64,000 nucleotides of DNA from Candidatus Omnitrophota bacterium (GTDB lineage: Bacteria; Omnitrophota; Gorgyraeia; Gygaellales; Profunditerraquicolaceae). Below, one piece after another: positions 1 through 64,000 of the stretch. Made by a program: the position numbers and the translations under genes. The stretch spans positions 148,243-212,242 of the forward strand of contig JACQXK010000004.1 of NCBI GenBank assembly GCA_016208765.1. The letters run 5' to 3'. The notes under the pieces were generated by a model that worked only from the letters and a program-made list of their open reading frames with translations, did not search any database and was not told where the DNA came from. How positions within the stretch are numbered: the first letter of the stretch is position 1; every line of letters begins with the position of its first letter.

Positions 1-330
1 ATACATGGCAAGCGTACGCAAAACCTTATGGCCGCATTTGTCATACCATGGTGGATTTGAAAAGATCCTATGAAATCTTTCATTAGGCCCCAAGCAATCA
101 TAAAGATCTCCGCAGCAGACCTTCACATTTTTAAATCCACTCAAGTTGGAAACAGCATCATCAAAAGCATCTCTATTAATATCAGTGGCAACAAAACGGA
201 CACCCTCAACGTTCTTACTGCTCATAGCTATAGCAGCAGTCAATATTCCGCTTCCTGTGCCAATCTCAAGCAAACGGCATCCAGTGTGAATATTTTGGCC
301 TATTACATCAACAGCCATATCTGCCAATTG
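1..330 (-). other. HemK/PrmC-type (NPPW motif IV) SAM methyltransferase domain, truncated by the window edge (LEIGTGSG ... DINRDA ... NPPWYDK)
   Basis: Motif I at about 235..260 and NPPW at about 25..45. Confidence 0.55.
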
Positions 331-3300
331 CGGCTCATTATTAGGGAAAGTCGTTTTGGTAGCACGTATTCTTAGCGGGCTTGAACTTAGAGTAGAAATA
401 TGAAACAATTCTATTCTTGCTCTCACAGCCGAAGAGGCGCTGTAGATAGAACCGTCATAATTATTTGTTAACCACATGGGAGAAACCGCCGAAGAAGCTG
501 AAAAGTTTCCCCAGTTATCAGATATAATAGCTATGTCCGGTAAGCAACAATGTTCAAGATAATGCATAAACGACGGAGTATTTATTCTCCAGAATATTTC
601 TTTTACCCTTGATGTACCCTTATAATTATCCAGAGGCATGCTTCTCTGAAGGCCGACTAACGGATTAACCAACATCTGTATTTTAAGATCAAAATATTTA
701 CGCCATTGCCTCACTAAAAGATAATTCCTTTCAATAATCACCACGCTCCTCTGGCGATTAATCGTTAATAATTGCGGTGGCAAAGTCAACTCTCCGCAGC
801 CATCTTCATCATAGAGATCCTTTAATTCATAAATTAATTCATTTTCCCTGCCTTTATTAAAATTCCTTATACTCCTTAGCAATCCTCGTAATACAATCTT
901 TCTTGAAGAAATTTTATTATCATTTACGCTAATTTCATTATGCGACAACTCGTGATCCTGCCAACGATGGCGTTGCATTCTTACACGTGTAAGCAAATCT
1001 CCGTGAATTAACACTACATTAATACCCTCTAACCCTAACGCATATTTAATTTTTTCTGCAGTTGCAGTCTCAAATACAGAATTACCATCTAAAGCCACAA
1101 CTAAGGCTTTATCAGGATTCAGCCTCATAGCAGAAAGAATTTTCTCTTTCAACATATGTATAGTAGAAATATTGTAACCATATCTATCCACCCGCTTATA
1201 TCTCATCTTTTCTAAGAATTGCCTGTACTTGTCATTAAAATATAGGCCCAGTCTTTCTAATTCATCTTTCGGTTGAGCCGGGATTCTGGAAATACCTTGC
1301 CAATCTTCATCCTGCCATACTGCCGATTCTCTTTCATTAAGCCTCTTTCCGATACAGTTATGAACAATTAAGTCGTAGTCTGGGGATATCTTATGCACTT
1401 GATAGAATTCTCTAATTCGCGGCTCGCCAAAACAAACATTCCCTCTCTGCTTAAGATTATAATACCGGGTTTTCTCATCTGCCCAGACATAAACCGTAAT
1501 ATCAAACTTGATACCCAATAAATCTTGCAGTAACAATATAAATATACTATCAATAACAATTACCCGGCGGCGATTCTGCAGCAATAGCGATTCAACATGA
1601 CGCTTGAATGACTCGGTAGTTAATTCATCAAAAAAAACCCAAAGAAATTCTTCTCCATACGGCCGAGCAAAGTCATCAACACGTAAATGTAGTGTTCCAT
1701 CTATTTTCATTAACTTTACAAGTTCCTTACAAAATTCGGATTTTCCAACGCCTGACTCTCCGTCAACAGCCACAAGAATCGGGCGGTAAAAATCTGTCTC
1801 AAGCATTTTATCTTCAATTAACTCTTTCAATAAAGAAACAGCCTGAGCAGGGAAAATTGTGGCTTTAGCATCTGGAAAGATAGGTGAGACTTCCATTCTT
1901 CCTTGCGTGGTCACTAATGCTGCCGAGGTGGCGCTGCGCTTACCCACTGTCCCGAACGAATCGGAAACAGTTTCCGAGTTGTTAGGGAAACTGGGACCTT
2001 TTAGCACCACCGATGATGCGCCGTTTTCGGAATTAAATTTTGAATTAAGTATTGTGTCCCCGGAATTGCCGACAGAAAAACTTGAAGGATTTTTTTGCGG
2101 ATTAAAAGGTATTAGAACGATTCCTTCCTCCGGCGGACCGGTTTCCAAAACCACTGAAGAAAATTGGCTTACTTTTAATATGGCCTGTTTTGCAGCAGCT
2201 TTTAATTTAAAAGGATAGTCGCCGCGCAATATCTCCCCTATTTCTCCCAACACCCACAATGGATCAGAATAACAATTTAAATCATAAAAAAGCCAGAAAA
2301 TCGGAACAGGATTGCATGAGCCTGAATCTTCATTCATTTCTGAGAAATAGATATATTTCAGAAGGCGCAATGATTCTGCATACTTGCTTCTCTTATCAAG
2401 TTGCATGCACAAATAACTATAGAGCTCAAAAGCGCAAAATGACAACTGATTCGTCACAAAATTCTTTCTTTTATTTTCTCTGGCCCACAAACAAAAGGCA
2501 AATTTCATACATCTTGAGAGGCCTTCATTCTCAGCCAATTTAGCATACCAAAATAAAGCCAAAATGAGCTCTTCAGGAGATGCTTCCTTAGCGCGCTTAC
2601 CATTTGAATCTTTAATTTTGGAATAACAATTATTAATTTTTGTTTGGCTGGAATATTTTGGATTTAAAATAAAGGACATAAAATCAATGAACCTGTTCGC
2701 TTTAACAGCAGCCTTCAGACGATGATACAAACTAAGAGAAAATTCAAGCGGCATACTTAATTGTTCTAAGCATTCTATCAGCAAACCAATTCCATCAATT
2801 TTGTCTTTCAGCGCAGAAGAACACATTTTCTCAGGATCAAAACCAGGCTCATTATTTCCCACTAAGTTTATTCTTTTTAAGAAAAATTTATGCATATAAG
2901 CAAAAAAGTTTCTTTTTCTATAAGCATCGTGCGCCTCGTAAGGAATACGAGAGAACTGATCTTTCCCATTAAAAGCTTCCGGATCGCGGCCGCTTTGTGA
3001 TAGAAAATATTCCGATTCTTCCAAACTATCTTCTTTAAGCTCAAATTTAGGCATACCCCATCTATTCAGGAATATATTCATTACCCCTCTTATCGTATGG
3101 CCATTTTTGTCCCAAAAAGGATGTAACTCCATAATAAAACGCCAATGAGCCTCGGAGATTAAATCAATTATCCCAAGTTTATCAGGATTATTATTTAACA
3201 AATCAAGGATACTTTTGACGCCCTCTGAAATTTCTTTTCCGGTAAAAATTGGGAAAGTCTTAACAATATCACCTTGGCAACCTTCATCTAAAACAATATC

Positions 3301-6300
3301 TCTAATCTTACAGGAAAGGCCACTCCGGTATTTTCCTGCCAGGTCTGATCTCAAATCATACTCTCTGAAATATAAACAATTTAGCAATATTACATCTTCT
3401 TCAGTAAGTGGCCTGTTCGCACAAACTAAATAATTAATTAATTCACAGGAAGTGGCAATTTCAGGGCCGTTTACTTCTTTCTCTATGGCAGAGCTGGAGT
3501 TATGATAAAAATGTCCACTGTTTTTCACCGACGAGTGAGCTCCACGTTTACCCACTGTCCCGATTGATTTGGAAACAGTTTCCAAGTTGTTCGGGAAACT
3601 GGGCTCTTTTAGCACCGCCGAGGATGTGCCCTCATCGGAATCAAGTATTGCGCTGCTGCCGGAATTCCCCTTCCTGCGTTCTTCCTTTCTCCTGGCAGTA
3701 GCAATAATAAATTCATTGACTGATGCACATATGCCTCCAACGCCTAAGCCGCTATCTTTGATTGTAGCTTCAGGATCCCTGTCTCCATTAGCTGCACCCC
3801 AATTATTTATACCTAACGCCAAAACTGGATTCCTTGTCTCCGGGAAAGAAGTAACGATGCCGCTAACAGTATCTGCCAGAATCTCCTTCTTGGCGTCATG
3901 TATTGTGATAATAGGAACACCGTCGATAATCAATCTCTTAAGATTTTCTTTTAATGATTCGTTATCTAATCTTGTAACATTAATAATCCGAGCCGTAATA
4001 TTTTGGCGCCTGAGCCACGATGTTGCCTCTAATACGTTCTTCATTATTGCGCCCGTTGCTATAATAATTACATCCGGATGTTCAATATCTTCCCCTTTTA
4101 TAACATAGGCCCCCTTGCTGGGCTGAGAGGAACAACCTCTGTCTAATAAGGGGATGCTTAATCTTGAGGTCCGGAAATATACCGGCCCCTGCCTGTTTAA
4201 TGCTAGCTTCACAAGTTGATAGGTCTCATTCTGGTCAGATGGCTCAAAGTATGCCAATCCTGGAATATATTTATATAAAGCAGGTTCGTAAGAAGATTGG
4301 TGGCTGCGCCCCCCCATAGCCGAAGTTACCCCTCCAACTGCCCCCCAAACAATTACAGGTAAATTATCCTGTGCAATAAATCTGATTTGCTCTGCCATAA
4401 GATTAACCATGGCCTCATAGACCACAATGACCGGCCTCTTTCCTGAATCAGCTAAGCCAGCGGAAATGTTGGCCATACATTGTTCACGAATCCCGATATC
4501 ATAATATCTCCCAGGAAACTCCTTTTTGAAGACATGAATCCCCAAAGAATGAGAACCGGTAAGATCAGAGGTCAATAAAATAATCCTCGTATCGCTATTG
4601 GCCAGTTGGATCAATGATTGAATAAAGGCCGAAGTATTATTTTCGGGAATCATTTTTTCAGAGCTGAAGAACATTGCCTCAGCCTCAACTGAATCTGTGG
4701 CATCTTCAGGCATCTTCCTTATTGGTTCTTTTGGCCGATCAGAATTACATTTATGAATAAGCTGCTCAAGAGTAAGCCTGGTTTGCTTTTCTAATAAATT
4801 TATCTTTGCAATCAATTCGGCTTCCCCTTGCCGGAATAATCGTGGACTGGGCTGGCCATGGTGCCAACGTGAATTACCCTTCAAAGAATCCTTCTCCATA
4901 TAGGATATACCCTTGCCCATGATGGTATTGGCTATGATAATGGTAGGCATCTTTGTTTGCTTTCTTGCCTGTCTCAAGGCTTTGCCTAACGCCGCAAAAT
5001 CATGTCCATCAGTTTCTATAACGCGCCAACCACTCATTCTCCAAAAAGCCGAATTACAGGTCCTTGTATTTTTGGATGTTGGGCCGCTCAGCTGCAGATT
5101 ATTTTTGTCCATAATGGCGATCAAATTCGACAGCCCCAAGAAAGGCGCGACAGCTGCCGCTTCGCTAATCTGCCCCTCTTCTGATTCTCCGTCTCCGAAA
5201 ATCACATACGTATGACGCGATCTTCCGTCAATTTTATCAGCAAGGGCCATTCCGATACCTCGGCCAAGCCCTTGCCCTAAGGATCCAGTAGAAGCCTCTA
5301 TGCCGGGAGTCAAATAAGCGCAAGGATGGGCATTTAATATAGAACCGTACTTGCGAAAGTTATTAAGCTCTCTGCGCTCAAAGAAACCAAATATAGAGAG
5401 TATTGAATACAGGGAGGCTGCAGCGTGGCCTTCGGATAAGATCAATCGATCGCGATTTTGCCAATCATCAATTATTAAATGCCCATCGAAATATAGAGAA
5501 ACTAAAATATCTGTAACACTATAGGTCGCGCCAAAATGGCCGGCGCCGGACATTCTTATCATATCAAAAGCATCTTTTCTTACCCATGCGGCGACCAATT
5601 CTAAATCCTTTTGAGTAAATAGAATTTTAGGGCCGTTTCCTTTTATCCTTATGGCAGAGCTGGAGTTATGATGGAAGCGTCCCTTGTCTTCTGCCGCCGA
5701 GGAGGTATCATTTCTTGAATTAAATATTGCATCACCGGAATTATCCGAGATTTTCTTTATCATTAAATCACGCAGCAGAGTTTCGCCACCCATATAAAAA
5801 GCAAGAGAATTATGACTTCTAAAATATGTATCAAGCTCTTCCATCTTGATAATTGTTTCTTCTCCAAACAACTCAATAAAAGCTGGCATATCGCCTCTCA
5901 TATAGATACTCAAGAACTCTTTTATCGTAATACCATAGTCTGACAATATTAATCTTATTATTCCCCCAATCAAACTTCCTGCCGGAGACGGAAATTCTGG
6001 CTTAAATCCGGTCTCAAAGCTCGAAAAAAGCATAAAAACTGTTTTTGAACGAGCAAGCTGTAAGCTAATTGCTTGGTTAGAGAACTCCATATAGGCAGTG
6101 ATAGCCAGCCATTCTACAACACCTTCATTAACCCAAGTAATACCGTTACCCTGAGCAATATAATGGAAGGCTTCATGGAGAATCATCATTATTTTTCTAT
6201 TTGTATTACAGGCCTGAAACTTATTTTCATTTAAAATTATCTTATGATAAAATGGCGTTAACATTCCATCCGCTGTAGGCATATGCTGTAAAATTCTACC

Positions 6301-9300
6301 AAATAATACATCCTTGGAGAAATCTTGAAAAGAAAAACCATATTTATCGCAAAAACTCCTAGAAATCTGAACAGCTATTTTAATCAATGCCTCTTCGTCT
6401 TTATTTGGCTTTCTTGAATACTCTATTTCTCTTAGGATGACCTCAAAGAGTCCTTTAAAAACCCGCAAAAGAACCTGTTCCTTGGTTTTGGCTTCCCAAT
6501 CTCTCCTAATTTCTAGAATCCTTGCTGTGCCGTAAATAAAACTTGCTGAAAGGGCAATCTCAGAACTAAGTACTGTTTTCTTAAACTTCCTAAAAACTTT
6601 ATTTACTGACTCAATATATTCTCTCGCGTATATTCTATTTGATTTACTGACCGCCGCCGAGGAAGCACCCTGCTTACCCACTGTCCCGATTGATTTGGAA
6701 ACAGTTTCCGAGCTGTTAGGGAAACTGGGCCCTTTCTCCTGCGCCAAAGAAGCATCTGTTGCTGGCGAGCTGGATTGATTTTTAGGCTTAAATATTATTC
6801 TTTGCGGCAAATAGTTCCCATCTCCTCTTCCGCTAAGAACAGCTATGTAAATTCTTGTTCCCACCTGTTCGAGATGAATTTCTTTTCTAGTAAATAAGAT
6901 TTCGGCGCAAGCTTGATTATAATTAAATTCGTAACTATCCCTTATCCCCTTAGCCTCAACAAAAAGAACGGCTGCATCAAACCAAATTAATAAATTGTAT
7001 AAATTCGCAAAACCACAACCCCGGCGAGGACGAGTTCGCTCAAAAAGGTCAGCCGGAAACACGATTCTCTTATCAATGCCCAAGCCGTTATCAACTGCTA
7101 AAAGCTCAAAAATATTCCCCTTATCACTATTTCTGCCTTGAACCATCCTGCAAAGAATAATCATATTTCTATCTGCGGGGATATATTCGGTATTCAAAGC
7201 TAATTCGTGAGCAACTTTGCCTGCTGCCTCCTCAAGAGAAGTTGGTTGCTTATAGGCTTCTCTTACAGTGTCTTCAGCCATAAATTTACATCTACCCGAG
7301 AGAGGACTAACCAAACCATCATCGTATTCAAATGTTTCACGCGGCTCATCAAAAGTAGAAACGAATTTATAATCTTTAAACGGAAACCTATTCACAAAAC
7401 CTTGTCTATCACCGGAATCAAGATATCGCATTAGAACAGCAAATAAATCATTAGATTCTGACAAACCTGGTTTAGATTTCTCCTCAACAACAGAAGAAAC
7501 TCCTGCCAACGATGAACTTGCGCTACTTCTTGGCCGAGTTAATGAAATGAACGCTAAACCGATGAGAACTGAATAAGATAATGGTTTCGGCATAAAAAAA
7601 TCAGCGCCTGCATCAAAAACATCTCTTCTGTATAAATCTGAATCAGAGCTCATAGCTATAATCGGGATAGTCAAGCCTATGTTTCTGGCCCGCCGAATCA
7701 ATACCGGGCCGGTCATGCCCGGCATACAGCAATCAGTAATCAGAATATCAAAACTTTTCTTTGAATCTAATAAGCGCGAGGCTTCCAAGCCATTTGACAC
7801 CATTACATATTCAATTAGAACTCCTTTACCCTTTTTTCTAACCCAGCTATTATAATGCTCAAAATGGCCCTTAATTGTCATTTGTAAATCATCATCATCT
7901 TCTGCCACCAGCACTCTTTTCTGGATAATTTCATCGGGAAGACGAATATTACAGCCTTTTTTATTATTCTCAGGCACTGGGGAAGAAACAGTTACTTCAA
8001 CAAAAGGATTAAATCCCAAATCGCTCCAAAGAAGAACCCTCTGTATCCATAATTCCTTTGCAGAAAAGGTTGAAGAATTTTGCCTGATATAAGCAATGCC
8101 ATGCTGCGGAGAGATCAAAAAATTATAGCTCCACAACCTGCTATAAGTTAAAACAGAAATATCTGATGCCTTGCTTATAAAACCATTGCCGCGGCCTGAA
8201 GCAATCTTTAAAATTTCCTCATATTCTTTAAGATAATCTGCCCTGCAGATTAGATACCCCCTGGCATTACGATAATCAAAATTATCCGGCAAGGTCTTGA
8301 GATAATAATTCCGAGTGCTGTAAACCGGCAGGTTATCGTGAATCAAAACAATCTTCTCGCCTTTAGTGGTCAAAACTACGATAATTAAAAATGTGCAGCC
8401 GTTAAAAAACTCCAGAGAATCATAGAGGAAATTTCCGGATATTAACGGTGAAATCCTCGTATGCCCCTTCACCCGGAATAAACGACGGCCCCCCAGCTTT
8501 CTTGAAGATTCCCTGCTGCTGATAAGTTTACCTGTAATGGCATTATAGCTATGCACTAAGCCGGGGAATTTTGATGCAGAAAGTCTGGCCCGCGGTAACC
8601 ATGGTTTCGTGTTTAAAATACTGTTATATTCTTCAATAATCCTTATAAAATCAGCTTTTTCTTCCAACGCCGATGAGGCAGGTAAAATATCCTGAGGGAT
8701 CCAATATTTCTTAATCTGCCCCAACAAATCTTTTTCCACAAGCTTATTTAATCTTTCAAGATTATCGGAAAAATGCTTAATCTGCTCTTCTATTGCCTCT
8801 TTTCTTAACCTAAACTCTTTGGTTTTCATAAGCAATGCTGCGGGCTGACCAAAAACATCTTTAAAAACATTCACAAAATCCATATCAAATGAGCAAGCGC
8901 CTTCTATTAAATAAACCAGTTGTAGTAATTCATTTCCGTAATCTATAATCAGGCCCTTTTCTTCTTCCCCAAATTCCTGCTTGCCTGCACAAACTAATAA
9001 TTGCTCAATTATTCTACGAGATGATCCAATAAAATTAAAAACAGCTGCCTGCTTTATTTGAGCGGATTCTTTATTGTCTTCTATCGGAGATGCTGAGCCT
9101 TTTGCAGGATGAACAGAAACATCCTTTTTTACAGGAGAAATCACGCTTTCTTTTGGAATCTGTAGTAAAAGAAACCGGCCATTTATTTTAAATGCCCTAA
9201 GGCCTAGCCTTAAAGAATATTTCTCAATCTGTCCGCCAAGAAAACGCATCGCAGCCTCAGTACAAAACATACCACCATCTCTAAAACCAGAATTATTAAC

Positions 9301-11259
9301 TTCCAAAGTAGCCAAAGCACTAACATTAACGAGGATCAGGCTTCTTTTTTTACCTGAAATCAAATCATCATAATAGCAAACACCTCCTGTCCAAGAACAG
9401 CATGGATAATCTTTGCAAATTTGAGGCTTGCAATCATTATGCAAACAACAGTGGCTTAACCAAGTCAATCTCCCGGATGCATCCATATCCAATACAACCG
9501 CCATTGCGCGGCAAGCAAATGTTTTATAAAGATAAACAAACAAATCTTCCGGAAGGATCTCGTTGCCACAAAATGATCCTAAACTATCTATATCATCAGC
9601 ATGAGCTAAAATCACATCCTTGTTCAAATATCTGCCATCGGCATATTCTTTATTTAATGCACCGGATATTTCAACAGGATGCATAGAGAAGTCATTATGG
9701 TAAGGAAAGAAACAACACAATCCATCTGCGCACTGCTTGCTGCCATCTGGCCTTTCCCCATAAATAAAAGGCAGCAAATCTATTTTTCCATTATTTAGCG
9801 ACGAAGAACTCTCGGCTGGTTTACTATGAACCTGCGCAAACTCAATCTGAAATCTTTCAGAGATGGATAAAGGAGATGAAACGCCTTCTGCGCGAGAAAC
9901 AGAAACGTCAGCTGTTTTACGAAGCACATCCTTAGTTCCAAAAACAAAGAAAGCTGTCTCCCCCCAGCTGGCCAAATAATAATTATTGGTTAGCCCCAAT
10001 TCTCTATTTAAATTAAGCATGCCTCTCTCACCGGCCTTCTTCTCTAGATAATCTAATCCCCACATCCCAAAGAAAATAATCACAGACCTATCTTGAGCAA
10101 GAATTTTAAAAGCATTATTTATGGCTTTTCGCATTTCTACCCGTTTAAATTTGAAATAAACATCACAAAGCATAAAAATCGCAGAAACTGAATTCATTTT
10201 AAAAGGAAGCTTGTTCAAGAAGCTTTCTTTTAAAATATGAAAGTTATTTAAGGGCTTATTTTTGAGATTACTTAGAATAGAATGAATATTCTGAGCATCC
10301 GGCTCAATGCCATAAGTTTGCAAATGGGGATAAATCTCTGCTATTAAACGGGAATCCGCAGCTTCACCACAACCAAAATCAACAACTAAGCTATCTTTTC
10401 TTAAATCAAGTTGCGATAAAATCTTTAGCATTTTATCCCCGCAGAAAATCCTTAAATCAAAAAAATCATTTTTACCCCCGGAATATACATCAGTACAAAA
10501 CGAATACCCATGCTCAGCATCAGCAAATCTTAGCGGGTCGCTCAATTGTCCGGTTACTACCAAATAGTCTCTTAGGCTTTGCATATCCGGATCAAGGACT
10601 TCTTCCACATGAAAATCTATTACAAATTTAGGATATCTTACATTTAGATGCGTTAACTTCGTCAATTCTTGCTCGCTATAAACACCGTATCTTAAAAGCA
10701 ATTCGTCAGGAATAATAATTCTTTCCTTTTCGTTAATCGGGCTAAAAGATTTTCCATAAAGAGGTCCAGATACTTCTATTATTTGACTGACAAGATCCGA
10801 GAATTCCCCTTCCATTGCCGAAGAAGAACAATTCCGGATAGACATAAAATACTTTCCCCTCACAGGGTCACCAGGAATAACAACTCGCGGCATTTCAAAG
10901 ATACGTTCTTTTTCTAGAGAGAAATACTCAACTCTTTCTACCATTAGCGCATTACCGTCAATACCATGAATGGCTGCCCTGATAGTTATTTCGCTTGCTC
11001 CTCTTGCATGGCACCATTGATGAAAGTTTAATGGATTAGCATAATCAATAATCAAGATCTTTCCATACTTATTCAAAAGTGAAAACGCCTGTCTTAAAAC
11101 AAGCTCAATTCCCCTCATGCTGTTTAAAGATTCATTGAACAACACTAAATCAAAACCTCCGGGGGCCGCAATTTCAGGGCAGTTCAAAGCAACACGCTGC
11201 ATAATCTCAATAGCTGCATAAGCACTTCCGACATAAGCACCAGACCAAAAACCACACAT
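1..11259 (-). CDS. Second very long minus-strand ORF (plus coordinates congruent to 1 mod 3), 3'-partial (runs off the left edge, at least 3,750 codons). Very likely the continuation of the giant gene after a -1 frameshift.
   Basis: Manual reverse-complement codon-by-codon translation from the ATG at 11257..11259 (frame opens after TAA at 11266..11268) down to position 1 found no stop and gave coherent domains (methyltransferase motifs, REC, GHKL, transketolase, Fic-like, P-loop kinase, NPPW methyltransferase). Frame consistency was verified at 9259. It is not in the ORF track because it has no in-window stop. The off-frame minus ORF density is consistent with a single open frame. Confidence 0.75.
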   Translation of the reverse strand, partial: MCGFWSGAYVGSAYAAIEIMQRVALNCPEIAAPGGFDLVLFNESLNSMRGIELVLRQAFSLLNKYGKILIIDYANPLNFHQWCHARGASEITIRAAIHGIDGNALMVERVEYFSLEKERIFEMPRVVIPGDPVRGKYFMSIRNCSSSAMEGEFSDLVSQIIEVSGPLYGKSFSPINEKERIIIPDELLLRYGVYSEQELTKLTHLNVRYPKFVIDFHVEEVLDPDMQSLRDYLVVTGQLSDPLRFADAEHGYSFCTDVYSGGKNDFFDLRIFCGDKMLKILSQLDLRKDSLVVDFGCGEAADSRLIAEIYPHLQTYGIEPDAQNIHSILSNLKNKPLNNFHILKESFLNKLPFKMNSVSAIFMLCDVYFKFKRVEMRKAINNAFKILAQDRSVIIFFGMWGLDYLEKKAGERGMLNLNRELGLTNNYYLASWGETAFFVFGTKDVLRKTADVSVSRAEGVSSPLSISERFQIEFAQVHSKPAESSSSLNNGKIDLLPFIYGERPDGSKQCADGLCCFFPYHNDFSMHPVEISGALNKEYADGRYLNKDVILAHADDIDSLGSFCGNEILPEDLFVYLYKTFACRAMAVVLDMDASGRLTWLSHCCLHNDCKPQICKDYPCCSWTGGVCYYDDLISGKKRSLILVNVSALATLEVNNSGFRDGGMFCTEAAMRFLGGQIEKYSLRLGLRAFKINGRFLLLQIPKESVISPVKKDVSVHPAKGSASPIEDNKESAQIKQAAVFNFIGSSRRIIEQLLVCAGKQEFGEEEKGLIIDYGNELLQLVYLIEGACSFDMDFVNVFKDVFGQPAALLMKTKEFRLRKEAIEEQIKHFSDNLERLNKLVEKDLLGQIKKYWIPQDILPASSALEEKADFIRIIEEYNSILNTKPWLPRARLSASKFPGLVHSYNAITGKLISSRESSRKLGGRRLFRVKGHTRISPLISGNFLYDSLEFFNGCTFLIIVVLTTKGEKIVLIHDNLPVYSTRNYYLKTLPDNFDYRNARGYLICRADYLKEYEEILKIASGRGNGFISKASDISVLTYSRLWSYNFLISPQHGIAYIRQNSSTFSAKELWIQRVLLWSDLGFNPFVEVTVSSPVPENNKKGCNIRLPDEIIQKRVLVAEDDDDLQMTIKGHFEHYNSWVRKKGKGVLIEYVMVSNGLEASRLLDSKKSFDILITDCCMPGMTGPVLIRRARNIGLTIPIIAMSSDSDLYRRDVFDAGADFFMPKPLSYSVLIGLAFISLTRPRSSASSSLAGVSSVVEEKSKPGLSESNDLFAVLMRYLDSGDRQGFVNRFPFKDYKFVSTFDEPRETFEYDDGLVSPLSGRCKFMAEDTVREAYKQPTSLEEAAGKVAHELALNTEYIPADRNMIILCRMVQGRNSDKGNIFELLAVDNGLGIDKRIVFPADLFERTRPRRGCGFANLYNLLIWFDAAVLFVEAKGIRDSYEFNYNQACAEILFTRKEIHLEQVGTRIYIAVLSGRGDGNYLPQRIIFKPKNQSSSPATDASLAQEKGPSFPNSSETVSKSIGTVGKQGASSAAVSKSNRIYAREYIESVNKVFRKFKKTVLSSEIALSASFIYGTARILEIRRDWEAKTKEQVLLRVFKGLFEVILREIEYSRKPNKDEEALIKIAVQISRSFCDKYGFSFQDFSKDVLFGRILQHMPTADGMLTPFYHKIILNENKFQACNTNRKIMMILHEAFHYIAQGNGITWVNEGVVEWLAITAYMEFSNQAISLQLARSKTVFMLFSSFETGFKPEFPSPAGSLIGGIIRLILSDYGITIKEFLSIYMRGDMPAFIELFGEETIIKMEELDTYFRSHNSLAFYMGGETLLRDLMIKKISDNSGDAIFNSRNDTSSAAEDKGRFHHNSSSAIRIKGNGPKILFTQKDLELVAAWVRKDAFDMIRMSGAGHFGATYSVTDILVSLYFDGHLIIDDWQNRDRLILSEGHAAASLYSILSIFGFFERRELNNFRKYGSILNAHPCAYLTPGIEASTGSLGQGLGRGIGMALADKIDGRSRHTYVIFGDGESEEGQISEAAAVAPFLGLSNLIAIMDKNNLQLSGPTSKNTRTCNSAFWRMSGWRVIETDGHDFAALGKALRQARKQTKMPTIIIANTIMGKGISYMEKDSLKGNSRWHHGQPSPRLFRQGEAELIAKINLLEKQTRLTLEQLIHKCNSDRPKEPIRKMPEDATDSVEAEAMFFSSEKMIPENNTSAFIQSLIQLANSDTRIILLTSDLTGSHSLGIHVFKKEFPGRYYDIGIREQCMANISAGLADSGKRPVIVVYEAMVNLMAEQIRFIAQDNLPVIVWGAVGGVTSAMGGRSHQSSYEPALYKYIPGLAYFEPSDQNETYQLVKLALNRQGPVYFRTSRLSIPLLDRGCSSQPSKGAYVIKGEDIEHPDVIIIATGAIMKNVLEATSWLRRQNITARIINVTRLDNESLKENLKRLIIDGVPIITIHDAKKEILADTVSGIVTSFPETRNPVLALGINNWGAANGDRDPEATIKDSGLGVGGICASVNEFIIATARRKEERRKGNSGSSAILDSDEGTSSAVLKEPSFPNNLETVSKSIGTVGKRGAHSSVKNSGHFYHNSSSAIEKEVNGPEIATSCELINYLVCANRPLTEEDVILLNCLYFREYDLRSDLAGKYRSGLSCKIRDIVLDEGCQGDIVKTFPIFTGKEISEGVKSILDLLNNNPDKLGIIDLISEAHWRFIMELHPFWDKNGHTIRGVMNIFLNRWGMPKFELKEDSLEESEYFLSQSGRDPEAFNGKDQFSRIPYEAHDAYRKRNFFAYMHKFFLKRINLVGNNEPGFDPEKMCSSALKDKIDGIGLLIECLEQLSMPLEFSLSLYHRLKAAVKANRFIDFMSFILNPKYSSQTKINNCYSKIKDSNGKRAKEASPEELILALFWYAKLAENEGLSRCMKFAFCLWARENKRKNFVTNQLSFCAFELYSYLCMQLDKRSKYAESLRLLKYIYFSEMNEDSGSCNPVPIFWLFYDLNCYSDPLWVLGEIGEILRGDYPFKLKAAAKQAILKVSQFSSVVLETGPPEEGIVLIPFNPQKNPSSFSVGNSGDTILNSKFNSENGASSVVLKGPSFPNNSETVSDSFGTVGKRSATSAALVTTQGRMEVSPIFPDAKATIFPAQAVSLLKELIEDKMLETDFYRPILVAVDGESGVGKSEFCKELVKLMKIDGTLHLRVDDFARPYGEEFLWVFFDELTTESFKRHVESLLLQNRRRVIVIDSIFILLLQDLLGIKFDITVYVWADEKTRYYNLKQRGNVCFGEPRIREFYQVHKISPDYDLIVHNCIGKRLNERESAVWQDEDWQGISRIPAQPKDELERLGLYFNDKYRQFLEKMRYKRVDRYGYNISTIHMLKEKILSAMRLNPDKALVVALDGNSVFETATAEKIKYALGLEGINVVLIHGDLLTRVRMQRHRWQDHELSHNEISVNDNKISSRKIVLRGLLRSIRNFNKGRENELIYELKDLYDEDGCGELTLPPQLLTINRQRSVVIIERNYLLVRQWRKYFDLKIQMLVNPLVGLQRSMPLDNYKGTSRVKEIFWRINTPSFMHYLEHCCLPDIAIISDNWGNFSASSAVSPMWLTNNYDGSIYSASSAVRARIELFHISTLSSSPLRIRATKTTFPNNEPQLADMAVDVIGQNIHTGCRLLEIGTGSGILTAAIAMSSKNVEGVRFVATDINRDAFDDAVSNLSGFKNVKVCCGDLYDCLGPNERFHRIFSNPPWYDKCGHKVLRTLAMY
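600..1130 (-). other. Degenerate PRK-like (pseudokinase) domain: Walker A replaced by ALDGNSVFETAT, family tail retained (VVIIERNYLLVRQWRKYFDLKIQMLVNP)
   Basis: Fold-level motif order retained; the P-loop lysine is lost. Confidence 0.3.
1350..1800 (-). other. PRK/uridine-kinase-family P-loop kinase domain, second copy (VAVDGESGVGKSEF ... VIVIDSIFIL ... DITVYVWADEKTRYYNLKQRG)
   Basis: Walker A GESGVGKS anchored at about 1740..1795. Confidence 0.5.
1918..2030. repeat. Linker cassette copy L1 (core CCCACTGTCCCG at 1943..1954, palindrome GGAAACAGTTTCC; peptide ASSVVLKGPSFPNNSETVSDSFGTVGKRSATSAA)
   Basis: Direct nucleotide-level similarity to copies L2, L4 and L5. Confidence 0.8.
2880..3420 (-). 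other. Fic/Doc-like domain with a variant motif HPFWDKNGHTIR (canonical HPFx[DE]GNGRxxR)
   Basis: Motif at about 3090..3130; the Gly-to-Lys and Arg-to-His changes suggest altered or no AMPylation activity. Confidence 0.35.
3484..3670. repeat. Linker cassette copy L2 (ATGGCAGAGCTGGAGTTATGAT, then the CCCACTGTCCCGATTGATTTGGAAACAGTTTCC core at about 3550, then CACCGCCGAGGATG; peptide SSAVLKEPSFPNNLETVSKSIGTVGKRGAHSSV...HNSSSAI)
   Basis: Read directly. Confidence 0.85.
3750..5640 (-). other. Complete transketolase-like unit: TPP-binding N domain (GHAAASLYSIL; GDGESEEGQISEAA), pyrimidine-binding domain and C-terminal domain
   Basis: Signature transketolase motifs in the correct order over about 620 aa; bracketed by linker cassettes at 5650..5750 and 3484..3670. 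Confidence 0.65.
5650..5750. repeat. Linker cassette copy L3, partial (ATGGCAGAGCTGGAGTTATGATGG ... CTGCCGCCGAGGAGG; peptide TSSAAEDKGRFHHNSSSAI), without the PIGTVGK core
   Basis: The 24-nt ATGGCAGAGCTGGAGTTATGAT is identical to that in L2. Confidence 0.7.
6140..6200 (-). other. HExxH zincin-like motif with a downstream Glu (MMILHEAFHYIAQGNGITWVNEG)
   Basis: HExxH plus NEG 14 residues later (gluzincin-like spacing); domain limits unknown. Confidence 0.3.
6650..6780. repeat. Linker cassette copy L4 (CTTACCCACTGTCCCGATTGATTTGGAAACAGTTTCCGAGCTGTTAGGGAAACTGGGCCC; peptide GPSFPNSSETVSKSIGTVGKQGASSAAV)
   Basis: Nearly identical to L2 over about 60 nt. Confidence 0.85.
6960..7170 (-). other. GHKL/HATPase_c-like domain 3 (LAVDNGLGIDK; GCGFANLYNLL) immediately after the REC domain
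   Basis: D-box and G-box motifs. Confidence 0.4.
7560..7930 (-). other. Response-regulator receiver (REC) domain, canonical (VLVAEDDDD ... DILITDCCMPGMTG ... AMSSD ... MPKP)
   Basis: Acidic pocket, phospho-acceptor Asp, Thr/Ser and Lys positions all present. Confidence 0.6.
10130..10480 (-). other. Class-I SAM methyltransferase domain (VVDFGCGEAADSRLIAEIYPHLQTYGIEPDAQN)
   Basis: Motif I plus an acidic residue in the GIEPD stretch; in the downstream frame. Confidence 0.5.
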
Positions 11260-11268
11260 CCATTTTTA
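11184..11268 (-). other. Frameshift junction splitting a class-I SAM methyltransferase domain (motif I, VGCGDGS, is in the upstream frame; post-I and motif II/III, FDLVLFNESL...LLNKYGKILIID, are in the -1 frame). Candidate one-nucleotide indel near the TTTTT/GGTCTGG run at 11238..11250.
   Basis: The giant frame reads ...ILSVGCGDGSLEKLLLKNGCVVFG then nonsense and a stop. The overlapping -1 frame reads ...GAYVGSAYAAIEIMQRVALNCPEIAAPGGFDLVLFNESLNSMRGIELVLRQAFSLLNKYGKILIIDYANP, matching the equivalent stretch of the two other methyltransferase copies in this gene (GISVEGWELDRQLY / GINVFGCEFNNSLY). Confidence 0.6.
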
Positions 11269-14200
11269 AGCAAAAGTTTTTCTAAGCTTCCATCTCCACA
11301 GCCTACTGAAAGAATCCTGGTTTTATTCCCGGCACAAGACTCTAATATTAATCCAAGAATGAATTTTCTGTATCCTAAGCATGATATCGTATCCGTACTC
11401 ATTGTTTTCCTATCTATGTTGTCATAAATTTGCCGCAATACCTGGGAGTAAACCCTCTCCAAGAAAGAACTCCAATTATCAATCGGAGCCAAAAACGCAC
11501 TAATAATTGCCTCGTTTAAAGGAAACTTAGTTACACTTCCTTCCTTTTGATAGGCTTCAGCGCTTTTCAAATCTTCAAAATATAAATAAAGCAGAATGAA
11601 AAAACGCAATAAATCCTGATAGCTTAATAAATTAGCAGAAAAATAGCTGACAACTTCTCTCAGGAAAACGCATATTTTCAGTTCCACTTCTTCTCCAAAC
11701 ATGGAAGATAATCTAAGAATAAGAATTCTATCCGCTTCAGCATCATTAACCATGCCAGAAAAATTTTCGTTATCAACCATGCAAGATACTTTCTTAACCA
11801 AGCCACTATGCTTTCCATCATCGGATAATAACTGCAAAAGGCTATTTAAGTCATATTTACTTACTGTCTTACTCCCAAGCGCAGAAGACACACAAGAATT
11901 ATCCATGTAAACTTCACATAAATTTCCATTAGCAAGAGATTTAAGAACGGAGGAAGAACTATATCCATTGTTAACGATAGAGAATTTTGTTCCCAGATTC
12001 ATTCGGCACCAAAAACTATTGTTGATTATTAAATCGTACTCTGGAGTAAAAGCGTAAATATGCGGCAGCTTGATAGACATCTGTATTGCTTTCTCATTAG
12101 AAACTCCCCTTGATATAAGATTCCTTCGGCGAGTGGCCGGACTGGCGCGAATATTTAATTTTATATCAAACTGCGCACCCAACTTAAGAAGATATTCTTC
12201 AAGATACAATGCTTTGAACCCCTCAACAATAAGCACCTCTGTCCGGACATCTTTCAAAACCAAAGATACCTTATCTCTCAAACTATACCAATCAATTATT
12301 TCACATAACTGTTTAGATTCATTTTTATAATTTACGACAAAGTCATCAATATGCAAAACTTGCACCCTATAATCTTCTCTTAAAAGCGCATAAGAAATAG
12401 TTGTTTTACCCACAGCCTTCTTCCCATCAATGCAAACTAACACTGTTGTCCCTAAGGAAAGCTGGCCTTTTTTAAAATCAATTACCTCTTTTAAATATCC
12501 AAATGCCCATTTTGCCGGAACCGGTATTCCTAAAAAGTTCATAAATAATGAGGCTAATAATTTCAGGAAATTAATCGTTCTATAGATAACTGGCGACGCT
12601 TTAATATTTTGACCCACCGCAGAAGAAGAAATTGAGTCAATTTTAAACATTAGCTTCTCGCGAAAATCCCTATATCCTTTTTGCTTATTTATAAAATCAT
12701 AATAAACAACATTCCTGCTAATATTGTCGCGGAATGTTTCATCAAACCCTATCAATAACGTTGGAACAAGTATTCCTTGTTTCTCAATATCTCTTATCAA
12801 TCCAAGCCCCTGATTGTCTTTTAATTCGCAATCAATAATAAACACATTAAATTTTTTAGTTCTTAACAAGCATAAAGCCGCATCTTTGTCGCTAACAAAA
12901 CTACGCTCAATTTCAATTGATCTTCCTTGGTCATTTAAGAAATAGTTAAACGAATCAAAATACTGAATTATATCTCTACGCAATGGAGCAAAATCAGTTA
13001 CAACTAATACCTCCACAGTTATACTACTAGAGCTCGCTCTGCCTCTAATCTTAACCGCAGATGAAACGCTCCTCTCTTTGTTAATATTACCTAAAGTTTT
13101 TCTTAGTTTATTTTTAAGCTCCTCTGGGCCTTTTACCAATATCGCCTTTATTCCGATTGCCTTTGCCGGTTCAATATCAGTTTGCTTGTTATCCCCCAGA
13201 GAAACACATAAATCAGCAGAAACTCCCAGCTGATTAAGAAGCCACACAAAATCCTTAACACCGGCAGAACCCTGAGCAGAATAAACCGCGTTAAATAAAT
13301 CATAAATTTCTAATATTCTAAGCACCTCTTCAGCAGTTATTTTTGCGGAACTTGTATACAGAATAAATTTATACCTGCCGGTGGCTTTAAGCTCAGCAAG
13401 AAGCATTTTTAATTCCTGGTCAGGAGTTTTTAAATATTTGCTAACTTGAATACCGGCTTGAGCCATAAATTTCTCTTCAGCAGATATCCCAAGAGCTTTT
13501 AAAACTTCTACATCCTGCACCCAACTGTTGCTTTTACCCTTTAATTCATTTCTAACAACACTAAACTTCCTCTTTGCGTGATTTATTGCAGGCAATTTTA
13601 ATTGTGCTTGGATTAGCGCATAAACTAAATTCATATATGCAGCGATAAGGCTGCGGCAATTATGCAAGGTTTTGTCTAAATCAAAAATTAGATAATAAAT
13701 CGGGCTGGATGAAGTTGGGAAGTTATAAATAGCAGGAGCTGTGGCAGCTATTTGTGCCGGCGGTGCCCTGCCACGCACAGCTAAATCCCAACCTGAAATA
13801 TTAGTGATGTTTCTATTTTCCTTATCCAGCGCTGAAGACGCCCGGCTGATTATTGCGTTAGCAGCAGCATCCGGACTAATCTGCCAGAAATATTCTGCGG
13901 GTTTTTTCCTAAAATCACTGCGATATCTTGACCATGCTCTATCTAATTTATTCTGCGGTATACTTTTTGTAAGGCGCAAAAAACAATCAGCTTGTATTTG
14001 CGACCACGTCCGCCATAACGGCTTGGGAAGGCCCGCAAACCTTTCCCAGTATATATCCGGAATAATTGCCGCGTTTATTCTTCCAAGCCCTTGGCGCTTT
14101 GCAGTTAACCCAGTAACAAAGAAACCAACGGAAGAATAATACTCTGTTAACCCGTTCTTCAATTTTGCTTCTTCTTCATCCAAACCGCAAATAGCCCAAA

Positions 14201-17200
14201 GCACAAAATGGTGTATCTTGATCATAAAATTTCCCAAATTACTTATTTCTTGAACTCTCTTTGACTCGTAATTATTCCTTTCAGCGAATGCATAGGCAAA
14301 GTTCAACTCTTTACCGGCGGCTACGCGAAAATCAGGCCCATAATCCTGCAGCTTGAATTTCAAGCTATCCCAGCGATCTTTGGTTACAGGAAAAAAGAAT
14401 TTAGTTTCCTCACCTTTCAAGAGTTTTAAAATATCAAACCCATATGCCTGCTTAAGATAAAATAAAGCCGACAGATCATCCATAGAAAGAGGCTCGCCAA
14501 AATCACTGATATTAATCCCAACGCCCTTCCCATTCTTTTCCCGGAGGGAATATATAATTTGAATAAGCTCATTAATGAATTCTGCTATTTTTATAGTTAT
14601 ATTACTCCTAATATTTAAATCTTGCTGCAACTCTAAAACGATTTTTCCTGCTATAATTTCACCAAAATTTTCCGGCGGGCTTGCAGAATGCTCCATATAC
14701 ACCAATGCTTTTTCTGCTCTGGCGGCTGCTGGAGAAGAAACGACATCATCATTTCCTACTTCTGTCAGAAACTCCCGCAAAAGTTTTGTATAACCTCCTA
14801 ACATGTGAACTTCGTGCCCGCGATAAAAATCTACAAAACCACAAACCTTAACACCATTATATTCTAATTTCTCTACAATCTTTTGCTGACAATCAAATAC
14901 AACTATAGGATCCCGAGTGCCTCCCATCCAAAATACCGGACAAGTAATTTTAGAAATTATATCCCCATCAAACACGCTGCCTTCTTTTTCCAAATCCATA
15001 TCTCTTATCATTAAAATATCCCAAATAATTGTAGAAACTGGAGTTTGCTTACCACGAAAAAATAAATCATCAAAAAACTTTTCAGGAATAGGATTAAATA
15101 AATGTGCAATTCTGCCGAATATTTTCTTCACAATACTGCCTGATAATTTAGAATTTAAAACTCCGTCACGATAAAGCTTGTCAGCAAAACTAAGCATCAT
15201 TAAATAAGCCTTAAGGCTCTTTTGGTTATTCCTAGAGGCATTATCAATCGCCTTAACCGCGCCAAGAAAATACTTCTCAAATAAATAATAAAACTTCTTC
15301 AATGATTTCGGGTATAAAGAATGCAAGAAATTAGCTGAACCCGCAGAAATAACCAGCGCTCTGACTAATCCCGGTTTTAAAGCAGCGAAGCACATTGAAA
15401 GCGCAGCACCCATACTGTGTCCAAAAACAAAAGCTTTTTCTATATTTAACTTCTCAAAAACCAATAATAAATCATTTGCCCTTACTTTTGCCTGAGGAGG
15501 TGCTGTGCCTAATGTTGAACCGTTATACCCACGCCAAGAAACACAAACGATCCTAAATCCGTCTTCAAGTAAAGCCCGAATCTGACAAGCCCAGTCTTTT
15601 AAAGGATCTCCCACGAGAAAACCATGCAAAAATACAGCTGTTGGGCCATTATCATTGCCGCCATACATAAATTTTATTTTGGCACCATCACTAGTAATAA
15701 TTTCGCTGTGACAAAAATTAAGAGACCTTAAGAAATGCACTGCTCCTTCCCATTCCGAAAAACCGCCAGCATAATCCCCAAATACTTCTTCAGGCTTCAT
15801 TTCAATTGGCGATGAAGAAAAATCTCCATTTTTAAAAATAACTCCGGCATCTTTCTGGCTAAAACCACCATCAATAGTAAAAAAGCGATGCGAGAATTTA
15901 TTTCTTAATAAATCCCAAGGATAATATTCAGGCATAAAAACTACAAAACAAGCGCCTTCTTTTAATGTCTGGGCAACATAGGCCTCCAATAAATCCAAAC
16001 GATCAGTACCACAACCGCCATAATAATGGTAAAGCAGATTATAATCTCCCAAAGGCGCCTTTAAGAAATCTCCTTGCATGAACCTAACCTGTCCTTCTCT
16101 TATCGTTCGTCTCTTATTTGGCGATAGATACAGAGATTGCCACGAAAGAGCAAGTTGATACAAAGAGTTGTTAAATTCACAGCCGAAAACATTAATGCCG
16201 AATAAACAAGCCGCCATAACATCAAAGAATCCATTTCCTGAACCAAGATCAAACAAATTAATCTCGGAAGGATTCAAATGAATTTCTCTTATTGCCTTAG
16301 ACAATAAAACAATTGCTTCCGGCCCGGAGGGCCAATGCAGGCCCTTTTCAGTTTTCTTTTTTAAACCTGAGAAATATTTCTTAAAGAAATCAGACGCGTT
16401 TTCTCTGCTTATCAGCTCATCAAATTGCCAATTTAAGAAACTTATAATAAAATCTAATGCTCTTTCCCAAGCCTGCTTGTCATATTCATCGGCGCTTAAA
16501 GGCAGGCGATTATTTTCTATGACCGCCGAGGAGGCGCGGGTTTTGATTGCTTGGGTTAACGCAGATGAGGAGCCGTTAGAAGGATTACAGCGGTTATCAG
16601 ATTTAACTTCCTCCCAAATCTTATAGAAGAATTTCTTAAATTCTGAGCTTAAGTTTTCAGGAGACGTAAAATTGACTCTGAGCATTTGCTCAAAATCTTC
16701 ATTAGAGCTTTCCTGGAGATAATACCGGAATTGATTATAAAATGCTTCTCTCTCATAAGCTGAAGCTAAATATTCTTGAGATGAACGATAGGCGCCTAAT
16801 TTTATATCGGGATTACTAACCCACTGCTTGTGATGTGTTAATACGTGTACTAAAATCAGGGGCAATTTAGATGAATTAACATAATTTTGGTTAATAATAA
16901 TTGCGTAGCCCTGCTCAGAATTAAGTTTTGTTTTCAATCCTTGCTCAAATACAACAAATTCCTCAAGAATAACTGGTTTTGAATAAAAAGTTGCGCCAAA
17001 AATATACGTGCCAAGCTTTTCAAAATAGTAATCCGGCATGGTAATAATATTTAGCGCTCCTGCCTCTTCTTGCGTTATCCCGAAGTACTTAACAACATCC
17101 GGGGAAACTTTATTAATATCTAAACTCCTGGAATCATTCCTATAAGAATTAACAAATGTCCGATAAAAATCATCTCTATATAAAGATTCAATCGTGCTGC

Positions 17201-20200
17201 ATCCGGAGAAAATAATAAAGAAAGCACTGAGAATAAAAATGGTAAAAATAAGAAGAAGTGTTGAGGATTTATGTTTGAGGTTTGATAAAATGCTAAAGAA
17301 TCTATAAGGAACCCAACGCGGACGTCTTTCTAACCTACCGTTAATTGACATTGATTCTTCATAACTAATTATGGCATCACGGGTATTACGGACATACTCA
17401 ACAAATCTATCCCATTTTGCGTCTGCTTCCGGATCTCCAAACCTGGGAATTTCAAAATAATATTCACTAAAGTCAAAATAACGCGGTTTCTGCTCCTTTG
17501 GTTTAACCTGAAACCCATCCGGCAAAACCAGATAAATAGCAATAAGGTAGCCATCGCTGTTATATAAAAGTTCAAATTCAGCAGTATTTAACAATTCAAA
17601 CGGAAGAATATCCAGCCCTTGCGGAGCATTAAACCTATCCTCCAACTCAGGAACCTGAATCCTGTGTATAGTGAGGTTATTTGGCCCCTTCCTGATAGAA
17701 ACCCAATAAGCCTGCTCCAGATCTAGAACAGACAAAAGTTCCCATGCTGGCATTCTCTGAACTTTTTCTGCAATTTCTCCCGAGATAACCCGAGGGACAA
17801 GATGAGAAATATCTGTTGCGATTTTTTCATTAGCTTCTTTTGCTACCGCGGATGATGCGCCCCGCTTACCCACTGTCCCGATTGGGTTGGAAACTGTTTC
17901 CCGATTGGGTTGGAAACTGTTTCCTTTCTCGTTTCGTAATGAATGCAATGCCACTTCTAAGAAATCAGGGTTATTCGTCAAGTATTCTACAATTCCAACA
18001 TTTAGCCCAAATCCTGTTGGTCGTGAAAACCTCTTATCAGTACATAATAAACATGAAACGAGCCACGTCCACTCATGATCTTTTCTTACCACACGGACAT
18101 ATTTATTTATTACCAACCTGATAGTTTCGTAAGAGAGGTTAAAATCACCGTTAAATTTCCGGTATCCTTTACCTGTAATTCTAATTTGAATTATTTTCCA
18201 ATCGCGCTCCCTTTGCTCGTTGCTTCTATACCGCAGGTGATTACAAACACCTGCTAAATAATTAATTAAATACTCCTTTAATTTTAAAAGCTCCCCACCA
18301 AGTATTGATTCTAATGCAAGTTCCTCGGAAGACTTGCCACTTGCAGGAATGCTGTCTATTTTATTTTCATCTTCTCTTCCGGGATTGGGGGCATCTAATG
18401 TCAATATTTCCCTTTTTGCTTTGTTGAGTTCAGTTAAAGCCTCGGCCTTTACTCTTCTTGCGATATAACGCTCCAAGGCGTAATCTAACCTTAACCCATG
18501 AAGGACTTTTTCCGGGTCAAAACATTCTATTGATCTGTATAACGCCTTTAGCCCGGCCTTATCAAACCTATCATTCTTTTCCTCGTTCCCAGGGAAAATC
18601 ACTCTTTTTATTGTTTTTGCAATCACATAATTATAGATATTTGCTAAAACTATTCGCGCTGCGGCATTGCCTCTTTTTACTTCAATAATCAACTGACGAA
18701 TTTCGTCATTTCTTAAATCCGGTGTTCTACTTGTATTCTGCGACTTCACAACTAATTCATCTATCTTTTCCTTACCGATAATCCTATAAACAGCATCTGG
18801 GTCATCACAAGATTGGCTCCATGGAGGATAACAACTTTGAGCTCTTGGATTATACAAACCCTGCTCCTGAACCGTATCAATTATCTTAAGCATTTTCTTA
18901 AGGGCTATTACTTTTTCAGTAAGGCTATTTCCTTTCATTAATGCCAAAGTCGGAGTAAATCTCCTTGGATAGCAATCCCACAGAGAAATTTCTCTCAAAA
19001 AATGAGTAGGAAGCAAGCTTCCAGGGCCTTCTAACTCACAAGTTTTTGAGATTTCAATCAAAATAGCCAACAATGCTTCTTTTGATACAGTCTTCCATCT
19101 GATCAAAATACAGTTTTCTAAACAGCTCCGCACAAAATCCAAATCTTGATAACACCTACCCTCACCAATAAACCCTGTTTCTCTTTCCGCAGACGAGGAA
19201 TAATTCTCTACAGCAGAACTTGAGCTGCTTGGAGTAACATTTTTCCACCATTCATAAAGCGCATGATAATGCAAAGCATTCTCCCGCTCTACACCAAAAT
19301 CTATGTAGCTAGATAATATGTAACGCGCGTTTTCGTTAATTAATATGGGAACCCACGCTTTATGCTCTTTAGACAAACCTACCCAAAGCCTAATAATGTT
19401 TTCTTTACTAAACCTATGATCCACCAACAAACACTGGATAAGATAGGCAAGAAATTCCGGATGGATAGTCTTTAATGAACCTCCGATATTTAAATAATCA
19501 GCCTGAAATAATTTCAACAGCGCTTCCCATAGCAGATCAGGGCGATGATAGTAAACAAACTCAATATACTCAGCTGAATCTTCGCCATAACTCACCATTT
19601 CTAACATTTTCATCTCAACATGCCGAAAATCATCAAGGCTCTTAGTTCCCCAGACAATTGACATCATCCCGGATGGCAATTTCCAACCCACCTGCCAATG
19701 AGGGCATGAATCAAGATAAATCTCACAAAGCCCATCCTCAAATAATCTTTGTTTAAGCCTGTGCTCAATATACCCGCCAAAATATTGATCTACATAGTTC
19801 TCAAAGATATCATTCATGCCGAAAGAACGATTTAAATTAATTGCATACACATTCATATTTTGCTTTTTTAAGAAATGAATAAACACCAAGACATCATTAA
19901 TAGATACATCAATTTCTGAAAAATCACGCGGCGTGTAACTGGGAACTTTTGTGCACTGGAAATAATCATAATCAATTGTAACAATTACGGGAGTTGTTAT
20001 TTCTTTAGCTAATAATTTATTTTTAACTCTCGTAATATCATTATCCAAAATAAATTGAATATCCTGTTTTGCCTTGGCATCCTCACATCCTGTATTCCAA
20101 TATGGATATATTTGTATAATATCCTTAACAGTCCCTCTATTAAGTGCAGCTGCCAACCAATTATTATTATAAACCTCTACTCCACAGAAGGCCGTGTCTC

Positions 20201-23200
20201 CGTGATTATCAAAATTAACAACTACAAATGGAGCATCCGGATTTTCCCTCATCCAATAAAATAAATTTTTATGTTCATCTGTTAACAATAAAGTGGGTTT
20301 TCCTGCGCTTGATTTTGTCTCCTGCAATAGCGGGCTTGAAACACGAATTTCTCTTCTATGTTTCTTAAAACAATTTCTAAACTGTTTAACATCACGATAT
20401 AAATATACTGAAAGCATATTTTTCTGGCGGGGATCAGCGATAATTCGTAAATAACCAAGGCAAAATACAACTGTGGCATTAATTTGAAAGCTTTTAGTTA
20501 CAGTTAAATACGGCTCAAAATCATAATAATTATTAATGCTCTCTATGGCCCCTAAAACAAGAACTATTTCTAGTTTAACACCATCAATTAATACTAAATT
20601 AATTGCCTGCTCAAAAGCGTCACGAATACAGCATTCCCATAAACCGCCGGTTAAAAATAATGTAACTTTGCCGGTAGAATAATTACTCTTGAGCAAACTA
20701 GCAAAATCAACAAGATTGCTAAAATCAGACGATAGCTTATAAAAATCAGTTTCTCCTTCAATAATAAAACCCATTTTTTCTATTGCTTCAATCATCCTGC
20801 GCCTGGCATTATTATGCTCAGCCTTGCAATCCTTAAAACCAAACATACATACTTTTTCTTTTCTTATTGCTGAGGAAACGCCATCAGCTTTCTTGGCTTC
20901 TTCAGGAATAAAGCGTGTTTCTATTCTCTCCACCGCCGAGGAGACGCGGTTCTGCTGCTTAAGGTTTAATTTGTAATGTTTAGTGTTTAGACCAGCGGCT
21001 AATAACTCCGTTGGAGAAGAAATAACAGGGCTGCTGGAATCATCACAACCTTCTTCCTCGGAATCAACGCTGGGAAATTCTAATCTCTCAGACTCTTTTT
21101 CAATACGTTCAGCAACTTTAACCAACAATTTCTTGACCTTGTTACATACTAAAGAAATTCTAATTCTTTCTCTTCCCGGTAAATCATCAATTGCTTTTTT
21201 ATTCTGACTGCGGAAAGAAGCCAAATCTGTAGACAAGGATTCTAATTGTGATAAAACACCTTCTAATTGATCTTTATCAAAAGAGTTTATCTCTTCGCTG
21301 ATAGTGGCAAGATCTGTTTCGGCATCAGAAACAATACTAAGATCTAAGAGTGAAATTCCTAGTGCAGGAGGCAATGGAACAGTTTTCTTTAGAAAAGATT
21401 TTCTGGGTTTATTTTCCGGGGAAGCATGCGGTGCAGGCTGATAATTTTCTAATATCTTCTTATATGTCCTGCACCCGAAGAGGATCGGGAAAACCCTTTC
21501 TCCAAAAATGTCAATTGTTGGTGAAATACCCTGCCTGAGCACACTCTCTAACGGCAAGCTGTACCTGATATTGCCGTGCTTCCCTACTAAATCATACAAT
21601 TCCTGTTCCAACTCATCTTTTAAGTCATTGCGCAGAAAAAAGAAATCAATTATTGCCTTGGCAAGTCCGGCCAAGTCATCTACTTTGCTCTGGATAGTAC
21701 AGCCACGAAATCCGATATAATTAAATACCCTCTGTACGGGCTCAAGCGCAGCAAATTCTTTAAGGCGCGCCTGCTCTATTTGTCCGGCGGTAATTTTATC
21801 CTGCAGATCACACCAATCATCATCATTCTTTGGCTCCGGAATACTAAATATTCTGGCTACTTGGCCGCGGCTCAAAGCAACCCTGCCCAGATCTTTCCAT
21901 AATAGTTCCTCATTAATTATAGGAGGCGCTAAGATTTTCGCCGGAGGCTTAGCTCCCGGCACAAGTTTAGCTGCCGGCGCAGGAATACCAGGCTGACTAT
22001 CCGGTTGAGATAAAAGCTTTCTTGCCCGGCTAATGTTGCGCTCTACAGCCGAACGCTTCATTCCCAATGCCCGCGCAATCTCATCAACAAAAGGAACTCC
22101 TTGATCCAGATTAACTTCGGCTAAGCCTCTAAGGTGTTCGGCAATTTCTTTGGGGTAATTCCGCACTCTGCTTCTTTTCGCCTCTGCTTTAGACTGAAAG
22201 ATAGCAACAGCTGTTTTCACTCTCTCATCACTGGAGCCTTGTAATAAAGTTAAGGCTCTTTTTAAATGCGTAGAAAAACTCCTGCCGGTCAAACTTAAAG
22301 CCTTGCCGATCTCTTGCCGCGAAGGAAGAGCCTGGCGCAAAGGATCTTCTCTAAATAAACCAGAGACATAATCATATATTTCCCGGGTGTAATCTCGTGC
22401 AGTTCTTCTTTGGCGCCGCTTCTCCACCTTCCAGGTTAAAATTGCTCCCAAGATTCTTTTATCTTGCGTAGCCTCCAATAAATCCAGGGCTTCATTAAAA
22501 TATGCATAAACCGTAGAAACACTGCAAATCAACTTCTCTGCAATCTGTGCAACAGCAGGAAAAACATTAAGCTCCGGATTATCCGCAAATAATTTTTGCA
22601 GATAATCTGCGATTGCCTGCGGAAAGTTCTCCTGCCTGATGCCAGATTCCGGATGAGCCCTTCTCCATGATAAAACTGCCGTATTTATCCGCTCTCCCTC
22701 TTCGGATTCAAGGATCTTTAAAGCAGCTTCCATGAATTTATAAACTGTATCTTCCGTTATATCCAAAGCTTGGGCGATTTCCGCTTTTTCCGGCAGCTGT
22801 TTACGTTCAGGGTCATTTGAAAAAAGTTTTAGAATAAAATTAGCGATTTCCCGAGGGCAATCTGCATACTCCACCTTTGGCTTATCCTGTAAATACGGCC
22901 ATTGCGCGACCGCCATGTTTATCCTTTGATCGCCGAGCGCACTCAAAATTGCTAATGCCTCCGGCAAATGATCCGTGGCATTACCATGATCCATATGTAA
23001 TACCTGAGCAATATCTAATAAAGAAGGAAATGTTTTTAAATCCGGATTGTCACTCAACAGGCCCTGCATATGATTCGCCAGATCCTGGCTGTAATCACGC
23101 TGGGTGGCAGCACTTCTTTTATGTTTATACCAATGGGTTAAAGCAGTTTGTATCCGCCCATCTGGATTAGCTTTAAGTAAACCGAGCGCCTCTGAGAAAT

Positions 23201-26200
23201 TCCTGCCAACCATCACTCGGCCGGCTGCGATTCCTACGGAGATCTCCTCCTGAGAAGGCAGGTATATTTTCTCCGGGTCATGCTCAAATAGCCCTTCCAC
23301 AAATGCCGCGATCTCTATAGCATAATCCCTGGCCTTGCTCCTTCTTCTTCCCATGTGCGTTCCGAGATTTTTAATTGCCCGGTTTATTGCAGGATTACCT
23401 AATGCCTGTAATCTGACTAAAACCTTGGGAAAATAAGCAGCGATATAATCTTCTTCTAATCTTAGCGCTTCAGCGATTTCAACCTTCAACGGCATAATCC
23501 TGCGCTCAGGTTCCATCCCAAATAAATCTACAAGATAATCCACGACCATCTGGATACCTCTATTTTGACAGTCCAGATAATTTTTTTCGTGTTTCTGACG
23601 CCAGCTGCTAACAGCATTCTTTATCCGGAGATGATCCAGCCTATCCAATAAAATTAATACTTCATCAAAATAAAGAAATACTGTCAGCTTGTTCACCTCT
23701 AAGGCCTTGGATATTTGCCCGATATTCGGCAAACCAATAACATCAGGATTATCTGCAAAATACTTTATGATATAAGGGCTGACTTTCGCTAATAATTTAT
23801 CTTTTGACCTGGAGGGAGTAAACTTTTGCCCAAAACCTTCTCCATGTTCTTTTAACAAATCTGCGGCTATTGCCGCAACAATCCTTTGATCTCCTTCTTT
23901 TAATAATGCTCGTAAGGCCTGTTTGAAATCGCGATGAACAGTTGAGATGCTAATAGTTAACGCAGCAGCAATCTCGCTTCCTGCCGGCAGTTCCGTGCGT
24001 CCGGCGTCTTGGCTGAAACACCCCCTGATATGATCAACAATCATTTGCACGTAATCTTTGCTCTCTCTTCTGCTTCTATTTTCATACCGATTAACAGCTT
24101 GTAATAGTCTTTCATTCCCGGAATTCTTTGCCAATCCCAGCGCCTCTTCGTAATTTCCCTGTATATTTGCTATGGTTAAGGTAAGAGCTTGGCTAATCTC
24201 TTCTTGATAAGGCAATTCCGTACAAGAAACATCTGCCTCAAAAACCTGCCTAAAATACTCTGCTATTCTTGGCGCGTGATTTGTTCTTTTACGCCCGAGA
24301 GAAACACTCTTTGTCTTGGTTGCTCCACTCCAGCAGGCGCCTAAAATTGCCGCATTAATCCGGGGATCGGCCAATTCTTCAAGCAATGCGATTATCCGGC
24401 CTGAATTATGGCTAACTGTTTCTCTGCTCATACCCAAAGCTGCTGCGATTTCTGTTTGTAACGGAAGGGTCTCTCGTTCGGGTTCATTTCTAAATAAACC
24501 TTGCAGGTAATTCGCAGCTTCCCGAGCATAGCACCTTTCTTGATGCGCCGCTCTCCACCCTGCTACTGCTTCTCTTACTCTTTGATTTTCTGAATCCTCT
24601 AATAATCCCAGTGCTGTAGAGAAATGCTTACTCACGCCTCCAACACTCATCTTTAAGTCTGCTGCAATCTGCGGCTGAAATGGCAATTCTTTACGGTCCT
24701 TTCTGATCCGAAATGAATCTTCAATGTACCCTGCAATTTCAACGGCAAAATTACGCTGCCTGCGTGAATTTTGATCGCCAAAACTCTTACGCCATAAAGC
24801 TACAGCGTGCTTAATTCTTTCCTCGCCTACACTCACTAATAGGCACAACGCTGCTTCATAATGCCCGGATACCGTCATCACATTTAAAGAAAGCTGCCTA
24901 CCGATTTCTGCCTGCGTAGGTAAATTTTCTCTCCTTGGCTGCTGACTGAATAAATTTTTCACGCACTCTGCTATTGCTTGTGGGGTTTTCTCTTTGGCTA
25001 TTAAAGTTGCTATACGTATACGAACATCATTAATTTGCATTAATCTCATAAGCAAATCTGCCCAATAATTAACAGAAATGGTTTCCTGACAATATCCTAC
25101 TTCTAAACCAATCTCTCTTTGCGTGGGCAATCTTATAGCTTCCGGGTTCTTCACAAAATAATCCAAAATATATGCCAATATTCTTTGTATAATTTCCTCC
25201 TTACGCGCATCCTCCTGAGATAATGGCGCAGGTTTTCTTGCAGGCGCCGGGTATAACGCAGGTGCAGGTTTTACAGGTGCCACAGGCCTGGCATCCGGCA
25301 CAGGACCAGCCAAGATTCTCTTTGCTAATTCAAGATTTAACAGATTCATTTGGTCAGTTAAGCTTCTATCAGCGCTTAACACTGCCTCCGCTACTTCTAA
25401 TGCAAGCCCGCTCTCTTCAGCAATTTCCCGAGGATTAACCATCAGCCCTTTTGCTTCGATAACTACCATTGCGTCAACAACTGCTCTCCTTGCTTCCGAT
25501 GTTTGTATCGGTTTACCTTCATTCCCTGTGCCCTGCGCTGGCTGAGCTTGTGCGCCTCTGAATATCGTTTCTAATTCAGGTTCTTTATTCATAAGCCTAA
25601 AGAAAAGTGACCTGTTGAGACCAACCTTAGCCACCAGTGCATCAATAGTTACTGGCTCTTGATTAGACACCATTGCATCAATAGCTTTCTTCAGCGTGCG
25701 GCACTGACTCAGGGCAATTTCTTTTTTTAACTCAGGGCTATCCCGTAAAACATCAAATAAATTATGGCGATCCAAAACTCCCAGTTCATTCGCAAGCCTA
25801 TGCGTAGTAACAGGTAAACAACACCCTTTCTCTTCATATCTATGAAGCGCATTCCTTATCTGATCTTCCTGGGCATTCCTTAAAGTACTTCTGACAAGAT
25901 CAAGCCCCAGGCACGCCTGCAAATCATCAGGGCGCAATCCGGTAGCTGTTAACAATACCCGATTACTGATAAAAGCCCCATTCAGCAGATTCGGGATTAT
26001 ATTCTCAACCACCCATTTACCTCGGGCAAGCTCAACTGCTTTTCTTTGAACAGGATTCATCATGATAATCTCAGAAATAGTCCTGCGGTCTATGCCTGAA
26101 TAATCTGAAATTGCCATAATACAGGGAAAGGCATTTTCCGGAAGCGGCAGAAGTTCATTTATTAATACTGATAGGGCATACCAAGCATGCTCATCAATAT

Positions 26201-29200
26201 ATAATCCCAAAACCTGAAGCATCCTTATCCAGTTGCGCCAGATAACTAACTCGGATTTTCCCAAATCATTTCCCGCCACTTTTTTATCTAAATTAATTCC
26301 CGGCTCAGAAAAGTATTTAAATTTGTAGGTAAAGTAAGCTGCCATTGCTTCAGAATTACTATCTTCAAACGCTAAAAGCGCAATATTAATTCTTTCTGCC
26401 AAGGGGCCTGCCTGTGTATCCCGGTAAATTCTGAGGATCTCTACCACAGGCATTCTGCCTGTGCTGATACGTTTGCGTAATTTTCTTTCACTTCCCAAGG
26501 CCTCTGCCTTACCAGGAAAATAATAACGCTGCGGTTCTCTTTCAAAAAATTCAAGAATTTCCTCAGCCACTGGCACAGAGTTTCTAAGCGCGGCCTGTTG
26601 CCTGAATTCATCTGGTAGAATTTCTAAAAGTTCTTCTAAGCGAGATTTCTTTTCTTGCTGGGGCGGGGATCCATGTTCTGCTCCAGTGCCGACTTTCTTA
26701 TAGAAAAACGAATATAAGGTAGGGGAAATTATTCCGAGCTCTTCGGCTATCTTTTTTACACCACGGCCTTCACATAATCTTAAATGAACTGCCTGCTTTA
26801 TTTGGAATGATTTATAAACACCACAAAGCCTTGATAATTGAACTTGTTCTAGTGCCGGGAAAATGTGATCTTCTATCTCCTGATTGCTAAATTTTCCTGT
26901 CAATGAGCCGAGGCTAAAAGATGAGTTTTGCCTGATTAAACATTCAATAAGCCTGTCATAAATACTATTTGTTTTTGAAATAGTAATAAATTGTTCCTTG
27001 GCATTGCTTAATCTTCTGGCAACAGTAACAATCCCAAAACCTAATTTCTTGCCGACCTGGCCACGCTCCTGCCTTGGGTTAGAATAAAAAAGTTCTAAAA
27101 CGATTTTGATTTCACGCATCCGCCAGTCATCAACCGGCCACTGATACAAAACCTGCCTAAATATTTGCCGTACTTCTGGATTGCCATCCTTTAATGACTC
27201 CAAAATAAAATCCATCAAGTTTGTTTCAATCTCAATTCTTAGTTTATTAAGAACTATTTGCTGTGCCTCGGGAGAAAGCAGGGAATAAAGAATTCCGCTA
27301 AATAGGCCTTCTTTGGCAGATATTTGCTTAGGTTCTTTTGGATCTGCCTTTACAAAAGACGCATCTGTGGATAAATCTTCTTTAGGGCTCACTGGAAGAG
27401 TATTCCCTGCCGTCGCTTGAGTAGGCAACAAATCTTCCGGTTTTATTATTTTTACTTTTCCCGGCCGCCGAAATTTATCCGTAGGCCTTCTATAATAAAA
27501 TGCCCTCTTAGGTTTTTCTACCGGCCTTTCGGGGTCTTTTGGAGTTGGTTTTGCTGCAGCTGCAGGCAGAGATGGAATTTCTGATTTTGCTTTTGCCTGG
27601 CTCTTTGATGGCTTTAACGATTCTATATGCCTATCTGCTTCTGTTGAATATACAAATCTGGTAGCTGGCTCTTGTTTGGATGGGGCAGGCTGTCTATTTT
27701 TCTGAACAAGCGGAGGAACGGTTGTAACTTGTGCCTGCGATAGCTGAGGTTCTGATTCGGTTACTGCTGGATTCACCGGAGGTTCTGATTTAATTGTTTG
27801 TTGCGGCTGTGTTGGGGCTTGCGACTTTGGCGATGCGAGAAGCATAGGCATTTCCACAGGCTCTGAAACTTCAAAACGCAGCTTAGCGCCGTATTCTCTT
27901 AGCGCAAGGAATGCTTTATATCTTTTCCAAAGCTGCTGCTCTTGATCCTGACAAAATGCTTTTAGCGTTTCTATCTCTGTAGAGTAATGAGCTCTGATTT
28001 GTGCTGCTAAGTTTTTCTCTGAAAACAAAAGATTACTATCAGTAATAAATCTAGCAATATCTTCATAATCAGCTTCAACCTTAACTGTAGATAGAGCTTG
28101 TTTAGCCTGGTGTGGTTGAGACGGAGCAACTGGTTGAAATTTAATATCTTGCGGCTTTGTTGTTGAAGGCGCTGCTGGTTTAACCGTTGTTGGCGCTGGC
28201 GGAGGCCGGGGAGCTTGTGCTGGGATTACCGGCTTTTCAATAACCGGTGGTTGAATTGTTTTAGGCTGTTCATCAACTAGTTCTTCCGACCCTTGTAACT
28301 GGTGAGCTACTGGTTTTGCTGCCGGTTCTGGTTTAGGTAAAGTCTTTTCTACTTCTGCCCCTGGAGCTGGTACAAATGGCGCTGTCGGTTTAGGCGTTGC
28401 TGCTTCTTTTTCTGCCTCAGAAGCTAATTCCATAAACATGTCTTTTTTACCTTTCAACTGCGAATGCCCGGGGATTCTATTTTCTTCACACTCTTCTAAA
28501 ACTCCAGCTATTTCAAAATATATTTCAGCCCTATCCGGGTTCTTTGATATTTCTCCGGTATTATGCGCCTTAAAATAATATAATGCCGCCGAGCGTAAAT
28601 TTCCTTGCTGATAATGCTCTCTTGCCATCTCAAGATTTGTTTGGGTAGCTGGCTGCACTGCACTGCTTGCTTTTCCATGCTTAACCTTACAGAAAGAATT
28701 AGGCAGGCGGCCGGAAGGATACTGGTTCAGCCCTACAACATCGCAGAACTTGCCGACTTTTGCTATATATATTCCGTTTTCTATTTCTAATACAAAATAT
28801 AATTTATTCGGTATTTGCCCACTATCATTCTTAACACAACATACATCGCCATGTTGAAGAACTTCTCTGATTAATAAAAGCACGTCTCTTGTATTGGTAA
28901 TTTTGCCACCTTTAACGACCGCGCCAAAAAATCCTTTTCCAATACGATCATAACTACTCTTTTGAATTATATGTTCACTGATCTCTCCCCAGCCAAAAGC
29001 AGGGCGCTCTCCTGAACCAACCGACTTACAACCCATAGGCAACACAATCAAATCCATAAAGTCTGCTCGACGGCCATGATGGGACATGCGCCATCCTAAT
29101 TCTAGTCCTTCTCTTTCAACAATTAACAGCGGCCTAAACCAATCATCAAATTTTGTAGGGGGAATACCCGCCTTTTCTGCAATCGCAAAGAACTTTGTTA

Positions 29201-32200
29201 ACAGTCTAGCATCAATGATCGAATCATTTGTAAAACCGCTTTCTTCTTTTATGGCAGAGCTGGAATTTTGAAGAAGCTGTCCGCAAACCTTCTTCCCCGC
29301 CGTGGTAATCGCAGAAGAAGATGCGCCTTGCTGCAATCTTTTCAGTTCTTCTCTTACAGTTTGGAGAAATTTTTCAGGTGCAGTTAACGGATTGTTAACA
29401 AGACCTGCTAAGGTTAATCTTGCCTCTTCTCTTCTTGTTTTTGATAACGACCCTGCCACTTCACCATAATGGTGTATTGCCAGCCGCCGTAAATTACATG
29501 ATTGATTTGGATCCTTGAATATCTTAGAACACAAAAATAGCCTCTTAACAGGATTATTCTCTCTTCCAAATGTAGCAAGGAAAATATCTATATCATCTTC
29601 TGTTTTCTGTGGAAGAGATTTGCGGCCATAATTTCCTTTCTTACTCCGAGGGATAACCACTCTTGGGTCATCTGTCCTCTTTTTAGAATCTTCAACTTCA
29701 ACCTCAGCCTGCCAATCTGCAAAAATTACAGGCAAAATAGCCTTGATCTCCAGCTCAAGAGAAGCCCTGAACGCGTTATCACATAATAAAGCCGTTTCAT
29801 TAACAACATTAACATGCTTTAAAAGCCCGAGAATATCGCCTATCAATTCTTCTTTTTCAGAATTAAATATACTGAGCAACCTTTCCTCAGTGCACGTCTG
29901 GACTGCTAAACATTCAATAATCAACCTGTTATCAATTATCCTTGCCCTGAATGTTTTTTGAGTAAGTAATAATTCTCTAACTGTTGTTAAGCGCCTCGCC
30001 ATGGAACTGGTTAATATTTCTTTTATTCTATTTGAGTTTAAATTGGGAAATTCGCTCAGGCTTAGATCATTAGCAAGTAAGAGGACGGCTTCTTGACGTA
30101 AATTCTTTAAATCAGCAAATATTTCAGCTGGATCATTTGTTATCGTCATAGTATCTGTATCAACAACCTCAAAAACTCTTAAGGCATAATCCAGCCCAAA
30201 ATATTCAAGATAAAAAGGCATATACCTTGATATGCAGTCTAAAACTAAATGCGGCAGAACTTCCGATAAAATATTTTCTTCATTATCGCCCTTGTTATAA
30301 GCTTGCGCAACCAATACGCCGGCAAAGTCTTCATTTCGCCAGCCGAAGAAATTATGCAATCCATTGATAAATGGCGCCAAGGCCTGCCAGGCTGCATTAT
30401 GATATGATTCCCATGTTTTAATCTCCTCTTGAGACTGCTTGTCAAGATCAACTTTATTTACCGCTTCCTTCTTTTTTTCTTCTTCTTTGGTTTGATCAAA
30501 TAACTGCTCTAATGCCGCTCTTGATCCCTCTTCCTGTCTTTTCCGGCTTAGCATATATCTTTCCATTTCCTGGTCAGCTTGTGCAAGAAATTCTGCAGCA
30601 GTAGGCCTGCTTTCTTTCTCTAAATAGGCCCTTTCTGCTGCTTCTGCATAAGCCAAAAACTCTGCTTCCTGCGCCCGAAGCTTCAGCCAACAATCATTAA
30701 ACAAATTATCAAGGCCCTCTCTAATTTGTGCTGCTTGCTGTGCTCTTAGGTATTTCGCTTCTGCCAAAGCCTTTTGCTGTGCATTTCTCAACTGCTCTAA
30801 TTTTGCCTGTAATTCCACAAATCGCCTGCCTAACTCCGGCATCTCGGCAAGAATTTTCCTGGCCTTTTTGCCATTACCCTTACTTGAAGGCGCAATTTTC
30901 AAAGCTTCATTCGCCAAGTCAAGAGCGTCTATCTGATCAAATTTTGCCAATTGCTCTAAAGCATTAAACAAAGGATCCAACTGCCTGGCTTTCCATTCTT
31001 TCTTCTTTCTTAAAACCCCTATTTCCTCCTGGGCAACCCTTGATAATTCATCAACCAAAAGCCTTGTTTCTATATTGGCTGCCTGCTCCGGAGTCAGAAG
31101 CGCAATTCCTGAAACAACTATCTCGCGCGAAATCTCATTTTGCCGCAGCCGCTTAAATAAATTTTCAGCGCTGGTGCCGGTGACTAATTCTATATGGATC
31201 ATATTGGTGATTGTCGGGCCTAAGTCCAAAGTTATTTCTCCATCCTTTTTAATAACCTTCTTCCCCTGAGATGCAAATACAAACTCCAAACCTTCTTCAT
31301 CGCGCCCAATGGTTTTAAATAAAGAATACTTTAGAAAATAGTAAGTTGTTAAATAGGGAGCATCATTTATAAGTGCATCAACGATAATTAACCCCTCTTC
31401 ACATTTTTTATTCTCACGACAATAATCAAGAAGGCTGGCGATAGCCAGATGCAGATGGCCGTCAAGGTTCTGGATTGATTTTGCCGGCTGCTCAACCCGA
31501 TACAAGAATAATAATGCCCTTAACATGGCGCTGCTCCTGGTGACGGAAGAAACAGGCCTTGCCAGGCTTAAGGCCAAATCAAAAATCTGCGTAGCAAGGG
31601 TTTTTCTTCTCAGAGGATCTACGATCTCATCCAAACCATGATTCAAGAAGCCGCCAAATTTCCCTGCCTGAAAGAATACCGTCAGATACGGCAAACGGCC
31701 ATTAGAATCAGAACTTAACTCTGCCAGCAAATCATTTGCTTCTTTTTGCAAAATTGAATCACACGGATAACCTTTTAATATCGCCTCTTGCACTGTTAAC
31801 AAAGCATCCTTGTATCTTCCAAGCAGTTTCAGGGCCTCAAATTTATTCAAATATATTGCAAAACCTGGCCCTGCAGCTAAAGCCAAATCATAATGTTTCA
31901 GGGCTTCTTCATAACAGCCATAAACAGAGTAGGCATACCCTATGGCATCCTGAAGGCTGGCGCGGATCTGCGGATCATTCACTAATGCCTGCATCCTGCT
32001 AAATGTTACTATTGTGTTAAGATTCCTCCCTTGCTGGCGATAGATTGTGGCCTGAAATTCTAATAAAGCGATAATAATTGTGCCTGCTCCTTGCTTTACC
32101 CTGACTTTCGCGGTTAGGCCTTCTGCAAAAACAAGAGCCTCAGCAGGCATTCTCATTGCTACGAAATGCCGGCACAAGTTTTCAAGCATCCTTGCCAGGA

Positions 32201-35200
32201 ATATTGAATTCTCCGTAGAAAACGGATAGTTTCCTTCTATAAATTTGGCCACTGCGCGGGAACAAAAATCACGCGCCTCCTGTAGCAAACCTAATTCTGC
32301 AAGATGAATTGCCGTATGTTGTAAGGCCATAAAATCGCCGTGTTTAAAAGAATGCCCGATTGCTTCATTGAATAACCTCAATGCATCTTGAATAAACTCC
32401 GGTTTATTTTCAAGCAGCGCCCTCTTAAGAATAAATTTAGCCTCCCAGATAAAACGATATGCAAAACCTGCTTGATCTTGCTTAAAAGAACGTAAAATAT
32501 TTTCCACATCTTGATTTACAAAATCATTACTCAGGTAAAACCACAGCAGTAAATAACGTAAATCATTATTGTTAAACCGGCCTGCCCTAAAATCTGCAAA
32601 TCTCCTGGCAAAGAAACTTGACATCTCTGCATCTGAACGATAACCTTCAACAATATAACTGCCATCTGCTGCCTTCTTTTGTTTTTGATGATAAGCAATC
32701 TTCTCAATACTAAGATGTGTAAAAATAAGCATCTCTTGAATACGCTTGCGGGAATTTTCATCTACCACTTCCAACAAATCAAGTAAGCCGGCTATATTTG
32801 TTTCAGTATCAGCCCCGATTAACGACCGGAAGATATTAAAAGAAGCGGCAAGGTCACCGGCCTCAAATGATCTTTTTGCCTGTTCAAAACGCTGGCTTAA
32901 ATCTTCAAACAAGCCCGATCTCTGTACCATAAGTTCTTTTTCTCTTTGCCTTAAAGCAGACTCTAACCCTGCAACATCCAAACCCTTTTCTTTAGCCCTG
33001 ATAATCACATCCCTTGAAGAAGGCGCATCTAAGATCATTCCGCTGTATTTTGCGGTTTCCTCCCCAAGGATAATCTCAGAAACAACCTTACCCCTATCCT
33101 CCTGACTATTGGCTCCTAGAAGATTGAATATTTCCACTTTCTCATCTGGCACAACGCCAATACCAAATCCTGCCAAAGCTTCTTCTGCCTGTTCGCAGCT
33201 AATATACATCGGCCCGCATTCCTGTGCATATTTTTGAACAAACTCTTCTATCTTGCTTACTGCTGAAGACGAGATACCTTGAATAGCAAAAATGTTTCTG
33301 TCTTCTTCTTTCCCGGCTGATAAGGCAGGTGAAGCAGCAGAATTTACATTAAGCAGCTCTTGAACAATAAACGAATCCTTCCATACCTTTAAAAATACAC
33401 AATCAAGCCCAATTCTCTTACGCCAATCTGAAAATGGTATTTCGTATTTATAATAAGTATACTCCCCGTCTTTGCTTGCTATCTTGCCATCCACAACACA
33501 GAGCCAAATTAATTGCTCGCGCTCGTACGGCTGAAGCTTAGAAAGAAAATTTAGACTAAGCATTTTTTTAAATTCTCCTATACGCACATTCACAGGCAGC
33601 CTGCTGGCGCGATTCCAGAGTAAATCTGACTCAAATACCGGCTCAATATCCAAACAACAGAATCTACGGTTTTTCCAAAAATATACTCCGGGGCCAAAGC
33701 TCGGATACATAGTAATTACTTGCCCATCCTCATCGCCGACTATAATTACTCTCATCAACCCATAGGCGCTATCTAAATAAGAAACAAAAGCCTCTCCCGG
33801 CCACCAGTCTAAAACATTGCCATCGGGCAAATCACGTATTGAGCGCGCGGACTTGACTGCTTTATCTAATACTGGGCCTATCGTTTCCGGAGAATAATTG
33901 GAAGGGAAATATATGGTGGGCAATTTCTGCAAATTTCCATCACGAGGAAAAACGTGCCTTCTTATGACATGGCTTCTGTTTTGTGCGCTCAGAGTTACCG
34001 GCAAAGGCGTTGCCTTTAATTCGTTATTATTAAGCCGGGTTAACAAACGCGACAAAACTCTGGAATAAATTCCAATGCCATAGCCATCTGAAAGCGATAC
34101 AGAATGCTCGCAAAATTCCCTTGCCTTGTCAGCGCCGTCTAAAACAATAATCCTGAATAAAACATTAAGCATGGTTTGATATTTCAAGATAAACCCGGTA
34201 CTGTCCCCGGGCGCAAGCCGTATAAGCTCCTGGGTATAGGCTATCGCATTTTCAAAATCTCCCTTTTGGATGCAAATCTTTGCCTGACGGCTCAGAAGAT
34301 TTTGATTTAAAGGATCAATTTTTAATACCGATAAGATTAATTCTGAAGCTTTCTCAAATTTCCCTTGGGCAGCCAAGCTTAAACTTAATAATAAATACCC
34401 GGCAATATCATCGGGGAATAAAGCGGCAGATTTCCGCGCAATCTCCAAAGCCTCGTCAAACCTTTCCATCACAAACAGTACCGCATGTTTTTGAGTATAC
34501 CCTACCGGGTTAAGAGGAGAAGTTTCTACACACATATTTGCTGCTTCAAGCGCATAACTAAATTGCACCTGCCTGAAATATACCTGTGACAATATCCAGT
34601 AACTAATAGCCAAAGATTTTAGGTAAAATGGAGCGCCCCTTCTTTGAAGGCGGGAATTGCTGATTTTAACTGCCTCATCAACAAATTCTTTTGCTTCGGA
34701 CAATCTTCCCAAGTCCACATACGCCTGCGCAAGCTTGTTTAAAACAACCACATTTTCAGGATTAAGGCGTAATGCCGACATCAATTTAGGAATTTGAGCT
34801 AATGGTAAAAGTTTACTTGCCTCTTGGCAAATCTGACGAATTTGATCATTAATGTCAGGCCTGCCTGTCACAGGCTTAGCAGTAACTGTTGTTTCTGAAC
34901 CTCCATTACAAATCAAAGATTTAAGATCAGTTAAAGCAACTCCGGCATTGGTTAGGCATACCTGCTTCACCTTTAAGATATCAGCTCCCGGGTGATTTAT
35001 TGAAATTGCCAGAAAGAACCCACCCAAAAACTCATCTATTAACTTAGGCAAGTTAGACTCTCCATTTGCATCTTGCGGGTGGCTGCTAAAAACGGCTAAC
35101 TTTCTTGAGAGATATGAATTTCCAAAATGCTCAACCAGGAAAGGAAACCTCATATGAATATAATTAGCTGCAAAAAGATTTAAGATACACCCGGGGGCTA

Positions 35201-38200
35201 CGTTATTCTCAAAAGCTATTAATAAAAACTGCCGGCATTCCACAGGATTAATTTTCAACACTTCCTGATGAGGGCTTAACACTGCAAGGCTATTTTCAAT
35301 GCAGGCCCTGCGATTAAGCCTGCTTACAAACATATCAAAAGTATCATTGGGGCTGTATTCAACATTATCTGATAATTCCATAAATAAATCTTCTTTTCCC
35401 AAAATCTGCAAAATACGGTAAATAATAAAAAACACTGCCGATAACTTATCGTAGCGTTTCTGGATTTTGCGCAACATTTTTTTGTTCTCAGGCTTGAGCG
35501 CAGACAGATCTTTCGCAATTAATTCCAACTCATCTTTTAATTCTGTAAAATAATCTTTTAACGCATTTATAAATCCTTCTTTGGGCTGCTCGTTTTCTAT
35601 CCCTGCGAGAAAAAGCTCAAACTTATTTTCACGGTTATCCTTGCTGAAATGGTTAACTAAACTTGGAACAACAATTTTATATATCTGGTTTGTTTCTTCC
35701 TGCGACAAAGAATCATCTTTGGAAAGATTTCCGGTAAGAGCCAAGAAGGAAACCAGCAGCTCTGCGCCAAAGCTTAAAATTCTGCACTGCATAAAATTTT
35801 CAGCCTCATCAAATTTACTATTGCGGATATAAATAAAGAATAAGACCATTAAAATTGAGTTTCCTAAATTAGACAAGCCGTGGCTTTTTATGGATTCTTG
35901 CAGGATTTTTTCTGATCTCTGTGAATCATGATTCAAGAAACACCCCCAAGCCAAAAGCCCCGAGATCACCTGATTGTCCTGTGGTATAAATTCCTGCCCG
36001 GACAGAAAATCTACGGCTTCAGAAACCCTGCCCAATTCAAACATGCTGGAGACTTTATAATAAATTACATCAAGAGCAACAAAATCTTCTGACTCAAAAC
36101 TAAGCGCCCTCTGCGCGAATTTCTCTGCTTCATTGTACCTATTCTGTTTAAAACGGATCCTGCTTAAAAGTGCAAAACCCAGGTTCTCTACCCCCTGCAC
36201 AAGAAGTAAATTCTGAGCCGCCTCTTCCGCACGAATAAAATCATTATTAGTCATAAAGTAAGAAAACAACGATGAGTACAGGCTCCTTGTCATAATCAAT
36301 CTTTCTTCTTGTTTCAGTTTTATATCACCTCCGGGAAGATTTAAATATTCCCTCATCTCAAATAATGATTTTTTGTAATGTTTTGCAGCCAGAAGATACT
36401 GGGCATTATTAAAATAGCAATCTGCAAGAACGCGCTGAAAAGGGGAAAAAAACTCTTTACAACCTTTCATCTTTTTTTGCAATATTCTTTGGCACATTTC
36501 TATGCCTTCTTTCCATCTTTCCTGATAAATTAATTTTTCCAATTCACTGGCTGATCGGCGAAACCTTATTAATTCTTGCTGGCTTAATGCTGAAGAAGCG
36601 CTTTCATCAGCTTTAGAAATGTTGCCTATTTGCTGCACTCCCACATAAGCTGATGACGATGAAATACGGACTACTGCGCCTACTGCAGAAGAAGCTTCAG
36701 GAGTTGATTCGTCTGAAGGTAAAATTAAATTGCCTGAAATACAATATTCAGGAATAACGCGTAAGGGTGATTTTCCGGCAATAACTTCTAATAAACCAAG
36801 ATTTTTTGACAAGTTTTCCCGGGCCTTAATTATTTCATTATAAGCAACGCCATTTAAACTTTGTTTTATGACTGAGATGTCTACGCCAAAAACCCGGTAA
36901 ATTACATCAACAAAACCTTTGCATGATGAACAATCTTCTTCAATTTTTAAGACCAGCTTCCATAAGCTCTGCCCAAGCGCCGCAAAGCACGTTGCAAGCG
37001 CAGCTCCCATACTATGCCCAAACAAACAAACTTTATTAATGCCTAATTCCTTAAAAACTAAATCTGGGTCATCCACTAATACGCGCGCACAAGGAGGCAT
37101 ATTACCTATTTTTGATCCGCCATATCCACGCCAGGTAACACACACGATTCTATAACCTTGCGCCAGCAATGCGTGTATCTGAATAGCCCAATCCAACAAA
37201 GAATCTCCCACCAGGAATCCATGCAAAAACACCGCAACCTTGGCATTTGCTTCTCCATAAGACCCAAGCTCACGACAAAATATCTGCGCCCCGTCAGGTG
37301 TTTCAATACAATTTGTTTTAAAGCTAAGGGTTAAGAGATGCCTTACTGCCATTTCCCATCCTGAAGAACCGGTTTCATCAGAAGGCGTAAAATCGTTTTC
37401 TATCGCTCCTATGGCAGAGCTGCCTTGCCGGCCCGCTGTCCCGATATTTGCTTGGGCTTCTACCGCCGAGGAAGAAAAAGCTCCGGCACCGAGGGAAGCA
37501 TTCTTAATTTGTTCTTCGCGCCCTTTAATAAAACCTAAATAGTAATCCGTAAAAATTTTTATTTCATCTGGATTAGTTTTCTCCTTCTGCTGCAAAGATC
37601 TTAACATTGCAAGGGCGTCTTTAACAACTCCCTGCTCATCAATAAGAACTATGCCCAAATCCAGTTTTTTTATAGTAAATTTTATCCCATCCATCTGCTT
37701 TTGATGACAAATAACCAGCGGCTCTTTCTTTGAAGATCCCCACTCTAACAACAAGCGACTATTAATTGCGCCAAATTGAGGCTGCTGCAGAAATTGTTCT
37801 TGCTCAACCATTTCCTGCGCCATTTCAAATAAAACATTAAAAACAAGCTCCACAGCAAGGATAGTCTCTTTATTAACCTCCAAGTGTAATTGCGTAATAA
37901 GCCCTTTAAGCTCAATAGCGAGTGAAAAAAATCCCCAAACCGGCTGCCTGGGAATTATCATTATTAAGTCCAACACGCATTCCAGGCATCTGATAAGCGG
38001 TAAAGTTCTTTGATATGCTAAATTAGGAAAAACTACTCCTTTTGGCGCAGAAGAAACAAACCCATCCTTTTTTACAGCACTACTGGACTTAAAATAGAAG
38101 ATTCCTGAATTTCCCGGAGAAATCTTGCGCCAGTTAATATACCTGGTATCTCCGTTTATGCTGTTATCCCCTAAAAGCAATCTCAGAGCTGCGATCGGGG

Positions 38201-41200
38201 TGCGGTGCGTAAAAATTACGGCTCTCTTACCTATATATTCCGGCGCAGACTCTGATTTTCTTAAAAACTGTGACATTCTAAGTAAAACATCAATAAAATT
38301 ATCCCCGCCACAAGGCTTAACCAATGCATTATTCCCAAAATAATATTTTTTGTATAATCTTTGCTCATCAGGAGTAAGCTCTTCAAATGATTTATTGCTA
38401 AAGTTTCCGGAAGACTTAGCAATAACTCTTTCATCGGTAACTAAATTTATATTCATACCTTTATTATTTAAATATTCAACAAATGCCTGTGCTGCTATTT
38501 TAGCCCGGCTCAAAGGGCTGGTAATTACTATGATATTTCCCCCTATTTCTTCTTGGCCCAAACCGCTCTCAAGCAACTTAAGCCAAATTCTATGAGCTAA
38601 GCCAGAAAGCCCTAATGCCGCTTGCTGCGTAGGCAGATTAATATCACTATTGCTCCTTCCCTGAGGGATCCTTTTTGCATTTGCCAGAGTTTCCGGATGG
38701 CTCACCAGACAAATCCCATTAAATCCCGTAGGATATGGAGAAAAATTATCAATTATAGTAAGCTTAGAAGTATCCCCGTGTACCAAAACCCCCGGCAGCC
38801 CAGAAACTTTTTTTAAAACCAGTGACTTGGCAACAGCCACTTTCACTTGTTTTATTAAAACATCATCTCGCGGAGCAAAAGCTAATGTAACCAGGGCCTT
38901 TTCAAATTCATCTAAAGTTATATAAATCTTAGCAAGAAAACTATAGGCATAAATATTTTTAGCCCAAGTTTCTATGGCAAGCATACTAAGAACAATTGCT
39001 TTGTTAGTGTCTTTTGGGAAATATATCTTTGCCAGACCAAGATACGCTTTAGATAAATAAGGCTGGTCATCAGCATTAATTTTCTTTTGCTTTGGTGATC
39101 TGTTTGTTATTGTCTGTATAACACTCTCAAAAAGTTTTCTTGCTTGGTTTTTCTTTCCCTTGGAAAACAATACCTCCGCCAGATTGACTATTCTTTGCGG
39201 GTCATGCGGATAATGCCCTTGGACGATACGGATCTGTTTGCCATCCGGACGATAATCACTCGCAGGCCTGCCTTTTTTCTTTCTGGTTTTCTGAAAATTA
39301 TCTGGATCATCACCAAAACTGCGGCCATTTTTCTTACCCTGCAGTGGCGAGGAAACAGCAGCTTCGGAATTGCCTAAAGGACTTTGCGCAGTAAACACTG
39401 CTACCAAAGCGCCTAATATTTCTTGAGTTTGTAGATGTGATTGTGAGTAAGATTTATTGGGATGGGCTTGATTTAAAATTACTATTATAAATACCTCGGG
39501 AGGAGCGCGGATCCCGTTTAGAAAAACAACTTGCCTATCTTTTAAAATAGAGGTTTCTTGTCCATACCTTAATATTGTAGATCTAACCATTGTTCTTGCC
39601 AGCAGAAATCCATTTAAACCTAAAGTAAATTTTAGGGTTGGTTGTTGCGAAAGGCTACTGTGTGCCGACACAGGAATCCGGGGAATATCTGCTGTTTTGG
39701 CTACTGCTGAAGAGGCATTTTCGCAAAGTCTGTCCAATCTTTCCCGGGGAGACTCAAACTCAGGCGCTAATACTAAAACCTCTTCAAGAAATTCTATTGC
39801 CTTTTTTCTATACGCGTGCATAGCGGCAATTTTGTTAAAAAACCGATAATGTATTGATCCTGCTTCAAAAATAGAAGCCACATTATTATATATGTATGCC
39901 AAAATCCAAGCCAGGGCTTCTCTTTGCTCATGCTTACGTTGAATTCCTTTCTCATAAACGATTCTTTCCAGGAACTGCGGATCCGGCATTAAAACCTTCC
40001 CATTTGGAGAGATGGAACCTACGCTAATATGCACATTTTTATAACCTTCGGAATCAACAGCAACTAAATTATTGAACCCTAATTCTTCTAATAAAAGATA
40101 CACAAAAAGAGACATCTGGCCACAGGCGCAAAGCTGCGAATTTAAAATCACAGAAAGAAACTCATTGCCTGAATCAACCATATTCTTAAACAGTTGCTCA
40201 AGCATTTCAATATCCGGCTTTTCAATAAACAGATAGCTGATTCTTTTAAAAGTTGGAGCAAACAACAAAGGCTTTTGGGAATCCATAGAAAAAACATCTT
40301 CTTCTTCGCGCCATTCATTTAACGCAACAAATACTTCTTCAACACTCCTGCCACGAAGATGCCTGCTTTCAATAAATGGCTGCACCAATAAAGTTCTAAT
40401 TTTGTGAAGATTACCTGAGTGCTTAAGTGGAGAAGAAGCGCAGCCTGGGATAATCCCTTTTAATCTATCTGTATTCCAAAATAAATACCCGTCCAAATCT
40501 GCGCAATAGTGAATCCAAGAAAAAGTTGCTTTTAATTTGTTGAACCCGCGCAATGTTGGCCCAAAAAGCACGAAGAATAAATCGTTTTTCAGTAATATCT
40601 GCGCAATTCTCTCTTCAAGTAATTTCTCTCCTTCACAAGATGCACCCATGCCATAATAATAAACAATTTTACGCCTGCTTGTTTGCGGCAATAAAGAAGC
40701 CTTCAAATAATCACCCCAGACAAAAGAAAGCTGTCCGGGCCTTACTAACCCTTTTTTTATACCAAATTCATTTATCCGCAAAGATTCCTTATATAGCTGC
40801 CTGTCTAATTCCCAACCTTCTACTGATATTCCAAATATATGTGCCAAGCCCAAAGCAAACACACCATTACCTGAACCTAAATCCAGAAGGCTTAAATCAA
40901 AATTGTTTCTAAGCTTAGCGATTGCCTTCGCCGCCAAAACAAATGCCTCATCACAAGAAAGATAATGGACCCCTCCAAAGGTTAAACGCCTCGGCCACAT
41001 ACCTGACAATTTCTCTCGCAAATATCCAGAAGCCCACTTTAAATCAGTATTGAATCTGTCAAAATAATACTGCTGCATTAAAGCCAAATAATTAGAAGCA
41101 AGCTCACAAATACGCTTATCGCGGTTTGTCTTAATTAAATCCACCTTAAGAGTTACTACGCTGCTAACCACAGAGCTTCTTTCTTCTCTTAATGTATATA

Positions 41201-44200
41201 GTGATGTTTCAATTTTTTCTTTAGCAGCCAAGGCTGAAGATGCGCTGTAACTTTTACCCACTGTCCCGATTGGGCTGCCGGAAGGCAGGGGAATAGTCTC
41301 TGGTTTGTTTTGTTTAGCTGCTCTTAATACTATTTTATCTAAAATCTGCTGATAAAAACCTGCACTTCTTTTCTGATCGCTTTCTGTCAAATACTGCCTT
41401 AATTGCTCAGGATTAATTTTACCCGGGTGATTTTCATCCTCAAAGCCAAATCTCTTATCATGAAACACCTTAATTAATGTATTATTAAAAATCATTACTG
41501 CACTTCTGATGCAAATCCTGAAGCTACGCCAAGAAATCTTTTTAGCATTAAGCGCATCTACAAGCTCAGGAATAAAAGTATCTAAGGTGGAGAAAAACAC
41601 CTTTCTCTGAAATGACGCAATATGCTCGGCATCACCATTATGCCCTTTAACCGGAATAGTGCGTAGATTGGAAACCCTGTCACCAAGTTTGTCTAATTTC
41701 ACAACAAAGCCTATAAAATCTGCCTCACCCGCTATTTCCCGAAGATATTCACATTCAGGCTCACCTTTTTGTTTTGATATCAGCTTTACTGCCCGGCAAA
41801 CATCCTTGCCAAAAAACTGCAACAATTCTTTTTCGCTCGCATCTTCCTCTTCAATGCTGTCATGCAATATGGCAACAATCAACATAAACCAAACATTTTT
41901 CCAGCTGAAATACCTTTGTATTTTAACCTCACGCAACAAAACATTGACTATATCAAAAACATGAATAATAGAAGGGGTTATGTTGTTCTTTCTCAAAACC
42001 CCCATTTGTTTCTTAGCTACAATCTGCACTGCCTTATTCAGCAGCTCCCTTTGCTCTAGTGTAAATTTAATATTTGTGCCTCTTAATACCCTCTTAATAA
42101 GATTATTAGACAACCTTCCGGAATAGAAATGAATATCTCGCTTTCTTATTTGCAGTTCTTTGGCAAACACGGTCCTTAAAGTCTCTATCTCCACATCAAC
42201 CGGGATCTCTACACCAAACAGATAGCGTAAATACCCATCACCTTTTGGCTGAGGATTCAAAAACGAAACAATGTTAATATTATTAACCTTAAAGAACCCT
42301 GTTATATCCACAAACTTTATTATTGAATACTTGGCAGAAAATTCTATTGTCCATACCTTCTTTGGCCGCCTTGCATATTCTTCATCATAATAATCTTCAA
42401 TGGAGGCTAAATCATTTTTCAGCATTTCTATGCTGTTAACGCACGAACGCTTAATCAGAATGTCTAAAAGCATTTCCCTCTGGTTATCCAGCCTTCTCAT
42501 CTGCAAGATAATCCCTACATCAAGCCCCAATGCTTCAAACACCGCAAAAAATATATCATGCAGAATTCCCGGGCGCTCATGCTCAAAGACAAGCTTGAGC
42601 TTAAGAGTGGCCCGCTCTGAAAGTGTCCTTCCAAGCTCAGATACCTGACAATTAGTACTGTCAACCGAAGAAGATGCAGCCATTCTATTCGTTTCCTCAC
42701 AAGAGCCTAATGCTTCCCTCTCTCTTTCAGCATTACCTGAAATATTAAACCTGAGTATTTCAATCTCTTTAAATATCCCGGAGAAATCCAGAATAGGATA
42801 TGCTGCCCTTAACCTATCAGCTTCTTCCTCTAAAGTTTTAATAACTTTATCTTCTTGTAAGTGCAATTTTAACACTTCCAATACCCGCTTCTTAAACATA
42901 TCAACCATCTGGATACTTAATTGTTCGTGTAATTTCTCTATTGCGCCTTTATAGTGCCGATTTGTTCTTTTACTTACATTAAAAAACTCATACACAGTAA
43001 CTTTATCATAACCAAAATGCTTTCCGAGGCCAGAATATTGCAGTCCATTGAAGATCCTTGAGCTTATAAGCCTGTTTATATCTACCGGGGAAAGCGGACC
43101 AAGATTTACTTTATAACTTAATCTTTTTATTGCGCTCTCTAATAATAATCCTTCTTCATAGTTAAAAAGTCCGCTCAAATATTTAAATGCCATTGGCTTA
43201 CAATCACGTAATAAGCTATTTAACACACCTTCATAACCAACTTCATTTTCTGCCAGCTTGGTTAATTTATCACAGGCCTCATTAAATCTGCGCAACACCT
43301 GAAAACGGCTGCAACCCAAAGCCTCGGCTATATCCGGATATTTCTTTCTTGAATCCGCAAGTTTAAGCGCTACTATTTTCTTGGCCAGGTCAAGCCCATT
43401 CCTCCCAACTTTGTCTAACCTGGTTAATAACGTTGCTATGAATTTATTATATTTAGCCCTTCTATAATCATCTAACTGCAAAATACAAGTAACAAGATTT
43501 TCTGTTAAGAATTCCCTGAGCCTGCGCTCTACCATATCTTTTGCCTTATGATTAAGCCCATTACCCAATCTTTGGTAAATTCCTCTTACACTAAAAGGCT
43601 TACAATTCCATCCTATTAATGCGCTGCCTATATACTCTTTATTTAACCCCTTTTCTACTGCAAATGGTACATCTAAATCTTGGACATTCACTACTATAAT
43701 TTTTATCGCGAACCTCAACAAATCTCTCTGGAGTTTATTCAAGATTCTCTCTTCATATGAACTCCGCACCACACTCAAAAGCAAATACTCGTCAAAAAGA
43801 TTGAATGCCATTCTTAACCAACAACGCCAATAACTGGCTGATAAAGCCTTAAGCTGCTCTTGAGATATTAAAATTATCGGGATAGGTTGATTATTGCATA
43901 TATGCCTGCGTAAAACACCCGCCGGAAGGCCCAATCCAATCTCAATCTTTCTTAATGTTTCAATCATCACAAAGCTTGTTCTTCCTGCTGCAATATCATA
44001 AATAGTGTTTTTATCAATGCCGGATGCGCGAGCAAGCCTCTCCAGATTAATTCCATCCTGAACAAGCTGCCGGAGGATCATCTGCAAAGCTTTTATATCT
44101 ACTGAAGATCGCGCTGAATACGTGCGTAACGATGAACTGCCTTTCCCGAGGCCATTTTCTTTTATCTTTAAAGGAAAATTGGCCCGCCTCCAAGACACCT

Positions 44201-47200
44201 TGCTATTCCTTAGTTTCCTATAAATCCCAACTCTACCGTAGCCAAACCTATCCCCCATATTCTCATAACTAATAACTTCACCGCTCTTTATATCAACAAA
44301 ACAATGCCTGCTTGATTCCAATATATTCAAGAGATCTCCTGAACCTTCTTTTTTAGCATCAACAACCGCAACTCCACCCAAGCCGAGCAAATTAGCTGCC
44401 TGCTCATAGATTCCAAAACCTTTTAAATCAACGTCACTAATATTAACAGATTTGGCAAAAAATACATGCGGATTGGCGCTGATTAAAGAGTAAGCTCCTT
44501 TTTCTTTTATATCCTGCTGGCTATAAAAGATTATTTTTCTTTCTCTTTCTATTCTTTCTGCAGGATGCCTCCAGATAAAAGAAAACTTAAAAACTTTTCC
44601 TAAGCAATTAATGTCCTCCACTCTGATTTCTTCTGCTCCCATAGCAAATAACTCCCAAATTAACAGATCTCCGCGGGGGGCCATATTTAAATCAAGGAAA
44701 GCGGTATGCGAATAGCTGCCTTGCTTACTTTTATCCATAATATAACCATACAATTTATCTGAATGATTAAGATAACGAAAATCAACCTTTGCAGAATCAA
44801 TAAAATCGGCCTCTGCTGCGTTTGTAGAATAAAATAGGGCAGCAGCATCTCCGGCTGAACAAATATACAACGCTGTCAAATAATCATTATCAGGATTTAC
44901 CACTTTGCAAATTGCCAGATAATAATTAATACATATATCAATTATTAAGCTTCTGAATAAATCAATTTCTGTGTCAATATAAGATTTATAATCACTATAC
45001 TTAAACACCTTTATTCCAAGGGCAGAAGAAACTAACCATTCCCTTTGATAAAAATCAGTTACACCCATACCGGCTTCGCTTAATGCCTCTTGACGCGGGC
45101 TAACCACTGATAATCCTGAGCTGGCACGATCTTTCATCCTGGCTTCTGCAACAAAACCACATAATTCATCTATTATTTTTAAATATAACCTGTTAACCGG
45201 GAACCCTTGCTTTGCAGCAGCGCTAATTTCCGTTTCTTTAAGCCTTTTTAAGTCCTCAAGAAAACGCTGTTTTTTAACAAGCCCCGCTTCACCAAAATCT
45301 CCATTTTCAACAAAATCCCTGATCCTCCTAAGAACAGCTATCTTTACCATCTTATTTTCATAGCTTAAATCAAGCAGGTGCTTCAACAACTCAAATTTAT
45401 CAATACCGGCATTCTCCACATATCTTATTCTCTCGGAAACATCAATGCCGACAGCGCAATACAGCAAGATCTCTTTGATTAATGGCCATATTACCTCAAC
45501 AACAAAAATTAAACCAAAGGTAGTTAGTAAAACACCTGCGATGTTTATGGGGCTTGAAGAATCTCCCGCTGGCTTGGGAGGGCAAAATTCATCATACATC
45601 GCCGCCAAAGTATCACCATCAAACTCTGGCTTTTTACTCTCCGCAGGCTGCGCAATAACCGGCTCTTCTATGCGCGTAGTTATGCCTGCGGCTGCAAGGA
45701 GAACATTCTTATCTTGAACCGGAATTATTTTCTGAAATGGCAGGCCGCGAGGAAAAGAAACATCAATCTCGGAATTATCGCTTCTCTTGAATTCATTATC
45801 AATAAACAAACCGAGCCACTCAGACAACTTATTAAACTGTTCTTTTGTGATGTTATCTATTCCCTTGATTCTAAACAAATAAAAGTGCGGACCACTGATA
45901 ATAACTGCATAATCTCTATATTCACAGAGAGGAATAAGTGCGTCTATAACCTTTTTTGCTTCTTTTGCAGACGAATCATCTTTATCCAACTGGCCAAGAG
46001 AATGCTTTGTCTGCGAGTATAAAATATTATTGTTTCCATCTATGATAGAAACATAGATTCTTATCCCCAGTTCGTTTTCAATGTATCGGGAAAGCTCACA
46101 AAGCAGCACAAGCGGCCTGACGTGCATGAACCATTTTGCATTAACGCAAATATTCATACCTTCCTGAGTAGTTTTCTTCTCTGGAATAACGCTAGAGGAA
46201 GTTTTTATCAAAGGCCTAAAATTACCGTTAAACCCGCCGCTATAGCTCATGGCTACCCCAAACGCCTCATTTAATATATTTAGATATTCCGAAGGCCAGC
46301 AAAAATAATAGCTTAGGTTATAAAACAGTACCTGTGACAAGAAATCCACCGCCCTTGCTTCATCCCCAAGGCTGGCATAACATAAACCAAGATGATAAGC
46401 AGCAGGTACAAAATCCAGTTGGCTAAATAAAGCGTTTGTTAAAAGCTCAATTGCCTCACATAATCTGCCTTGCAGCATATAAATTTTCCCAAGATTTAAA
46501 TACAGCCGGCTTGATCCCGGGCATAGTTTTATACCCTCCCGGTAACAGCAACAAGCAGCGTCAATTCTACCTTGAGATGTTAACAAATTACCTAAAGCAA
46601 GATAGTTATCTTCAAAATCAGGATCAAGCGCAATAGCTTTTTGATAAACAAGTTCCGCCTCCGGGGAATTGCCCTGCAAAAACAGGATATTCCCAAGATT
46701 ATGATGCCCCAGGAGATATTCAGGCCACACCTCAACTGCCCTGCGAAAATTAACCTCGGCCTTTACATAATTATGCAAATAAGCACATATGTTTCCTAAA
46801 CTGCCAAACAAGAATGGAGTAAGCGCCTGTTTTTCAAGCACCTGGATCACGGGATAATAAACACTAAGTATTTCTTTTGTGGGTGTATTTAAAGTAAGGC
46901 TGACCCTAAGCATGGCTTGTCTTACCTCCTCAGGGTTTAGTTTAAAATTATCCCTCAAAACAAACATATTATTTTCAGGAAGATACATGCTTGGGCTTAA
47001 CCCATCCAACCTAAAATAGATTTCCATGAAAATACTGTTATAAAAATCAACCAAGACACCCATGTTATTTGGCATTCTAACCATAACAAGAGTGCAGTTG
47101 CGAGTAACAACCCCGGTAATTTTGTAATCATCCCGGGGCATATTTCTTAAAGCATAACTTAACAATAAATATAATAATTGCGTAAGGCTGTCTTTATAAA

Positions 47201-50200
47201 GTTGTCTTTCAAAAGTTAACCTTGACTGTTCATCCATGCCGCTCATAGACATTTCTTCATATATATCTGTGCCGTTTAAGGCATTAACCAAGAGCCTGGT
47301 TAAAAGACTTTCTCTCCCTTGCGAATTAACGCCAATAACGCTTGAATAAATAATAAGATACTCTGCAATCTTACGGACATACTCAACCCCGGAGAAATGC
47401 TTAGTTAAATACATAATTCCATTATCTAAGTCTATTTGCTTTAATAACTTTGCAAACTCTATAGTTAAATGCATTATATAGAATTCCAGCTCATCACGGG
47501 AATAACCGATGCTAATAAGAGTGCGCCAAAGAAAAACGCTAATCTTCTTCTCCTCTTTGCTCATACATCCCACTCCGGAGCTTGATGAAAACACAATTTT
47601 ATGTTTTGGATCATACCTAACCGTAAAATTTCTGTTGAAATGACTAATCAACCGGCCAACCTTAGTTTGCGCAATCTGAGAATAGCTAAAAGATATACAG
47701 GCATCTTGCAATCCTGTTTTAATAAATTCCCGTAAATCCGCGTTTTCTTTCTCTTGAGCCTTCTCATCCATGAATAAACGAATATTCTTTTGGTTGTAGA
47801 ATTTAAGAATATAGTTTATTCTGTCGCTACGCTCGGCAACAGGAATAAGCCGTACAAGCTCAAGCAATGTCTCCATATTAGAAATCATTCTAAACTCTAA
47901 TTTCGGAACATCTTTTACTGCGTGAGCAAGGTTTTGCATAAGGAAAACAGCTGCTCCTTCACCCTCTCCTTTGAATATTTTAATATTATTACCATAAAAT
48001 GACGTGCCGTCTTTGGTAAATCCGCCAAAGAACTGGCCTACGAACTCTTTGCCAAGTTTAACAATTATCTCCACAGATTTTGCGCCATTAATATTAATTT
48101 CATCTCTTATTACCGGTAAAAAACGGAATTCCTTTCCTGTCCTGGAAATAAAACTAATGCCGCGATAATAACCAAATACATTATTAATCATATCCTCTAA
48201 ATCTATTGTACCAATGCATACAGCAGAAGAAGCCATGAGCGCCACGGGAAGAACATTACTCTTAAATAACCCGGTAACATCAATGCAATTTCTTTTCTTG
48301 CATGTTTTCTCAGACATTAAAGATGTCTCCAGAGAGAACGGTTCTTCAGTTAAGTCAAGAGAAAAACATTTCCCTCCGTTAAAAACATAAATTGCCTTGG
48401 CATTCTTATCAAAATAAGCCTTACTTTGCGAGTCAAGCTTAAAAACAAGCGCGGATTTTATTTGCTGGATAACTGCAGCTGTTAACTCAATCTGCAAAGC
48501 TGCGTGGTTTTTTAAAATATAAGAAGTTAATTTATCCGAAGCAATTACTTTAACCCCACTTACAAAACCATTGGCATCTACTATTACATCAATAAATCTA
48601 CTATCCCCGGAGGCAATAAAATGCCGAGTTTCGTTTTTATCCAAGAAAGCTGAGCCGCCCTCAATAATGCCGCTGATTCTTTCAGCATCCTGCACAAAAT
48701 CCTGTTGAATAATTATCACACCTGGAACAATAATTTGCGTTTTTCCGAAATTGCAAATCGCTTGCATGCCTTCTCGTCCTGCAATCTCTGCATCAAAATA
48801 CTGTTGTTTTGCCAAATCCTCCACCCCATTTTCTCTTGCAGCAACCAATAGCCTCTCCCAGGCAGGCTCAAAGACTCTACGCGCAAACCAAACCAGCTCA
48901 AACTCAACTGACTCTGATGCCCTTAATATTTTTTGCCCTAACTCCTCAAAACTTAACCCTTTATTTTTAGTCAAGATGGATAATATCTGATGGCCTGACA
49001 GCTTATCGTTAACAGCACACATATCAGAAGCAAATATTCCTAAGGCTTCTTGCATAACTTGCCTAATGGCTACAACTCTGTTATCATCCTTTTGCTCAGA
49101 TAATAACCCTGAGAGTGTATTTGATAAAAACTCCCCGCCATAATAATCCTTGAGCGCAGGGTAGAACTTTTCGGTCAATCTCAAAAGTAAAATCATTACA
49201 ATTTGTTGCGCATTCATTTGCGCGCGCGATTCTTCGCTTGTGACTGCCTCGCTAAGAAACTCGTCTACCACCTTACGATATCCTGGGCCAAATAATTCTG
49301 TAAATGCCATCAAATAAGGATTAAGAATTAATAAATACAACCCGCGGAGCTTATCCCGGGCCTGATTAAATAACTTATTTTCTTTTTTCTTAGCACTGCT
49401 TTTTTTCTTTTTTCCGTCTTTAAACACCGGGTACTGATCAAGCTTGCCTAACTCCTGTTTGGTTTCTGCTGAGGCTTCTTCCAAGGCTGCGGCAAACTCA
49501 GGCCTTGAGCAAAATACATCAGCCGCCTCTAAAAATGCTGGTATTCTTTCCGGGGCCAGCACAACCGCCAATTCTTCCACCATAACCCTAAACAACTTTT
49601 GTTTATTATCTGCATCGTCTAATAGATAAAGCGTGTACTCCTCATCCGGATAACGCACAAAACAAGTAACTCCTGACTTTTCAAACAATAAAAGATCATT
49701 GCGAATGATCTTATGCGCGTCGTCTAATTCATTGTTCACGATACTAATAAGAATAAGTATCTGGTAATCCAATGGCTGGACACCGGATTTTCCTTCCAGC
49801 TGGATCAATTTCCTGAGCATTTTAGCTGCATCGGCAAACCTTAATTCAAGAAGATACAGCCGGGATAAATGACGAAAATTATTTGGATATTGCGGGTAAA
49901 TATTAATTGCTGTTTCCAAGGTTCCGATCGCGTTCTTTCTGTCATTACTATAAATATACGCCTTTGCCCTCATTTCCATAATTTGCGCTTGTTCATGCAG
50001 ACTCTTCACCTGTGGCAGCAACTGTGCAGAAAGCTTAACTACATCAGCAAATCTTTCCTGTAAAAGCATTATCTGCATTAACTGCCTCAAAGAATTTAAT
50101 TCCTCCCCGGGGATTTTACTATTTCCTAACATTGTTGCTTCTGCTGCGGCATAATCTCCTACCTGCATAAAATACCCGGTACGCGCATAATTGATATTAA

Positions 50201-53200
50201 CTCCAATGTCAGTTCGCACATCCTCTCGCACATCGTCACAAAGCTTATCTGTTGCATTCACCACCTGAAGAAAATAATCTTCCGCCTCTTTATACCGGGA
50301 TTGCCTTAAGGAACAAAGACCGAGATTCTGCAGCGCATCAACCTTCAGCATGATTGAAAGCCCGGATATCGCCAAAACGCGGCTATAAATCGTAGCAGCA
50401 GAATCATAATCTCCTTTTTGCATAAAGTTATACGCGGCAATCATTTCATCTTCCGGATTTGGACGGAAATATTTTATCGCGGAACTGGCAGCTAACTTAC
50501 CCTCTTTAGGAATAATTATTAAGGTAACGGCTTTTTTATTCTTAATATCATTGTAAGCCCGAACACTCCAGCCATGTTCTGCGGCCACGCTATAAATTGT
50601 TTCTCCTCCAATTCCTGAATGCCCGGCAGAAGAATCTCCTGTTGAAATTCCTTTTACAAATACTAACTGCCTATTAAGCTTTGTATCTATTAACAACATT
50701 TCCTTAGGAAATTCTCCGCTGTTACTATATTTAACAACAATTGTTTTTGTATTTTCGTACAAAGCAAGAACGATTTCCCCAAACTGACCCGGAATGGCTT
50801 TTAACCCATTCTTTCCTAAATTGCGCATCAATAAATCCAGATGATGCCTATTCACCCAAACCATTGTTTCTGAACTAACACGGCTAATAAAACTAAAAAT
50901 AAAAGCCTTCTTATTCTCCGTTCCTTTAGGAGTCCTCCTGTTTATGCCCGTTTGTTCCCCTCCTTCATTAACATTCAAGTTTTGGCCAACAACAATTGTT
51001 GCCCTCATTAAATCAGCGAGAAAATAAGGTTCTTTCCGTACTTTCCCCTCTAAAGGAAAAATAACTTTTCTTTTTTGAGAAACACTGCGCAAAGCATCAA
51101 AATGCTCTCTTAATCCAGCCTCAATAAAATAACTGTCATTTACAAGCATATTTACAATATTTAAACGGTTTTTAACCCATGGCTCGTCTTTAATGTCATC
51201 AATCTTTATTCCACCGACCATTTCCCGCAACCTGACCAACGCCCCCAAAATAACTGAATCATAATAATAAAACATTAAGTCTAAATTTGAACTTTTAGGA
51301 GCAAATTTTGTAATAGTGTTAAGGTTACGATATAGTTCACTCAAAGCATCAAACAACCTCGCTTTTATTGAAGAGGCATCTGCAAAATACATCTGAACAT
51401 AAATACGATCCGTTCCTATAGGAGTCACATAATCATGCCTGATTTTTCTTAAAATATCTTTTATTTCATCAATCTCTTTCTCATTGAGTTGCCTTGAAAA
51501 GACAGAGCACAAGCAATAAGACAAAAACGCCTTAAAAGCAAATATAATTATATTATAATATCTTTTAATTAATGGAATTAGACTTATTTTCCTCTCAAAT
51601 ATCGGACTTGAAGCCACAGAACCATGAAGGGCTTTATTAAAGTCTTTAGTAAGTGGCATAATAAGAGGCACGGAGTTAGAAGAGGCCCTACTGGCACATG
51701 GGATAAACCAGCCACGCCCCGTTGCAAAGCTGCAAATGTCCCCCACCCCGTTAGAAATAAGTTTAACAAAAGCCCAGATAAAATTTCTAACGGGGTAAAC
51801 CAGCCACGCCCCGTTGCAAATGAACGGATTCTCCCCACCAGCCACGCCCCGTTGCAAATGAACGGATTCTCCCCACCAGCCACGGAAGGTAAAGAATCGC
51901 TCTTTGATGAAACATTTGCAACGGGGCACGGAAGGTAAAGAACCGCTCTGTGATAAGACATTTGCAACGGGGCACGGAAGGTAAAGAACCGCTCTGTGAT
52001 GAAACATTTGCAACGGGGCACGGAAGATAAGACTTTGCCATAAATCAAGACTATTAACAGCACTGCTTGCAGTAAACCCTCTCACCACCGCGCCGACTGG
52101 AGAACTAGAAGTAGCCTTATTTTTTCCTGCTCTTAAAGACACTGCCACTCCTCCAACTGCTAAAACCACTCCTGCGGCAGCTATCGGATGAGGAAACTGC
52201 AGATTTAAAATGCTTGAGAAAATCAAAACAAAAGCTGGGGATGTATTGGTAATACTTTTATTTAAGGAAGTATCGAGTTCAGCCAATGCACGATAGCTTA
52301 AAATCAAACTAACCAAGCTTAAAACAGTTACCATAAATATGCGATAATTAAAAACTATCACATCCCCACCTACAAATATCTTTGCCAAAATTACCATGAT
52401 CGGAAAAGATACAAAATAAGCCCAAGCCAACAGCTTTGTTATCGGCATAATATCCCCGGTCTTCTTTTTAATAATTTCTGCTATAGCATAGGTAAATGAT
52501 GAAGCTATTGCTAAATAAACCCCTACTGCGTTTATGTGTGCATCAATGGCTTTATTCGCAGAAAATACAGAAACAGCAATTACGCCTGCTACAGCCATAA
52601 GTACTCCAATTAACTTCTTTAATGTTACTGATTCTTTAATCAGTAACGGAGCGATGAACACTAAAAATATGGGAGAACTCTTAATAATCACTTCGTTAAC
52701 TAATATAGAATTATATTTAAGACCAAAATAATATAGCGGGGATGACAATATTTGAGAGAAAAATATGCCTAAGCAGATAATAAATACTTCTTTCTTTGAT
52801 ACTCTGGTGTTGTCAATGCTTGAAGTAACACTTGCAGGCTTTATTATTTTTTTCAGGTTAACCCATATTCGATAAGAAAGTAATATCAAAAAAGCATAAA
52901 GGTAGTAGCTAGTCTGGATCACTAATGGCTCTACTCCGGATTCAGTTAATTGCTTCCCGAAGAATGGCTTAACTGCTACTAACATTGCACAAAGCAAAGC
53001 CATAATTACGCATTTTTGCTTAGAAGTTAACTGCAGCGCGCTGGAGGCAATTGCATTAATAAATGACGCCGGCGGGCCGCGGGAGAAAATAATTTTACCA
53101 AATATAGAGCTTATAGTGGAAACCCGGCTTACCCGGGCATCATAAACAGGGCTGGAGGTTGTAATTATCAAAGCGTTTCCCTGTAATTCTGCCATTTCTA

Positions 53201-56200
53201 CAAGGCCGGGAGAAGAATGTAACACTCCGGCATTAGCATCAAAAAGGTAACTCCTTATTCTGTTAACCCTGCCTGAAGCAGTTTGCGAGGGGCGAAAAAC
53301 AAAAGTATCCAAGAATAAATCGCTCGCCATAACCAAATCTACGCTTTCATACATGAATTTACCAAACGACACTAACGCTGCGATAACTGAAAGATTAAAA
53401 TAATCACCTTCTAATAAAAGCGGCCTTTGGCCGTCTTTAGAGTTGAATGTTAAGCCATCCACAGTAAACACATCGTCTTGTTGTTCATGCACCCTGACAA
53501 ATAATTTCTTACCATCAGGACGGGTAAAAATTAGAGGATATGTCTCCCTGTCATCCCGACTCTTGGAAGCACGCCAGCCAAGAAAATTATCAATTTTAAG
53601 AGGGATATTGTGCCAAAAAGCGAATCCTGTCCTCAAAAGACCGAGCAGAGTAACACGGTTATTAGGAAAAATTAAGTATTCTTTTTTCTTCTGCACTGAA
53701 TTATCAAAGCTCCTGAATTCAACCGTATCATTGGGATAATAAACATCAATAACCGCACCATTCCTTGATGTTTTCGCCGTATGTTTAGGAATCAGTTTTT
53801 CCCCGCTTCCGGACAAAATTATCCCCTCCGGCCTAAGTTCAAAAACTACAAAATTGCTTTCATCCTCTCTATCACTAATAACCATAAACCTGCTGTGATG
53901 CGGCATATCTCTATAAATATTAAGCCGGTGATTCCCGGTTGTCCTGTAATAAGAAGCTAACGAAATAACATCTCCTCCAAAAAAAATATTTCTGCTGTTG
54001 TTAGTTTCGGGCACAGGGCAGATCCTTCTAAGGAGGCTAAACAAGATATTTTTTCTCTCTGAGCCGAATTTATGCGCAACGCCTAAGCAAGCGTCCCTAA
54101 ATGCAATAAACGCTTCAGAAATATCAATAAACAAATTCTCTTTATTATCTCCCTTGGCCACTTCACTGATAATCACACGGCCATCTAACTGAAATTCTAA
54201 AACTATCGCCTTTTCTGAATCGCGCAAAATAATCTCAATTTTTCGGTTTGTAATTAAATAAAGCGACATTTCAGAAGAGGTTGAATGCGGGCCGTTAATA
54301 TTTCTTGCGGAGATTCTACCAGAAAGCATATCAGGAATAGTGATTCTTACGTCGGAAAACCTGAAATTCCTACTAATAGGCTCATCTGTATATTCCACTA
54401 AAACAACCATACCTAAATCTGCTGACTTTAAGTCATGAGTTTTCATCCAAGAATACAAGGCTGCTAACTTTTTTGACGCTGTATCAGCAGTAATGCTGGG
54501 CATACGCAAAACAACTTCAGTAGGAGTGGGAGCTCGTCCAAATTCATTCTTAAAAGCAGTTACAATACCCATAATTTCTAATTTCCTCTGTTCTGTAAAG
54601 ACAGCGGATTTTGCCTTTCTTGCTGCAACACTCCTTTGTACTGCTAAACTGGGAAGTTTTTCTTCCGTGCCTTGCGCGTTAGTATTTGCAGCAGAAGAAG
54701 CGCTGTTAACTGCCACCACCGCGCCTACTGGAGAACTTGCATCTTGTTTATATAATGCTTGGTTTGCCTGCTGGAAATCTAATTTATGCGCGCCCTCAAT
54801 ATCAACAGACCTCCCCCCTAATTGCTTAATTAAATCCATTTGCCTGATTCTGCCGTGATTGACATAAAGCATCTGATTATGCCTGCCCCTAAAAAGATTC
54901 GCGATAGCTGCCAAGCCCAGCAGTTTACACATTTTTAAATCTTCAGGACAGGTATCTGCTGAACGATAAAAGTAATCCACTTTACCTGCCAAGCTTACGC
55001 CTAAGCCTGCAGCGGAAAAAACGTTTCCTATAAGCATGCCGGCATTCTCTAACTTTGGATGGCCAAAGGCATCAAGTTTTTTCGGGTCTGAGCCAGCTTC
55101 AAAAGCAGCTTTAGCTATAGGATTCTTTCCAAAGACCCTGGTTAATACAGCTGTATTTTCGCCATAATCCTTGTTTATCTTAACCCCTTCGGAAACAATT
55201 ACTATCGCCCAACCGTGCTTTTTATAATAAGCTCCGACATCAACGGTTAGTTTGTCCAAATCAAGGTTCGGCTCCTCAGGAATCAACGTACGGCTTGCCT
55301 GTATCTGCCTGCCGATTTCTAATGCTACGAACCCGGAATTCCTCCCAAAAACATCTACAACCAAGACTCTCTTGGTGCTGATTGCATCAACTTTTCCGTA
55401 AACTATAAGCGGTATTGCTGCCTGCACGAAGCTTAGAAATCCATAGGTAGTGGCAGTTGACTCAGGCAAAGCAATATCATTATCCATAGTCTTGGGTAAA
55501 CCGATAATCGGAAATTCCGGATGGTCTCTGTGTAAAAGATAAGAAACGCTATTCGTGTCATCGCCTCCGCAGGTAATCAGGCCGTCAAGCCTTAACGATC
55601 TAATATGTCTCCAGAGCAGGCCTGGAACACCCTTAGCAACATTTTCTTTACTATAGGGATTTGTTCGGCTGGTACGGATTACTGTCCCTCCCTGAGTGCG
55701 GTGCGGCTCGAGTTTATGCAATAAAAGAGGCTGAGCCTGGGAGATTAATTTTTCATCCACGAGCCCTTTCCAGCCTTCCCAAATACCGAATAATTCAATT
55801 CCAAACCTAGCTGCGGCTTTTGCCGCCCAATAAATTACCTGATTGTGCCCTGATGCCGGGCCGCCTCCGGTGAGAATACCGATACGCCTCATCGGGGGGA
55901 GGACGTCTGGAGTGACAGCGCTAGCAGCAACCAGTTTACCTGCCACCACCGCGCCTACTTTGTAGGGACGGTTCTGAACTGCGCTTGAAAGTGTCCCGCC
56001 CGGGGACGCTTCTAACCGTGTTTGAGAACCGTCCCTAATTATGGGGCTGGAACCATTTAATGTGTTTAAGAGTAATCCTAATATCTCTAATTTTTTGTTT
56101 TGCTCTAAGTAAAAGAAATACGGGTGAATGAAGATGGTGCCTTCAATAATTAGACAACCGGCAACTTTTGATTTGGTAAGTAAATTTCGCGAGGTAACTA

Positions 56201-59200
56201 AAAAATTAACCTCAAGCGGCGGAGCATTCTGTTGACAGCCGTTAGTTTGTTGAAACAATTTATTTAAAAGCGCTTCCAGATTTTCTTTACAAAATTCTGC
56301 GGATTGGCTGACTATTTGACCCGCCTCTTTCCCACATTCTACAATACTCAAAGATATTCTTCCTTGATCTTGATCAGGCTTTAGCGACAAAAACACATAA
56401 AAACCTTCAGGAAATGTTGCCGGCATACCAGACGGCAACTGCGATGGCACATCTAATGAATAACGTATCACTCCACCAAGCTCTGCGAGGCTGGATGATG
56501 CCTTACTCCGGCTAGCGGCGGATTCTTCTACAAGCCCCTTTGAAAACTCAATCTCAATATATGCGTAGCCATCTTCACTATTCCCGGCAACAATCTTGCC
56601 GCCTAAAATCTTCGTTACAATGTAATCCATGCTAAACATTCCCATGCCATGCCGGGTTTGCATCTTTTTTGAAGTTACTCCGTCTTTAAAAACCAACTGC
56701 CTGCCTCTTGCAAAATCATAGAGCAGGAATTCTTCAGGAAAAGCTCCGGTGTTACTGGCCCTAAAGATAATATTACCGGCATTATCTCTGCTGATATTTA
56801 CCTTAACTAATAATTTACTTCTATCTGCGGCCGCTGTAATTCCATATCCAACACCGCTAAACACGTCTTTAATATTACGCAGGATATTCTCAACTACTCT
56901 CTGCATCAGGCGATTATGCAAATTAATAATCAGATCCACGGCGCTCATGTCCTCAGAATAAATATTAAAGACAACAGCGCGGCCATTAAGATCAACAGTA
57001 ATACTCTGGCTGAATTGGCCCGCCTCCGGCAAAGTTACCGCGCAGCCAAGTTCTCTTTCTGCTGCCTGCGCAAATACCGTCTTGAGGCTTACCGGATCAC
57101 GATTGATCACCGTATTTGTCGCCATAGCAATATAATCCATTAATTTATCTGAAAGCGGTCCATCTTTGCCAAGGATATAAGCGCGCATATCCTGGATTAA
57201 TAATCTGGTTTCTACAGCAACTTCCGAAGGCTGGCTTAATTTTGTGCCTATGGCTTCTATTTCTGTTTCAAGTTTCTTTAATAAATTGACCACTCTGAAG
57301 AGCTTACCCGGAGAATCCAACGGCCCAACAAGCTCGGTATAACCTGATTCTAATTCTTCCAGAATTTTTGCTTTGACGCTCCTTGGAGTATTCATCAACC
57401 TCAAAAGATGATAACGAATCATTGCATAATTACGATGCCTAAAACTATTCAATACTATCTCTTTAACCTTCTTGTTATAAAGCCCCTTGAATCTTCTATA
57501 AACACCCAGATAAAAACTCAATTGCTGGTTCAATGCAAGTATGCTCGGCTCTAAGCTACTTACTTTTTGAATCGCGGCCAAAAGTTCTTCTCGGGCTGCC
57601 GATTCTTTTTCTACAGTATCAAGCATTTCATAATTTTGTCCGGCTTCCTGTAATGCCCTATTCGTATCAAGGGCCCAAGCATTATGCAAAATATCACCCA
57701 AAGTTTTTATCGCAGAAAACAGCTCTGTCTCAGGAAGAGATCTTGATAATCTAATTAATTTAGGAATAATATAACCTAAATCATGAACCGCTGCCCTTAA
57801 GATCCTGGAAAAATGCTCAATTCTCTCAATCAGAGAGCGCTCATTTAAGGCCTCTTGAGCCTGTAAGAGCTGCTCAGGAGTATTTATCCCAATAATTTCA
57901 TCAGCATCAGCGGTTTTAAGCAGCCTGACTATCTTGTTCGCAGTTATTAAAATATCAATTAAATAGGTAAACGGTTTATTTAATAACTCGGCGCATGCTA
58001 ACAAGTCTGCAAAAATGTTCTTTTGCAAGACACATATACCACCATTAAATAAACTTACTTTTTCCAGGTCTTGTGGGGTAAAGGTACGGCTGCCTTTTAA
58101 AACGAAACTTTGTTGTTCCAAAGCACGATCATAATCCCCTGACTCAATGATGCCAACAGCCCTGCCTTCTTCAACAGGTATAACCCCATATGTCCGGCAA
58201 GGCACAGAGTCTCTTTCCCGAGGCATATCAGCAACAATGATACTGGCATCGGCAACAGGATATTCAGGAAGATGATAACCTAAATGGCATTTGATCAATG
58301 AAAGCAAAGTCTCAGGCCTTATCCCCGGCACATCAGCAGGCATAATCATAATATGACCCTGGTTCTTCATCACTTCTAAAATTTTATCTTTAGACTGTTT
58401 TAAGACATCTGCGGTTTGAGAACCAATACATTCGTGAAATTGGATATTCAAATCTGTATAATTATTCCTGATATACTCACACACATAATCTTCTGCCACT
58501 CCAGTTAAGACCAAAATCGGAATATTATTGTCCGTGCCTTTTGAAACATTCCTTAAAGTATCCAAAATATAACCCAACATCGGTTTAATTTGCCCTGCAA
58601 CAGCAATACCTAATCCGAGTTTTATGCGAATGCCCATATCAACCAATAATTTCTTAATCCTTCCGCTCTTGCCACCGGCAAGTAATACTATGCCGACATT
58701 TTTAACTGCGCTGTGTTTATCAGTAGCTTGTTCATCATTAAAAATTTCTGACATAGATACAAGCCTTACACCACCGGGAGTGGAAGTTGCGGCGCTTGAA
58801 GCCGAATAAACTTTATTTTCTTTATATTTATCAAGCATTTGGTTTATTGTTGCGGCTTTTTCTCTGATTTCTCCTGAATTTTGAATAAAGTCTTTTGATG
58901 ATAATCTGGTAATTTCTTCTACTATGGGCCGTATTTGTTCTACAAAAGAGACAATATGCTTCCTCCTAAATTCCCCCCAAGTAACCCCTAATAATTTCAC
59001 ACGCTTAAATTTCATTTTATCAAACCCCTGCAGGCCCAAAAGAAAAAGGTGTTGTGTACTTTGAGTGCAAGCCAATACTGGATCGTCTATCTTAGTAATC
59101 TGCAAGAGCCTTAACAGAAATCTTTGCATTTCCCAAAGGACTTCTTCTCTGATTTCTGCAGGAGTATACTGATTAGTATTATTCATAAGAAAGTAAGTAT

Positions 59201-62200
59201 TAATTACCTGCATCCTGTTCTTGCAGATATGGCAAAACAGGTTGAATACCGTAAGCCTTAACTCTGCCTCAGTCATTTCTAAACTTGAACGCGGATTGAT
59301 AGATAAAAGAACGATCCTCTCTTTCTCACAACCACTTTGTGTTTGTAATACTGCTGCAAAAGGCCTGCCAAAACGGCTTAAAACTTTGCTCAATAATGAG
59401 TTATTTATTTCTTCAGGGGTGAAGTTAATTCCAAATTGCGCCATCAAATCTGCCAAATACCTGTTAAGCCTAGTTGTGACATTCTCCCTTAATCTTTCTT
59501 CTATATTAAAAGGGTTATTGGCTTTATGTTTCTTGTCTGCTGCAAATATCTTCTCTAATAATTTTTCTTCTTCGCGGTTCTTTCTCTTTGTCGCATTTAT
59601 CAGGCCGATCAAGAAAGTTACAGTCTCAAGATCAAGCGCTGTTCTAATCTCTACTCTTTCCACATCCGCAATAACCGGCTTTAATAAATCCGCCACCTTT
59701 GAGGCAATGCCAAGATACCTTGCCTGAGGGCTAAGGAACATGTCATCAATAAAAAATAATAACCCGTCTTTTGAGAAACCGCCCCTGAAACATCCCCATG
59801 CTCCGGAATTAACCAGGATTTTAAACCTTTCTTCGTTTTCTTTCTTTGAAGCTAAGAATTCTATTGCCAGAGAGTATTCAGTCTCTCTTTTGGGTTTTTC
59901 CAAAGCAAAGATCCCGGATAATCTTAACACCATCCTATTTATTACAGAAACACTAGTCTCCGGCAAGTTAATCCAGCGGTCATTAAACGCTTCTCTTAAT
60001 GTCTGCTCAAGCGACGATGAAACAGTCTGAGATAACCCTGCCACCACTGCGCCATAATTAGCAAAGCTGGATAAAAAATTAGAACCATCTCTATTGCTTA
60101 GAGCGCTACTTGCGGCAGGCCGAGTCACCTCAGCAGATTTTATGAGAATCTCTTCTAAAAACTCTAATGTTGCTTGTGGCGAACGCCCAATATGAATAGC
60201 CTCAGGAGTAACTGCTTTAAACTCATCATTAACTGCAAGAATATTACCTTTAGCTAAACATTCCTTGATTGGATCATCATTTCCGTTTTTATAAAATTCG
60301 TCACCAAAATAAAAGAAATTAATTTTATTTTCTTTCTTACCAACACCTAAAGAATCCGATATTGTGCTTATGAAATCCTCTAAGGCTACATTTTTTTGAG
60401 CAGTAGCACCGGTAATATCAATTGTTGTTCCTCCTCCAGTCCGGATATTAAAAGAAGCGCTTTTATCACCCAAACATCTACTGAAAGATACCATTAAGCT
60501 TTTCCTAGGGTCAGTTTTGTCAGACAATTCTGGGATAGGTTTTACAGCTAAGCTTCCATACATTGTTTGGCCATCATCAGTAACTATCACTCCTCTTGTT
60601 TCTACCCATGGAAATGCCATCTCTTTTTTTACTCCAGTATTTTTAGCTTCATCCTTAAAATCTTTAATATCTTGCGAAGGATAATATTGAATCGTAAATG
60701 GCGGATTCAGGCTTTCTTTCCAGGGTGTTTGCAGAACGAAATATTTATTGTTGCTTTGCGCCGAGTTTATAAACTCTTTCAAAGCTTCCCCCGTTAACCC
60801 AAAATTATTAGACGCTGCATTTTCTATAGCCTGATTGATAACTTTCTCTATAACCTCTTTATTCATCGCATGTTTTAGATTATATTTCCTAATATTACCA
60901 TCATTAAGATCTTCTTCTCCTCTATCAGTAAAACCTATTTTTGTTGCGCCTCCGCTAACATAAAATGTTAAATTTACGAAAGCTCGTTGATCATTTCTCA
61001 TCTGTTTCTTTATAGCATCAACAATCCTGCTCATTTGTTCCTCTTTTGAATTACCCGAAATAATAGCCACTTTCACGCCTTCTCGCAACAACCGCATAAA
61101 AACATAAGCAAGGCGCGTATAATTAGTAACCGATTCTGACTTCTTAGGAAGGATGGTTTTATCAACGTCAAATACAAACCCACCCTGCCGCCTGATTCTT
61201 GCCCAATTTCCTATGATATATGAAATAACTCCTCCAACAATAGGGTCATCTTTAAACAACCCTAATTGTCCATTTACCCACAACCTTCTATCAGCACTTA
61301 ATGTTGCAAGGACCAACCTTCCTGCATCTTTCTTCAGATCAACTATTTTAAAACCTGCCTTTTTAATTCCAAAAAGAGAAATAATTGCTTCCCGCAACTC
61401 AGTAGAAAACATTTCTATTTCATCTGACTCAGCCTTAACTGCAACACCGCTAACTCTGCCCATAGACACATCGGTAACCTCAGTTAAATCATTAAAGGTT
61501 CTCTCAACATCCTCATCCCTTAAATAACTATCTAAGACATAATCAACGTAACTGCTAATTTCTTTATCAAACTCAACTTGTGCATCACTTTGCATATCGC
61601 TTGCGATAAAACGATAAATTTGCTTCAGCTTTCTTAACAACTCATTGCCTCTTCCGTCACGCTCCCTTCTCATTACTCCAAGATTTATCTTTACCGCCGA
61701 TTTAGCATTTTCAATCGCTTCTTTAATTCCGGGAACAATGAGCACCGGAGCGATATTCTTTTCCAAAGAGACATTTGAATAAATAATTACATCAGCTGTT
61801 TCTATCGCTTCTTTTGCCTCTTGAGTGATGGAAACTGTTTTCGCACCCCGCGTTGAGGAAAAACTGCTAATAGCTTCCGCTACTTGGGGAACATGTTTTT
61901 TATCTATTTGCCTCGTTGAGATTTCTATATCTTTCTTTAATACCTGCATTTCTTTTGTAACCTCAAGTACTGTAAATCTATTTGGTAAACGATAAACAAT
62001 GTCTTCTGTTACCCTGGCTAATTCATCAATAAAGGATTGAACATTAAATTCATGAGTATCGTTATTAACCAACCACATACCAATAATTGGCGACTTAGAT
62101 TTATAATGCGTTAAACTTTCTTCTGAAAAGTGGATTGTTCCATCTTCCCTGATAGCAACCAGATGCTGCCTTTGCTCTGTCGGAAGAATTACCCGATCTC

Positions 62201-63917: not shown

Positions 63918-64000
63918 CCTTTCAATAACTGCCCCATCCCAAGTTACAAATGCAGCAAAGGCCGCATTAATTAAATATTTAAGGTACCCCGTAGGCCCTG

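Follow-up and report, generated by a model that had tools for sequence, protein, structure and literature searches.

Giant genes have been described in the Omnitrophota, including a "multi-enzyme metabolic cluster" class that carries methyltransferase, HAD, HD, and REC domains (10.1101/2023.11.21.568195, 10.64898/2026.06.07.730766). Published Omnitrophota proteins of at least 10 kAA number 5,761. Nielsen and Lui argued for a largely extracytoplasmic location of, at least, the longest of the multi-enzyme giants (10.64898/2026.06.07.730766), and West-Roberts et al. noted that information on cleavage points is lacking (10.1101/2023.11.21.568195); whether such a product stays one molecule or is cut into many has been raised explicitly in this literature. 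The stretch of DNA analyzed here (64 kb, hereafter the window) is comparable to the Omnitrophota multi-enzyme giants in having an ORF of >10,000 aa, many Pfam families with none dominating, the Pfam "Module 1" content (methyltransferase, HAD, HD, REC), embedded transmembrane (TM) helices, much Pfam-dark sequence, and poor conservation across genomes, and differs from them in that its TM content is a single transporter block. The giants of West-Roberts et al. exceed 30,000 aa and mostly carry a divergent SecA DEAD domain, whereas the window, whose ends are open, has no SecA match. SecA-DEAD and C39/S8 domains are typical of full-length Omnitrophota giants; in Pfam, NCBIfam, and PDB searches of the window, neither these nor glycosyltransferase, glycoside hydrolase, NUDIX, or HATPase_c domains were found, and with no peptidase either, only methyltransferases recall the Archaeovorin type of West-Roberts et al. 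Because all relatives with a source name are Candidatus Omnitrophota/Omnitrophica MAG proteins, we assign the window, on strong if indirect grounds, to these known giants. A collage of enzymes in a giant ORF is thus not new, and the window is, judged by its sequence, another Omnitrophota multi-enzyme giant. We consider it highly likely that the window is an internal fragment of such a gene, built from modules, and likely that the product as a whole is a giant punctuated multi-enzyme chain whose marks are plausibly processing sites.

The window is coding throughout on the minus strand and open at both edges. ORF A (nt. 11184–63998, minus strand) runs stop-free for 17,604 codons, from nt. 63998 down to nt. 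11187, to a stop at nt. 11186–11184, and its N-terminus lies beyond the window. ORF B (nt. 1–11265, minus strand) occupies the frame −1 to that of ORF A and remains open over 3,755 codons, with its C-terminus beyond the left edge. Since there are two frames, both of which run off the window, the locus is not literally one ORF. Neither TAA, TAG, nor TGA occurs in the ORF A frame, so recoding is unnecessary, and an alternative genetic code was ruled out as the frame has no stop codon of any type. For the analyses below, ORF A and ORF B were read through the frameshift between them as one merged protein of 21,333 codons (M); a length of at least 10,000 aa is reached by ORF A alone and by the merged chain. 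The initial annotation had described dozens of unrelated enzyme, regulator, and transporter modules fused in a single polypeptide, which holds as to unrelated modules of cytoplasmic type, usually found as free-standing proteins, being fused in frame, with the correction that one frameshift interrupts the chain.

HMM searches backed approximately 20 unrelated families in the window, and over half of the chain is without a family match in Pfam, NCBIfam, or PDB searches. The chain comprises ~40 gene-sized modules (median 369 aa), and no family dominates by copy number; only an array of 14 HTH units, making up 5% of the chain, is present in high copy. Following the chain from its N-terminal side (all features are on the minus strand), the matches at or above the Pfam cut-off begin with a CofD/YvcK-like module (nt. 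61533–62309, 46.7 bits). The NTP-transferase noted earlier (nt. 57333–58796, GlmU/MobA-like with a helical C-terminal part) is weakly matched (Pfam 17.8 bits, GlmU NCBIfam 2e-6) and shares 46% identity with an annotated Omnitrophota homologue, P0001. The phosphofructokinase (PFK) module (nt. 54738–55976) exceeds the Pfam cut-off at 159 bits, as had been called, measures 413 aa between motifs, and carries a PPi-type signature (GGDD, PKTMDND). It is followed by the EamA/DMT transporter module (nt. 52107–53033, 309 aa), flanked by ASSAL and SSPV-GAVV-SSAV, where two EamA matches at or above the Pfam cut-off and ~10 hydrophobic helices (M 3663–3953) bear out the embedded 10-TM transporter. This is the only dense hydrophobic-helix block in a hydropathy scan, which also returned three isolated hydrophobic segments (M 4150, 6156, and 15581) that could alter a topology based on EamA.

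Several TPR blocks are likewise at or above the Pfam cut-off (nt. 49872–50480, 46326–46802, and 34200–34778), as is an HTH_23 match. A SpoT/small-alarmone-hydrolase-like HD module with an H...HD..E motif (nt. 41631–42056) is matched weakly (NCBIfam 1.8e-4, PDB Mesh1 2.2e-6), and the ACT domain attributed to it is unsupported in Pfam, NCBIfam, and PDB searches. The PGAM-like call corresponds to a His_Phos_1 module at or above the Pfam cut-off (nt. 38175–38714), and both of the alpha/beta-hydrolase modules, which are paralogues at 55% identity (nt. 36693–37370 and 14898–15635), are confirmed by Abhydrolase matches at that level. The array of ~14 diverged 78-aa HTH units (nt. 21999–25211) is sigma-70 region 4-like and reaches the Pfam cut-off (Sigma70_r4-like), in agreement with the sigma-70-like part of the earlier call; the XRE part is matched weakly (HTH_3). 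Next along the chain is an agmatinase/arginase-like module (nt. 19221–20864), called earlier as arginase-like, which has a weak match (1.3e-3) and 74% identity to P0039. At least four methyltransferases had been proposed and at least five were found by HMM; at or above the Pfam cut-off are a DOT1-like methyltransferase (nt. 15969–16481, with a paralogue at nt. 40599–41120), Methyltransf_31 (class I, nt. 10090–10398), Methyltransf_23, and a PCMT/MTS-type match, and a PrmC/HemK-like methyltransferase (nt. 1–387) is truncated by the window edge.

Toward the C-terminal side, one of two proposed HAD phosphatases (nt. 13065–13697, 211 aa, with SSPI and SSAV on its flanks) is at or above the Pfam cut-off (HAD_2), and the second is without Pfam, NCBIfam, or PDB support. 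Two REC modules were found (nt. 12627–13019, 131 aa, and nt. 7519–7974), one at or above the Pfam cut-off, as expected from the earlier REC call, and a second weak. Of three PRK-like kinases, two are weakly matched as P-loop nucleoside (AAA_18)/PRK-like kinases (nt. 11958–12614, 219 aa, and nt. 1438–1773), and the third is not supported by these searches. The transketolase (nt. 3658–5649, 664 aa, between SSSAI and GSSAI/TSSAV) is complete, as had been reported, with its N (160 bits), Pyr, and C domains all at or above the Pfam cut-off, and its GDG...N motif for thiamine diphosphate is kept, as are the catalytic residues Glu and His (GDGESEEG...N, IREQCM, GRSHQ); on their sequences, the PFK and transketolase modules look like intact enzymes. 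The Fic-like module (nt. 3067–3297) is a weak match of 20.4 bits with a degenerate motif, HPFWDKNGHTIR. Three further calls did not hold up in Pfam, NCBIfam, and PDB searches: the HExxH module (two bare motif matches only), the TGase-like module, and the three GHKL ATPases (one bare DNGLGI motif only). The same searches detected no protease domain in the window. These searches also returned no adhesin-repeat or NRPS/PKS family in the window, ruling out either identity, in line with the earlier remark that the chain is unlike adhesins or NRPS/PKS assembly lines. The modules are joined by Ser/Gly/Asn-rich linkers. For the HAD-REC-kinase segment, AlphaFold2 run without an alignment returned a mean pLDDT of 31, which was uninformative on linker disorder.

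An ordered peptide motif, [A/S]-S-S-[A/P]-[V/I/L], recurs along the chain. Its core, SS[AP][VIL], is present in 54 copies (nt. 373–63155, minus strand), compared to 3.1 in shuffled sequences and 3.5–4.1 (maximum 10) in shuffles preserving local composition. The copies divide into SSA[VIL] (n = 36) and SSP[VIL] (n = 18), and each permutation of the same residues occurs no more than seven times; together with the block shuffles, these permutation counts rule out that the motif simply reflects linkers rich in Ser and Ala. Codon usage within the motif is mixed, with Ser encoded by both TCN and AGY and Ala by all four of its codons, and this free variation rules out a DNA-level repeat or recombination site. 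The motif is under selection at the peptide level. Internal translation starts after the marks were also ruled out, as there is no Met enrichment downstream of the motif. We found no earlier report of a motif at module borders in the literature searched, and the main texts of 10.1101/2023.11.21.568195 and 10.64898/2026.06.07.730766 make no mention of a linker or cleavage motif.

The motif marks the borders of modules and the break points at which related genomes differ by the gain, loss, and shuffling of modules. Among soluble domains, none of 45 SS[AS][VIL] copies falls inside a Pfam envelope, compared to 10.5 expected, and the 14-unit HTH array contains no copy of the punctuation motif. Copies on the minus strand lie directly before the PFK module (nt. 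55977–55988) and on either side of the EamA (nt. 53034–53045 and 52056–52067), HAD (nt. 13698–13709 and 13053–13064), and transketolase (nt. 5650–5661 and 3646–3657) modules. The HAD-REC-kinase stretch at nt. 11958–13838 carries four marks. The motif-to-motif sizes of the PFK, EamA, HAD, REC (131 aa), kinase, and transketolase modules match those of free-standing proteins, and the projected N- and C-termini of free-standing transketolases (n = 3) and HADs (n = 4) fall 0–15 aa from the flanking motifs. At M 6148 and M 3652, hydrophobic helices begin directly after a motif. Homology of the NTP-transferase module to P0001 begins at the boundary motif, exactly at ..GAVVRTASSSV, and in alignments with relatives a motif is found no more than 10 aa from 9 of the 20 ends, compared to 1.2 expected. 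Relative to these sequences, the HAD and two further modules have been gained or lost between motif copies, the HAD module being missing from the orthologous chain of a related MAG, and other modules have been re-ordered. A recurring short site at unit borders, as a polyprotein would carry, is thus present in the form of [A/S]SS[A/P][V/I/L].

Relatives of the chain were few. P0001 (contig L001) and P0039 (contig L004), both from GCA_016214325.1, share 46–74% identity with it, and P0028 and the more distant P0041, P0056, and P0059 are also named Candidatus Omnitrophota/Omnitrophica. Scanning the GTDB species genomes and the JGI metagenomes brought up a single related contig but not the window itself, and no phylogenetic marker gene lies within the 64-kb window. 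Enrichment of the motif was seen in M, P0039, P0028, P0003, and L001 but in none of 22 further homologues, long or free-standing, that were tested; its generality is limited to these five sequences, from three or four genomes, because few relatives were recovered. In another group of Omnitrophota giants, a different word, RSExR, is found instead (5–12 copies compared to 0.2 expected), adjoining the borders of HAD and ROK domains. The relative P0001/L001 additionally contains, between two copies of the motif, a Trypsin_2 module (on JACROS010000092.1) whose His/Asp/GFSGGP triad is intact.

Two further kinds of repeat occur in the window. A long linker is present in four copies on the minus strand (nt. 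17811–17942, 6619–6753, 3481–3624, and 1885–2019), with the consensus ..KGPSFPNxxETVSKSIGTVGKRGASSAV.. recorded at the first. Its core is conserved at the DNA level too and holds the palindrome GGAAAC(T/A)GTTTCC (GGAAACTGTTTCC), and a profile of the long linker had no match in a set of 5.8 billion proteins. Separately, a palindromic repeat element at the nucleic-acid level (nt. 51700–52030, minus strand, RNA fold z = −8.5) lies in frame within the ORF and consists of a 46-nt unit (×3.3) and a 38-nt unit (×2.3), inverted relative to each other. No Rfam RNA family was matched in the window.

The best reading of these observations is a chain of gene-equivalents with lineage-specific punctuation, the marks being plausibly processing sites. 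The fragment would represent at least 64 kb, or at least 21,333 codons, of one minus-strand giant gene that acts as an operon written in one ORF, with the chain translated as a unit. Each module corresponds in extent to a complete free-standing protein and is joined to its neighbors by short Ser-rich linkers bearing the motif, and the EamA block would be inserted in the membrane with both of its flanks on the same side. The marks may lie exposed and be recognized by a factor particular to the lineage, most likely a protease freeing separate proteins. What was observed directly is how the ORFs and modules are laid out, how often the motif occurs, and where it coincides with borders and break points; recognition and cleavage of the motif are what we infer, and we regard actual proteolytic processing at it as quite possible, if somewhat short of probable. 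Alternatively, the conserved motif of the linkers could serve for docking, for modification, or as a hinge. More tentatively, the Omnitrophota multi-enzyme giants may be cellular polyproteins in which lineage words ([A/S]SS[A/P][V/I/L] here, RSExR elsewhere) are cut by a co-evolving protease, releasing stoichiometric enzymes, regulators, and membrane proteins. The marks and the DNA-conserved long linker would then be seams for the insertion, deletion, and shuffling of cassettes. The initial annotation had suggested a polyprotein or a scaffolded metabolon, a pairing that gains support from the gene-sized modules, the coincidence of termini, and the punctuation motif.

The second half of that pairing, an intact tethered multi-enzyme chain or scaffolded metabolon anchored by EamA, in which the marks are flexible hinges or docking/modification sites, is a serious contender that we would nonetheless not call probable. 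The window is without a protease, the Ser/Gly/Asn-rich linkers resemble flexible ones, the TPR blocks and the HTH array look scaffold-like, and published work views these giants as single membrane-anchored polypeptides. A hinge, however, needs no ordered four-residue word kept through synonymous codon change while its permutations are unenriched, nor would it be swapped for another word, such as RSExR, in another lineage, and the modules share no common pathway. Transketolase exists obligately as a homodimer, and PFK is oligomeric too; single copies tethered at both ends are difficult to square with this. A multi-effector delivery protein, with effectors freed in prey or host by autoprocessing at the marks, would draw on a different precedent. 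MARTX toxins carry unrelated effector modules and unstructured linkers that are cut at short sites by a protease within the chain, and the recurrent marks between modules recall such processing sites. Omnitrophota are regarded as predators or episymbionts, their giants have been implicated in prey interaction, and Fic-like, alpha/beta-hydrolase, methyltransferase, phosphatase, and alarmone-hydrolase activities are typical of effectors, as in MARTX-like or polymorphic-toxin-like proteins. We nevertheless think this reading unlikely, as Pfam and NCBIfam searches of this chain, whose N-terminus is outside the window, detected neither RTX/glycine-rich repeats nor a cysteine protease domain, and a secretion signal is not visible either; PFK, transketolase, REC, and the HTH arrays are of housekeeping or regulatory types, as are most of the modules, and the embedded 10-TM transporter would be hard to export.

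Other alternatives concern the integrity of the gene itself. The two frames overlap by 79 nt and are separated by a 1-nt frameshift that lies inside a methyltransferase domain. If this frameshift (nt. 11187–11265, minus strand, where both frames are open) were real, the locus would be two proteins or a pseudogene; the frames do differ, ATG codons are present at nt. 11259 and 11202, and the relatives on contigs L001, L003, and L004 are likewise broken into consecutive ORFs in different frames. Such a decaying or split gene is improbable in our estimation, as the shift cuts a single methyltransferase domain in two. In profile searches, Methyltransf_23 (M 17558–17662, nt. 11014–11327, minus strand) scores 36.9 bits over profile positions 22–128 when read through the −1 shift, compared to 14.8 bits (positions 22–49) and 19.6 bits (positions 79–128) for its halves separately. 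The shift also adjoins an A5 and a T5 run, it is the sole break of its kind in 64 kb with no stops elsewhere, and the candidate starts have no Shine-Dalgarno-like sequence upstream. The simplest account of the single frameshift is a 1-nt error in the assembly or a mutation of very recent date. That the entire arrangement is an artefact, i.e., a contig assembled as a chimera or a run of many genes whose stops were miscalled or lost, might be suggested by how much each of the unrelated modules looks like an ordinary gene, and stop miscalling or a chimera had been named at the outset as grounds for doubting the collage. This concern does not apply, and an artefact is extremely improbable: the stop-free 17,604 codons contrast with 844 to 1,790 stops in each of the remaining four frames of the window, and giant genes have been independently documented, including in curated and complete genomes. 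A chimeric assembly is ruled out by the near-uniform GC3 along the chain (0.35 ± 0.04) and by a module order that is partly shared with an independent, related MAG, in which syntenic multi-module fragments are present.

With the punctuated chain of gene-equivalents as the preferred reading, the nearest analogy, if the chain is cleaved, would be viral polyproteins such as those of picorna-like viruses and the nidovirus replicases, which are alike in having gene-sized units in one ORF, a short border site, a chymotrypsin-fold protease in the chain (here, in the relative P0001), and equimolar output. The present chain differs in being cellular, 10–100 times longer, and metabolic and regulatory in content, with the window lacking a protease. 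Cellular multi-enzyme proteins such as AROM/Aro1, fatty-acid synthase, and CAD also join normally separate enzymes in one polypeptide, but do so for 3–8 consecutive steps of one pathway and without a repeated border motif, whereas here ~40 functionally unrelated modules are shuffled between close relatives.

To the question of one molecule or many, the lineage-specific border motif supplies concrete candidate processing sites. If the chain is cleaved, bacteria would have a polyprotein expression strategy hitherto associated with viruses, and giant ORFs could be parsed computationally into mature proteins. If it is not, the motif would still offer a practical rule by which to divide giants of this kind into foldable units for structure prediction.

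The window reads on the minus strand in two open reading frames, ORF A (63998 to 11187, stop at 11186–11184; 17,604 codons without TAA, TAG or TGA) and ORF B (11265 to 1; open for 3,755 codons in a second frame), with 844 to 1,790 stops in each of the remaining four frames across the 64 kb. Both ORFs run past the window edges, and the gene is therefore longer than 64 kb. They overlap by 79 nt, and the ORF A stop falls just past motif I of a methyltransferase (ILSVGCGDGS...), the later motifs of which (...GFDLVLFNESL...) lie in ORF B. Reading through the junction with a −1 shift yields a single contiguous Methyltransf_23 match (36.9 bits, cut-off 27 bits, profile positions 22–128), where the halves taken singly score 14.8 and 19.6 bits over complementary stretches of the profile. 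Given this restored domain, the window is one reading unit, broken once by a 1-nt indel beside A5 and T5 runs; the single polypeptide of the initial annotation thus stands, save for one frameshift that divides it into two ORFs. The frameshift (window 11187–11265) stems either from an error of assembly or from a mutation that arose very recently. A chimeric contig is countered by the almost even GC3 along M, the merged 21,333-aa chain (0.35 ± 0.04 in 300-codon windows), and lost or miscalled stops by the uninterrupted frame of ORF A. The contigs of relatives L001, L003 and L004 are likewise split into successive ORFs in differing frames.

M was searched as 1,000-aa tiles and offset tiles against Pfam and NCBIfam, and as larger pieces against PDB sequences. 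Solid matches comprised a CofD-like domain, PFK (159 bits), a complete transketolase (N 160 bits, Pyr 93, C 32), two EamA halves, several TPR blocks, HTH_23, His_Phos_1, HAD, REC, two alpha/beta hydrolases (paralogues at 55% identity), a DOT1-like methyltransferase with its own paralogue, and three more class-I methyltransferases. A sigma-70 region 4-like HTH array (window 21999–25211, minus strand; M 12930–14000) is formed by ~14 tandem 78-aa units that are strongly diverged (23–33% identity), an unusual DNA-binding-type array for a giant protein. These matches bear out the PFK, transketolase, EamA, PGAM-like, hydrolase, REC and sigma-70-like modules initially proposed, as well as at least four methyltransferases. 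Others matched weakly or indirectly: the NTP transferase, the XRE HTH, a second REC, two P-loop kinases (three PRK-like kinases had been called), Fic (degenerate HPFWDKNGHTIR motif), an agmatinase/arginase-like region and the SpoT/small-alarmone-hydrolase HD (NCBIfam 1.8e-4; PDB Mesh1 2.2e-6; H..HD..E motif). The ACT domain assigned alongside this HD, the three GHKL ATPases, the HExxH and TGase-like modules and the second of two HAD phosphatases drew no support from Pfam, NCBIfam or PDB, in which more than half of M had no match. The enzyme collage in a giant ORF is real, with several domains over-called.

The PFK module carries GGDD and PKTMDND, signatures characteristic of PPi-dependent enzymes, and the transketolase retains the GDG...N thiamine-diphosphate motif, the cofactor-activating Glu (IREQCM) and His residues; from their sequences, both modules look functional. 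In a hydropathy scan, helices clustered densely in a single block, the EamA module (M 3663–3953), and three further hydrophobic segments stood alone (M 4150, 6156 and 15581). We also noted a recurrent domain of no assigned family at M ~16450–16720 (window ~13840–14650; ..IADLFYLK..YGFD...GRNxGNFLIKT..F..WA...YY..IGA...W..WSQRKMDRYF.L..), found in numerous long proteins of several origins and frequently present twice in one protein (P0039, twice; P0040, P0046–P0048, P0053 and P0099).

Giant genes are documented in Omnitrophota (West-Roberts et al. 2023, bioRxiv 10.1101/2023.11.21.568195; Seymour et al. 2023), and a "multi-enzyme metabolic cluster" class has been defined, together with a Pfam module of methyltransferase, HATPase, GNAT, HAD and HD content (Nielsen and Lui 2026, bioRxiv 10.64898/2026.06.07.730766). 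The collage is therefore of an already known kind: M is a further Omnitrophota multi-enzyme giant, explained as a class and resembling other Omnitrophota giants in length, architecture and transmembrane content, and what is added here is a punctuation motif. The Archaeovorin domain set and SecA-DEAD of known giants were not seen in the window, which holds part of the gene. Placement of M in Omnitrophota is strongly but indirectly supported, all source-named relatives of its giant-specific regions being Candidatus Omnitrophota MAG proteins. Scans of GTDB species genomes and JGI metagenomes did not recover the window. Among the homologues, P0001 shares 46% identity with M across the NTP-transferase module and P0039 (3,278 aa, 1,101 bits) 57–74% across several modules, both from GCA_016214325.1 and on contigs coding end to end. 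A free-standing transketolase (P0002; 675 aa, own start and stop, from a Logan contig of 3.6 kb) shares 56% identity with the embedded one (33% or less for other free-standing transketolases), indicating that this cassette exists in fused form and also as a gene of its own.

Self-comparison of M revealed a strikingly over-represented short word, [A/S]-S-S-[A/P]-[V/I/L], with SSA[VIL] present 36 times and SSP[VIL] 18 times (54 copies versus 3.1 in shuffles). Composition-keeping shuffles of 10–40-aa blocks gave 3.5–4.1 copies (maximum 10), and permutations of the same residues occur 0–7 times each. In 43 of 45 copies the word is preceded by A, S, V, G or T, other flanking positions being unconserved. 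Both Ser codon families and all four Ala codons are used, so the word is kept at the peptide level, which excludes a DNA repeat. Linker or cleavage motifs are not mentioned in the main text of West-Roberts et al. 2023 or Nielsen and Lui 2026, nor did the literature searched contain anything on them.

The copies mark module borders. None of 45 SS[AS][VIL] copies lies within a Pfam envelope (10.5 expected, P < 2e-4), and outside envelopes they are nearer the edges than chance (P = 0.005). Of the SSP[VIL] copies, two fall inside the EamA membrane block. No mark occurs within the HTH array. When M is split at the marks, the result is 43 linkers and modules of median 369 aa, the annotated modules matching free-standing protein sizes (PFK 413, EamA 309, HAD 211, REC 131, kinase 219, transketolase 664 aa). 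When three free-standing transketolases (including P0002) and four free-standing HAD phosphatases are projected onto M, their N- and C-termini land 0–15 aa from the flanking marks. At two positions (M 6148 and 3652), the mark is followed a few residues later by the start of a hydrophobic helix, as expected of an N-terminal membrane anchor. AlphaFold2 without alignment gave a mean pLDDT of 31 for a three-module segment (HAD-REC-kinase), too low to bear on linker disorder.

The marks are also evolutionary seams, between which cassettes are shuffled as units. Homology between M and P0001 starts exactly at a mark (..SIGAVVRTASSSV|KDG.. in P0001), upstream of which the modules are unrelated (in P0001, a PEP-utilizer module followed by ASSAI and then by a Trypsin_2 module). 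Relative to a related MAG, presence or absence of the HAD module and of two more modules of M switches precisely between marks, and 2,000 aa of M separate modules that adjoin in that relative. Overall, 9 of 20 alignment end points fall within 10 aa of a mark, versus 1.2 expected (0 of 20,000 simulations).

Enrichment of the word extends to P0039 (11 copies versus 0.5 expected), P0028 (4 versus 0.18), P0003 (2 versus 0.15) and the L001 ORFs (5 versus 0.46), and is absent in all 22 other long or free-standing homologues tested. RSE[A/M/L/V]R occurs instead in P0041, P0049, P0052 and P0056 (2–12 copies versus ~0.2 expected), another group of Omnitrophota giants, being long multi-enzyme proteins (ribulose-phosphate epimerase, HAD, ROK and others) from Candidatus Omnitrophota MAGs where named. 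It lies next to domain borders, for instance 12 aa ahead of a HAD and 10 aa behind a ROK domain, and is the counterpart of the mark in another lineage. That each lineage has a word of its own for the same role suggests a co-evolving factor that recognizes it and speaks less for a generic hinge.

A separate long linker (45–65 aa, ..KGPSFPNxxETVSKSIGTVGKRGASSAV..) occurs four times on the minus strand (window 17811–17942, 6619–6753, 3481–3624 and 1885–2019) and twice in P0028, another Omnitrophota protein. Its core, in contrast to the short SSA word, also shows conservation at synonymous sites (where the amino acid is shared, so is the codon in 71% of cases) and holds the palindrome GGAAAC(T/A)GTTTCC (= ETVS); copy 1 contains a perfect 23-nt tandem duplication read in two frames (NSFQPNR/ETVSNPIG). 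The long linker is possibly a DNA-level seam for cassette recombination. A profile search of a 5.8-billion protein set returned no further proteins with it. P0059 (5,861 aa, Candidatus Omnitrophota MAG) has repeated ..NSGDTILNSK.. linkers followed by a hydrophobic segment (..LAIAGIAGLEI..SLGAPGAGVACA..), and NSGDTILNSK is also found in the long linker at M 20645. A different element lies in the ORF just past the EamA module (window 51700–52030, minus strand; M ~3990–4100), where a 46-nt unit (x3.3, 93% identity) is followed by a 38-nt unit (x2.3, 100% identity) bearing the reverse complement of the former's core (CCCCGTTGCAAATG, three copies per strand); the element also holds a perfect hairpin of 13 bp. 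Neither repeat period is divisible by 3, the peptide encoded there has an odd abundance of Cys, Trp, Phe and Arg, and the RNA folds at −162 kcal/mol versus −117 ± 5 for shuffled sequence (z = −8.5). No Rfam family matched and related loci held no copies; the element may be an in-frame MITE/REP-like insertion or an mRNA pause/processing structure.

M is thus a chain of whole-protein cassettes, mainly of cytoplasmic type but including one 10-TM transporter embedded among them, with a peptide-level mark between cassettes. The even helix count of the EamA block places both flanks on one side, which in the DMT family is the cytoplasmic side. The marks would be sites exposed for recognition, most plausibly by a protease, and cutting there would make the gene act as a polyprotein. 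Several features argue for such processing: the mark is word-like and lineage-specific and coincides with native termini; between marks, P0001 carries an intact protease module of the chymotrypsin fold; and transketolase, an obligate dimer, and PFK, an oligomer, are each single-copy and tethered on both sides. Against it, no protease was found in the window with Pfam, NCBIfam or PDB, the generality of the motif rests on few relatives, and topology predictions in the literature assign a large part of some giants to the outside of the cell (Nielsen and Lui 2026, bioRxiv 10.64898/2026.06.07.730766).

On balance, actual cleavage at the marks is a tentative proposal, held at somewhat less than even odds; that M stays an intact tethered chain we consider only slightly less likely, and the remaining probability falls to effector-delivery or modification-site readings. 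If cleavage is taken as the working reading, viral polyproteins and MARTX toxins, both defined by proteolysis, would be the closest functional analogues; MARTX toxins have RTX and cysteine-protease domains, whereas M has neither within the window. The punctuation motif makes the question of processing in giant proteins directly testable.

Follow-up and report, generated by a model that had tools for sequence, protein, structure and literature searches.

A portable, divergent transketolase-family module between predicted disordered linkers of a giant Omnitrophota protein and its candidate junction peptide

The giant proteins of the Omnitrophota, with up to about 147,000 amino acids, are a recognized puzzle. 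An “Archaeovorin” type (West-Roberts et al. 2023, 10.1101/2023.11.21.568195) and a “multi-enzyme metabolic cluster” class (Nielsen & Lui 2026, 10.64898/2026.06.07.730766) have been described. The points at which such proteins might be cleaved are unknown, as is whether they function intact or in pieces, and the missing cleavage points have blocked their structural analysis (West-Roberts et al. 2023). The locus analyzed here, a stretch of 64,000 nucleotides referred to as the window, poses this question for a single enzyme. A preliminary description of the sequence had reported a complete transketolase (TK), bounded by linker cassettes on both sides, within a giant reading frame. How is this enzyme embedded in the giant protein, and do its borders carry information? 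Our overall reading, to which a probability of roughly 0.6 is assigned, is that of a portable, divergent bead of the TK family between predicted disordered linkers that carry a selected junction peptide.

The giant reading frame and its transketolase-family module

The reading frame on the minus strand is composed of the stop-free frames 11187-63998 (17,604 codons) and 1-11265 (3,755 codons) and contains one 1-nt frameshift, with a T5 run near 11,250; an assembly error, a pseudogene lesion or programmed slippage may underlie it. Across this frameshift, the 17,604 aa and the 5,170 aa of the annotated continuation P0121 add up to a length of at least 22,774 aa. P0121 was found with 100% identity as NCBI MBI4706705.1 from a Candidatus Omnitrophica/Omnitrophota bacterium, and this identical protein assigns the host to a Candidatus Omnitrophota metagenome-assembled genome. 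A chance or artefactual reading frame was ruled out by the 52.8 kb without a stop codon at about 40% GC and by the identical deposited protein.

More than 20 distinct Pfam families, none of them dominant, are distributed along the protein, including methyltransferases, HAD, TPR, response regulator and sugar-metabolism enzymes, and its membrane features are one EamA module plus a few hydrophobic segments. With an Omnitrophota genome as its source, at least 10,000 aa and many Pfam families, the protein has two properties of an Omnitrophota multi-enzyme giant protein. It resembles those in the two papers in origin, in a reading frame of tens of thousands of codons, in many Pfam families, in probable transmembrane segments and in largely orphan sequence. 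The SecA-like and C39 peptidase domains reported as typical gave no match within the window; the N terminus of the protein lies outside of it. The 1,469 aa that precede the TK yielded zero matches in a homology search of 5.8 billion proteins, indicating that the modules there are orphans, and no orthologue of the giant protein was found with this region or with the downstream linker cassette. The TK region is free of transmembrane segments, lies among cytoplasm-type enzymes and appears to be cytoplasmic. The features are listed in Table 1.

Table 1. Features of the giant reading frame around the transketolase-family module. “L3” and “L2” are the linkers upstream and downstream of the module; positions are those of the window.
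Feature	Position	Strand	Basis or remark
Giant multi-enzyme reading frame	1..63998	(-)	Runs off both window ends; stop-free frames, Pfam tiling
Long linker cassette, previous copy, opens HExxH module	6620..6776	(-)	
Orphan module upstream of TK with HEAFH-x12-NEG (zincin-like motif)	5758..6621	(-)	Motif; weak Pfam match
Upstream linker L3, ~43 aa, ends in GRFHHNSSSAIRIKGNGPKI	5629..5757	(-)	Cassette copy without ~100-nt core; AF2, repeat, alignment to L2
Junction peptide SSSAI	5650..5664	(-)	15 residues ahead of first conserved TK helix (LELVAAWV)
TK-family module, complete, ~658 aa, PP (N) + Pyr + C	3655..5628	(-)	Pfam, AF2, Foldseek, NCBIfam
ThDP-binding (PP) domain, Transketolase_N	4903..5592	(-)	Pfam E 7.6e-46; GDG...N Mg/ThDP motif, catalytic histidines
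Pyr domain, Transket_pyr	4156..4632	(-)	Pfam 1.6e-25; cofactor-activating Glu present
C-terminal TK domain, Transketolase_C	3868..4113	(-)	Pfam; fold extends to about 3655
Downstream linker L2, ~64 aa, full cassette (..SSAILDSDEGTSSAVLKEPSFPNNLETVSKSIGTVGKRGA..GHFYHNSSSAIEKEVNGPEI)	3463..3654	(-)	AF2; repeats D1, D2, D5, D10
Three junction peptides of L2	3646-3660, 3613-3627, 3484-3498	(-)	
Long linker cassette, next copy, closes Fic-like module after TK	1886..2042	(-)	

The Pfam domains N, Pyr and C of the module, the single TK module that Pfam found in the giant protein, are contiguous and collinear. A PDB sequence search aligned human TKT to query residues 41-593 (E 4.6e-56), and the alignment to the C chain of a split TK (6yaj) spans query residues 357-635. 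The AlphaFold2 (AF2) model of 3346-5793, which includes the module and both linkers, reached a mean pLDDT of 81.8 and a pTM of 0.80, with a confident TK body over 3655-5628. Foldseek compared this model best with 6had (E 1.8e-39, TM 0.88), and the TM scores to human TKT were 0.86-0.89. The match to the NCBIfam model NF004559 is untruncated, extending over positions 16-624 of the 627 in the model. Pfam, the PDB search, AF2, Foldseek and the alignment of L2 with L3 thus bore out that three contiguous, untruncated TK domains are enclosed by homologous copies of one linker cassette, L3 upstream and L2 downstream. The positions given previously, 5650-5750 for L3, 3484-3670 for L2 and 3750-5640 for the TK, were within a few codons of those found here.

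Another thiamine diphosphate (ThDP) enzyme, DXP synthase (DXS) or the E1 component of pyruvate dehydrogenase (PDH-E1), would have been the other identity for such a module. The NCBIfam scores were 347 bits for transketolase, 128 bits for DXS (TIGR00204, cut-off 466) and 54 bits for aceE (cut-off 860), all of the best 50 Foldseek matches were transketolases, and the DXS matches in the PDB search were confined to the Pyr and C part, with far weaker scores. These results rule out DXS and PDH-E1, as the preliminary description had expected. Nevertheless, all four curated TK equivalog cut-offs (NF004559, NF004556, TIGR00232 and NF004558) were missed, with 347 versus 488, 276 versus 575, 266 versus 682 and 225 versus 788 bits. 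The closest ordinary TKs are at most 36-40% identical to the module. A scan of the genome contigs with the module found no relative, and a scan of metagenome contigs with an alignment of three TK sequences retrieved only ordinary split TKs with at most 42% identity, none of them (0) within long reading frames. By these comparisons, the module is a divergent TK-family enzyme and not a proven pentose-phosphate transketolase.

Portability of the module and its altered substrate pocket

Two relatives of the module were found. One of them (P0001/L002), 56% identical to the module, is a genuine stand-alone gene, with a start and stop within about 10-15 residues of the seams and its own ribosome-binding site. 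The other, 57% identical, resides on another contig in a second giant gene (L001) with a GC content that differs from that of the window gene. The TK module is the only part common to the window protein and L001, and the homology ends at the seams, with unrelated neighbors beyond. The mutual identity of the three copies is 56-57%. The earlier proposal of a whole enzyme gene inserted as a module was thereby supported. Because it occurs as a free-standing gene and also between unrelated neighbors in another giant gene, the module behaves, as judged from these relatives, as a portable unit. We regard this portability, together with the identity of the module, as highly probable.

Alignment of the TPP- and substrate-binding residues gave a divided result. 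The residues H37, H77, H110, D155, N185, H258 and E366 (numbering of human TK, hTKT, here and below), comprising the ThDP/Mg, catalytic and Glu positions, are kept in all three copies, and the pocket residues S345 and R474 are retained in the window module. In contrast, R318 is replaced by T, H416 by V, D424 by G and F392 by M. We take the roles of these four residues, contacts with the phosphate of the sugar and with the C2-hydroxyl of the acceptor, from the structures of the yeast, E. coli and human transketolases. In 58 ordinary short TKs, which served as the conservation reference, R318 was present in 58/58, H416 in 56/58, D424 in 56/58 and F392 in 58/58 proteins. The signature GAVGGVTSAMGGRSHQ in the Pyr domain stands in place of the canonical GSHxGxxxGEDGPxxQ.

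All three copies have G at position 424 and M at position 392, and across the three, R318 is replaced by T, I and T and H416 by V, G and V. The three proteins are, by these residues, a small divergent subfamily with an intact ThDP/Mg site and intact catalytic histidines but with replaced pocket residues. Two further proteins, P0124 and P0204, carry part of this signature, with a non-R residue at 318, M392, a non-H residue at 416 and no Asp at 424; P0124 additionally lacks R474. Other TK modules in long proteins are mostly canonical. The similar replacements across the three members suggest an alternative pocket under conservation instead of random decay.

This bears on two other explanations of the module. 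It could be a decaying, non-catalytic remnant that serves as structural filler, in line with the scores under the equivalog cut-offs, the lost pocket residues and the frameshift elsewhere in the gene, which hints at possible decay. Every ThDP/Mg and catalytic residue, however, is kept in three copies of only 56-57% identity, the replaced positions are alike in them, and one copy is a free-standing gene with its own ribosome-binding site, all of which makes such a relic highly improbable. A module that is catalytically altered or inactive could nevertheless be in accord with the missed cut-offs.

Alternatively, the module may be a canonical pentose-phosphate transketolase (X5P + R5P <-> S7P + G3P) that serves central carbon metabolism together with the phosphofructokinase (PFK) module. 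The full fold, all cofactor and catalytic residues, the TK equivalogs as the best NCBIfam matches and the PFK in the same giant protein agree with this, as do many other Omnitrophota long proteins in which a canonical TK adjoins a transaldolase or PFK. On the other hand, all three close subfamily members (3/3) have other residues in place of R318, H416, D424 and F392, 347 bits remain below the cut-off of 488 bits with the other three TK models missed as well, and the identity to the nearest ordinary TKs does not exceed 36-40%. The central-carbon role assigned in the preliminary description is consequently doubtful and a canonical transketolase unlikely; the interpretation as a whole was supported in part.

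The divergent module may still bind ThDP and transfer a two-carbon ketol unit, probably with substrates other than the canonical sugar phosphates, and its canonical activity is predicted to be weak or absent. It shares with the short human-type TKs of about 620 aa (TKT 3MOS, 4KXU) and the split TKs of Carboxydothermus (6YAK/6YAJ) the three-domain fold, ThDP/Mg motif, catalytic histidines, activating Glu, S345 and R474, but differs in the replaced pocket residues, in an identity of only 26-27% in the Foldseek alignment and in forming part of a chain longer than 22,000 aa, where those enzymes are free. Pocket variants of the E. coli transketolase (S385Y/D469T/R520Q, 5HHT) accept non-phosphorylated or non-hydroxylated aldehydes. 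The changes in the window module presumably are at the equivalents of H461, D469 and R358 of the E. coli enzyme. The pocket positions are equivalent to those of the engineered variants, and 5HHT is among the Foldseek matches; unlike them, the window enzyme is natural and retains the equivalents of R520 and S385.

Linker cassettes and the junction peptide

Both linkers next to the module, residues 13-55 (L3) and 714-777 (L2) of the AF2 model, have a pLDDT below 50 and no secondary structure, and they are predicted to be disordered. They share a 79-nt direct repeat, 3457-3535 and 5623-5701, with 78% identity and a spacing of 2166 nt or 722 codons. This repeat contains an identical core of about 23 nt, as read off the printed copies; by an estimate of our own, calculated with no tool, chance alone would give about 3e-5 such exact matches in 64 kb. 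Cassettes of a second family, 119-157 nt long, are present at 1886-2042, 3494-3650, 6620-6776 and 17812-17930, and the DNA identity between copies of the long cassettes is 66-80%. In the alignment, L3 corresponds to the L2 cassette minus its core of about 100 nt. The codons of the core are identical in both TK-flanking cassettes, and locally their similarity requires no more than common descent or gene conversion. A homology search with the 71-aa L2 cassette had no match, so that the long DNA cassettes are private to the window gene.

The linkers carry a shorter element, the junction motif [ASV]-S-S-[AP]-[VIL], found roughly once per 400 residues along the giant protein. Its core SS[AP][VIL] was counted 54 times versus 3.1 expected copies and a maximum of 9 in shuffled sequences; control motifs with permuted residue order had 0-3 copies. 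An unbiased 4-mer scan ranked SSAV, ASSA and SSSA at the top, with a score of 55.8 compared to a shuffle maximum of 14.5. The motif density is 2.5 per 1000 aa versus 0.07-0.16 in ordinary proteins. Only 2 of the 54 motifs lie within Pfam envelopes versus 7.3 expected (P = 0.017), and the flanks of the motifs are modestly more polar than random positions. Two motifs are located inside the EamA membrane module. The motifs are mostly located at the edges of gene-sized modules and bracket the PFK, His_Phos, hydrolase, HAD, Fic and TK modules. PFK, which had been named as a further module of this kind, is bracketed likewise. Concerning the “standard seams” of the preliminary description, the general element is a junction peptide of 4-5 residues and not the private long cassettes.

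In L001, the TK copy has an SSPV on either side, and 14 motifs were found versus 1.0 expected. Other Omnitrophota long multi-enzyme proteins possess their own junction peptides, SGLEE, AGVEQ and SPSG, with 8 copies of GLEE versus 0.13 expected, 7 of GVEQ versus 0.06 and 4 of SPSG versus 0.04. At four aligned junctions, GLEE and GVEQ are exchanged between the orthologues P0193/P0191 and P0239, which are 61% identical. This concerted switch was observed in these other Omnitrophota proteins; the window protein is without an orthologue.

Several readings of the motif other than a peptide signal were considered. A DNA- or RNA-level signal at SS[AP][VIL] was ruled out, because the codons differ between the copies, and Rfam gave zero matches in 1-12000. 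A Shine-Dalgarno sequence for internal initiation, as GLEE could encode GGAGGA, was ruled out by the varying GLEE codons, several copies without GGAG and the lack of a consistent start codon after the motif. Signal peptidases follow a (-3,-1) rule, and a reading of this type is inconsistent with the Pro in the motif. An intein-like self-cleavage between HN and SSS in the TK-flanking cassettes was not adopted: no Hint domain was found, and most junctions have no HN. In the giant protein, a short peptide is located at the module boundaries with a pattern of selection at the peptide level, as in a polyprotein. It is likely that the junction peptide is under selection as a recognition element.

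Recognition element or passive tether

The linkers may instead be passive tethers, flexible spacers in which the motif goes back to a private cassette, through common descent, duplication and gene conversion, and to a Ser/Ala-rich composition. The giant protein would then stay uncut as a membrane-anchored multi-enzyme scaffold, with dimerization of the TK modules of neighboring chains. The identity of the long cassettes, the identical core codons next to the TK, the absence of the cassette from all other proteins in the homology search and the predicted disorder of the linkers are compatible with this, and inner-membrane-anchored cytoplasmic architectures are favored in published views. Most of the 54 motif copies, however, are not part of the long cassettes and differ in their codons, the residue order is strict, as the permuted controls showed no enrichment, and the same peptide brackets the TK in an unrelated giant gene of another GC content. 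Elsewhere, the peptide changes together at all aligned junctions with varying codons, which gene conversion of 12-nt patches fails to explain. Passive tethering is for these reasons possible but doubtful.

The junction peptides could also be sites of post-translational modification, Ser O-glycosylation or phosphorylation, and not of cleavage. Their Ser-Ser core lies in low-complexity, predicted disordered segments, and these giant proteins often contain glycosyltransferase modules. The peptides of the other lineages, however, never have more than one Ser and lack a Ser-Ser core; in [AS]GLEE and [AS]GVEQ, Ser is merely the alternative to Ala at the first position. A common role in Ser modification is unlikely as a consequence, and the TK region appears to be cytoplasmic. 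Modification sites are a very improbable explanation.

As a selected recognition element, the junction peptide would be the target of a factor acting in trans. An endopeptidase is the most likely candidate; it would divide the giant protein into its individual enzymes, in the manner of a processed polyprotein. By this analogy, proteolytic release of modules at the junction peptides may occur, a tentative proposal with less than even chances. A built-in peptidase in the HExxH module is only a lead: with respect to a peptidase assignment, the PDB sequence search was empty, the single-sequence AF2 model had a pLDDT of 42 and the match to the Pfam family PhageMetallopep (E 0.084) was below the threshold.

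Transketolase active sites are formed only at the interface of a homodimer. Two TK modules would have to pair because the giant protein contains a single one. Pairing might occur between neighboring giant chains, aided by the floppy tethers of 43 and 64 residues, or after release. In a wider and rather speculative version, the Omnitrophota giant multi-enzyme reading frames would be cellular polyproteins, with complete and exchangeable enzymes strung together like the genes of an operon and separated by a protein-specific peptide, a co-evolving endopeptidase and release of the TK as a free dimer.

The viral polyproteins with 3C or NIa sites of picornaviruses and potyviruses are similar in having complete proteins in one reading frame and a short repeated junction peptide, and in a peptide that changes together at all junctions between relatives, as in the other Omnitrophota proteins. 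They differ from the giant protein with its cellular host, far larger reading frame and membrane modules. AROM, FAS and PKS/NRPS also have several enzymes per chain and flexible linkers, but these serve one pathway, stay covalently linked and share no junction peptide, whereas heterogeneous modules are shuffled between genes here.

No description of a transketolase module or of an inter-module junction peptide was found in West-Roberts et al. 2023 or Nielsen & Lui 2026. Should the divergent TK subfamily accept non-phosphorylated substrates, it would be interesting for biocatalysis, and the k-mer scan is a simple method to segment any giant protein ahead of structure prediction. The locus shows that a short and statistically strong junction peptide can parse a giant protein into gene-sized modules, that a module passes from one giant gene to another and occurs as a free gene as well, and that related proteins switch the peptide at all junctions together. 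The junction peptides lead to a directly testable prediction of processing, which, if true, would provide a predicted cleavage map of the Omnitrophota giant proteins.

The giant gene and its junction peptide

The entire window is a single minus-strand gene. A stop-free frame at 11187-63998 (17,604 codons) overlaps a second one at 1-11265 (3,755 codons), which runs out of the window, and the overlap (11187-11265) falls within a SAM-methyltransferase domain. Joining the frames across a T5 run regained a Methyltransf_23 match (36.6 bits; cut-off, 27) and therefore revealed one gene with a 1-nt frameshift. Possible explanations for this shift near the T5 run are an assembly error, a lesion, and a slippage site. 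In an exhaustive HMMER search, the downstream part of the product was 100% identical to P0121 (5,170 aa; NCBI MBI4706705.1, “MAG: response regulator [Candidatus Omnitrophica bacterium]”) from a 225-kb contig, which GenBank annotates as a separate “response regulator.” Taken together with the upstream frame, the deposited protein brings the product of the gene to 22,774 aa or more.

Pfam families along this protein were PFK, CofD, EamA, TPR, histidine phosphatase, alpha/beta-hydrolases, HAD, several methyltransferases, a response-regulator receiver, transketolase (TK), a weak Fic match, a P-loop kinase, and HTH motifs. The tiling fits the published Omnitrophota “multi-enzyme metabolic cluster” or Archaeovorin-like class, and the megaprotein itself is of a known kind, since giant proteins of Omnitrophota, including the multi-enzyme class, have already been described (West-Roberts et al. 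2023, bioRxiv 10.1101/2023.11.21.568195; Nielsen & Lui 2026, bioRxiv 10.64898/2026.06.07.730766).

A junction peptide was strongly enriched at the module edges, with varied codons from copy to copy. Its core, SS[AP][VIL], occurred 54 times compared to 3.1 expected from shuffles (maximum, 9), preceded by A, S, or V in 45 of the 54 copies, and SSS[AP][IVL] occurred 17 times (0.3 expected), while permuted residue orders as a control gave 0 to 3 copies. When all 4-mers of the 22,774 aa were scanned without bias, SSAV (21 versus 0.56 expected) ranked at the top together with ASSA and SSSA, at a score of 55.8 versus a shuffle maximum of 14.5. The density was 2.5 motifs per 1,000 aa (mean spacing, 395 aa), whereas ordinary transketolases (n = 118) had 0.07 and the ORFs of 54 unrelated metagenome loci 0.16. 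Only 2 copies, both in the EamA membrane module, were inside Pfam envelopes (7.3 expected, P = 0.017), and the motif flanks were more polar (z = 3.6) and less hydrophobic (z = -4.1) than random positions. Recognizable enzymes were flanked by motifs at gene-like sizes (see the table), and in the HAD module the DxDxT motif follows seven residues past the junction peptide.

A longer seam form, SS[AP]VGAVV(A/R), was present at three junctions with motif starts at 36692, 52106, and 54737, each followed about 10 residues on by another SSA motif; this sub-type differs from the cassette flanking the TK module. Two adjoining tandem arrays whose repeat periods are not divisible by three, containing the inverted repeats CCCCGUUGCAAAUG / CAUUUGCAACGGGG, are located at 51690-52040 on the minus strand. 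The ORF stays open through this segment, whose GC3 (0.467) deviates most strongly within the gene and which folds as RNA with -160.8 kcal/mol compared to -113.4 ± 6.2 for shuffles (z = -7.65).

Positions of features in the window and of the motifs flanking recognizable enzymes, the latter numbered in the concatenated protein
Feature	Window position	Flanking motifs	Remark
Transketolase_N	4903-5592 (-)		Pfam
Transket_pyr	4156-4632 (-)		Pfam
Transketolase_C	3868-4113 (-)		Pfam
Longer linker cassette copies	1886-2042, 3494-3650, 6620-6776, 17812-17930		
Tandem array 1	51881-52030		46 nt x 3.3 copies
Tandem array 2	51799-51884		38 nt x 2.3 copies, 100% identity
PFK		2671, 3088	
Histidine phosphatase		8216, 8639	
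Hydrolase		8860, 9103	
HAD		16764, 16979	
TK		19473, 20141	
Fic-like		20195, 20420	

The transketolase module and its substrate pocket

The preliminary description had proposed a complete three-domain transketolase unit between linker cassettes, and this observation was confirmed, with coordinates right to a few codons. The N, Pyr, and C domains adjoin one another without interruption. Human transketolase aligned with residues 41 to 593 of the query (E = 4.6e-56) and the C chain of a split transketolase up to residue 635, so that the module is not truncated. An AlphaFold2 model of 3346-5793 from a 74-sequence alignment (mean pLDDT, 81.8; pTM, 0.80) contained a confident body at 3655-5628 between flanks at 5629-5757 (L3) and 3463-3654 (L2) with a pLDDT below 50 and no secondary structure. 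The best 50 Foldseek matches were all transketolases, headed by human TKT (E = 1.8e-39; TM, 0.88).

When the module was aligned with human TKT and with short transketolases of the ordinary type (n = 58), H37, H77, H110, G123-S-L, D155, E157, E160, N185, H258, S345, E366, and R474 (human numbering) were all kept, and the cofactor site is thus intact. Four other positions were replaced: R318T (R in 58 of 58 ordinary enzymes), H416V (H in 56 of 58), D424G (D in 56 of 58), and F392M (F in 58 of 58). Two close relatives carried similar replacements (T/I/T at 318 and V/G/V at 416 across the three, with G at 424 and M at 392 throughout), and all three shared GAVGG.TSAMGGRSHQ where others have GSHxGxxxGEDGPxxQ. 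By analogy with transketolases from yeast, E. coli, and humans, these positions would bind the substrate phosphate (E. coli R358 and H461) and the acceptor C2-hydroxyl (E. coli D469). The best NCBIfam model was a transketolase equivalog (347 bits), below its cut-off of 488 bits, and the other three transketolase models likewise missed theirs. Replaced pocket residues and missed cut-offs thus indicate a divergent enzyme of the TK family. An identity as DXS or PDH-E1 was rejected at 128 and 54 bits, respectively. Of the proposed central-carbon transketolase, the family was upheld. The module has very probably preserved its cofactor chemistry, but that it functions as pentose-phosphate transketolase is doubtful.

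Where TK modules form part of other long proteins, most kept the canonical pocket; two such proteins, P0124 and P0204, had part of the divergent signature.

Linkers, portability, and origin of the module

Homologous tethers that are predicted to be disordered are present on both sides of the module, and they contain the junction peptide found along the whole giant protein. The proposed cassettes are real DNA repeats, with a 79-nt direct repeat at 3457-3535 and 5623-5701 that is 78% identical with an identical core. The copies are 2166 nt or 722 codons apart, so that recombination between them would delete the TK module in frame. In the alignment, L3 was the L2 cassette without its core of about 100 nt. 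More cassette copies follow past the window in P0121, and a homology search found the long cassette in no other protein, making it private to this gene.

A word-indexed search yielded two close relatives of the TK module (56 to 57% identity) and otherwise matches of at most 36% identity, and an exhaustive search added none above 40%, short fragments aside. One relative, P0001, is a free-standing gene of 675 aa; a ribosome-binding site of the GGAG type precedes it, a stop codon closes it, and its neighbor is transcribed divergently. The ends of P0001 are near the seam positions, at most about 10 to 15 residues off. The other, P0002, resides in a second fragmented giant gene (contig L001) with HEAT, ATP-grasp, methyltransferase, and HATPase modules, where a single-base difference in a homopolymer accounts for its frameshift. 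When the whole window protein was compared to L001 by tblastn, the TK module was the sole match and homology stopped at the seams; there, ..KSSSPVEEG.. and ..DGQSSPVESS.. flank the module, and the contig contains 14 motifs (1.0 expected). A homology search with the 1,469 residues upstream of TK found no homologue. These results demonstrate module exchange between genes. Among 39 modules, TK (GC3, 0.409) and PFK (0.427) were high outliers (mean, 0.339; SD, 0.043), and GC3 of TK exceeded that of its neighbors in L001 and on the contig of P0001 (L002) too, which hints at separate origins. TK (3658-5661) and PFK (54737-55988) are also the best-conserved metabolic enzyme modules, with the highest GC3 among large modules.

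Possible role of the seams

About 20 of the best 150 TK matches among 1.84 billion representative proteins were embedded in proteins of 1,200 to 5,400 aa, several named Candidatus Omnitrophota. In several of the long proteins, a short peptide particular to the protein was enriched at the edges of modules, also directly past TK: [AS]GLEE in P0193 (8 versus 0.13 expected) and P0191, [AS]GVEQ in P0239 (7 versus 0.06), SPSG in P0130 (4 versus 0.04), and SSP[VILA] in P0123 and P0241. P0193 and P0239 are 61% identical, and at four aligned junctions GLEE of P0193 and P0191 corresponds to GVEQ of P0239. The GLEE codons differ (GGC CTG GAA GAA, GGC TTG GAG GAG, GGT TTG GAG GAA, and others), which argues for selection on the peptide and rules out a Shine-Dalgarno-like DNA word.

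P0193, P0191, P0239, and P0130 (among these long proteins also L057, 682-12405), with the private peptides SGLEE, AGLEE, AGVEQ, and SPSG, appear to possess N-terminal signal-peptide-like segments. Transketolase occurs in them together with transaldolase (Pfam TAL_FSA in P0193) and, as judged by eye, other sugar-metabolism enzymes.

A peptide that is private to a protein, lies at module boundaries, and changes at all of them together behaves as a site recognized by a single trans-acting factor should, and the junction peptide probably acts as such a recognition element. Proteolytic processing at these peptides is the favored reading, with a probability of roughly one in three. That the linkers are instead purely passive tethers, homogenized by descent or gene conversion, is only slightly less probable, and a role of the peptides as modification sites is quite improbable. 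Directly upstream of TK, an orphan module (5758-6621, minus strand) contains HEAFH-x12-NEG (..ILHEAFHYIAQGNGITWVNEGVVEWLA..), the sole zincin-like context among the two HExxH matches of the giant protein; for a peptidase identity, only a sub-threshold PhageMetallopep match (E = 0.084) was obtained.

The TK module is probably on the cytoplasmic side because its neighbors are cytoplasm-type enzymes and about 3,900 residues separate it from the nearest strong hydrophobic segment upstream. Transketolase active sites form across the dimer interface, so that the single TK module of a giant chain needs another as its partner; pairing may take place in trans between giant chains or following release. 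P0123 (3,487 aa, Candidatus Omnitrophota) possesses two tandem transketolase-like units, the first degenerate at the activating Glu and the pocket and the second canonical as read by eye, which could be an in-cis answer to the dimer requirement.

The observation in the preliminary description stood, and its interpretation was supported in part. The published accounts of giant Omnitrophota proteins examined mention no transketolase modules, linkers, or junction motifs, and the rule for junction peptides, the module's demonstrable portability, and the divergent substrate pocket appear to be new. Whether and where these giant proteins are cleaved was explicitly posed as a question in those papers, and the finding makes this question directly testable.

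Follow-up and report, generated by a model that had tools for sequence, protein, structure and literature searches.

Omnitrophota are the source phylum of the giant genes of the 'Archaeovorin' or multi-enzyme metabolic-cluster type, the published set of which starts at 30,000 aa (bioRxiv 10.1101/2023.11.21.568195, bioRxiv 10.64898/2026.06.07.730766). Each consists of a single ORF, tens of thousands of codons long, that encodes many unrelated enzyme and regulatory domains. In draft assemblies, including Illumina-only ones, single-base indels and local assembly errors are reported to split these genes, and in one case two adjacent giant ORFs became one gene of 74,983 aa after correction (West-Roberts et al. 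2023, bioRxiv 10.1101/2023.11.21.568195). The locus described here comes from the same phylum and resembles these genes in its architecture, in its domains and in being interrupted in a draft assembly.

We analysed a 64-kb stretch of DNA (the window) and found that its minus strand is coding from end to end, split over two frames. Frame A, which covers the upstream portion of the giant ORF, runs without a stop for 17,604 codons (63998..11187, minus strand) and ends at a TGA (11186..11184). Frame B lies at −1 relative to frame A and is open from 11265 to position 1 of the same strand. A TAA at 11268..11266 bounds frame B at its 5′ end, so that no frame switch can lie further upstream; the limits of 11184 and 11268 drawn in the first-pass annotation coincide exactly with these two stop codons. 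The overlap it described is real, although the reported size of 75 nt should read 79 nt, or 76 nt when counted from the ATG at 11259 through the end of the TGA. Its estimate of at least 3,750 downstream codons agrees with the 3,755 stop-free codons within the window and the 5,170 aa in all. Together, the 17,604 codons upstream of the break and the 5,170 downstream give a gene of at least 22,770 codons, a lower bound because the N-terminus of frame A lies beyond the window.

We read the whole window as part of a single giant multi-enzyme gene from an uncultured Omnitrophota bacterium. Pfam matches in frame A comprise CofD, PFK, EamA, His_Phos_1, many TPR, two alpha/beta hydrolases and HAD, along with numerous HTH-like stretches, while those in frame B comprise a second methyltransferase, Response_reg, the N, pyr and C domains of transketolase, AAA_18 and MTS. 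Methyltransferases, HAD, TPR, response-regulator receivers, kinase-like P-loops and membrane segments are shared with the published giant genes. By contrast, the Pfam matches of the window include none of the domains named as characteristic for Archaeovorins, such as glycosyl transferases and hydrolases, peptidases, NUDIX and SecA; PFK, transketolase, CofD and EamA are present instead. The visible length also differs from that of the published set, with the 5′ end falling outside the window.

The switch between the frames falls inside a class I SAM-dependent methyltransferase domain of the Methyltransf_23/_11/_25/_31 group. In frame A, we identified beta1, motif I (SVGCGDGS), a helix and beta2 (GCVVFGL, within KNGCVVFG after motif I); frame B carries FDLVLFNESL, GGFDLVLFNESL and LLNKYGKILIID, so that motif I lies in the upstream frame and the remaining motifs in the −1 frame, as first proposed. 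The features expected of the family are in the right order and at the right spacing: a GxGxG motif I, here VGCGDGS, the beta2 pattern G-x-x-V-x-G-L, an FDLV strand and an LLxxxGxLxI strand. Two features set this domain apart from its relatives. Its sequence is divided between two frames, neither of which encodes the conserved acidic residue that closes beta2; this residue appears only after a one-base repair. The domain, together with a second methyltransferase, occupies a module of ~720 aa (11960..9810, minus strand), the edges of which are the recurrent motifs SSSSV (codons from 11960) and SSSSL (9810).

Profile searches show that the two halves belong to a single Rossmann-fold domain, beyond chance and with complementary profile ranges. 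Against Pfam Methyltransf_23 (cut-off 27 bits), the end of frame A alone scores 15.0 bits (profile 22–49) and the start of frame B alone 19.9 bits (profile 79–128), whereas the fused halves pass the threshold with 37.3 bits (profile 22–128). A local HMM trained on nine independent small methyltransferases gives the same picture, matching the N-terminal part in frame A (11354..11238; HMM 19–57, 30.5 bits) and the C-terminal part in frame B (11166..10909; HMM 83–180, 36.2 bits). These nine unrelated proteins span the junction in one gap-free stretch of alignment, and all nine have G-x-D at the end of beta2. The bisection of one methyltransferase claimed in the first-pass annotation is thus borne out, and its caveat that the halves might belong to different domains finds no counterpart in these scores.

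From the ATG at 11259, frame B matches GenBank MBI4706705.1 at 100% identity. This entry is a 5,170-aa protein named 'MAG: response regulator' from a Candidatus Omnitrophota MAG, and annotators therefore called two genes here. Taken at face value, this record describes a true boundary between two giant genes, with the second starting at an ATG (11259..11257) that is indeed present. We consider this very improbable. The boundary would lie within the methyltransferase fold, each half of which falls below the family threshold, and it has no Shine–Dalgarno sequence in range of the ATG, intergenic spacer or promoter; neither a promoter nor a convincing terminator was found on the minus strand. The combination of a ribosome-binding site with a start immediately downstream, named in the first-pass annotation as the mark of a real gene boundary, is not seen at 11259, where the ATG lies inside the domain. 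A gene caller picks the first ATG past a stop regardless of biology.

The only relative found, MBI4982112.1 from another Omnitrophota MAG, further argues against a boundary. This single ORF of 3,278 aa aligns with frame A residues 14372–17353 at 62–74% identity and with frame B residues 486–726 and 2816–3067 at 57–65% identity. Because homologues of both frames are found in one continuous ORF, frames A and B derive from one gene and one polypeptide. MBI4982112.1 lacks the ~720-aa module, and hence provides no intact orthologous copy of the split domain. The related contig has breaks of its own, a frameshift caused by an out-of-frame deletion of ~23 codons and an in-frame stop. As these fall where the window is continuous, such breaks are sporadic rather than conserved.

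Programmed −1 frameshifting in bacteria, as in dnaX and the IS3-family transposases, likewise involves a pair of long overlapping frames of which the second lies at −1. Such frameshifting, or transcriptional slippage, within the 79-nt overlap would yield full-length and truncated products. The downstream frame is fully open, and the overlap holds two near-miss slippery sequences, G_GTT_TTT at 11253 and T_AAA_AAT at 11268. In contrast to dnaX and IS3 elements, however, we found no A_AAA_AAG-type heptamer, no Shine–Dalgarno stimulator at the right distance upstream and no hairpin or pseudoknot downstream, and the arrangement is not conserved. No canonical X_XXY_YYZ heptamer occurs in the overlap, in line with what the first-pass annotation noted for the site itself, and in any case chance alone places such heptamers at 147 of the 17,601 positions of frame A. 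The RNA 3′ of both near-miss sites folds less stably than shuffled controls (z = +2.1 and +2.2), and an Rfam search of the overlap returned no match. Transcriptional slippage is known from homopolymers of at least about 7 to 9 bases, and the T5 and A5 runs at this locus are below that length. With the relative's breaks in other places and of other kinds, we regard recoding as the least likely of the explanations, highly improbable overall. The earlier judgement that an indel is likelier than programmed frameshifting is upheld by the lack of a heptamer, stimulatory RNA or Rfam element and by the single ORF of the relative.

To locate the lesion, we scored about 700 repairs, comprising 212 one-base and two-base changes and 487 longer deletions. 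The best was insertion of an A between 11240 and 11239 (97.9 bits), followed by the next one-base repair at 95.1 bits, a lead of only 2.8 bits; the best longer deletion reached 93.4 bits. The inserted A converts GTG-C to GAT-GC, yields VVFGLDAYVGSAYAAIEI and brings back the conserved ribose-binding Asp of G-L-D at the end of beta2. A methyltransferase of the related contig aligns across the junction (34% identity, E = 2e-7), placing VLGLDT opposite the repaired VFGLDA. The base lost is most likely the A of this GAT (Asp) codon, with a plausible range of 11240..11213 on the minus strand. The favoured site is outside any homopolymer and is flanked by a 9-nt direct repeat, GTGCTTATG, with a period of 15 (11240..11232 and 11225..11217).

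Neither homopolymer run is favoured as the site of the lesion or of a ribosomal shift. A shift at the A5 run (11267..11263, minus strand) would delete beta2 and scores ~72 bits, short of the 97.9 that the best repair reaches. A shift at the T5 run (11251..11247) leaves the conserved Asp unrestored and ranks outside the best 25 of the 212 repairs. The first-pass annotation was right that a U5/GG run exists, but placed it at 11238..11250; the GG is at 11246..11245. Its choice of this run as the candidate site gives way to the A of GAT. Its proposal to find the missing base by aligning paralogues could not be carried through, as the other methyltransferase copies in the window are too divergent to align.

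The break looks like a non-programmed lesion, either an ordinary assembly error or a very recent mutation. In the account we favour, one base, likely the A of GAT, would be absent from the record inside the methyltransferase domain. As written, translation leaves the methyltransferase after beta2, reads 17 wrong codons and stops at the TGA (11186..11184); across the plausible range of 11240..11213 for the lost base, the out-of-frame tail varies from ~8 to 17 residues. The 5,170 codons that remain are in the −1 frame, and no feature of the sequence promotes frameshifting or reinitiation. Because frame B has no stop in these 5,170 codons, the lesion must be very young if it is real at all.

Its most likely origin, to which we give about even odds, is a local error of assembly or consensus calling left uncorrected in a metagenome-assembled genome built from short reads. 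A genuine mutation of very recent date, or a strain variant, in the sampled population is somewhat less probable, yet a serious contender. It would truncate the giant protein within the methyltransferase domain, and the 5,170-codon remainder, not yet decayed, would be either untranslated or produced in small amounts, with initiation at ATG 11259 or by reinitiation. For the latter, a frame B TTG (11187..11185, minus strand) overlaps the frame A stop as UUGA (11187..11184), a conceivable termination–reinitiation point if the lesion is real; such an overlap is expected by chance, since three of the four bases before TGA give a start-like codon. Separate expression is otherwise unsupported by any ribosome-binding site or start context.

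The position of the inferred loss speaks for a real mutation. The relative's project used Illumina reads with MEGAHIT and IDBA-UD scaffolding, and the window's MAG may stem from the same project. The contigs of a de Bruijn-graph assembler, as was probably used here, consist of k-mers present in the reads; if so, the loss of one base away from any homopolymer would be an atypical artefact and might reflect a true variant in some cells. A gene of ~70 kb is also a large mutational target, and the out-of-frame deletion and in-frame stop of the related contig suggest that giant genes could often carry real lesions. Those lesions may themselves be errors, however, given a probably low coverage: the suffix '38_3' in the name of the relative's MAG presumably denotes ~3x coverage, judging from the laboratory's naming habit. 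The absence of a second lesion from the 5,170 downstream codons means that a real mutation would have to be extremely young.

Furthermore, splitting of Omnitrophota giant genes by single-base indels and assembly errors is already documented, and the documented split genes of this phylum turned out to be assembly errors (bioRxiv 10.1101/2023.11.21.568195). If the same holds here, the real gene would be continuous and its methyltransferase intact.

Coding occupies the minus strand over the entire 64-kb window and uses two frames only. The upstream frame (frame A) is stop-free from 63998 to 11187, comprising 17,604 codons with its start beyond the window, and its C-terminal end, ...RILSVGCGDGSLEKLLLKNGCVVFGLVLMSEVLMQLLRLCSVLL, is closed by a TGA at 11186..11184. 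The downstream frame (frame B), shifted by -1 relative to frame A, is bounded on its 5' side by a TAA (11268..11266), opens with KWMCGFWSGAYVGSAYAAIEIMQRVALNCPEIAAPGGFDLVLFNESL...LLNKYGKILIID and continues without stops from 11265 to base 1, running off the window after 3,755 codons. The frames overlap by 79 nt, and the limits that the first-pass annotation set for the break, 11184..11268, are exactly the frame A TGA and the frame B TAA. From ATG 11259, frame B is identical residue for residue to MBI4706705.1 (5,170 aa; found in our HMMER scan), entered in GenBank as 'MAG: response regulator [Candidatus Omnitrophota bacterium]' and located on a contig of 225,280 bp; the window is thus part of this MAG, whose annotators made the downstream frame a gene of its own. 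Compensated double frameshifts were excluded, because the two frames differ along their whole lengths.

The break divides an ordinary class I SAM-methyltransferase domain. Against Pfam Methyltransf_23, with a curated threshold of 27 bits, the end of frame A alone scores 15.0 bits (profile 22-49) and the start of frame B alone 19.9 bits (profile 79-128); both fail, and the joined halves pass with 37.3 bits (profile 22-128). Searching 1.84 billion representative proteins by HMMER with the fused query recovered nine ordinary small methyltransferases, all of which align through the junction in one stretch. In a profile of these nine, positions 19-57 match frame A at 11354..11238 and positions 83-180 match frame B at 11166..10909. 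Together with the fused Pfam score, the complementary profile ranges and the unbroken homologue alignment confirm the earlier observation of a bisected methyltransferase, beyond chance resemblance.

The glycine-rich loop of motif I (GxGxG) after beta1 is present in frame A, where SVGCGDGS aligns to VGCGDG of the nine homologues. Spacing from motif I to FDLV is the same as in the homologues; no extra sequence therefore lies between the halves, which excludes an intein, intron or inserted element. Beta2 ends in an acidic residue that binds the SAM ribose, an invariant D in nine of nine homologues. This Asp is encoded in neither frame as written (GLV... and SGAY...) and returns only with an A inserted at 11240/11239. 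As written, the domain thus lacks its beta2-end acidic residue and stays below the profile threshold; after this one-base repair it has the residue and passes.

Joining frame A to the -1 frame requires one base added or 3n+2 bases removed. We scored all one-base insertions and two-base deletions from 11270 to 11184 (212 distinct products) with the nine-methyltransferase profile, and likewise the 487 products of all deletions spanning 2 to 26 nt. The top repair, at 97.9 bits, places an A between 11240 and 11239, changing CTG GTG CTT to CTG GAT GCT; the predicted minus-strand sequence is CTGGATGCT and the product GCVVFGLDAYVGS. The next one-base repairs (~11216..11213) reach 95.1 bits, the best longer deletion 93.4 bits and repairs in the A5 run ~72 bits. 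Because the margin over the next repair is small (2.8 bits), profile scoring identifies an A at 11240/11239 only as the most likely missing base. Codon-usage change-point analysis alone places the switch within about 11259..11211. The favoured site lies outside any homopolymer, and the T5 run (11251..11247), noted in the first-pass annotation, is not the best candidate. A 9-nt direct repeat, GTGCTTATG, flanks the site at 11240..11232 and 11225..11217; deletion through this repeat was rejected, as all 2-26-nt deletions score below the A insertion. Alignment to paralogous methyltransferases, proposed earlier as a means of locating the base, cannot place it: neither half had a significant BLASTP match anywhere in the translated window, and the nine-methyltransferase profile matched no other methyltransferase copy in the window.

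Programmed frameshifting, in which read-across is predicted to yield the trans-frame peptide ...VVFGLDAYVGSAYAAIEIMQR or, alternatively, ...VVFWSGAY, is scarcely credible at this site. The overlap contains no canonical X_XXY_YYZ heptamer in the frame A register, the near-misses being G_GTT_TTT and T_AAA_AAT; by chance, canonical heptamers occur at 147 of 17,601 frame A positions. Folding downstream is weaker than in dinucleotide shuffles (z = +2.12 over 156 nt, +2.23 over 97 nt), giving no sign of the stimulatory RNA structure expected 5-9 nt beyond a slip site, and Rfam has no match at the overlap. Transcriptional slippage needs longer runs than the five A or T present here.

A true gene boundary, with frame A terminating in the predicted end ...LRLCSVLL and frame B initiating separately as MCGFWSG or (M)NCPEIAAPGG, is highly improbable. 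A consensus scan of the minus strand detected no promoter and no convincing terminator. At the start used in GenBank, ATG 11259, which falls within the methyltransferase domain, there is no Shine-Dalgarno sequence close by. A frame B TTG does overlap the frame A stop (UUGA, 11187..11184), an overlap that is expected by chance because three of the four possible bases before TGA yield a start-like codon. We also consider it very unlikely that the break is real and fixed in the population, with the two parts made as separate giant polypeptides. The 5,170-aa part would then be produced by termination-reinitiation at the UUGA or from ATG 11259, and the locus would represent a snapshot of giant-gene fission. 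The modular build of the protein, in which a recurrent (A/S)SSA(V/L/I) motif separates semi-autonomous units, might make such fission tolerable.

A single relative was found, MBI4982112.1, one 3,278-aa ORF from another Candidatus Omnitrophota MAG (contig JACROS010000038.1). It shares 62-74% identity with frame A residues 14372-17353 and 57-65% identity with frame B residues 486-726 and 2816-3067. As one polypeptide of the relative carries homologues of both sides, frames A and B were once one gene. The ~720-aa module with the split methyltransferase is absent from the relative, which therefore has no intact orthologue of it to compare. On JACROS010000038.1, a methyltransferase domain of more distant kinship aligns across the junction at 34% identity, reading VLGLDT against VFGLDA in the repaired window sequence.

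The relative's contig is also one long coding region, with two breaks: an out-of-frame deletion of ~23 codons at its positions 6694..6725, measured against residues 8019-8043 of frame A in the window, and one in-frame TAA at 16540..16542, immediately after which the frame resumes. Both fall where the window is continuous; breaks in these giant genes are therefore sporadic and lineage-specific, not conserved. The name of the relative's MAG ends in '38_3', which may denote ~3x coverage. Modules shared by the two contigs (57-74% identity) occur in mosaic order: in the relative, the counterparts of frame A residues 14372-14930, 15803-16771 and 16951-17353 directly adjoin one another and are followed without interruption by those of frame B residues 486-726 and 2816-3067. 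Such an order implies that whole modules have been gained, lost or shuffled between related giant genes.

Searches with the junction protein found no related locus in genome contigs or metagenome contigs, and an alignment search with the conserved upstream module returned only the known relative in genome contigs and nothing in metagenome contigs. Neither the 800-aa fused junction nor the 188-aa repaired domain had a match in a word-indexed protein search, a null that is weak because MBI4706705.1 itself was not returned. This protein was missed even with an identical 400-aa query, and the word index seems to be without it. The upstream ORF, of >17,604 aa, is not in the 1.84-billion-representative library. 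Very long proteins seem to be under-represented or unindexed in protein databases, and nulls obtained there for giant genes need caution.

An assembly or consensus error is the explanation we favour, at about even confidence. Giant genes of Omnitrophota have been found split by single-base indels and local assembly errors, Illumina-only assemblies included, and in one case correction merged two adjacent giant ORFs into one 74,983-aa gene (West-Roberts et al. 2023, bioRxiv 10.1101/2023.11.21.568195). A gene filling several per cent of a small genome is expected to collect a share of any residual errors, and the absence of a second lesion in the 5,170 downstream codons also counts in favour of an error. 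A genuine mutation of very recent date, or a strain variant, is a serious possibility, if a less probable one. For the relative's MAG, Illumina reads were assembled with MEGAHIT, with IDBA-UD used for scaffolding, and the neighbouring accession series suggests the same for the window MAG. De Bruijn-graph contigs are built from k-mers present in the reads, which counts for a real variant, as does the position of the inferred deletion outside homopolymers. The first-pass annotation had ranked an indel above programmed frameshifting, and rightly so: there is no canonical heptamer, structure or Rfam match. The break is a familiar blemish in draft assemblies of giant genes, not a new biological feature.

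Pfam domains along both frames comprise CofD, phosphofructokinase (55149..55886), an EamA transporter domain (52569..53015), histidine phosphatase, many TPR repeats, two alpha/beta hydrolases, HAD, many HTH-like stretches, methyltransferases, a receiver domain (7564..7812), a complete three-domain transketolase (3864..5592) and P-loop kinase-like domains, with all coordinates on the minus strand. Complete domains of core metabolism and transport (phosphofructokinase, transketolase and EamA) are thus embedded in one ORF; we found no mention of phosphofructokinase or transketolase in the two giant-gene preprints. The window shares the patchwork-domain architecture described for Omnitrophota giant genes ('multi-enzyme metabolic cluster', Archaeovorin-like) and, like the giant genes of West-Roberts et al. 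(2023), lies in an Omnitrophota genome, frame B being MBI4706705.1. The visible gene has at least 17,604 + 5,170 codons, against a criterion of 30,000 aa or more in a single ORF, with its 5' end outside the window. From the Archaeovorin domain set it has methyltransferases, along with HAD, TPR and a receiver domain, whereas no glycosyl transferase, glycosyl hydrolase, peptidase, NUDIX or SecA domain turned up within the window, at least ~one fifth of the gene lying outside. By source and domain architecture, this gene is best grouped with the giant genes already described from Omnitrophota.

The motif (A/S)SS(A/S)(V/L/I/A) (ASSAV, SSSAV, ASSAL and similar) occurs 38 times in 22,774 residues, against 0.8 +/- 0.9 in residue shuffles, with minus-strand codon starts including 11960 (SSSSV), 9810 (SSSSL), 19226, 16571, 16535 and 13034. 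Its serines use mixed TCN and AGY codons, which points to constraint at the peptide level and not to a DNA repeat. Enrichment is just as strong in the relative (7 against 0.14 expected), and the motif lies between domains, at breakpoints of the mosaic homology blocks of the two giant genes. A longer linker, ~GPSFPNN(S/L)ETVS(K/E/D)SIGTVGK(R/Q)GA(S/H)S(A/S), recurs several times in the frame B product and usually ends in this motif, for example at MBI4706705.1 residues ~1510-1535, 2560-2590 and 4750-4780 (window ~6700..6600 and 3560..3480); a similar linker, PNRETVSNPIGTVGKRGASSAV, is found in frame A at ~residue 15381 (window ~17858). The motif looks like a module junction and could be a candidate proteolytic processing site of the giant protein; the processing sites and cleavage points of giant proteins were stated to be unknown (West-Roberts et al., bioRxiv 10.1101/2023.11.21.568195).

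The two GenBank entries at this locus are best treated as one gene of at least 22,770 codons, interrupted or wrongly split, and the name 'response regulator' for the 5,170-aa product covers only one of many domains. Censuses of giant-protein length in draft MAGs will miss part of the genes that carry such breaks and count them too low. There is little biology to learn from the frameshift itself, and the serine-rich motif seems more worth following. Were the break real, the giant gene would have been truncated very recently, and the locus would offer a test of the dispensability of the downstream modules.

Follow-up and report, generated by a model that had tools for sequence, protein, structure and literature searches.

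The window, i.e. the whole stretch of 64,000 nucleotides analysed here, is Omnitrophota-like and carries a gene of the already described "multi-enzyme giant protein" class. Two open frames are at issue, both on the minus strand, as are all features described below. ORF A (11184..64000) is a giant frame of 17,577 aa, counted from its first start-like codon, a GTG at 63917; as it is free of stops up to window position 64000, the gene runs past the window edge upstream, where its start probably lies. ORF B (1..11265), an open frame of 3755 aa in a different reading frame, likewise runs past the window edge. The junction between the two (11184..11300) falls within a class I SAM-methyltransferase module, with VGCGDG, its motif I, read in frame A and the stretch FDLVLFNESL in frame B. 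The change of frame is apparently a frameshift and, because ORF B carries on the same methyltransferase module past it, A and B probably belong to a single gene that exceeds 21,300 aa. A T5 run is found close to this junction.

The preliminary description had put the tripeptide SSA in ORF A at 30 or more occurrences against about 7 expected; regular-expression counts and shuffling show the excess to be stronger than that, with 39 found against 6.85 expected from composition. The motif SSA[VIL], as then defined, is indeed enriched (28 against 1.7) but is too narrow, the proline variant SSP[VIL] (15 against 0.83) belonging with it; together, SS[AP][VIL] occurs 43 times against 2.5 expected. The enrichment also holds against the shuffled control that had been suggested for it: the pentapeptide [A/S/V]-S-S-[A/P]-[V/I/L] is present 37 times, as compared with 0.52 in global shuffles and 0.72 in local shuffles within 30-aa blocks (highest count 4 in 2000 shuffles), which puts it some 70-fold over chance. 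When peptides of ORF A are ranked by enrichment, SSA comes first among the tripeptides, and SSAV and ASSA are at the top of the tetrapeptides. The effect is order-specific, reordered controls being rare ([VIL]ASS, three; ASS[VIL], one; SAS[VIL], none), and ORF B, as an independent replicate, has 11 sites against 0.64 expected.

Similar nucleotide strings had been thought typical of the motif, but the 39 SSA sites are encoded by 26 distinct 9-nt strings. Since their serine codons mix AGY with TCN, and since the flanking sequences are not conserved, selection acts on the motif at the peptide level. Nor did PVGAVVA prove to be a recurrent element in ORF A (one occurrence; PVGAVV, two), although VGAVV is found four times against 0.02 expected.

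The placement of sites at junctions, as originally proposed (after the phosphofructokinase, before EamA, and on either side of the HAD and REC-like modules), is borne out. Around the PPi-type phosphofructokinase (PFK) module (54744..55892, aa 2676-3058), which keeps GGDD and PKTMDND and whose residue 2676 aligns with residue 1 of crystallised PFKs, LSSAV (55977..55991, aa 2643-2647) lies about 30 aa ahead of the N-terminus, and ASSPV (54726..54740, aa 3060-3064), the first half of a double site SSPV-GAVV-x5-ASSA, comes 3-6 aa after the conserved end. The EamA/DMT transporter module (52110..53033, aa 3629-3936, about 307 aa) sits between ASSAL (53034..53048, aa 3624-3628), 5-6 aa ahead of its first helix, and SSSPV (52095..52109, aa 3937-3941), directly past its last, which makes up a double site with ASSAV (52056..52070, aa 3950-3954); LSSPL (52734..52748, aa 3724-3728) and KSSPI (52668..52682, aa 3746-3750), which fall within EamA membrane helices, are probably chance matches. 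For the HAD hydrolase module (13116..13691, aa 16743-16934), SSSPI (13698..13712, aa 16736-16740) is followed by four residues (YYLI) and then by HAD motif I, FDLDKT, and VSSAV (13053..13067, aa 16951-16955) lies 24 aa beyond the end of the HAD_2 profile. The REC-like module (12681..12899, aa 17007-17079, a weak match) occupies a 146-aa motif-delimited segment; about 8 aa past its end, SSSAV (12615..12629, aa 17097-17101) opens the 246-aa segment of the P-loop kinase-like (AAA_18) module (12090..12437, aa 17161-17276).

Elsewhere in ORF A, GSSAI (37410..37424, aa 8832-8836) precedes by about 31 aa alpha/beta-hydrolase module 1 (36969..37319, aa 8867-8983 matched, in a 243-aa motif-delimited segment), and SSSPI (15804..15818, aa 16034-16038) precedes by about 33 aa alpha/beta-hydrolase module 2 (14898..15707, aa 16071-16340). 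SSSAV (38073..38087, aa 8611-8615) marks the C-terminal end of the histidine-phosphatase (His_Phos_1) module (38175..38714, aa 8402-8581), ASSAI (50475..50489, aa 4477-4481) stands 14 aa before a TPR block, and ASSAV (16521..16535, aa 15795-15799) opens a 239-aa methyltransferase segment. A double site, SSAV-GAVV..SSSAY, is found at ASSAV (36681..36695, aa 9075-9079), and two sites are set in cassettes, PIGTVGK-x3-ASSAL (ASSAL, 41229..41243, aa 7559-7563) and PIGTVGKRG-ASSAV (ASSAV, 17844..17858, aa 15354-15358). The other sites are SSSPV (63144..63158, aa 254-258), ASSAL (60099..60113, aa 1269-1273), GSSPI (56040..56054, aa 2622-2626), TSSPV (53145..53159, aa 3587-3591), ASSPI (51600..51614, aa 4102-4106), ASSAV (48219..48233, aa 5229-5233), SSSPI (45546..45560, aa 6120-6124), VSSAL (45018..45032, aa 6296-6300), ASSPL (40425..40439, aa 7827-7831), ASSAV (39702..39716, aa 8068-8072), VSSPL (39342..39356, aa 8188-8192), SSSAV (37461..37475, aa 8815-8819), ASSAL (36585..36599, aa 9107-9111), SSSAV (33258..33272, aa 10216-10220), SSSAI (29307..29321, aa 11533-11537), SSSAI (29250..29264, aa 11552-11556), ASSAV (28656..28670, aa 11750-11754), SSSPV (21024..21038, aa 14294-14298), VSSAV (20931..20945, aa 14325-14329), VSSAI (20865..20879, aa 14347-14351), VSSPL (20328..20342, aa 14526-14530), SSSAV (19209..19223, aa 14899-14903), SSSAL (16557..16571, aa 15783-15787), ASSAL (13827..13841, aa 16693-16697) and VSSAL (11877..11891, aa 17343-17347).

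Within ORF B, a complete transketolase module (3868..5607, aa 1887-2466) lies in a 667-aa motif-delimited segment, with SSSAI (5650..5664, aa 1868-1872) about 14 aa ahead of its N-terminus and GSSAI (3646..3660, aa 2536-2540) about 40 aa after its C-terminal domain. VSSPV (7975..7989, aa 1093-1097) is followed about 31 aa later by a REC domain, and SSSPL (373..387, aa 3627-3631) about 2 aa later by an MTS/PCMT-type methyltransferase; the remainder are VSSPL (9868..9882, aa 462-466), ASSAL (8665..8679, aa 863-867), TSSAV (3613..3627, aa 2547-2551), SSSAI (3484..3498, aa 2590-2594), CSSAL (2809..2823, aa 2815-2819), ASSAV (484..498, aa 3590-3594) and ASSAV (424..438, aa 3610-3614). When the sites are mapped against domain boundaries they prove to lie close to module borders (circular-shift p = 0.003 on the N-side and 0.00015 on the C-side), and the phosphofructokinase, EamA transporter, HAD, REC, P-loop kinase and transketolase modules are all bracketed by them.

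The preliminary description had gone on to suggest a polyprotein, cut at Ala-X-Ala-type sites by protease-like modules of its own, and this interpretation is partly supported. The analogy with signal-peptidase sites can be rejected, as no hydrophobic segment precedes the sites, their flanks are of below-average hydrophobicity, and one third of them have proline where Ala-X-Ala needs alanine. As to the embedded proteases (HExxH or TGase-like), HExxH is absent from ORF A, in which no peptidase or transglutaminase module was detected either; the downstream frame, ORF B, contains the sole HExxH (HEAFH), which matched no peptidase family. The polyprotein idea itself is nevertheless the best-fitting explanation, given that the segments delimited by the motif are whole enzymes: the motif would be a lineage-specific recognition site at module borders, at which a putative endoprotease would cut the giant protein into ordinary enzymes. 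Judged from sequence, we would give this reading roughly even chances. With its position at module borders, the motif is the first concrete candidate for possible cleavage sites in such giant proteins.

The same explanation also best fits what is seen in related giant proteins. At their phosphofructokinase junctions the motif is present at the same places; in three lineages SSP[IL] ends 2-3 residues ahead of IGILTGGG, at about the point where the stand-alone enzymes have their initial Met. At those junctions, recurrent motifs of another kind are found in other lineages, namely D(N)GG, DxAML, EKSYPAG and YPLxVP.

An ORF listing of the 64-kb window (G+C content about 0.39) returns a single reading frame of at least 300 aa, lying on the minus strand at 11184..63917 and comprising 17,577 aa (ORF A). 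The frame runs on without a stop codon through window position 64000 (63918-64000, minus strand); translation therefore need not begin at the GTG at 63917, and the gene probably reaches beyond the window on its upstream side. Towards the other end, a second minus-strand frame (ORF B), open from 11265 to 1 and encoding 3755 aa, shares about 80 nt with ORF A within a single class I SAM-methyltransferase module (window 11184-11300, minus strand). Motif I of this module (ILSVGCGDG) lies in the frame of ORF A, and its post-II strand, GGFDLVLFNESLN, in that of ORF B. Since both frames encode parts of one methyltransferase, ORFs A and B most likely belong to a single frameshifted gene exceeding 21,300 codons; the change of frame could come from an indel in the assembly, from a genuine frameshift or from programmed slippage. 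A run of five T and a repeated TTATGCAGC are found near this junction (window 11184-11300, minus strand), and in a related contig (L162) the phosphofructokinase module is likewise divided between two called genes.

Modules were mapped using Pfam, NCBIfam and PDB sequence matches, with Pfam covering about one fifth of the chain, and they comprise ordinary enzymes together with other modules, all in one chain. ORF A contains a CofD-like module (aa 537-795), a GlmU-like nucleotidyltransferase (aa 1740-2040), a PPi-type phosphofructokinase (PFK; aa 2676-3058, window 54744..55892, minus strand), an EamA module (aa 3629-3936), an HD module (aa 7303-7428), His_Phos_1 (aa 8402-8581), two alpha/beta hydrolases (from aa 8867 and from aa 16071), a methyltransferase (aa 15871-15953), a HAD module (aa 16743-16934), a REC-like module (aa 17007-17079) and AAA_18 (aa 17161-17276), as well as several blocks of TPR and several HTH modules; ORF B adds methyltransferases, a REC module (aa 1152-1234), a complete transketolase (aa 1887-2466) and a further AAA_18. 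Internal repeats are nearly absent from the gene, and are too few to set the module borders. For the C-terminal 888 residues of ORF A (aa 16690-17577) a homology search gave no match at E <= 1e-5, and an AlphaFold2 prediction from the single sequence was uninformative (mean pLDDT 33). In the embedded PFK, GGDD and PKTMDND are invariant, and PPi-dependent enzymes are among its best matches in NCBIfam and among solved structures; judged by these motifs and matches, it appears to be functional. Taken on its sequence, the product belongs with the Omnitrophota multi-enzyme giant proteins, which Nielsen & Lui 2026 (10.64898/2026.06.07.730766) place in class 1, their 'multi-enzyme metabolic cluster' class, and it shows all three defining features: an Omnitrophota-like genome, judged by the similarity of the PFK to the best 18 loci in a genome scan; a length of at least 10,000 aa (17,577 aa, plus a further 3755 aa past the frameshift); and many Pfam families with none dominant (CofD, PFK, EamA, His_Phos_1, two alpha/beta hydrolases, HAD and others).

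The preliminary description had proposed that the tetrapeptide SSA[VIL] is over-represented along this chain, and this holds good: 28 copies are seen in ORF A against 1.7 expected, an excess that survives both composition and local-shuffle controls and that is replicated in ORF B. The tripeptide SSA alone occurs 39 times (6.85 expected from composition), while SSP[VIL], with proline in place of alanine, occurs 15 times (0.83 expected), giving 43 copies of SS[AP][VIL] against 2.5 expected. In ORF A no tripeptide is more enriched than SSA, and SSAV and ASSA rank first among tetrapeptides, as does ASSAV among pentapeptides; in its stricter form, [ASV]SS[AP][VIL], the motif is found 37 times, as compared with means of 0.52 in 2000 global shuffles and 0.72 in 2000 local shuffles within blocks of 30 aa, the maximum in any shuffle being 4. 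Overall, the enrichment ranges from 17- to 70-fold over composition and local shuffles, and the replicate in ORF B has 11 sites where 0.64 would be expected. Permuted orders of the same residues are rare ([VIL]ASS 3, SAS[VIL] 0, ASS[VIL] 1 and SS[VIL]A 1), which, taken together with the shuffles, implies that the enrichment is real and non-compositional, and that it concerns a pentapeptide. A logo built from the 54 sites in ORFs A and B carries information at five positions only, -1 to +3: position -1 is most often A (19), S (17) or V (9), positions 0 and +1 are S in all 54, position +2 is A (36) or P (18), and position +3 is V (24), L (16) or I (14).

It had further been suggested that the sites are typically alike at the nucleotide level, but this is true of only a few of them. 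Both serines are encoded by AGY and TCN codons in any mixture, and the 39 SSA sites use 26 distinct 9-nt strings, slightly below the 28-36 predicted from gene-wide codon usage; GC3 at the motif equals background, and codon choice is near that of the gene as a whole. Codings are likewise distinct in the related loci, at 13 of the 14 sites in L006 and at all 17 in L015. The mixed serine codons and the diversity of codings imply that selection acts on the peptide rather than on the nucleotides. A DNA or RNA element is ruled out by the same codon diversity, conservation at the nucleotide level being absent, and internal translation starts were also rejected, as a purine-rich Shine-Dalgarno sequence is absent and the valine codon is often GTT or GTA.

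As to where the motif lies, the proposal that it falls between domains is borne out. With Pfam domain termini corrected to the ends of their profiles, the nearest motif lay at a median distance of 48 aa from N-terminal borders and of 16 aa from C-terminal ones, for which p was 0.003 and 0.00015, respectively, by circular shifts. Flanks of sites are both less hydrophobic than random positions (0.31 vs 0.37, p ~1e-5) and richer in P/G/S/T/N/Q (0.36 vs 0.29, p ~1e-5). The lengths of the segments between motifs are bimodal: there are 11 spacers of 12-43 aa (4.5 expected, p = 0.002), no segments at all of 45-99 aa (5.0 expected, p = 0.004), and 33 segments of 100-2544 aa. Some sites stand alone, and others are paired as double sites with 12-43 residues from one to the next. 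In several cases a motif-delimited segment corresponds to a whole enzyme. The PFK forms a segment of 417 aa delimited by motifs at 2644 and 3061, its residue 2676 aligns with residue 1 of crystallised PFKs, and the region shared with 18 related loci ends at 3055-3062. The EamA module, of about 307 residues as is usual for the family, lies between ASSAL, followed by QLTSKQK, and KNKATS, followed by SSPV; the HAD module occupies a segment of 215 aa in which SSSPI is followed by the four residues YYLI and then by the catalytic motif FDLDKT; and the transketolase of ORF B lies inside a motif-delimited segment of 667 aa. Two matches to the motif fall within EamA membrane helices, about 2.5 chance matches being expected.

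The motif is absent from many junctions, for instance from all those along the 2544-aa stretch aa 11754-14297 of ORF A, in which several HTH modules lie; the junction between His_Phos and transketolase in the related locus L015 is also without it. The motif-free stretch (window 28659-21027) shows many weak matches to helix-turn-helix and sigma-70 region 4 families, and may represent a module array of another type. Some sites are held within longer cassettes, of the forms SSP-VGAVV-x(3-5)-ASSA[VA] and EKGxSFxNxxETVSxPIGTVGKxGASSA. The latter, more fully EKGxSF(P/Q)NxxETVS(N/K)(P/S)IGTVGKxGA-SSA, is found at window 17844-17960 and 41229-41290 and at aa 1506-1557 and 2550-2600 of ORF B, with 50% identity over 52 aa between the ORF A and ORF B copies; a linker cassette shared in this way suggests that some junctions spread by duplication.

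When species-representative genomes were scanned with the PFK module, the best 18 loci all proved to be from Omnitrophota genomes or misnamed relatives (36-57% identity), and in nearly all of the best loci the module lay within open frames spanning the whole 21-kb locus. It is the only module alignable between the window and these 18 loci, implying that the order of modules is not conserved. A metagenome scan with a PFK profile added no giant relatives among the matches listed, generic PFKs (28-39% identity) being dominant, and a word-indexed protein search returned mainly stand-alone PFKs and zero giants, whereas the exhaustive search of representatives did give giants. Among the relatives, SS[AP][VIL] is abundant in the loci L006 (14 vs 0.63 expected) and L015 (17 vs 0.93 expected) and in the protein P0121 (20 in 5534 aa), less so in L004 (5 vs 0.8 expected), and is present more weakly in the proteins P0133 and P0226, while P0158 has SSSAV at the N-terminal junction of its PFK. 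In five other loci (L001, L005, L007, L010 and L011) the count is 0, and the motif is thus limited to some lineages; a neighbour-joining tree of the PFK modules is star-like and carries no signal as to whether the motif is ancestral or was gained repeatedly.

Where relatives do carry the motif, its register against the PFK is closely comparable. On the N-terminal side, both copies in L006 as well as P0121 and P0226 have SSSPI-HR-IGILTGGG, L008 has SSPI-RR-IGILT and L015 has SSSPL-IHR-IAVLT; a stand-alone PFK begins M-R-IGVLTGGG. On the C-terminal side, the motif follows the terminal ANQ[AS] of the PFK by 4-6 aa in the window (ANQALYKQDA-SSPV), L004 (ANQALGLSVN-SSPL), L006 (ANQSLVGA-SSAV), L015 (ANQAFKIIT-SSPL) and P0121 (ANQALAGA-SSAV). 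Motif-delimited segments in L015 and L006 contain the full PFK profile, starting 3-4 residues past the motif, and one 553-aa segment of L015 is a complete glycogen synthase (GT5 + GT1). L006 and P0121, whose alignable modules are 36-89% identical, keep the motif at 7-8 of 9 alignable junctions, across indels too; identity is 27/36 at motif residues as against 94/179 in the flanks (Fisher p = 0.016), which indicates that the motif is under purifying selection while its flanks drift.

In relatives without SS[AP][VIL], other short motifs recur at the same positions around the PFK. In P0123 the tripeptide DGG, preceded by L, F or T, occurs 10 times against 1.17 expected, and in P0137 DNGG occurs 4 times against 0.02 expected; D(N)GG is also present in P0134, P0140, P0122 and the locus L002. 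P0127 has six copies of EKSYPA[GE], one of them 8 residues before the PFK, P0148 (which is locus L017) has six copies of D-x-A-M-L, one of them 8 residues after it, and L001 has nine of YPLx[VI]P. Junctions of this kind preceding the PFK read ASL-DNGG-DLSKLIKR-IGILT in P0137, SLK-DGG-VIPVIRR-VGILT in P0140 and GEKSYPAEMNRPMKR-IGILT in P0127, and others read ANQAMGMAQA-DGG in P0134, ANWALFPERMK-DAAML in P0148 and ANQALVEQSKANA-YPLPVP in L001. The spacings between such sites are 90-1036 aa, mostly 100-860 aa, and EKSYPA[GE] and D-x-A-M-L look like further lineage-specific junction motifs. Peptidases of the C39 type follow a double-glycine rule, that is, Gly-Gly with a hydrophobic residue at -4, which the D-G-G of the sister lineages, with a hydrophobic residue at -4, fits. 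In L010 an element of about 50 aa with hydrophobic stretches ('..V-KQSL-..FMFLGLFGS.G.RN..SPR.PPW') is present six times, KQSL occurring 6 times against 0.06 expected.

The YPLx[VI]P motif of L001 is associated with a recurring module, seen also in P0124, P0128 and P0155, that starts with the motif and carries HPYFF...ILYHEL[IV]SH further on, with six copies in 7063 aa; all six of the HExxxH sequences (YHEL[IV]SH) in L001 lie 111-120 residues downstream of a YPLxVP. Orphan YPLPVP sites also occur in L001, for example directly after the PFK. The module, which may be a cis-acting metalloprotease-like element, gave no significant Pfam or PDB match and matches no known peptidase family.

In the window itself, the protease-like modules that the preliminary description had assumed to be embedded in the chain are not to be found: searches using Pfam, NCBIfam and PDB sequences identified no peptidase family in its 21,332 residues, and HExxH is absent from ORF A. 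The sole HExxH in the window is HEAFH (window 6163-6177; ORF B aa 1697-1701), in a motif-delimited segment of about 330 aa that matches no family and has no relationship to the L001 module with HExxxH; the best match from searches with either was PhageMetallopep, which at E = 0.048 is not significant. Neither a C39 nor an S8 domain is present in the window, an NCBIfam match to a C39 family involving only the TPR part of the model, and no Pfam or NCBIfam match there corresponds to a C80 cysteine protease domain. The likeness to Ala-X-Ala signal-peptidase sites that had been drawn also fails, given that there is no hydrophobic h-region upstream and that the flanks are less hydrophobic than random. 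In the SSA form, small residues would occupy -1 and -3 if the cut followed Ala, but 18 of the 54 sites have Pro there, and signal peptidase I is not known to accept Pro at -1.

Of the original interpretation, then, what stands is the placing of the motif at the borders of enzyme-sized modules, while the embedded protease, the Ala-X-Ala analogy and the shared nucleotide coding do not. The observation itself is confirmed and extended, and the motif is of the kind that marks junctions in polyproteins. In the mechanism that best accommodates the results, the pentapeptide would be the recognition site of a site-specific endopeptidase encoded outside the window, which would divide the giant protein into products of enzyme size and short spacer peptides, with the scissile bond at or just after the aliphatic residue. 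A cut in this position is favoured because the register reproduces the N-terminus of a stand-alone PFK, and because the succession small, small, Ala/Pro, aliphatic corresponds to the classic P4-P1 preference of serine proteases of the subtilisin and elastase types, a pattern that also accounts for the interchange of Ala and Pro. That the motif marks sites for endoproteolytic processing of the giant chain, to which we would give about an even chance, is argued for by the agreement of motif-delimited segments with whole enzymes, by the retention of position across lineages at the same PFK junctions, and by the combination of a lineage-varying motif with a fixed position, much as in viral polyproteins, where site and protease co-evolve.

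These properties must be weighed against explanations in which no cut is made, and it should be remembered that multi-enzyme proteins such as AROM, CAD and fatty-acid synthase are left uncut elsewhere; an uncut cytoplasmic chain could also be compatible with an EamA module having both its ends inside the cell, a topology that would not force cleavage. One such possibility is that the chain stays whole and that the motif is a linker-borne site for a Ser-directed modifying enzyme (a kinase or O-glycosyltransferase) or for a docking partner, by which linkers are tuned or marked. The motif, with its pair of invariant serines and the small and aliphatic residues after them, does resemble bacterial Ser/Thr modification sequons, such as the Bacteroidetes O-glycosylation sequon D-[ST]-[AILVMT], the linker location and peptide-level selection fit such a role equally well, and no protease was found in the window. 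Nevertheless we consider modification or docking rather unlikely, as it leaves unexplained both why the motif should end exactly at the native N-terminus of a stand-alone PFK and why there should be double sites around spacers of 12-43 aa; moreover, other lineages have chemically unrelated, Ser-free motifs (D(N)GG, DxAML, YPLxVP) at the same junction, and the known general O-glycosylation systems are periplasmic, while the modules here are enzymes of cytoplasmic type. A passive role, structural or co-translational, with the motif capping domain boundaries, acting as a hinge or pausing translation while modules fold, would similarly suit a motif located in linkers, and Ser-Ser-Pro could slow peptide-bond formation. 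Against this, the residue in question is Ala, not Pro, in two thirds of the window sites, the motif is not marked by rare codons, its codon usage being approximately gene-wide, a hinge needs no five ordered residues with an obligatory aliphatic, and sister lineages lack the motif at the same PFK junction; such a role therefore appears improbable.

It is also conceivable that module shuffling underlies the motif, which would be a scar or handle formed by the conserved ends of mobile in-frame cassettes that recombine into non-syntenic mosaics. The fluidity of module order, with only the PFK alignable to the 18 related giant loci, would be expected if this were so, as would the recurrent composite cassettes (SSP-VGAVV-x-ASSAV and EKGxSFxNxxETVSxPIGTVGKxGASSA), and the codon diversity is indeed slightly under expectation (26 distinct 9-mers vs 28-36). 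However, recombination sites would be expected to show conservation of the DNA itself, whereas here AGY and TCN codons alternate for the serines and almost all sites differ in their coding, and purifying selection keeps the motif at orthologous junctions while the flanks drift. Shuffling could explain the origin of the motif but not its maintenance, and as a complete account we regard it as having little chance of being right. Finally, the idea that chance or composition in low-complexity linkers rich in Ser and Ala produced the motif, for which it can be said that SSS and ASS are enriched as well, is refuted to the point of having a negligible probability: shuffling in 30-aa blocks leaves 0.72 copies in place of 37, permuted orders number 0-3, and the motif replicates in independent sequences.

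Several known systems offer comparisons. Viral polyproteins are cut at short consensus sequences, picornavirus 3C cutting between Q and G, coronavirus Mpro between LQ and S/A, and birnavirus VP4 between [S/T]-x-A and [S/A]-G. The window gene shares with them a recurrent, short, lineage-varying consensus at the borders of functional units, and double sites that would free spacers were cleavage to occur as proposed; it differs in being a cellular gene for housekeeping enzymes, with a chain ten times longer than any viral polyprotein. The MARTX toxins are cut after Leu by an embedded, InsP6-activated C80 cysteine protease domain, so that toxins are freed in host cells. These are likewise very large bacterial proteins of independent modules, with short cleavage sites (here putative) in the unstructured linkers, but the window has no C80 domain, a different motif and a cargo of metabolic enzymes. 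As to subtilisin and elastase, for which Suc-AAPF and MeOSuc-AAPV are synthetic substrates, the small-small-Ala/Pro-aliphatic pattern of the motif matches P4-P1 including the Ala/Pro interchange at P2, a resemblance only, and the window yielded neither an S8 nor an S1 protease. Double-glycine processing by C39 fits the hydrophobic-D-G-G of sister lineages, but the window motif has no Gly and so is not such a site.

No description of the junction motif was found in the literature, and neither of the two papers on Omnitrophota giant proteins has one; the words cleav-, polyprotein, linker and motif are all absent from the text of Nielsen & Lui 2026 (10.64898/2026.06.07.730766). West-Roberts et al. 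2023 proposed that Omnitrophota giants are cleaved via C39 or S8 domains, stating the cleavage points to be unknown (10.1101/2023.11.21.568195), and C39 domains have been recorded in such proteins (10.1101/2023.11.21.568195; 10.64898/2026.06.07.730766). The window resembles the class in its frame of >10,000 aa, in its many Pfam families (methyltransferase, HAD, REC, sugar-metabolism and TPR) and in having sequences that are largely lineage-unique; unlike the 2023 description, it is without a C39 or S8 domain. The question of whether giant proteins of bacteria, with their 10,000 to 147,000 residues, function intact or are divided by cleavage was raised for Omnitrophota by West-Roberts et al., according to whom the missing knowledge of cleavage points had blocked further analysis (10.1101/2023.11.21.568195). 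With a defined junction motif and its lineage counterparts, the question becomes concretely testable. More broadly, though this is tentative and in our view has somewhat less than an even chance, giant multi-enzyme genes of the Omnitrophota type may be true cellular polyproteins, each lineage having its own punctuation motif and a co-evolving protease, by which dozens of ordinary enzymes would be freed from a single translation product, core glycolytic and pentose-phosphate enzymes included; the punctuation set would then comprise [A/S]SS[A/P][V/I/L] in the window and D(N)GG, DxAML, EKSYPAG and YPLxVP (the last beside the HExxxH module) elsewhere, and the motif sites here would be a first map of cut sites. 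Processing, if true, would amount to a polyprotein strategy for cellular housekeeping metabolism, giving fixed stoichiometry from one gene; if it is refuted, there is still a new linear motif marking domain borders, of use for annotation.

Two further observations concern the PFK. In the modules of the window and of L001-L018, the sequence GGGPASGHN is found where canonical enzymes have GGGD(A/C)PG(M/L)N, together with the PPi-type signatures GGDD and PKTMDND, and stand-alone canonical PFKs of 343 aa (P0065, P0072, P0089 and others) are also present in Omnitrophota.

Follow-up and report, generated by a model that had tools for sequence, protein, structure and literature searches.

The 64,000-nucleotide stretch analysed here (the window) lies inside a giant gene of an Omnitrophota bacterium that encodes many enzymes in one protein, and the old paralogues that it carries are probably the products of module-wise evolution within that one gene. 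The clearest case is an alpha/beta-hydrolase module present twice, once complete and once truncated and fused to a tail from another kind of module. The original prediction, that part of the gene's growth came from internal duplication and that copies later degenerated, holds for the hydrolases; for the methyltransferase and P-loop kinase pairs it is plausible but unproven.

The whole window is filled by one reading frame on the minus strand, at least 21,359 codons long, interrupted by a single frame break and open at both ends; all coordinates below refer to this strand. Stop-free stretch A (11187..63998; 17,604 codons; amino acid i lies at nt 63998-(i-1)*3) exits the high end, and its 52.8 kb without a stop codon at 39% GC cannot have arisen by chance. 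Stretch B (1..11265; 3,755 codons), in another frame, exits the low end and is the continuation of the modular protein of stretch A. The two overlap at 11187..11265, within a methyltransferase domain and directly past its motif I 'SVGCGDG'; lengthening the T5 run at 11247-11251 by one T would give a single frame again. Owing to this break, what is called one gene consists, strictly speaking, of two reading frames in the present assembly. Whole-gene scans against Pfam (E<=0.01) and the PDB (E<=0.001) revealed modules that include phosphofructokinase, transketolase, a CofD-like domain, an EamA transporter, TPR blocks, helix-turn-helix (HTH) repeats, histidine phosphatase, HAD, REC, P-loop kinases, methyltransferases and hydrolases. 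The Pfam scan gave no SecA or peptidase match within the window, and the EamA segment was its sole transmembrane-type match.

The complete hydrolase, hyd-B (14766..15764; A:16079-16411), matches Abhydrolase_1 (PF00561 / PF12697 fold) with 68.4 bits (cut-off 25.8). The second copy, hydN (36948..37370), scores 38.8 bits and covers just profile positions 4-90 of 245, that is, an N-terminal half running from beta1 to beta6 with the HG oxyanion motif and the GHSMG nucleophile elbow. Over 136 aa, hydN (A:8877-9012, nt 36963-37370) and hyd-B (A:16079-16211, nt 15366-15764) are 55.9% identical (E 6.9e-41), less than the figure of about 65% first put forward. 'FLHGF' and 'GHSMG' occur in both copies, in columns that are invariant in a three-way alignment. 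The acid and histidine elements of hyd-B, 'GGTRDP' and 'RGHEVH', line up with the D and GH consensus columns. That one copy is truncated, as had been proposed, is confirmed by an HMM of the C-terminal half, which matches only hyd-B within the window. The AlphaFold model of hydN is confident for beta1-beta6 only; the fold falls short of a complete eight-strand core, the acid and histidine half being absent, and hydN cannot be a self-sufficient Ser-Asp-His enzyme. What follows it in the module (36687..36974; A:9009-9104) is not hydrolase-derived: this tail, which ends at a delimiter (see below), is 30% identical over 97 aa (pairwise E 7e-8) to another module tail, B:777-872 (8650..8937), ending at delimiter B:864.

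An exhaustive phmmer search of 1.84 billion representative proteins gave a single match at E<1e-30, the orthologue of hyd-B; all other hydrolases there had E>=1e-12 and identities of at most 43%. Neighbour-joining united hydN, hyd-B and this orthologue in 95/100 bootstrap replicates, with distances of 0.65, 0.64 and 0.21. With no nearer relative than these beyond the orthologue, the hydrolase pair is shown to be a lineage-specific duplication. Third-codon-position identity, taken as a measure of its age, is 0.45. All duplicated copies in the window are old, their synonymous sites being nearly saturated.

Two methyltransferase modules accompany the hydrolases. MT-A (40449..41177; A:7608-7850; motif I 'LDLGSGNG') lies between delimiters A:7587 and A:7855, and MT-B (15810..16568; A:15811-16063) between A:15811/15823 and A:16062. 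Their homology, which had been predicted, is clear: 31.6% identity over 244 aa (E 5.7e-22) between A:7608-7837 (nt 40488-41177) and A:15811-16044 (nt 15867-16568), and E 3.8e-25 by phmmer. Both carry the SAM-binding D-x-G-x-G-x-G motif as 'DLGSGNG'. MT-B matches Pfam DOT1 (PF08123) with 27.2 bits (cut-off 23), whereas MT-A, although homologous to it (E 6e-22), has no Pfam match at E<=1. The AF2 model of MT-B (pLDDT 81.7, pTM 0.83) has a Rossmann-type SAM-binding fold, and its best Foldseek matches are aKMT (5fad, 5fa8), 5bxy, DOT1A, Dot1p and DOT1L, with E from 3e-9 to 1e-7. As judged from motifs and model, both modules are DOT1/aKMT-like class I SAM methyltransferases, for which protein-lysine methylation is a possible activity.

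The methyltransferase and hydrolase had been described as a cassette present twice. Both copies of each exist, but only copy B has the two modules side by side, with 35 aa between them; the distance in copy A is 1,040 aa and takes in at least four other modules. The divergences, calculated as -ln(identity), are 0.52 and 0.26 between orthologues and 1.15 and 0.58 between paralogues (methyltransferase and hydrolase, respectively). The ratio computed from identities is therefore 2.0 for orthologues and paralogues alike, and joint copying of the two modules would be compatible with it.

Two P-loop kinase modules, at 11997..12635 (A:17122-17334; Walker A GKKAVGKT) and 1336..1965 (B:3101-3310; Walker A GESGVGKS), are paralogues with 27% identity over 218 aa (E 3.6e-11). 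They align end to end, linker included, with the Walker A G-x4-G-K-[ST] intact in both. The family assignment as PRK-like found no equivalent support: the PRK family model does not match, the best Pfam hits (AAA_18, 24.7 and 27.2 bits) lie below the cut-off of 29.4, the best PDB match has E 0.009 (Pnkp1), and one weak database match bears the name 'uridine kinase'. A supposed third, degenerate kinase (598-1131) was not confirmed, with a best pairwise E of 0.08, no jackhmmer recruitment, no Pfam match and 'GNSVFETA' in place of a Walker A motif. Two REC-like segments, 12741..13022 (A:16993-17086) and 7642..7926 (B:1114-1208), are also paralogous (31.6%, E 2.7e-7). Of the two HAD domains claimed, the one at 13134..13691 (A:16770-16955, between delimiters A:16764 and A:16979) is a HAD_2 domain (Pfam, 45.9 bits, cut-off 23.8, E 9e-12). 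The other, at 60198-61205, has no Pfam match at E<=1 and no PDB match; it offers only a motif-I-like 'FDVDKT' and a 29-residue motif-I match to the HAD_2 region (E 0.02). Three GHKL domains had likewise been listed, but the whole-gene Pfam and PDB scans gave no HATPase_c-type match. One motif-level candidate (nt 6826-7248; B:1340-1480) has 'HELALN', 'DNGLGI' and 'RGCGF' in order, with neither Pfam or PDB support nor a paralogue. Duplication of HAD, GHKL or a third kinase therefore has no statistical support.

The largest internal duplication inside 14790-41050 is one that the original prediction did not include, a tandem array of 14 sigma-70 region-4-like HTH units of ~78 aa (22002..25160; A:12947-13999), 24-33% identical to one another. 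Detectable internal paralogy amounts to only ~14% of the 21,359 residues, most of it in this array. Self-BLAST of the whole protein masked matches of stretch A against itself, which became visible only after cutting into 400-aa pieces.

Close relatives of the window were limited to contigs 12, 13 and 38 of the Omnitrophota MAG GCA_016214325.1. Among 185,579 species genomes the only close locus was JACROS010000038 of this MAG, with 73% identity over the MT-B and hydrolase region. Contig 12 is collinear with A:3679-7562 at 45-62% identity and ends 46 residues short of the syntenic MT-A position. No orthologue of hydN was found. In the related MAG, an MT-A-like module and an HTH block stand at other positions; it lacks A:14930-15803 and, in the orthologous gene, the HAD module, and has three copies of the module type of B:486-726 against one here; it likewise has frame breaks and an in-frame stop. 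These comparisons rest on one related genome, itself fragmented, and the trees were built by neighbour-joining on 127-216 columns and not by likelihood.

Disordered linkers stand between the modules and carry a pentapeptide, [A/S/V]-S-S-[A/P]-[V/L/I], referred to here as the delimiter. It occurs 56 times against ~3 expected, flanks modules and coincides with the rearrangement breakpoints against the relative; in both AF2 models (MT-B and hydN) it sits in segments with pLDDT <50. An extended linker copy, '..GNSFQPNRETVSNPIGTVGKRGASSAV', lies at 17787..17942, and others are found at 41190-41282, 6595-6750, 3436-3666 and 1843-2070. The pentapeptide may serve as a linker or as a site of processing.

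The explanation that we favour is that the protein is a chain of independently folding modules, and that the gene evolves as whole modules are gained, lost, relocated and duplicated in frame, the breakpoints falling in the linkers. On this view the hydrolase module underwent duplication within the lineage, no later than the split from its nearest known relative, and one copy then lost everything past beta6 and acquired a tail belonging to another module type. The DOT1-like methyltransferase and P-loop kinase pairs are much older paralogues, of families so far almost limited to giant proteins of this kind, and the HTH array stems from tandem duplication. We infer that the duplications took place inside this gene and not between giant genes.

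An unlikely alternative is that the paralogous modules, especially MT-A/MT-B and the kinases, entered the gene in separate recombination events, their source being a pool of homologous modules that other giant genes or small stand-alone genes of the lineage contain. MT-A and MT-B do have nearer relatives outside the gene, in the related MAG (57% and 60% identity, respectively, against 32% to each other), so any duplication must be older than the split of the two organisms. Nor does their mutual similarity (32%, 90 bits) exceed that to other members of the family: MT-A is 37% identical to the methyltransferase P0010, and MT-B 33% (86 bits) to P0004, one of the small stand-alone homologues that exist (P0004, P0071, P0098, P0128). 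The node uniting the two MT pairs has a neighbour-joining bootstrap of just 58%, with P0010 joining the MT-A pair in 39% of replicates, and the different context of the MT-A-like module in the relative indicates that modules do move. Against this, the stand-alone methyltransferases form a clade of their own with 99.5% support, and for all giant-protein members found the source is the orthologous gene in a single MAG, the family being so far nearly specific to giant proteins of this sort. Recruitment of the hydrolase would require an unsampled donor more than 56% identical, and there is none among the 1.84 billion representatives. For the kinases, alignable over their entire length, neither the PDB nor a word-indexed protein search gave a comparable relative. 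Module-wise duplication within the gene stays the preferred reading, with the MT-A/MT-B pair much older than the hydrolase pair.

It is very improbable that the duplications or the giant frame are artefacts of assembly, for example of repeats that were collapsed or chimeric, or of contigs joined wrongly. The frame break at a T5 homopolymer, the tandem DNA repeats inside the frame (a perfect one of 38 nt and a near-perfect one of 46 nt) and the interrupted frames of the related MAG could be read in that sense, but copies that are 32-56% identical in protein, with synonymous sites near saturation, can be neither confused nor created by assemblers. The length of stretch A is beyond chance, and the same collinear architecture is seen in an independent assembly, the JACROS MAG.

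The gene resembles the giant genes of Omnitrophota described as 'Archaeovorin' or 'multi-enzyme metabolic cluster': its nearest relative is an Omnitrophota MAG, a single frame extends over tens of kilobases, and the mix of methyltransferases, HAD, TPR, REC, HD, sugar-phosphate enzymes and transporter-like segments is shared, as is the poor sequence conservation between genomes. The fold of MT-B matches PDB 5BXY, which the Archaeovorin authors also reported as template for a giant-protein region (West-Roberts et al. 2023, 10.1101/2023.11.21.568195; 10.64898/2026.06.07.730766). The hallmarks of that type are a single ORF of at least 30,000 aa, transmembrane regions, a SecA-DEAD domain and an N-terminal peptidase, whereas here we have a fragment of at least 21,359 aa. 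Phosphofructokinase, a complete transketolase, CofD and the pair of DOT1-like methyltransferase and hydrolase are not named in the Archaeovorin-type papers. In 65% of Pfam-positive long Omnitrophota proteins a Pfam is repeated at least twice, and such repeats are ascribed to ancient duplication followed by divergence and not to recent tandem expansion (10.64898/2026.06.07.730766, 'Three architectural classes'). The same pattern is found here, with copies 24-56% identical and no nucleotide-level repeat between them; since repeated domains are already known as the rule in Omnitrophota giant proteins, the duplications are another example of a known pattern. Beyond that survey, copies were tested here singly with outside homologues, one copy is both truncated and chimeric, and dispersed copies are bounded by a conserved motif.

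Viral polyproteins have conserved processing sites between domains, and modular megasynthases (PKS/NRPS) evolve by duplication and exchange of modules at linkers. Many enzymes per frame, a short junction peptide and breakpoints in linkers would be shared with both. The likeness is an analogy only: there is no sequence homology to those systems, and the modules here are unrelated metabolic and signalling enzymes.

The duplications provide a worked example of how giant genes of Omnitrophota grow and are remodelled module by module, some modules decaying into fragments, which calls for caution in taking each domain match as an active enzyme. Of more interest than the duplications is the delimiter. 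It may be new: neither 10.1101/2023.11.21.568195 nor 10.64898/2026.06.07.730766 mentions a linker or delimiter motif, and the published work itself states that it lacks information on cleavage points. It is possible, if somewhat doubtful, that the pentapeptide is the punctuation of these proteins, a conserved cleavage site or obligatory junction by which the polyprotein is cut or articulated into single enzymes, and which also delimits the units that are duplicated, deleted and moved in evolution. If so, the giant gene would be functionally an operon in one reading frame, with products predictable from sequence. Should the delimiter hold, it would allow module boundaries to be set objectively, both for predicting structures and for comparing the evolution of these otherwise unalignable proteins, and would make the processing of giant proteins, and its sites, a concrete question for proteomics.

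Nearly the whole 64-kb window is occupied by one minus-strand reading frame, made up of two stop-free stretches that both run off the window: stretch A, of 17,604 codons (nt 63998 to 11187), and stretch B, of 3,755 codons (nt 11265 to 1). Residues within them are written A:n and B:n. The two stretches overlap by 79 nt (11187-11265) in different frames, in the middle of a methyltransferase domain, and they would become a single frame if the T5 run at 11247-11251 had one more T. The break may reflect a sequencing error, a true frameshift or the boundary between two genes; a promoter and terminator scan around it gave nothing above shuffled expectation. In a related Omnitrophota MAG, GCA_016214325.1 (hereafter the JACROS MAG), the frame likewise changes (L001 6694-6725) and is interrupted by a stop codon (L001 16540-16542) on contig 38, designated L001.

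Pfam and PDB sequence scans over the whole translation revealed unrelated domains strung along the protein: a CofD-like domain (61533-62264), a phosphofructokinase (55146-55886), EamA (52569-53015) and a complete transketolase (3709-5592), all in the minus frame, together with several TPR blocks, HTH domains, an HD domain, a histidine phosphatase, two alpha/beta-hydrolase matches, HAD, receiver domains, several class I methyltransferases, Fic and two AAA_18-type P-loop domains. Core carbohydrate-metabolism enzymes and a membrane-transporter domain (EamA) are found inside the same reading frame. In the JACROS MAG, an ordinary split transketolase (L004 9062-10815) lies directly downstream of the giant gene. 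Two adjoining DNA tandem repeats (51799-52030) lie within the open frame, with units of 38 nt (x2.3, 100% identical) and 46 nt (x3.3, 93%); since 38 and 46 are not divisible by three, the reading frame shifts from one copy to the next. They are overlapped by an alternative-frame ORF of 159 aa (51584-52063) and resemble the product of recent slippage or a fault in the assembly.

When 185,579 species were scanned, each represented by one genome, the region holding the methyltransferase MT-B and its neighbouring hydrolase had a single relative, namely contig JACROS010000038 of the JACROS MAG, a groundwater Candidatus Omnitrophota assembly, at 73% identity. Collinearity with the window extends over A:14023-17353 and parts of B on contig 38, and over A:3679-7562 on contig 12 (45-62% identity); proteins P0003 and P0010 come from contigs 12 and 13 of that MAG. 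The 73% relative and the collinearity of both contigs indicate that the window is the orthologue of the giant gene of this MAG. It is of the same type as the giant genes on record for Omnitrophota, among them the 'Archaeovorins', rich in methyltransferases, glycolytic enzymes, TPR and HAD (West-Roberts et al. 2023, 10.1101/2023.11.21.568195), and the 'multi-enzyme metabolic cluster' giants (2026 preprint, 10.64898/2026.06.07.730766). According to the same preprint, 65% of long Omnitrophota proteins have a Pfam repeated at least 2 times, which is attributed to ancient duplication and divergence.

The original prediction held that the gene had grown partly by internal duplication followed by degeneration of copies. 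Whole-protein self-BLAST missed every match of A against A, these being culled under the self-hit, so the translation was compared with itself in 400-aa pieces and the matches confirmed with phmmer. Paralogy was found for the methyltransferases, the hydrolases and one pair of kinases, as well as for two receiver-like segments (12741-13022 and 7642-7926; 31.6% over 95 aa, E 3e-7) and, weakly, for 59244-59795 with 47532-48038 and 56640-56987 with 50607-50915. The comparison also revealed an array of 14 tandem sigma-70 region-4-like HTH units of ~78 aa (22002-25160), mutually 24-33% identical, in a slightly GC-richer stretch (0.435-0.44). A similar HTH block is present elsewhere in the gene of the related MAG (L003, residues 2788-3105 of the first frame). 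Together, these pairs and the array make up ~14% of the protein. The predicted observation is confirmed in part and its interpretation is partly supported, and the duplications are a further example of a phenomenon already described for Omnitrophota giant proteins.

Duplication followed by degeneration is best seen in the hydrolases. The N-terminal fragment hydN (36963-37370) matches the complete alpha/beta-hydrolase hyd-B (15366-15764) at 55.9% over 136 aa (E 7e-41); homology is clear, at an identity lower than the 65% first estimated. In an AlphaFold model of the fragment's module (27-sequence alignment), residues 35-175, comprising strands beta1-beta6 and helices A-C, have a pLDDT of ~90 and the remaining 90 residues fall below 50. 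The HG and GHSMG motifs are retained; the acid and the histidine are missing, so hydN cannot be a complete catalytic unit. A detached C-terminal half was sought with an HMM of that half of hyd-B, which had no second match in the window. The 95 residues after the fragment (36687-36974) are homologous to B:777-872 (8650-8937), the tail of a different module type (30% identity over 97 aa, pairwise E 7e-8), and both tails end at the delimiter pentapeptide described below, making the fragment's module a chimera of two module families. Derivation of the tail from the rest of the hyd-B module was rejected, no homology between them being found.

When MT-B plus the hydrolase was compared exhaustively by phmmer with 1.84 billion representative proteins, one strong match emerged, the JACROS orthologue (73%), followed by ordinary hydrolases with E>=1e-12 and at most 43% identity. 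Another protein homology search with this query missed the 73%-identical protein, and its negatives are uninformative. A metagenome scan with the hydrolase alignment yielded a single hydrolase, 29% identical and surrounded by ordinary genes, and added no relatives. In a neighbour-joining tree of 42 sequences including database homologues, hydN, hyd-B and the orthologue form a clade in 95/100 bootstraps, at distances of 0.65 (fragment to hyd-B), 0.64 (fragment to orthologue) and 0.21 (hyd-B to orthologue). Taken with the phmmer scores, clade and distances indicate a lineage-specific duplication that coincided with or preceded the divergence of the two organisms. It is not recent, since third-codon-position identity between the copies is 0.45.

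The history of the methyltransferases is less clear. MT-A (40488-41177) and MT-B (15867-16568) are 31.6% identical over 244 aa (E 6e-22), and a family HMM found exactly these two members within the window. MT-B exceeds the Pfam DOT1 cut-off (27.2 vs 23 bits), and its AlphaFold model (pLDDT 81.7, pTM 0.83) is structurally closest to archaeal aKMT, PDB 5BXY and DOT1 enzymes. Each copy is more similar to a protein of the JACROS MAG (P0003 for MT-A, 57%; P0001 for MT-B, 60%) than to its partner in the window (32%). In the tree, support is 99.5% and 100% for the two orthologous pairs and 99.5% for an outgroup clade of four small stand-alone proteins, and the node joining MT-A and MT-B reaches only 58%, so that internal growth, well grounded for the hydrolase with its lost half, is less so here. 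Given this node and the greater proximity of each copy to its JACROS relative, the duplication would, if internal, be ancient. In the relative, the MT-A-like module occupies a different place, between the counterparts of A:5960 and A:5952, two points that adjoin each other in the window. It may be either a relocated module or a third copy, its contig ending directly before the syntenic MT-A position.

Both methyltransferases and both hydrolases are thus homologous, as predicted, and it is possible that they were duplicated as one unit, or 'cassette'. The order, methyltransferase then hydrolase, is alike in both copies, and the divergence of the methyltransferase is double that of the hydrolase in orthologues (-ln(identity) 0.52 vs 0.26) and paralogues (1.15 vs 0.58) alike, which fits a single event. 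However, the spacing is 35 aa in copy B against 1,040 aa in copy A, with at least four modules between, and independent movement of modules is demonstrated in this gene. A degenerate methyltransferase remnant beside hydN was also sought with the family HMM, which found none.

For the kinases, three copies had been proposed and two were recovered, at 11997-12635 and 1336-1965 (27% over 218 aa, E 4e-11). These align end to end, linker included, have essentially no PDB relatives, and gave two weak P-loop matches and nothing more in a profile search. The end-to-end alignment and this near-absence of relatives suggest an old pair belonging to a lineage-specific family; no model match supports the label 'PRK-like'. 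The supposed degenerate kinase at 600-1130 (best E 0.08) has neither a Walker A motif nor a Pfam match. A second proposed HAD at 60200-61205 has no Pfam or PDB match and resembles the genuine HAD (13134-13691) in a motif-I-like string alone, and the three proposed GHKL domains have no matches anywhere in the gene. Pairwise BLAST, jackhmmer, Pfam at E<=1 and PDB at E<=10 were unsupportive in all three cases. After a receiver domain, at 6826-7248, the strings 'HELALN', 'DNGLGI' and 'RGCGF' occur in the order of the GHKL N-box, G1 and G2; this segment has neither Pfam or PDB statistical support nor a paralogue in the window.

The linkers between modules carry a delimiter, [A/S/V]-S-S-[A/P]-[V/L/I], found at 56 sites (~3 expected) with a spacing of ~380 aa, for example at 16520-16531 (A:15823), 15801-15812 (A:16062), 13053-13064 (A:16979) and 12612-12623 (A:17125) in the minus frame. 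By shuffling, SSA[VILM] occurs 38 times against ~2.3 expected and SSP[VIL] 18 times against 1.1. Permuted versions are at chance level, so Ser/Ala-rich linkers do not generate it as a side effect. Its serines are encoded by both TCN and AGY codons and its alanines by all four of theirs; it is therefore neither a DNA-level repeat nor a recombination site, and selection acts on it in the protein. The delimiters bracket annotated domains (4/56 inside a domain vs 14.7 expected, p = 3e-4) and lie in segments with pLDDT <50 in both AlphaFold models. Of the endpoints of homology blocks shared with JACROS, 53% fall within 25 aa of a delimiter; for random points the figure is 11%. In orthologous blocks, 12/19 window delimiters are matched in the relative, with differing flanks, and the JACROS giant fragments are equally enriched; 12 ordinary genes beside the end of that giant gene have 0 delimiters in 3,029 aa, where the density of giant genes would predict 7.9. 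A longer linker, '...ETVSxxIGTVGKRGASSAV' or '(G)PSFPNxxETVSxSIGTVGKRGASSAV', occurs at five places in the minus frame (17787-17942, 41190-41282, 6595-6750, 3436-3666 and 1843-2070; 43-72% identical). It also appears as 119-nt direct repeats and a 23-nt tandem repeat (17876-17924).

The delimiter is a candidate linker signature or processing site. The -3/-1 rule of type I signal peptidase is satisfied by S-x-A followed by a hydrophobic residue; the proline variant does not conform to it. No paper in the literature searched deals with Omnitrophota together with 'cleavage site'. West-Roberts et al. (2023, 10.1101/2023.11.21.568195) and the 2026 preprint (10.64898/2026.06.07.730766) make no mention of a linker, motif or polyprotein, and the former describe cleavage-point information as missing.

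We propose that the giant protein consists of autonomous modules strung together by disordered, delimiter-bearing linkers. In-frame recombination would survive chiefly where breakpoints hit linkers, so that whole modules would be duplicated, lost or moved. The paralogues of the window would be old outcomes of this process, and the half hydrolase with its foreign tail a breakpoint within a domain that was kept nonetheless. Compared with its JACROS orthologue, the window has an 870-aa insertion (A:14930-15803) and a HAD module of its own, and the HTH block and MT-A-like module of the orthologue sit at other positions. The module type of B:486-726 has one copy in the window and three in L001 (L1a 1386-1634, L1b 2265-2517 and L1b 2792-2997; 65%, 36% and 31% identity), so module copy number differs between orthologous giant genes. 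These differences show that such duplication, loss and movement of modules are ongoing. The delimiter is the part of the finding that could be new and testable.

Follow-up and report, generated by a model that had tools for sequence, protein, structure and literature searches.

The window, by which we mean the whole stretch of 64,000 nucleotides of Candidatus Omnitrophota DNA that was analysed, carries on its minus strand a giant open reading frame (11184..64000) of more than 17,600 codons that is free of stops and continues past the right window end. Giant genes of this phylum, encoding as many as 85,000-147,000 residues, have been newly described in preprints, which leave open both the production and use of these proteins in a single piece and the boundaries of their modules. 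An EamA transporter module (PF00892, Pfam E = 2.8e-20; 52068..53045, minus strand) lies directly upstream, in the sense direction, of the spacer that is the subject of this study. The spacer is bounded by two linker peptide motifs, SSAV on the N-terminal side (52056..52067, minus strand), with SSSPVGAVVRGFTA before it, and SSPI on the C-terminal side (51600..51611, minus strand). Motifs of the form SS[AP][VILA] occur 46 times in the giant ORF versus 3.3 expected, and could mark the cleavage points of the giant protein, which are unknown according to published work. Other linkers of the ORF also carry palindromes or repeats at the nucleotide level, one at 55963-56037 and another in the form of a PSFPN..IGTVGK..ASSAV cassette found in five places.

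Within the spacer, on the sense strand of the giant ORF and in frame with it, lies a composite element of 306 nt or 102 codons (51713..52018, minus strand), consisting of three nested tiers and one small hairpin insertion. About 13,500 codons of the ORF follow it before the 3' end is reached, and more than 4,000 separate it from the start, which is beyond the window. In sense-strand order, three 46-nt units are followed by three 38-nt units, all on the minus strand. The 46-nt units form the 5' arms of the outer (51973..52018), middle (51927..51972) and inner tier (51881..51926), and are composed of a segment P (CCCCGTTGCAAATG), a variable segment v and a segment X (ACCTTCCGTG). The third of them ends in ...CCGTG, which meets GCTGG at 51881/51880 to form the hairpin apex, the proposed insertion point. 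The first 38-nt unit (51843..51880) is the 3' arm of the inner tier and reads Y (GCTGGTGGGG), s, P' (CATTTGCAACGGGG) and CGTG, and the second (51805..51842), the 3' arm of the middle tier, is identical to it. The third is split: its first 6 nt (GCTGGT, 51799..51804) are separated from its distal 32 nt (GGGGGACATTTGCAGCTTTGCAACGGGGCGTG, 51713..51744), and the two parts, which together represent the diverged 3' arm of the outer tier, amount to exactly 38 nt once the intervening 54 nt are taken out. This insertion (51745..51798, minus strand; 18 codons) contains a 50-nt hairpin, CCCCGTTAGAAAT-24 nt-ATTTCTAACGGGG, of a 'TTAGAA' sister subtype, whose arms differ from the main core in a compensating manner on both sides and which scores 22.4 bits against our covariance model R1. 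The composite element is flanked on the 5' side by the X-like sequence ATCTTCCGTG (52019..52028, minus strand), ending in the same CGTG that recurs after every P', and on the 3' side by the Y-like sequence GCTGGTTTATCCC (51700..51712, minus strand).

The third 46-nt unit and the first 38-nt unit together constitute an 80-nt hairpin followed by CGTG, so that the sum of the two unit sizes, 84 nt (28 codons), corresponds to one hairpin plus one 4-nt repeat. The basic element on the sense strand thus comprises P, v and X before the apex and Y, s and P' after it. P and P' (CCCCGTTGCAAA / TTTGCAACGGGG) are terminal inverted repeats, the apex where ACCTTCCGTG adjoins GCTGGTGGGG is invariant, and v and s are variable and mutually complementary. 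Model R1 scores 117.9 bits on the inner tier with its surroundings (51831-51936). The outer 46-nt unit is near-identical to the inner ones, whereas its partner 38-nt unit is much diverged.

Part of this organisation had been glimpsed in an earlier note on the same DNA, and its description of the repeats was confirmed. TRF reported the 38-nt repeat 2.3 times at 51799-51884 with 100% identity, a third, diverged copy being present at 51700-51747, and the 46-nt repeat 3.3 times at 51881-52030 with 93% identity; besides these two, the 64 kb contain just one further tandem array. The proposed partial reverse complementarity of the two unit types is evident from CCCCGTTGCAAATG, found three times on the plus strand and then three times on the minus strand where shuffles expect 0.54, and from arms that are complementary over 24 nt at 83%. 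The small hairpin suspected nearby is a perfect 14-bp stem (51745-51758 / 51783-51796), the region is indeed richer in GC (0.52-0.54) than its flanks (0.28-0.40), and its position in frame directly after the EamA module is as described. The encoded peptide, exemplified by FRGWWGESVHLQR, is enriched in Cys (4.9% versus 1.3% in the whole ORF), Trp (3.9% versus 0.9%) and Pro (6.8% versus 3.7%). The statement that the region is open in all frames had to be given up: only two of the six frames, both on the minus strand, are stop-free over 51690-52030, with four stops in the third minus frame and 3, 5 and 11 in the plus frames, and it is only within the tandem arrays proper that every sense frame is open. 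The search for other copies, suggested at the time, gave a divided answer, in that neither a count of the core sequence nor model R1 detected a second copy of the element in the 64-kb window, while related copies were recovered from five other contigs (L073, L074, L075, L077 and L078) by means of the encoded peptide and a 20-mer scan of metagenomes.

These relatives establish directly that the element belongs to a family present in other genomes. The annotation of proteins P0002 (L078) and P0004 (L077) assigns them to Candidatus Omnitrophota / Omnitrophica MAGs. The element consists of one tier in L074 and L075, two in L078 and three in L077, and L073 has, besides its main copy, a diverged one at 609-705, so that two copies lie within 3.3 kb. 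The open frames extend through the whole locus and represent contig-spanning ORF fragments in L074 (755 codons), L075 (3266), L077 (1807) and L078 (4796). At all six loci the element is intragenic and outside Pfam domains, and the flanking protein sequences are non-homologous between loci, the match being confined to the element. An alignment of four loci from genomes of 39.5-50% GC contains invariant blocks of 16 nt and 22 nt, and when all six loci (36.7-50% GC) are compared, the longest stretches left without variation measure 13 nt and 11 nt. The terminal inverted repeats, CCCCGTTGCAAA(TG) / (CA)TTTGCAACGGGG, span 12-14 bp and are perfect in the window, L073 and L075, occur as compensated variants in L077 and L078, and are partly decayed in the P arm of L074. 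What is conserved is the nucleotide sequence, as the reading frame differs between loci: L073 and L075 read PSVPRCK/FRGWW/LQRGVAG, L074 reads FRAPLK/LPWLVG/FATGRGWWG, and in multi-tier copies the successive units are read in all three frames. A peptide-level repeat, in which a Cys/Trp-rich motif is selected for its amino-acid sequence, therefore deserves hardly any credence, despite a short similarity (PSVPRCK..FRGWWG..LQRGVAGG) among the window, P0001, L075 and P0004, given these frame differences, the lack of a Pfam family and a conservation that follows nucleotides and base pairing.

The dimensions of the element recur as well. From P to P' it measures 80 nt in the inner tier of the window, L074, L075, L077 and L078 and 83 nt in L073, which makes 84 or 87 nt including CGTG. 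Nested arrays amount to 168, 252 and 306 nt, and every one of these lengths is a multiple of three. The 46-nt and 38-nt unit sizes recur in the window, L077 and L078, and as the same architecture is found in independent assemblies, an assembly artefact is unlikely. The two units are equal in number at all six loci (1+1, 2+2 or 3+3), which argues that they were gained as frame-keeping pairs and not singly. Single copies have stops in the unused frames and none in the used one. CGTG, or CATG in L075, precedes P, and CGTG, or CGCG or CGTA in L078, follows P' in ten of 11 tiers, the repeat being missing at the outermost tier of L077; since the flanking sequence is always CGTG, a target combined with the element end is not distinguishable from a duplication. 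The tiers of one array need not be alike. In L078 the outer tier has TTAGAA/TTCTAA and the inner TTGCAA/TTGCAA, each self-complementary, and L077 has C...G in its outer tier against T...A in both inner ones. Tiers within one genome share genome-specific v/s sequences, which implies that nesting took place separately in each lineage.

The strong hairpin potential claimed for the region was confirmed by folding. The sense RNA reached -161.6 kcal/mol (z = -7.6) and the antisense RNA -138.8 kcal/mol (z = -7.4), the DNA of the two strands gave -80.7 and -75.1, and in the minimum-energy fold of the sense RNA the inner, middle and outer units pair as nested helices. Compensatory changes support this hairpin. 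Among the six natural copies, 95.4% of cells are paired versus 44-53% with slid partners, six pairs have changed on both sides, and the covariation score was reached by 0 of 500 shuffles; in a set of 11 sequences, 92% are paired and eight pairs carry changes on both sides.

Taken as a whole, the data are probably best explained by a palindromic element, similar to Rickettsia palindromic elements (RPEs) or MITEs, that sits in frame in Omnitrophota giant genes and inserts into itself at the hairpin apex, giving rise to nested arrays. According to this model, a new copy would enter a resident one in its apex loop, at CGTG^G, and each insertion would extend the 5' side by 46 nt (P+v+X) and the 3' side by 38 nt (Y+s+P'+CGTG). 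Several rounds of nesting would thus produce a tandem 46-nt array followed by a complementary tandem 38-nt array without ever breaking the frame, and the window would represent three such tiers plus a 54-nt hairpin of the sister subtype. Translation would yield about 100 residues of meaningless peptide rich in Cys, Trp, Pro and Phe, and the spacer between the SSAV and SSPI linkers would be a place where such junk peptide is tolerated. Mobility, the targeting of the apex by new copies and an enzyme that moves the element are suggested by this architecture; the encoded peptide is presumably functionless, and the very stable mRNA hairpin may be only a tolerated side effect. No transposase gene was present in any locus retrieved, nor was another mobilising gene identified, and no orthologous empty site was found among the loci; the only comparison of an empty with a filled site, in L075, concerns two paralogous sites and is not clean upstream. 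We favour nesting over slippage because the gain of a single 46-nt or 38-nt unit would shift more than 13,000 downstream codons, and because the tiers of L078 and L077 differ from one another and the TTAGAA subtype is separate in the window. Simple nesting does not account for everything, as the conserved outer 46-nt unit with its diverged 38-nt partner calls for gene conversion or local rearrangement in addition. Among the three candidates that the earlier note had listed without preference, an in-frame MITE/REP-like insertion is thus the best supported.

In-frame palindromic elements within ORFs have a precedent in Rickettsia, where short palindromes with hairpin potential lie in frame in unrelated genes and are translated as an extra peptide (PMC10969869). 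The Omnitrophota element resembles this RPE type in being open and in frame at six loci with non-homologous flanks, at sizes of 84, 87, 168, 252 and 306 nt. It differs in its unit length (80 nt, against about 100-150 bp), its phylum, its giant multi-module host ORFs and its reading in different frames where RPEs are read as one conserved peptide; the comparison is by description, the Omnitrophota element having no Rfam match and its hosts being Candidatus Omnitrophota MAGs and not Rickettsia. Self-nesting at the apex is not known as a feature of RPEs. Bacterial MITEs such as Correia/NEMIS, ERIC, RUP and Nezha share with the element a small size, perfect terminal inverted repeats of 12-14 bp, a short flanking direct repeat, the absence of coding capacity of their own and a stable hairpin in transcripts. 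Unlike them, the Omnitrophota element has no known partner insertion sequence, its 4-nt repeat is always CGTG and so could represent a specific target instead of a duplication, it carries its own target and nests in itself, and it is strictly intragenic and in sense orientation at the six loci. REP/BIME and REPIN sequences are likewise hairpin repeats of conserved sequence that form clusters of units in both orientations, and IS1397 and ISKpn1 are mobile DNAs that insert into the loop of a palindromic unit. REPs, however, are extragenic, 20-40 nt long, equipped with a GTAG head and present in hundreds per genome, in contrast to an 80-nt element that is intragenic at six loci and has no GTAG head; nor did the loci retrieved contain a gene for a RAYT, the transposase type associated with REPINs. 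The pneumococcal BOX element is modular, with an inner box of about 45 nt that is tandemly repeated and outer boxes that pair into a long stem-loop. In BOX, with the structure A-B(n)-C, only the middle module is repeated and most copies are intergenic, whereas the Omnitrophota element multiplies its two arms equally and in nested fashion; BOX is also named among the bacterial repeats in PMC10969869.

Several further identities were considered and set aside. A tRNA-derived element or att site was suggested by 22 nt identical to the leader and 5' end of tRNA-Pro(UGG) in the Omnitrophota MAG L050, but the match is compatible with chance, the underlying genome scan having given 41 single hits, about the chance level, with no further tRNA similarity; ARAGORN found no tRNA in the window. 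One half of the apex, GCTGGTGG, equals the E. coli Chi octamer, which is not enriched elsewhere in the window and is replaced by GCTGGCGG in L077, and we regard this as coincidence. A known RNA family or a terminator is not indicated, as Rfam gave no match at E <= 1 on 51000-52700 and none at the gathering score across the window, and no terminator-like site (GC-rich stem plus U-run) was present in 51000-52700. Phage or plasmid origin was dismissed, with no blastn match in plasmids or phages and only chance hits or none in scans of viral contigs. L076 proved to be a chance 20-mer match inside an M13-peptidase-like gene, and P0003, from the representative protein search, a spurious match to a repeat protein.

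Possible, although in our judgement unlikely, is that the element is a functional cis-acting RNA hairpin of giant-gene mRNAs, a conserved stem-loop with the invariant apex CUUCCGUGGCUGG that a host factor binds or cuts or that makes ribosomes pause, for example an RNase III-type processing or stability site on an mRNA of more than 50 kb, with added tiers lengthening the helix. There is precedent in the Correia elements, MITEs whose hairpins in mRNA are cut by RNase III (PMC10969869). No other fold on the sense (minus) strand of the window is as strong as that of the element (z = -6.35), each tier provides about 22-24 bp of helix, and the middle stem is kept by compensatory changes. In all 11 copies folding favours the sense over the antisense strand, by 3.6-14.3 kcal/mol, a comparison that is biased by the derivation of the structure on the sense strand, and G-U pairs outnumber A-C pairs by 24 to 5. 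Apex and outer stem hardly vary among genomes that range from 37-50% GC; this near-invariance, the sense orientation at six of six loci and the G-U excess count against a selfish element, as they would also fit a functional sense RNA, and five of the six loci are giant-ORF fragments. Nevertheless, a tier number varying from one to three, mixed subtypes as in L078 and lineage-specific multiplication are traits of selfish repeats and not of a tuned RNA signal. A cut inside the ORF would leave upstream fragments without a stop and downstream fragments without a start, the Rfam and terminator searches lend no help, and the L073 copy resides in a small ORF of 201 codons. A structured RNA, as proposed in the earlier note, is compatible with the covariation of the hairpin and the greater stability of its sense strand; an effect on translation of the long mRNA would be hypothetical.

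It is also rather unlikely that the element is one of several palindromic linker families organising giant genes, together with the repeat at 55963-56037 and the PSFPN..IGTVGK..ASSAV cassette, and acting as a sense-strand RNA processing or pause site at module boundaries or as a DNA joint for in-frame module capture. Quite improbable is a site acting at the DNA level, where inverted arrays would bind a recombinase or a single-strand hairpin enzyme and thereby join or shuffle modules in frame. The location at a module boundary between linker motifs, the palindromes and repeats in the other linkers mentioned above, the strong single-stranded DNA fold of both strands and the recurrence of the apex motif at a second site in L075, with the same 70 nt after both, would be in line with such a site. 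However, P ... P' pairs do not bracket any module, a recombinase was not seen, the flanks bear no sign of module exchange, and the element is missing from the other 40-odd linkers of the giant ORF.

A contingency locus, as envisaged in the earlier note, would require slippage of single 46-nt or 38-nt units to toggle the downstream 13,000 codons; it is unsupported and appears very improbable. Neither unit size is divisible by three, two of the 38-nt copies agree at 100% of positions and the 46-nt ones at 93-95%, and the reckoning that 3 x 46 nt preserves the frame is correct; the relevant unit, however, is the 84-nt pair of 28 codons. All six loci are in frame with both units in equal number, phase-variable repeats typically have much shorter units, and the distances to the ORF ends given above do not place the element near a start codon.

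The presence of a stop-free, in-frame element at six loci, five of them giant-ORF fragments, provides indirect evidence that these ORFs are translated over their whole length. In addition, the element marks spacers that tolerate arbitrary peptide, here between two copies of a recurrent linker motif. Should the mobility of the self-nesting palindromic element be confirmed, Rickettsia would no longer be the only clear case of selfish palindromes adapted to life in coding sequence, and the unusual nesting of the element would explain how tandem-plus-inverted arrays grow free of frameshifts. If the element is functional instead, it would offer a first handle on how an mRNA of more than 50 kb is dealt with.

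The repeat contains two of the three tandem arrays found in the whole 64 kb, namely 2.3 copies of a 38-nt unit at 51799-51884 (TRF, 100% identity) and 3.3 copies of a 46-nt unit at 51881-52030 (TRF, 93% identity), and a diverged third 38-nt copy lies at 51700-51747. The earlier note had described these tandem units as partly reverse-complementary, which agrees with a 14-nt core, CCCCGTTGCAAATG, of which three plus-strand copies are followed by three minus-strand copies, compared with a shuffle expectation of 0.54. The further small hairpin that it reported is a perfect one of 14 bp (arms 51745-51758 and 51783-51796), and the region is indeed GC-richer (0.52-0.54) than its flanks (0.28-0.40). 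The proposed hairpin potential was borne out by folding the region as RNA (minus strand -161.6 kcal/mol, z = -7.6; plus strand -138.8 kcal/mol, z = -7.4) and as DNA (minus strand -80.7 kcal/mol, z = -9.9; plus strand -75.1 kcal/mol, z = -8.0), and in a GC-corrected sliding scan the repeat region was the top minus-strand fold of the window (z = -6.35). However, 51690-52030 is not open in all frames as claimed, but stop-free in only two, both on the minus strand.

The host is a giant ORF on the minus strand that runs from 11184 past the right window end (>17,600 codons) and strings together unrelated modules, including enzymes, transporters and TPR (e.g. EamA, TPR). It resembles the multi-enzyme giant proteins published for Omnitrophota ('Archaeovorin'; 10.1101/2023.11.21.568195; 10.64898/2026.06.07.730766). 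Window 1-11265 holds a second open frame (>3,700 codons), on the same strand but in another frame, which extends from some 80 nt ahead of the first ORF's stop to beyond the left window end; the two may be neighbouring giant genes or a single gene split by a frameshift. Between modules, the peptide motif SS[AP][VILA] was observed 46 times versus 3.3 expected (for example at 52067, 51611, 55988, 48230 and 36692), often as doublets 13-40 residues apart and in some copies with VGAVV. Since its serines are encoded by a mixture of AGY and TCN codons, the motif is a peptide-level signal, selected as peptide, and it may serve as a linker or protease-cleavage signal of giant proteins, whose cleavage points were stated to be unknown (10.1101/2023.11.21.568195). 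The repeat occupies the spacer from ASSAV (52067) to ASSPI (51611), in frame and directly after the EamA module (Pfam E = 2.8e-20), as had been noted; the encoded segment matched no Pfam family, and its peptide is rich not only in the expected Cys, Pro and Trp but also in Phe.

Other linkers carry repeats of their own. Another in-frame palindrome (55963-56037; 75 nt = 25 codons, 35-nt arms 77% complementary), GC-rich (0.6) and among the window's most structured regions, lies between SSPI and SSAV. Five dispersed sites (17876-17924, 6672-6709, 3548-3583, 1937-1955 and 41254-41274) share a repeat of 19-38 nt with 92-100% identity, which is a linker cassette that the two giant ORFs conserve as nucleotides. 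Four of the five copies contain a small hairpin (CAGTTTCC/GGAAACTG) and code for ...PSFPNxxETVSxxIGTVGKxGASSAV, and the copy at 17.9 kb contains a 23-nt tandem (x2.1) read in two frames.

A 20-mer from the 38-nt unit gave chance-level matches or none in the genome contigs and a first metagenome-contig scan. A search with the encoded peptide led to protein P0001, whose contig (L073) carries a single-copy element, and a 20-mer that L073 shares with the window, scanned over metagenome contigs, led to L074, which comes from Hainich groundwater, and to the 335-kb contig L075; L076 was rejected as a chance match. An index-free HMMER search added P0002 (contig L078) and P0004 (contig L077), named at NCBI as Candidatus Omnitrophota / Omnitrophica MAG proteins. 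Further copies of the units, for which the earlier note had advised a search, are thus present in five other contigs. A covariance model, R1, detected no additional copy in the window, and a diverged second copy in L073 at 609-705. The source contigs of the six loci have a GC content of 36.7% to 50%, and four of the five other contigs are open end to end (L074, 755 codons; L075, 3266; L077, 1807; L078, 4796). The element lies in ORF-sense orientation in 6/6 loci and outside Pfam domains, and the flanking proteins are dissimilar among loci and to the window, similarity being limited to the element. A scan match of another kind, L050:4033-4054 (JAZDHS010000019.1, Candidatus Omnitrophota MAG), has 22 nt identical to the 38-nt unit, which run from the 5' leader 12 nt into a tRNA-Pro(UGG) gene; although from the same phylum, it is compatible with chance (41 chance-level matches in the scan).

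On the sense strand, the loci align as a basic element X-P-v-X|Y-s-P'-CGTG-Y, where X is ACCTTCCGTG, P is CCCCGTTGCAAA, Y is GCTGGTGGGG and P' is TTTGCAACGGGG. The invariant blocks of an initial four-locus alignment (CTTCCGTGGCTGGTGG and TTTGCAACGGGGCGTGGCTGGT) shrink to CTTCCGTGGCTGG and TTTGCAACGGG with six loci. P to P' measures 83 nt in L073 and 80 nt in each of L074, L075, L077, L078 and the inner tier of the window, or 87 and 84 nt once the flanking CGTG is counted. The window's 46-nt unit is P+v+X and its 38-nt unit Y+s+P'+CGTG, summing to 84 nt or 28 codons; such pairs form three tiers in the window and in L077, two in L078 and one each in L073, L074 and L075, with equal counts of both units in each of the six loci. 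The window's outer 38-nt unit is interrupted after GCTGGT by a 54-nt insertion carrying the small hairpin, removal of which restores exactly 38 nt, and the composite (51713-52018, minus strand) measures 306 nt or 102 codons. The E. coli Chi octamer, GCTGGTGG, occurs in the apex half (at 51873-51880 and 51835-51842 in the window, and in L073, L074, L075 and L078). It shows no enrichment in the rest of the window, L077 has GCTGGCGG in its place, and its presence is probably a coincidence. The giant ORF of L075, whose linker peptide differs ((A/P)PMDNG), holds a different repeat, of 70 nt (CGTGGCTGGTCCTTTGGCC...GGGATTGGGGTC, 93% identical; 1370-1452 and 6739-6809, minus strand) that opens with CGTGGCTGGT, as in the element apex, one copy following the element and the other a bare apex-like site.

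Every copy folds as a single long hairpin, the tip of which is formed by XY. For the natural copies, six in number, pairing holds in 95.4% of cells, compared with 44-53% after a shift of the partners by 1-3 columns, two-sided changes occur at six pairs, and the covariation score was reached by 0/500 shuffles; inclusion of virtual outer tiers (11 sequences) gives 92% paired cells and two-sided changes at eight pairs. Compensation follows subtype, TTGCAA/TTGCAA versus TTAGAA/TTCTAA (the latter in the window small hairpin and the L078 outer tier), and, in L077, tier (C..G versus T..A at the first P/P' position).

A whole 84-nt copy inserting at CGTG^G in the apex loop would add one unit of each kind in one in-frame step, and would yield the observed order of tandem 46-mers then tandem 38-mers, paired as nested helices. 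Repeated self-insertion of a mobile palindrome is, on comparison of the copies, favoured over slippage or inheritance, because subtypes are mixed in L078, the L077 pair is tier-specific, and tiers within a genome have a common v/s sequence of that genome's own. The MITE/REP-like in-frame insertion suggested earlier is hence the candidate we favour. Weak points are that CGTG is absent at the L077 outer tier, that the window outer tier combines a fresh-looking 46-mer with a decayed 38-mer, and that the window has no second copy; neither a mobilising enzyme nor a clean empty site turned up, and the comparison within L075 is only suggestive. A functional sense-strand RNA hairpin is a serious rival, supported by the conservation and orientation of the element and by an excess of G-U (24) over A-C (5) pairs, a comparison that is biased, like the greater stability of the sense strand in 11/11 copies, by derivation of the structure on that strand. 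A DNA-level joint for assembling modules is a more remote possibility.

The element is conserved as nucleotides, not as peptide. Its blocks translate as PSVPRCK / FRGWW / LQRGVAG in L073 and L075 and as FRAPLK / LPWLVG / FATGRGWWG in L074, successive units of multi-tier copies use all three frames, and a reading as a peptide motif is not supported. Stops interrupt the sense frames that single copies leave unused but not the one that they use, and the 3-nt length difference of L073 and the 54-nt insertion of the window also preserve the frame, which speaks for translation of the ORFs through the element. The contingency locus put forward in the earlier note is not supported; gain of a lone 46-nt or 38-nt unit would frameshift >13,000 downstream codons.

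Among known systems, those most like it are in-frame Rickettsia palindromic elements (RPE) and bacterial MITEs (PMC10969869), from which the element differs by nesting in itself and residing in giant ORFs; we file it as working like an RPE or MITE while belonging to no named family. The window repeat is real and not just a local curiosity. A palindromic element of 80 nt, conserved and lying in frame in Omnitrophota giant genes, is present here in an expanded form with three tiers.
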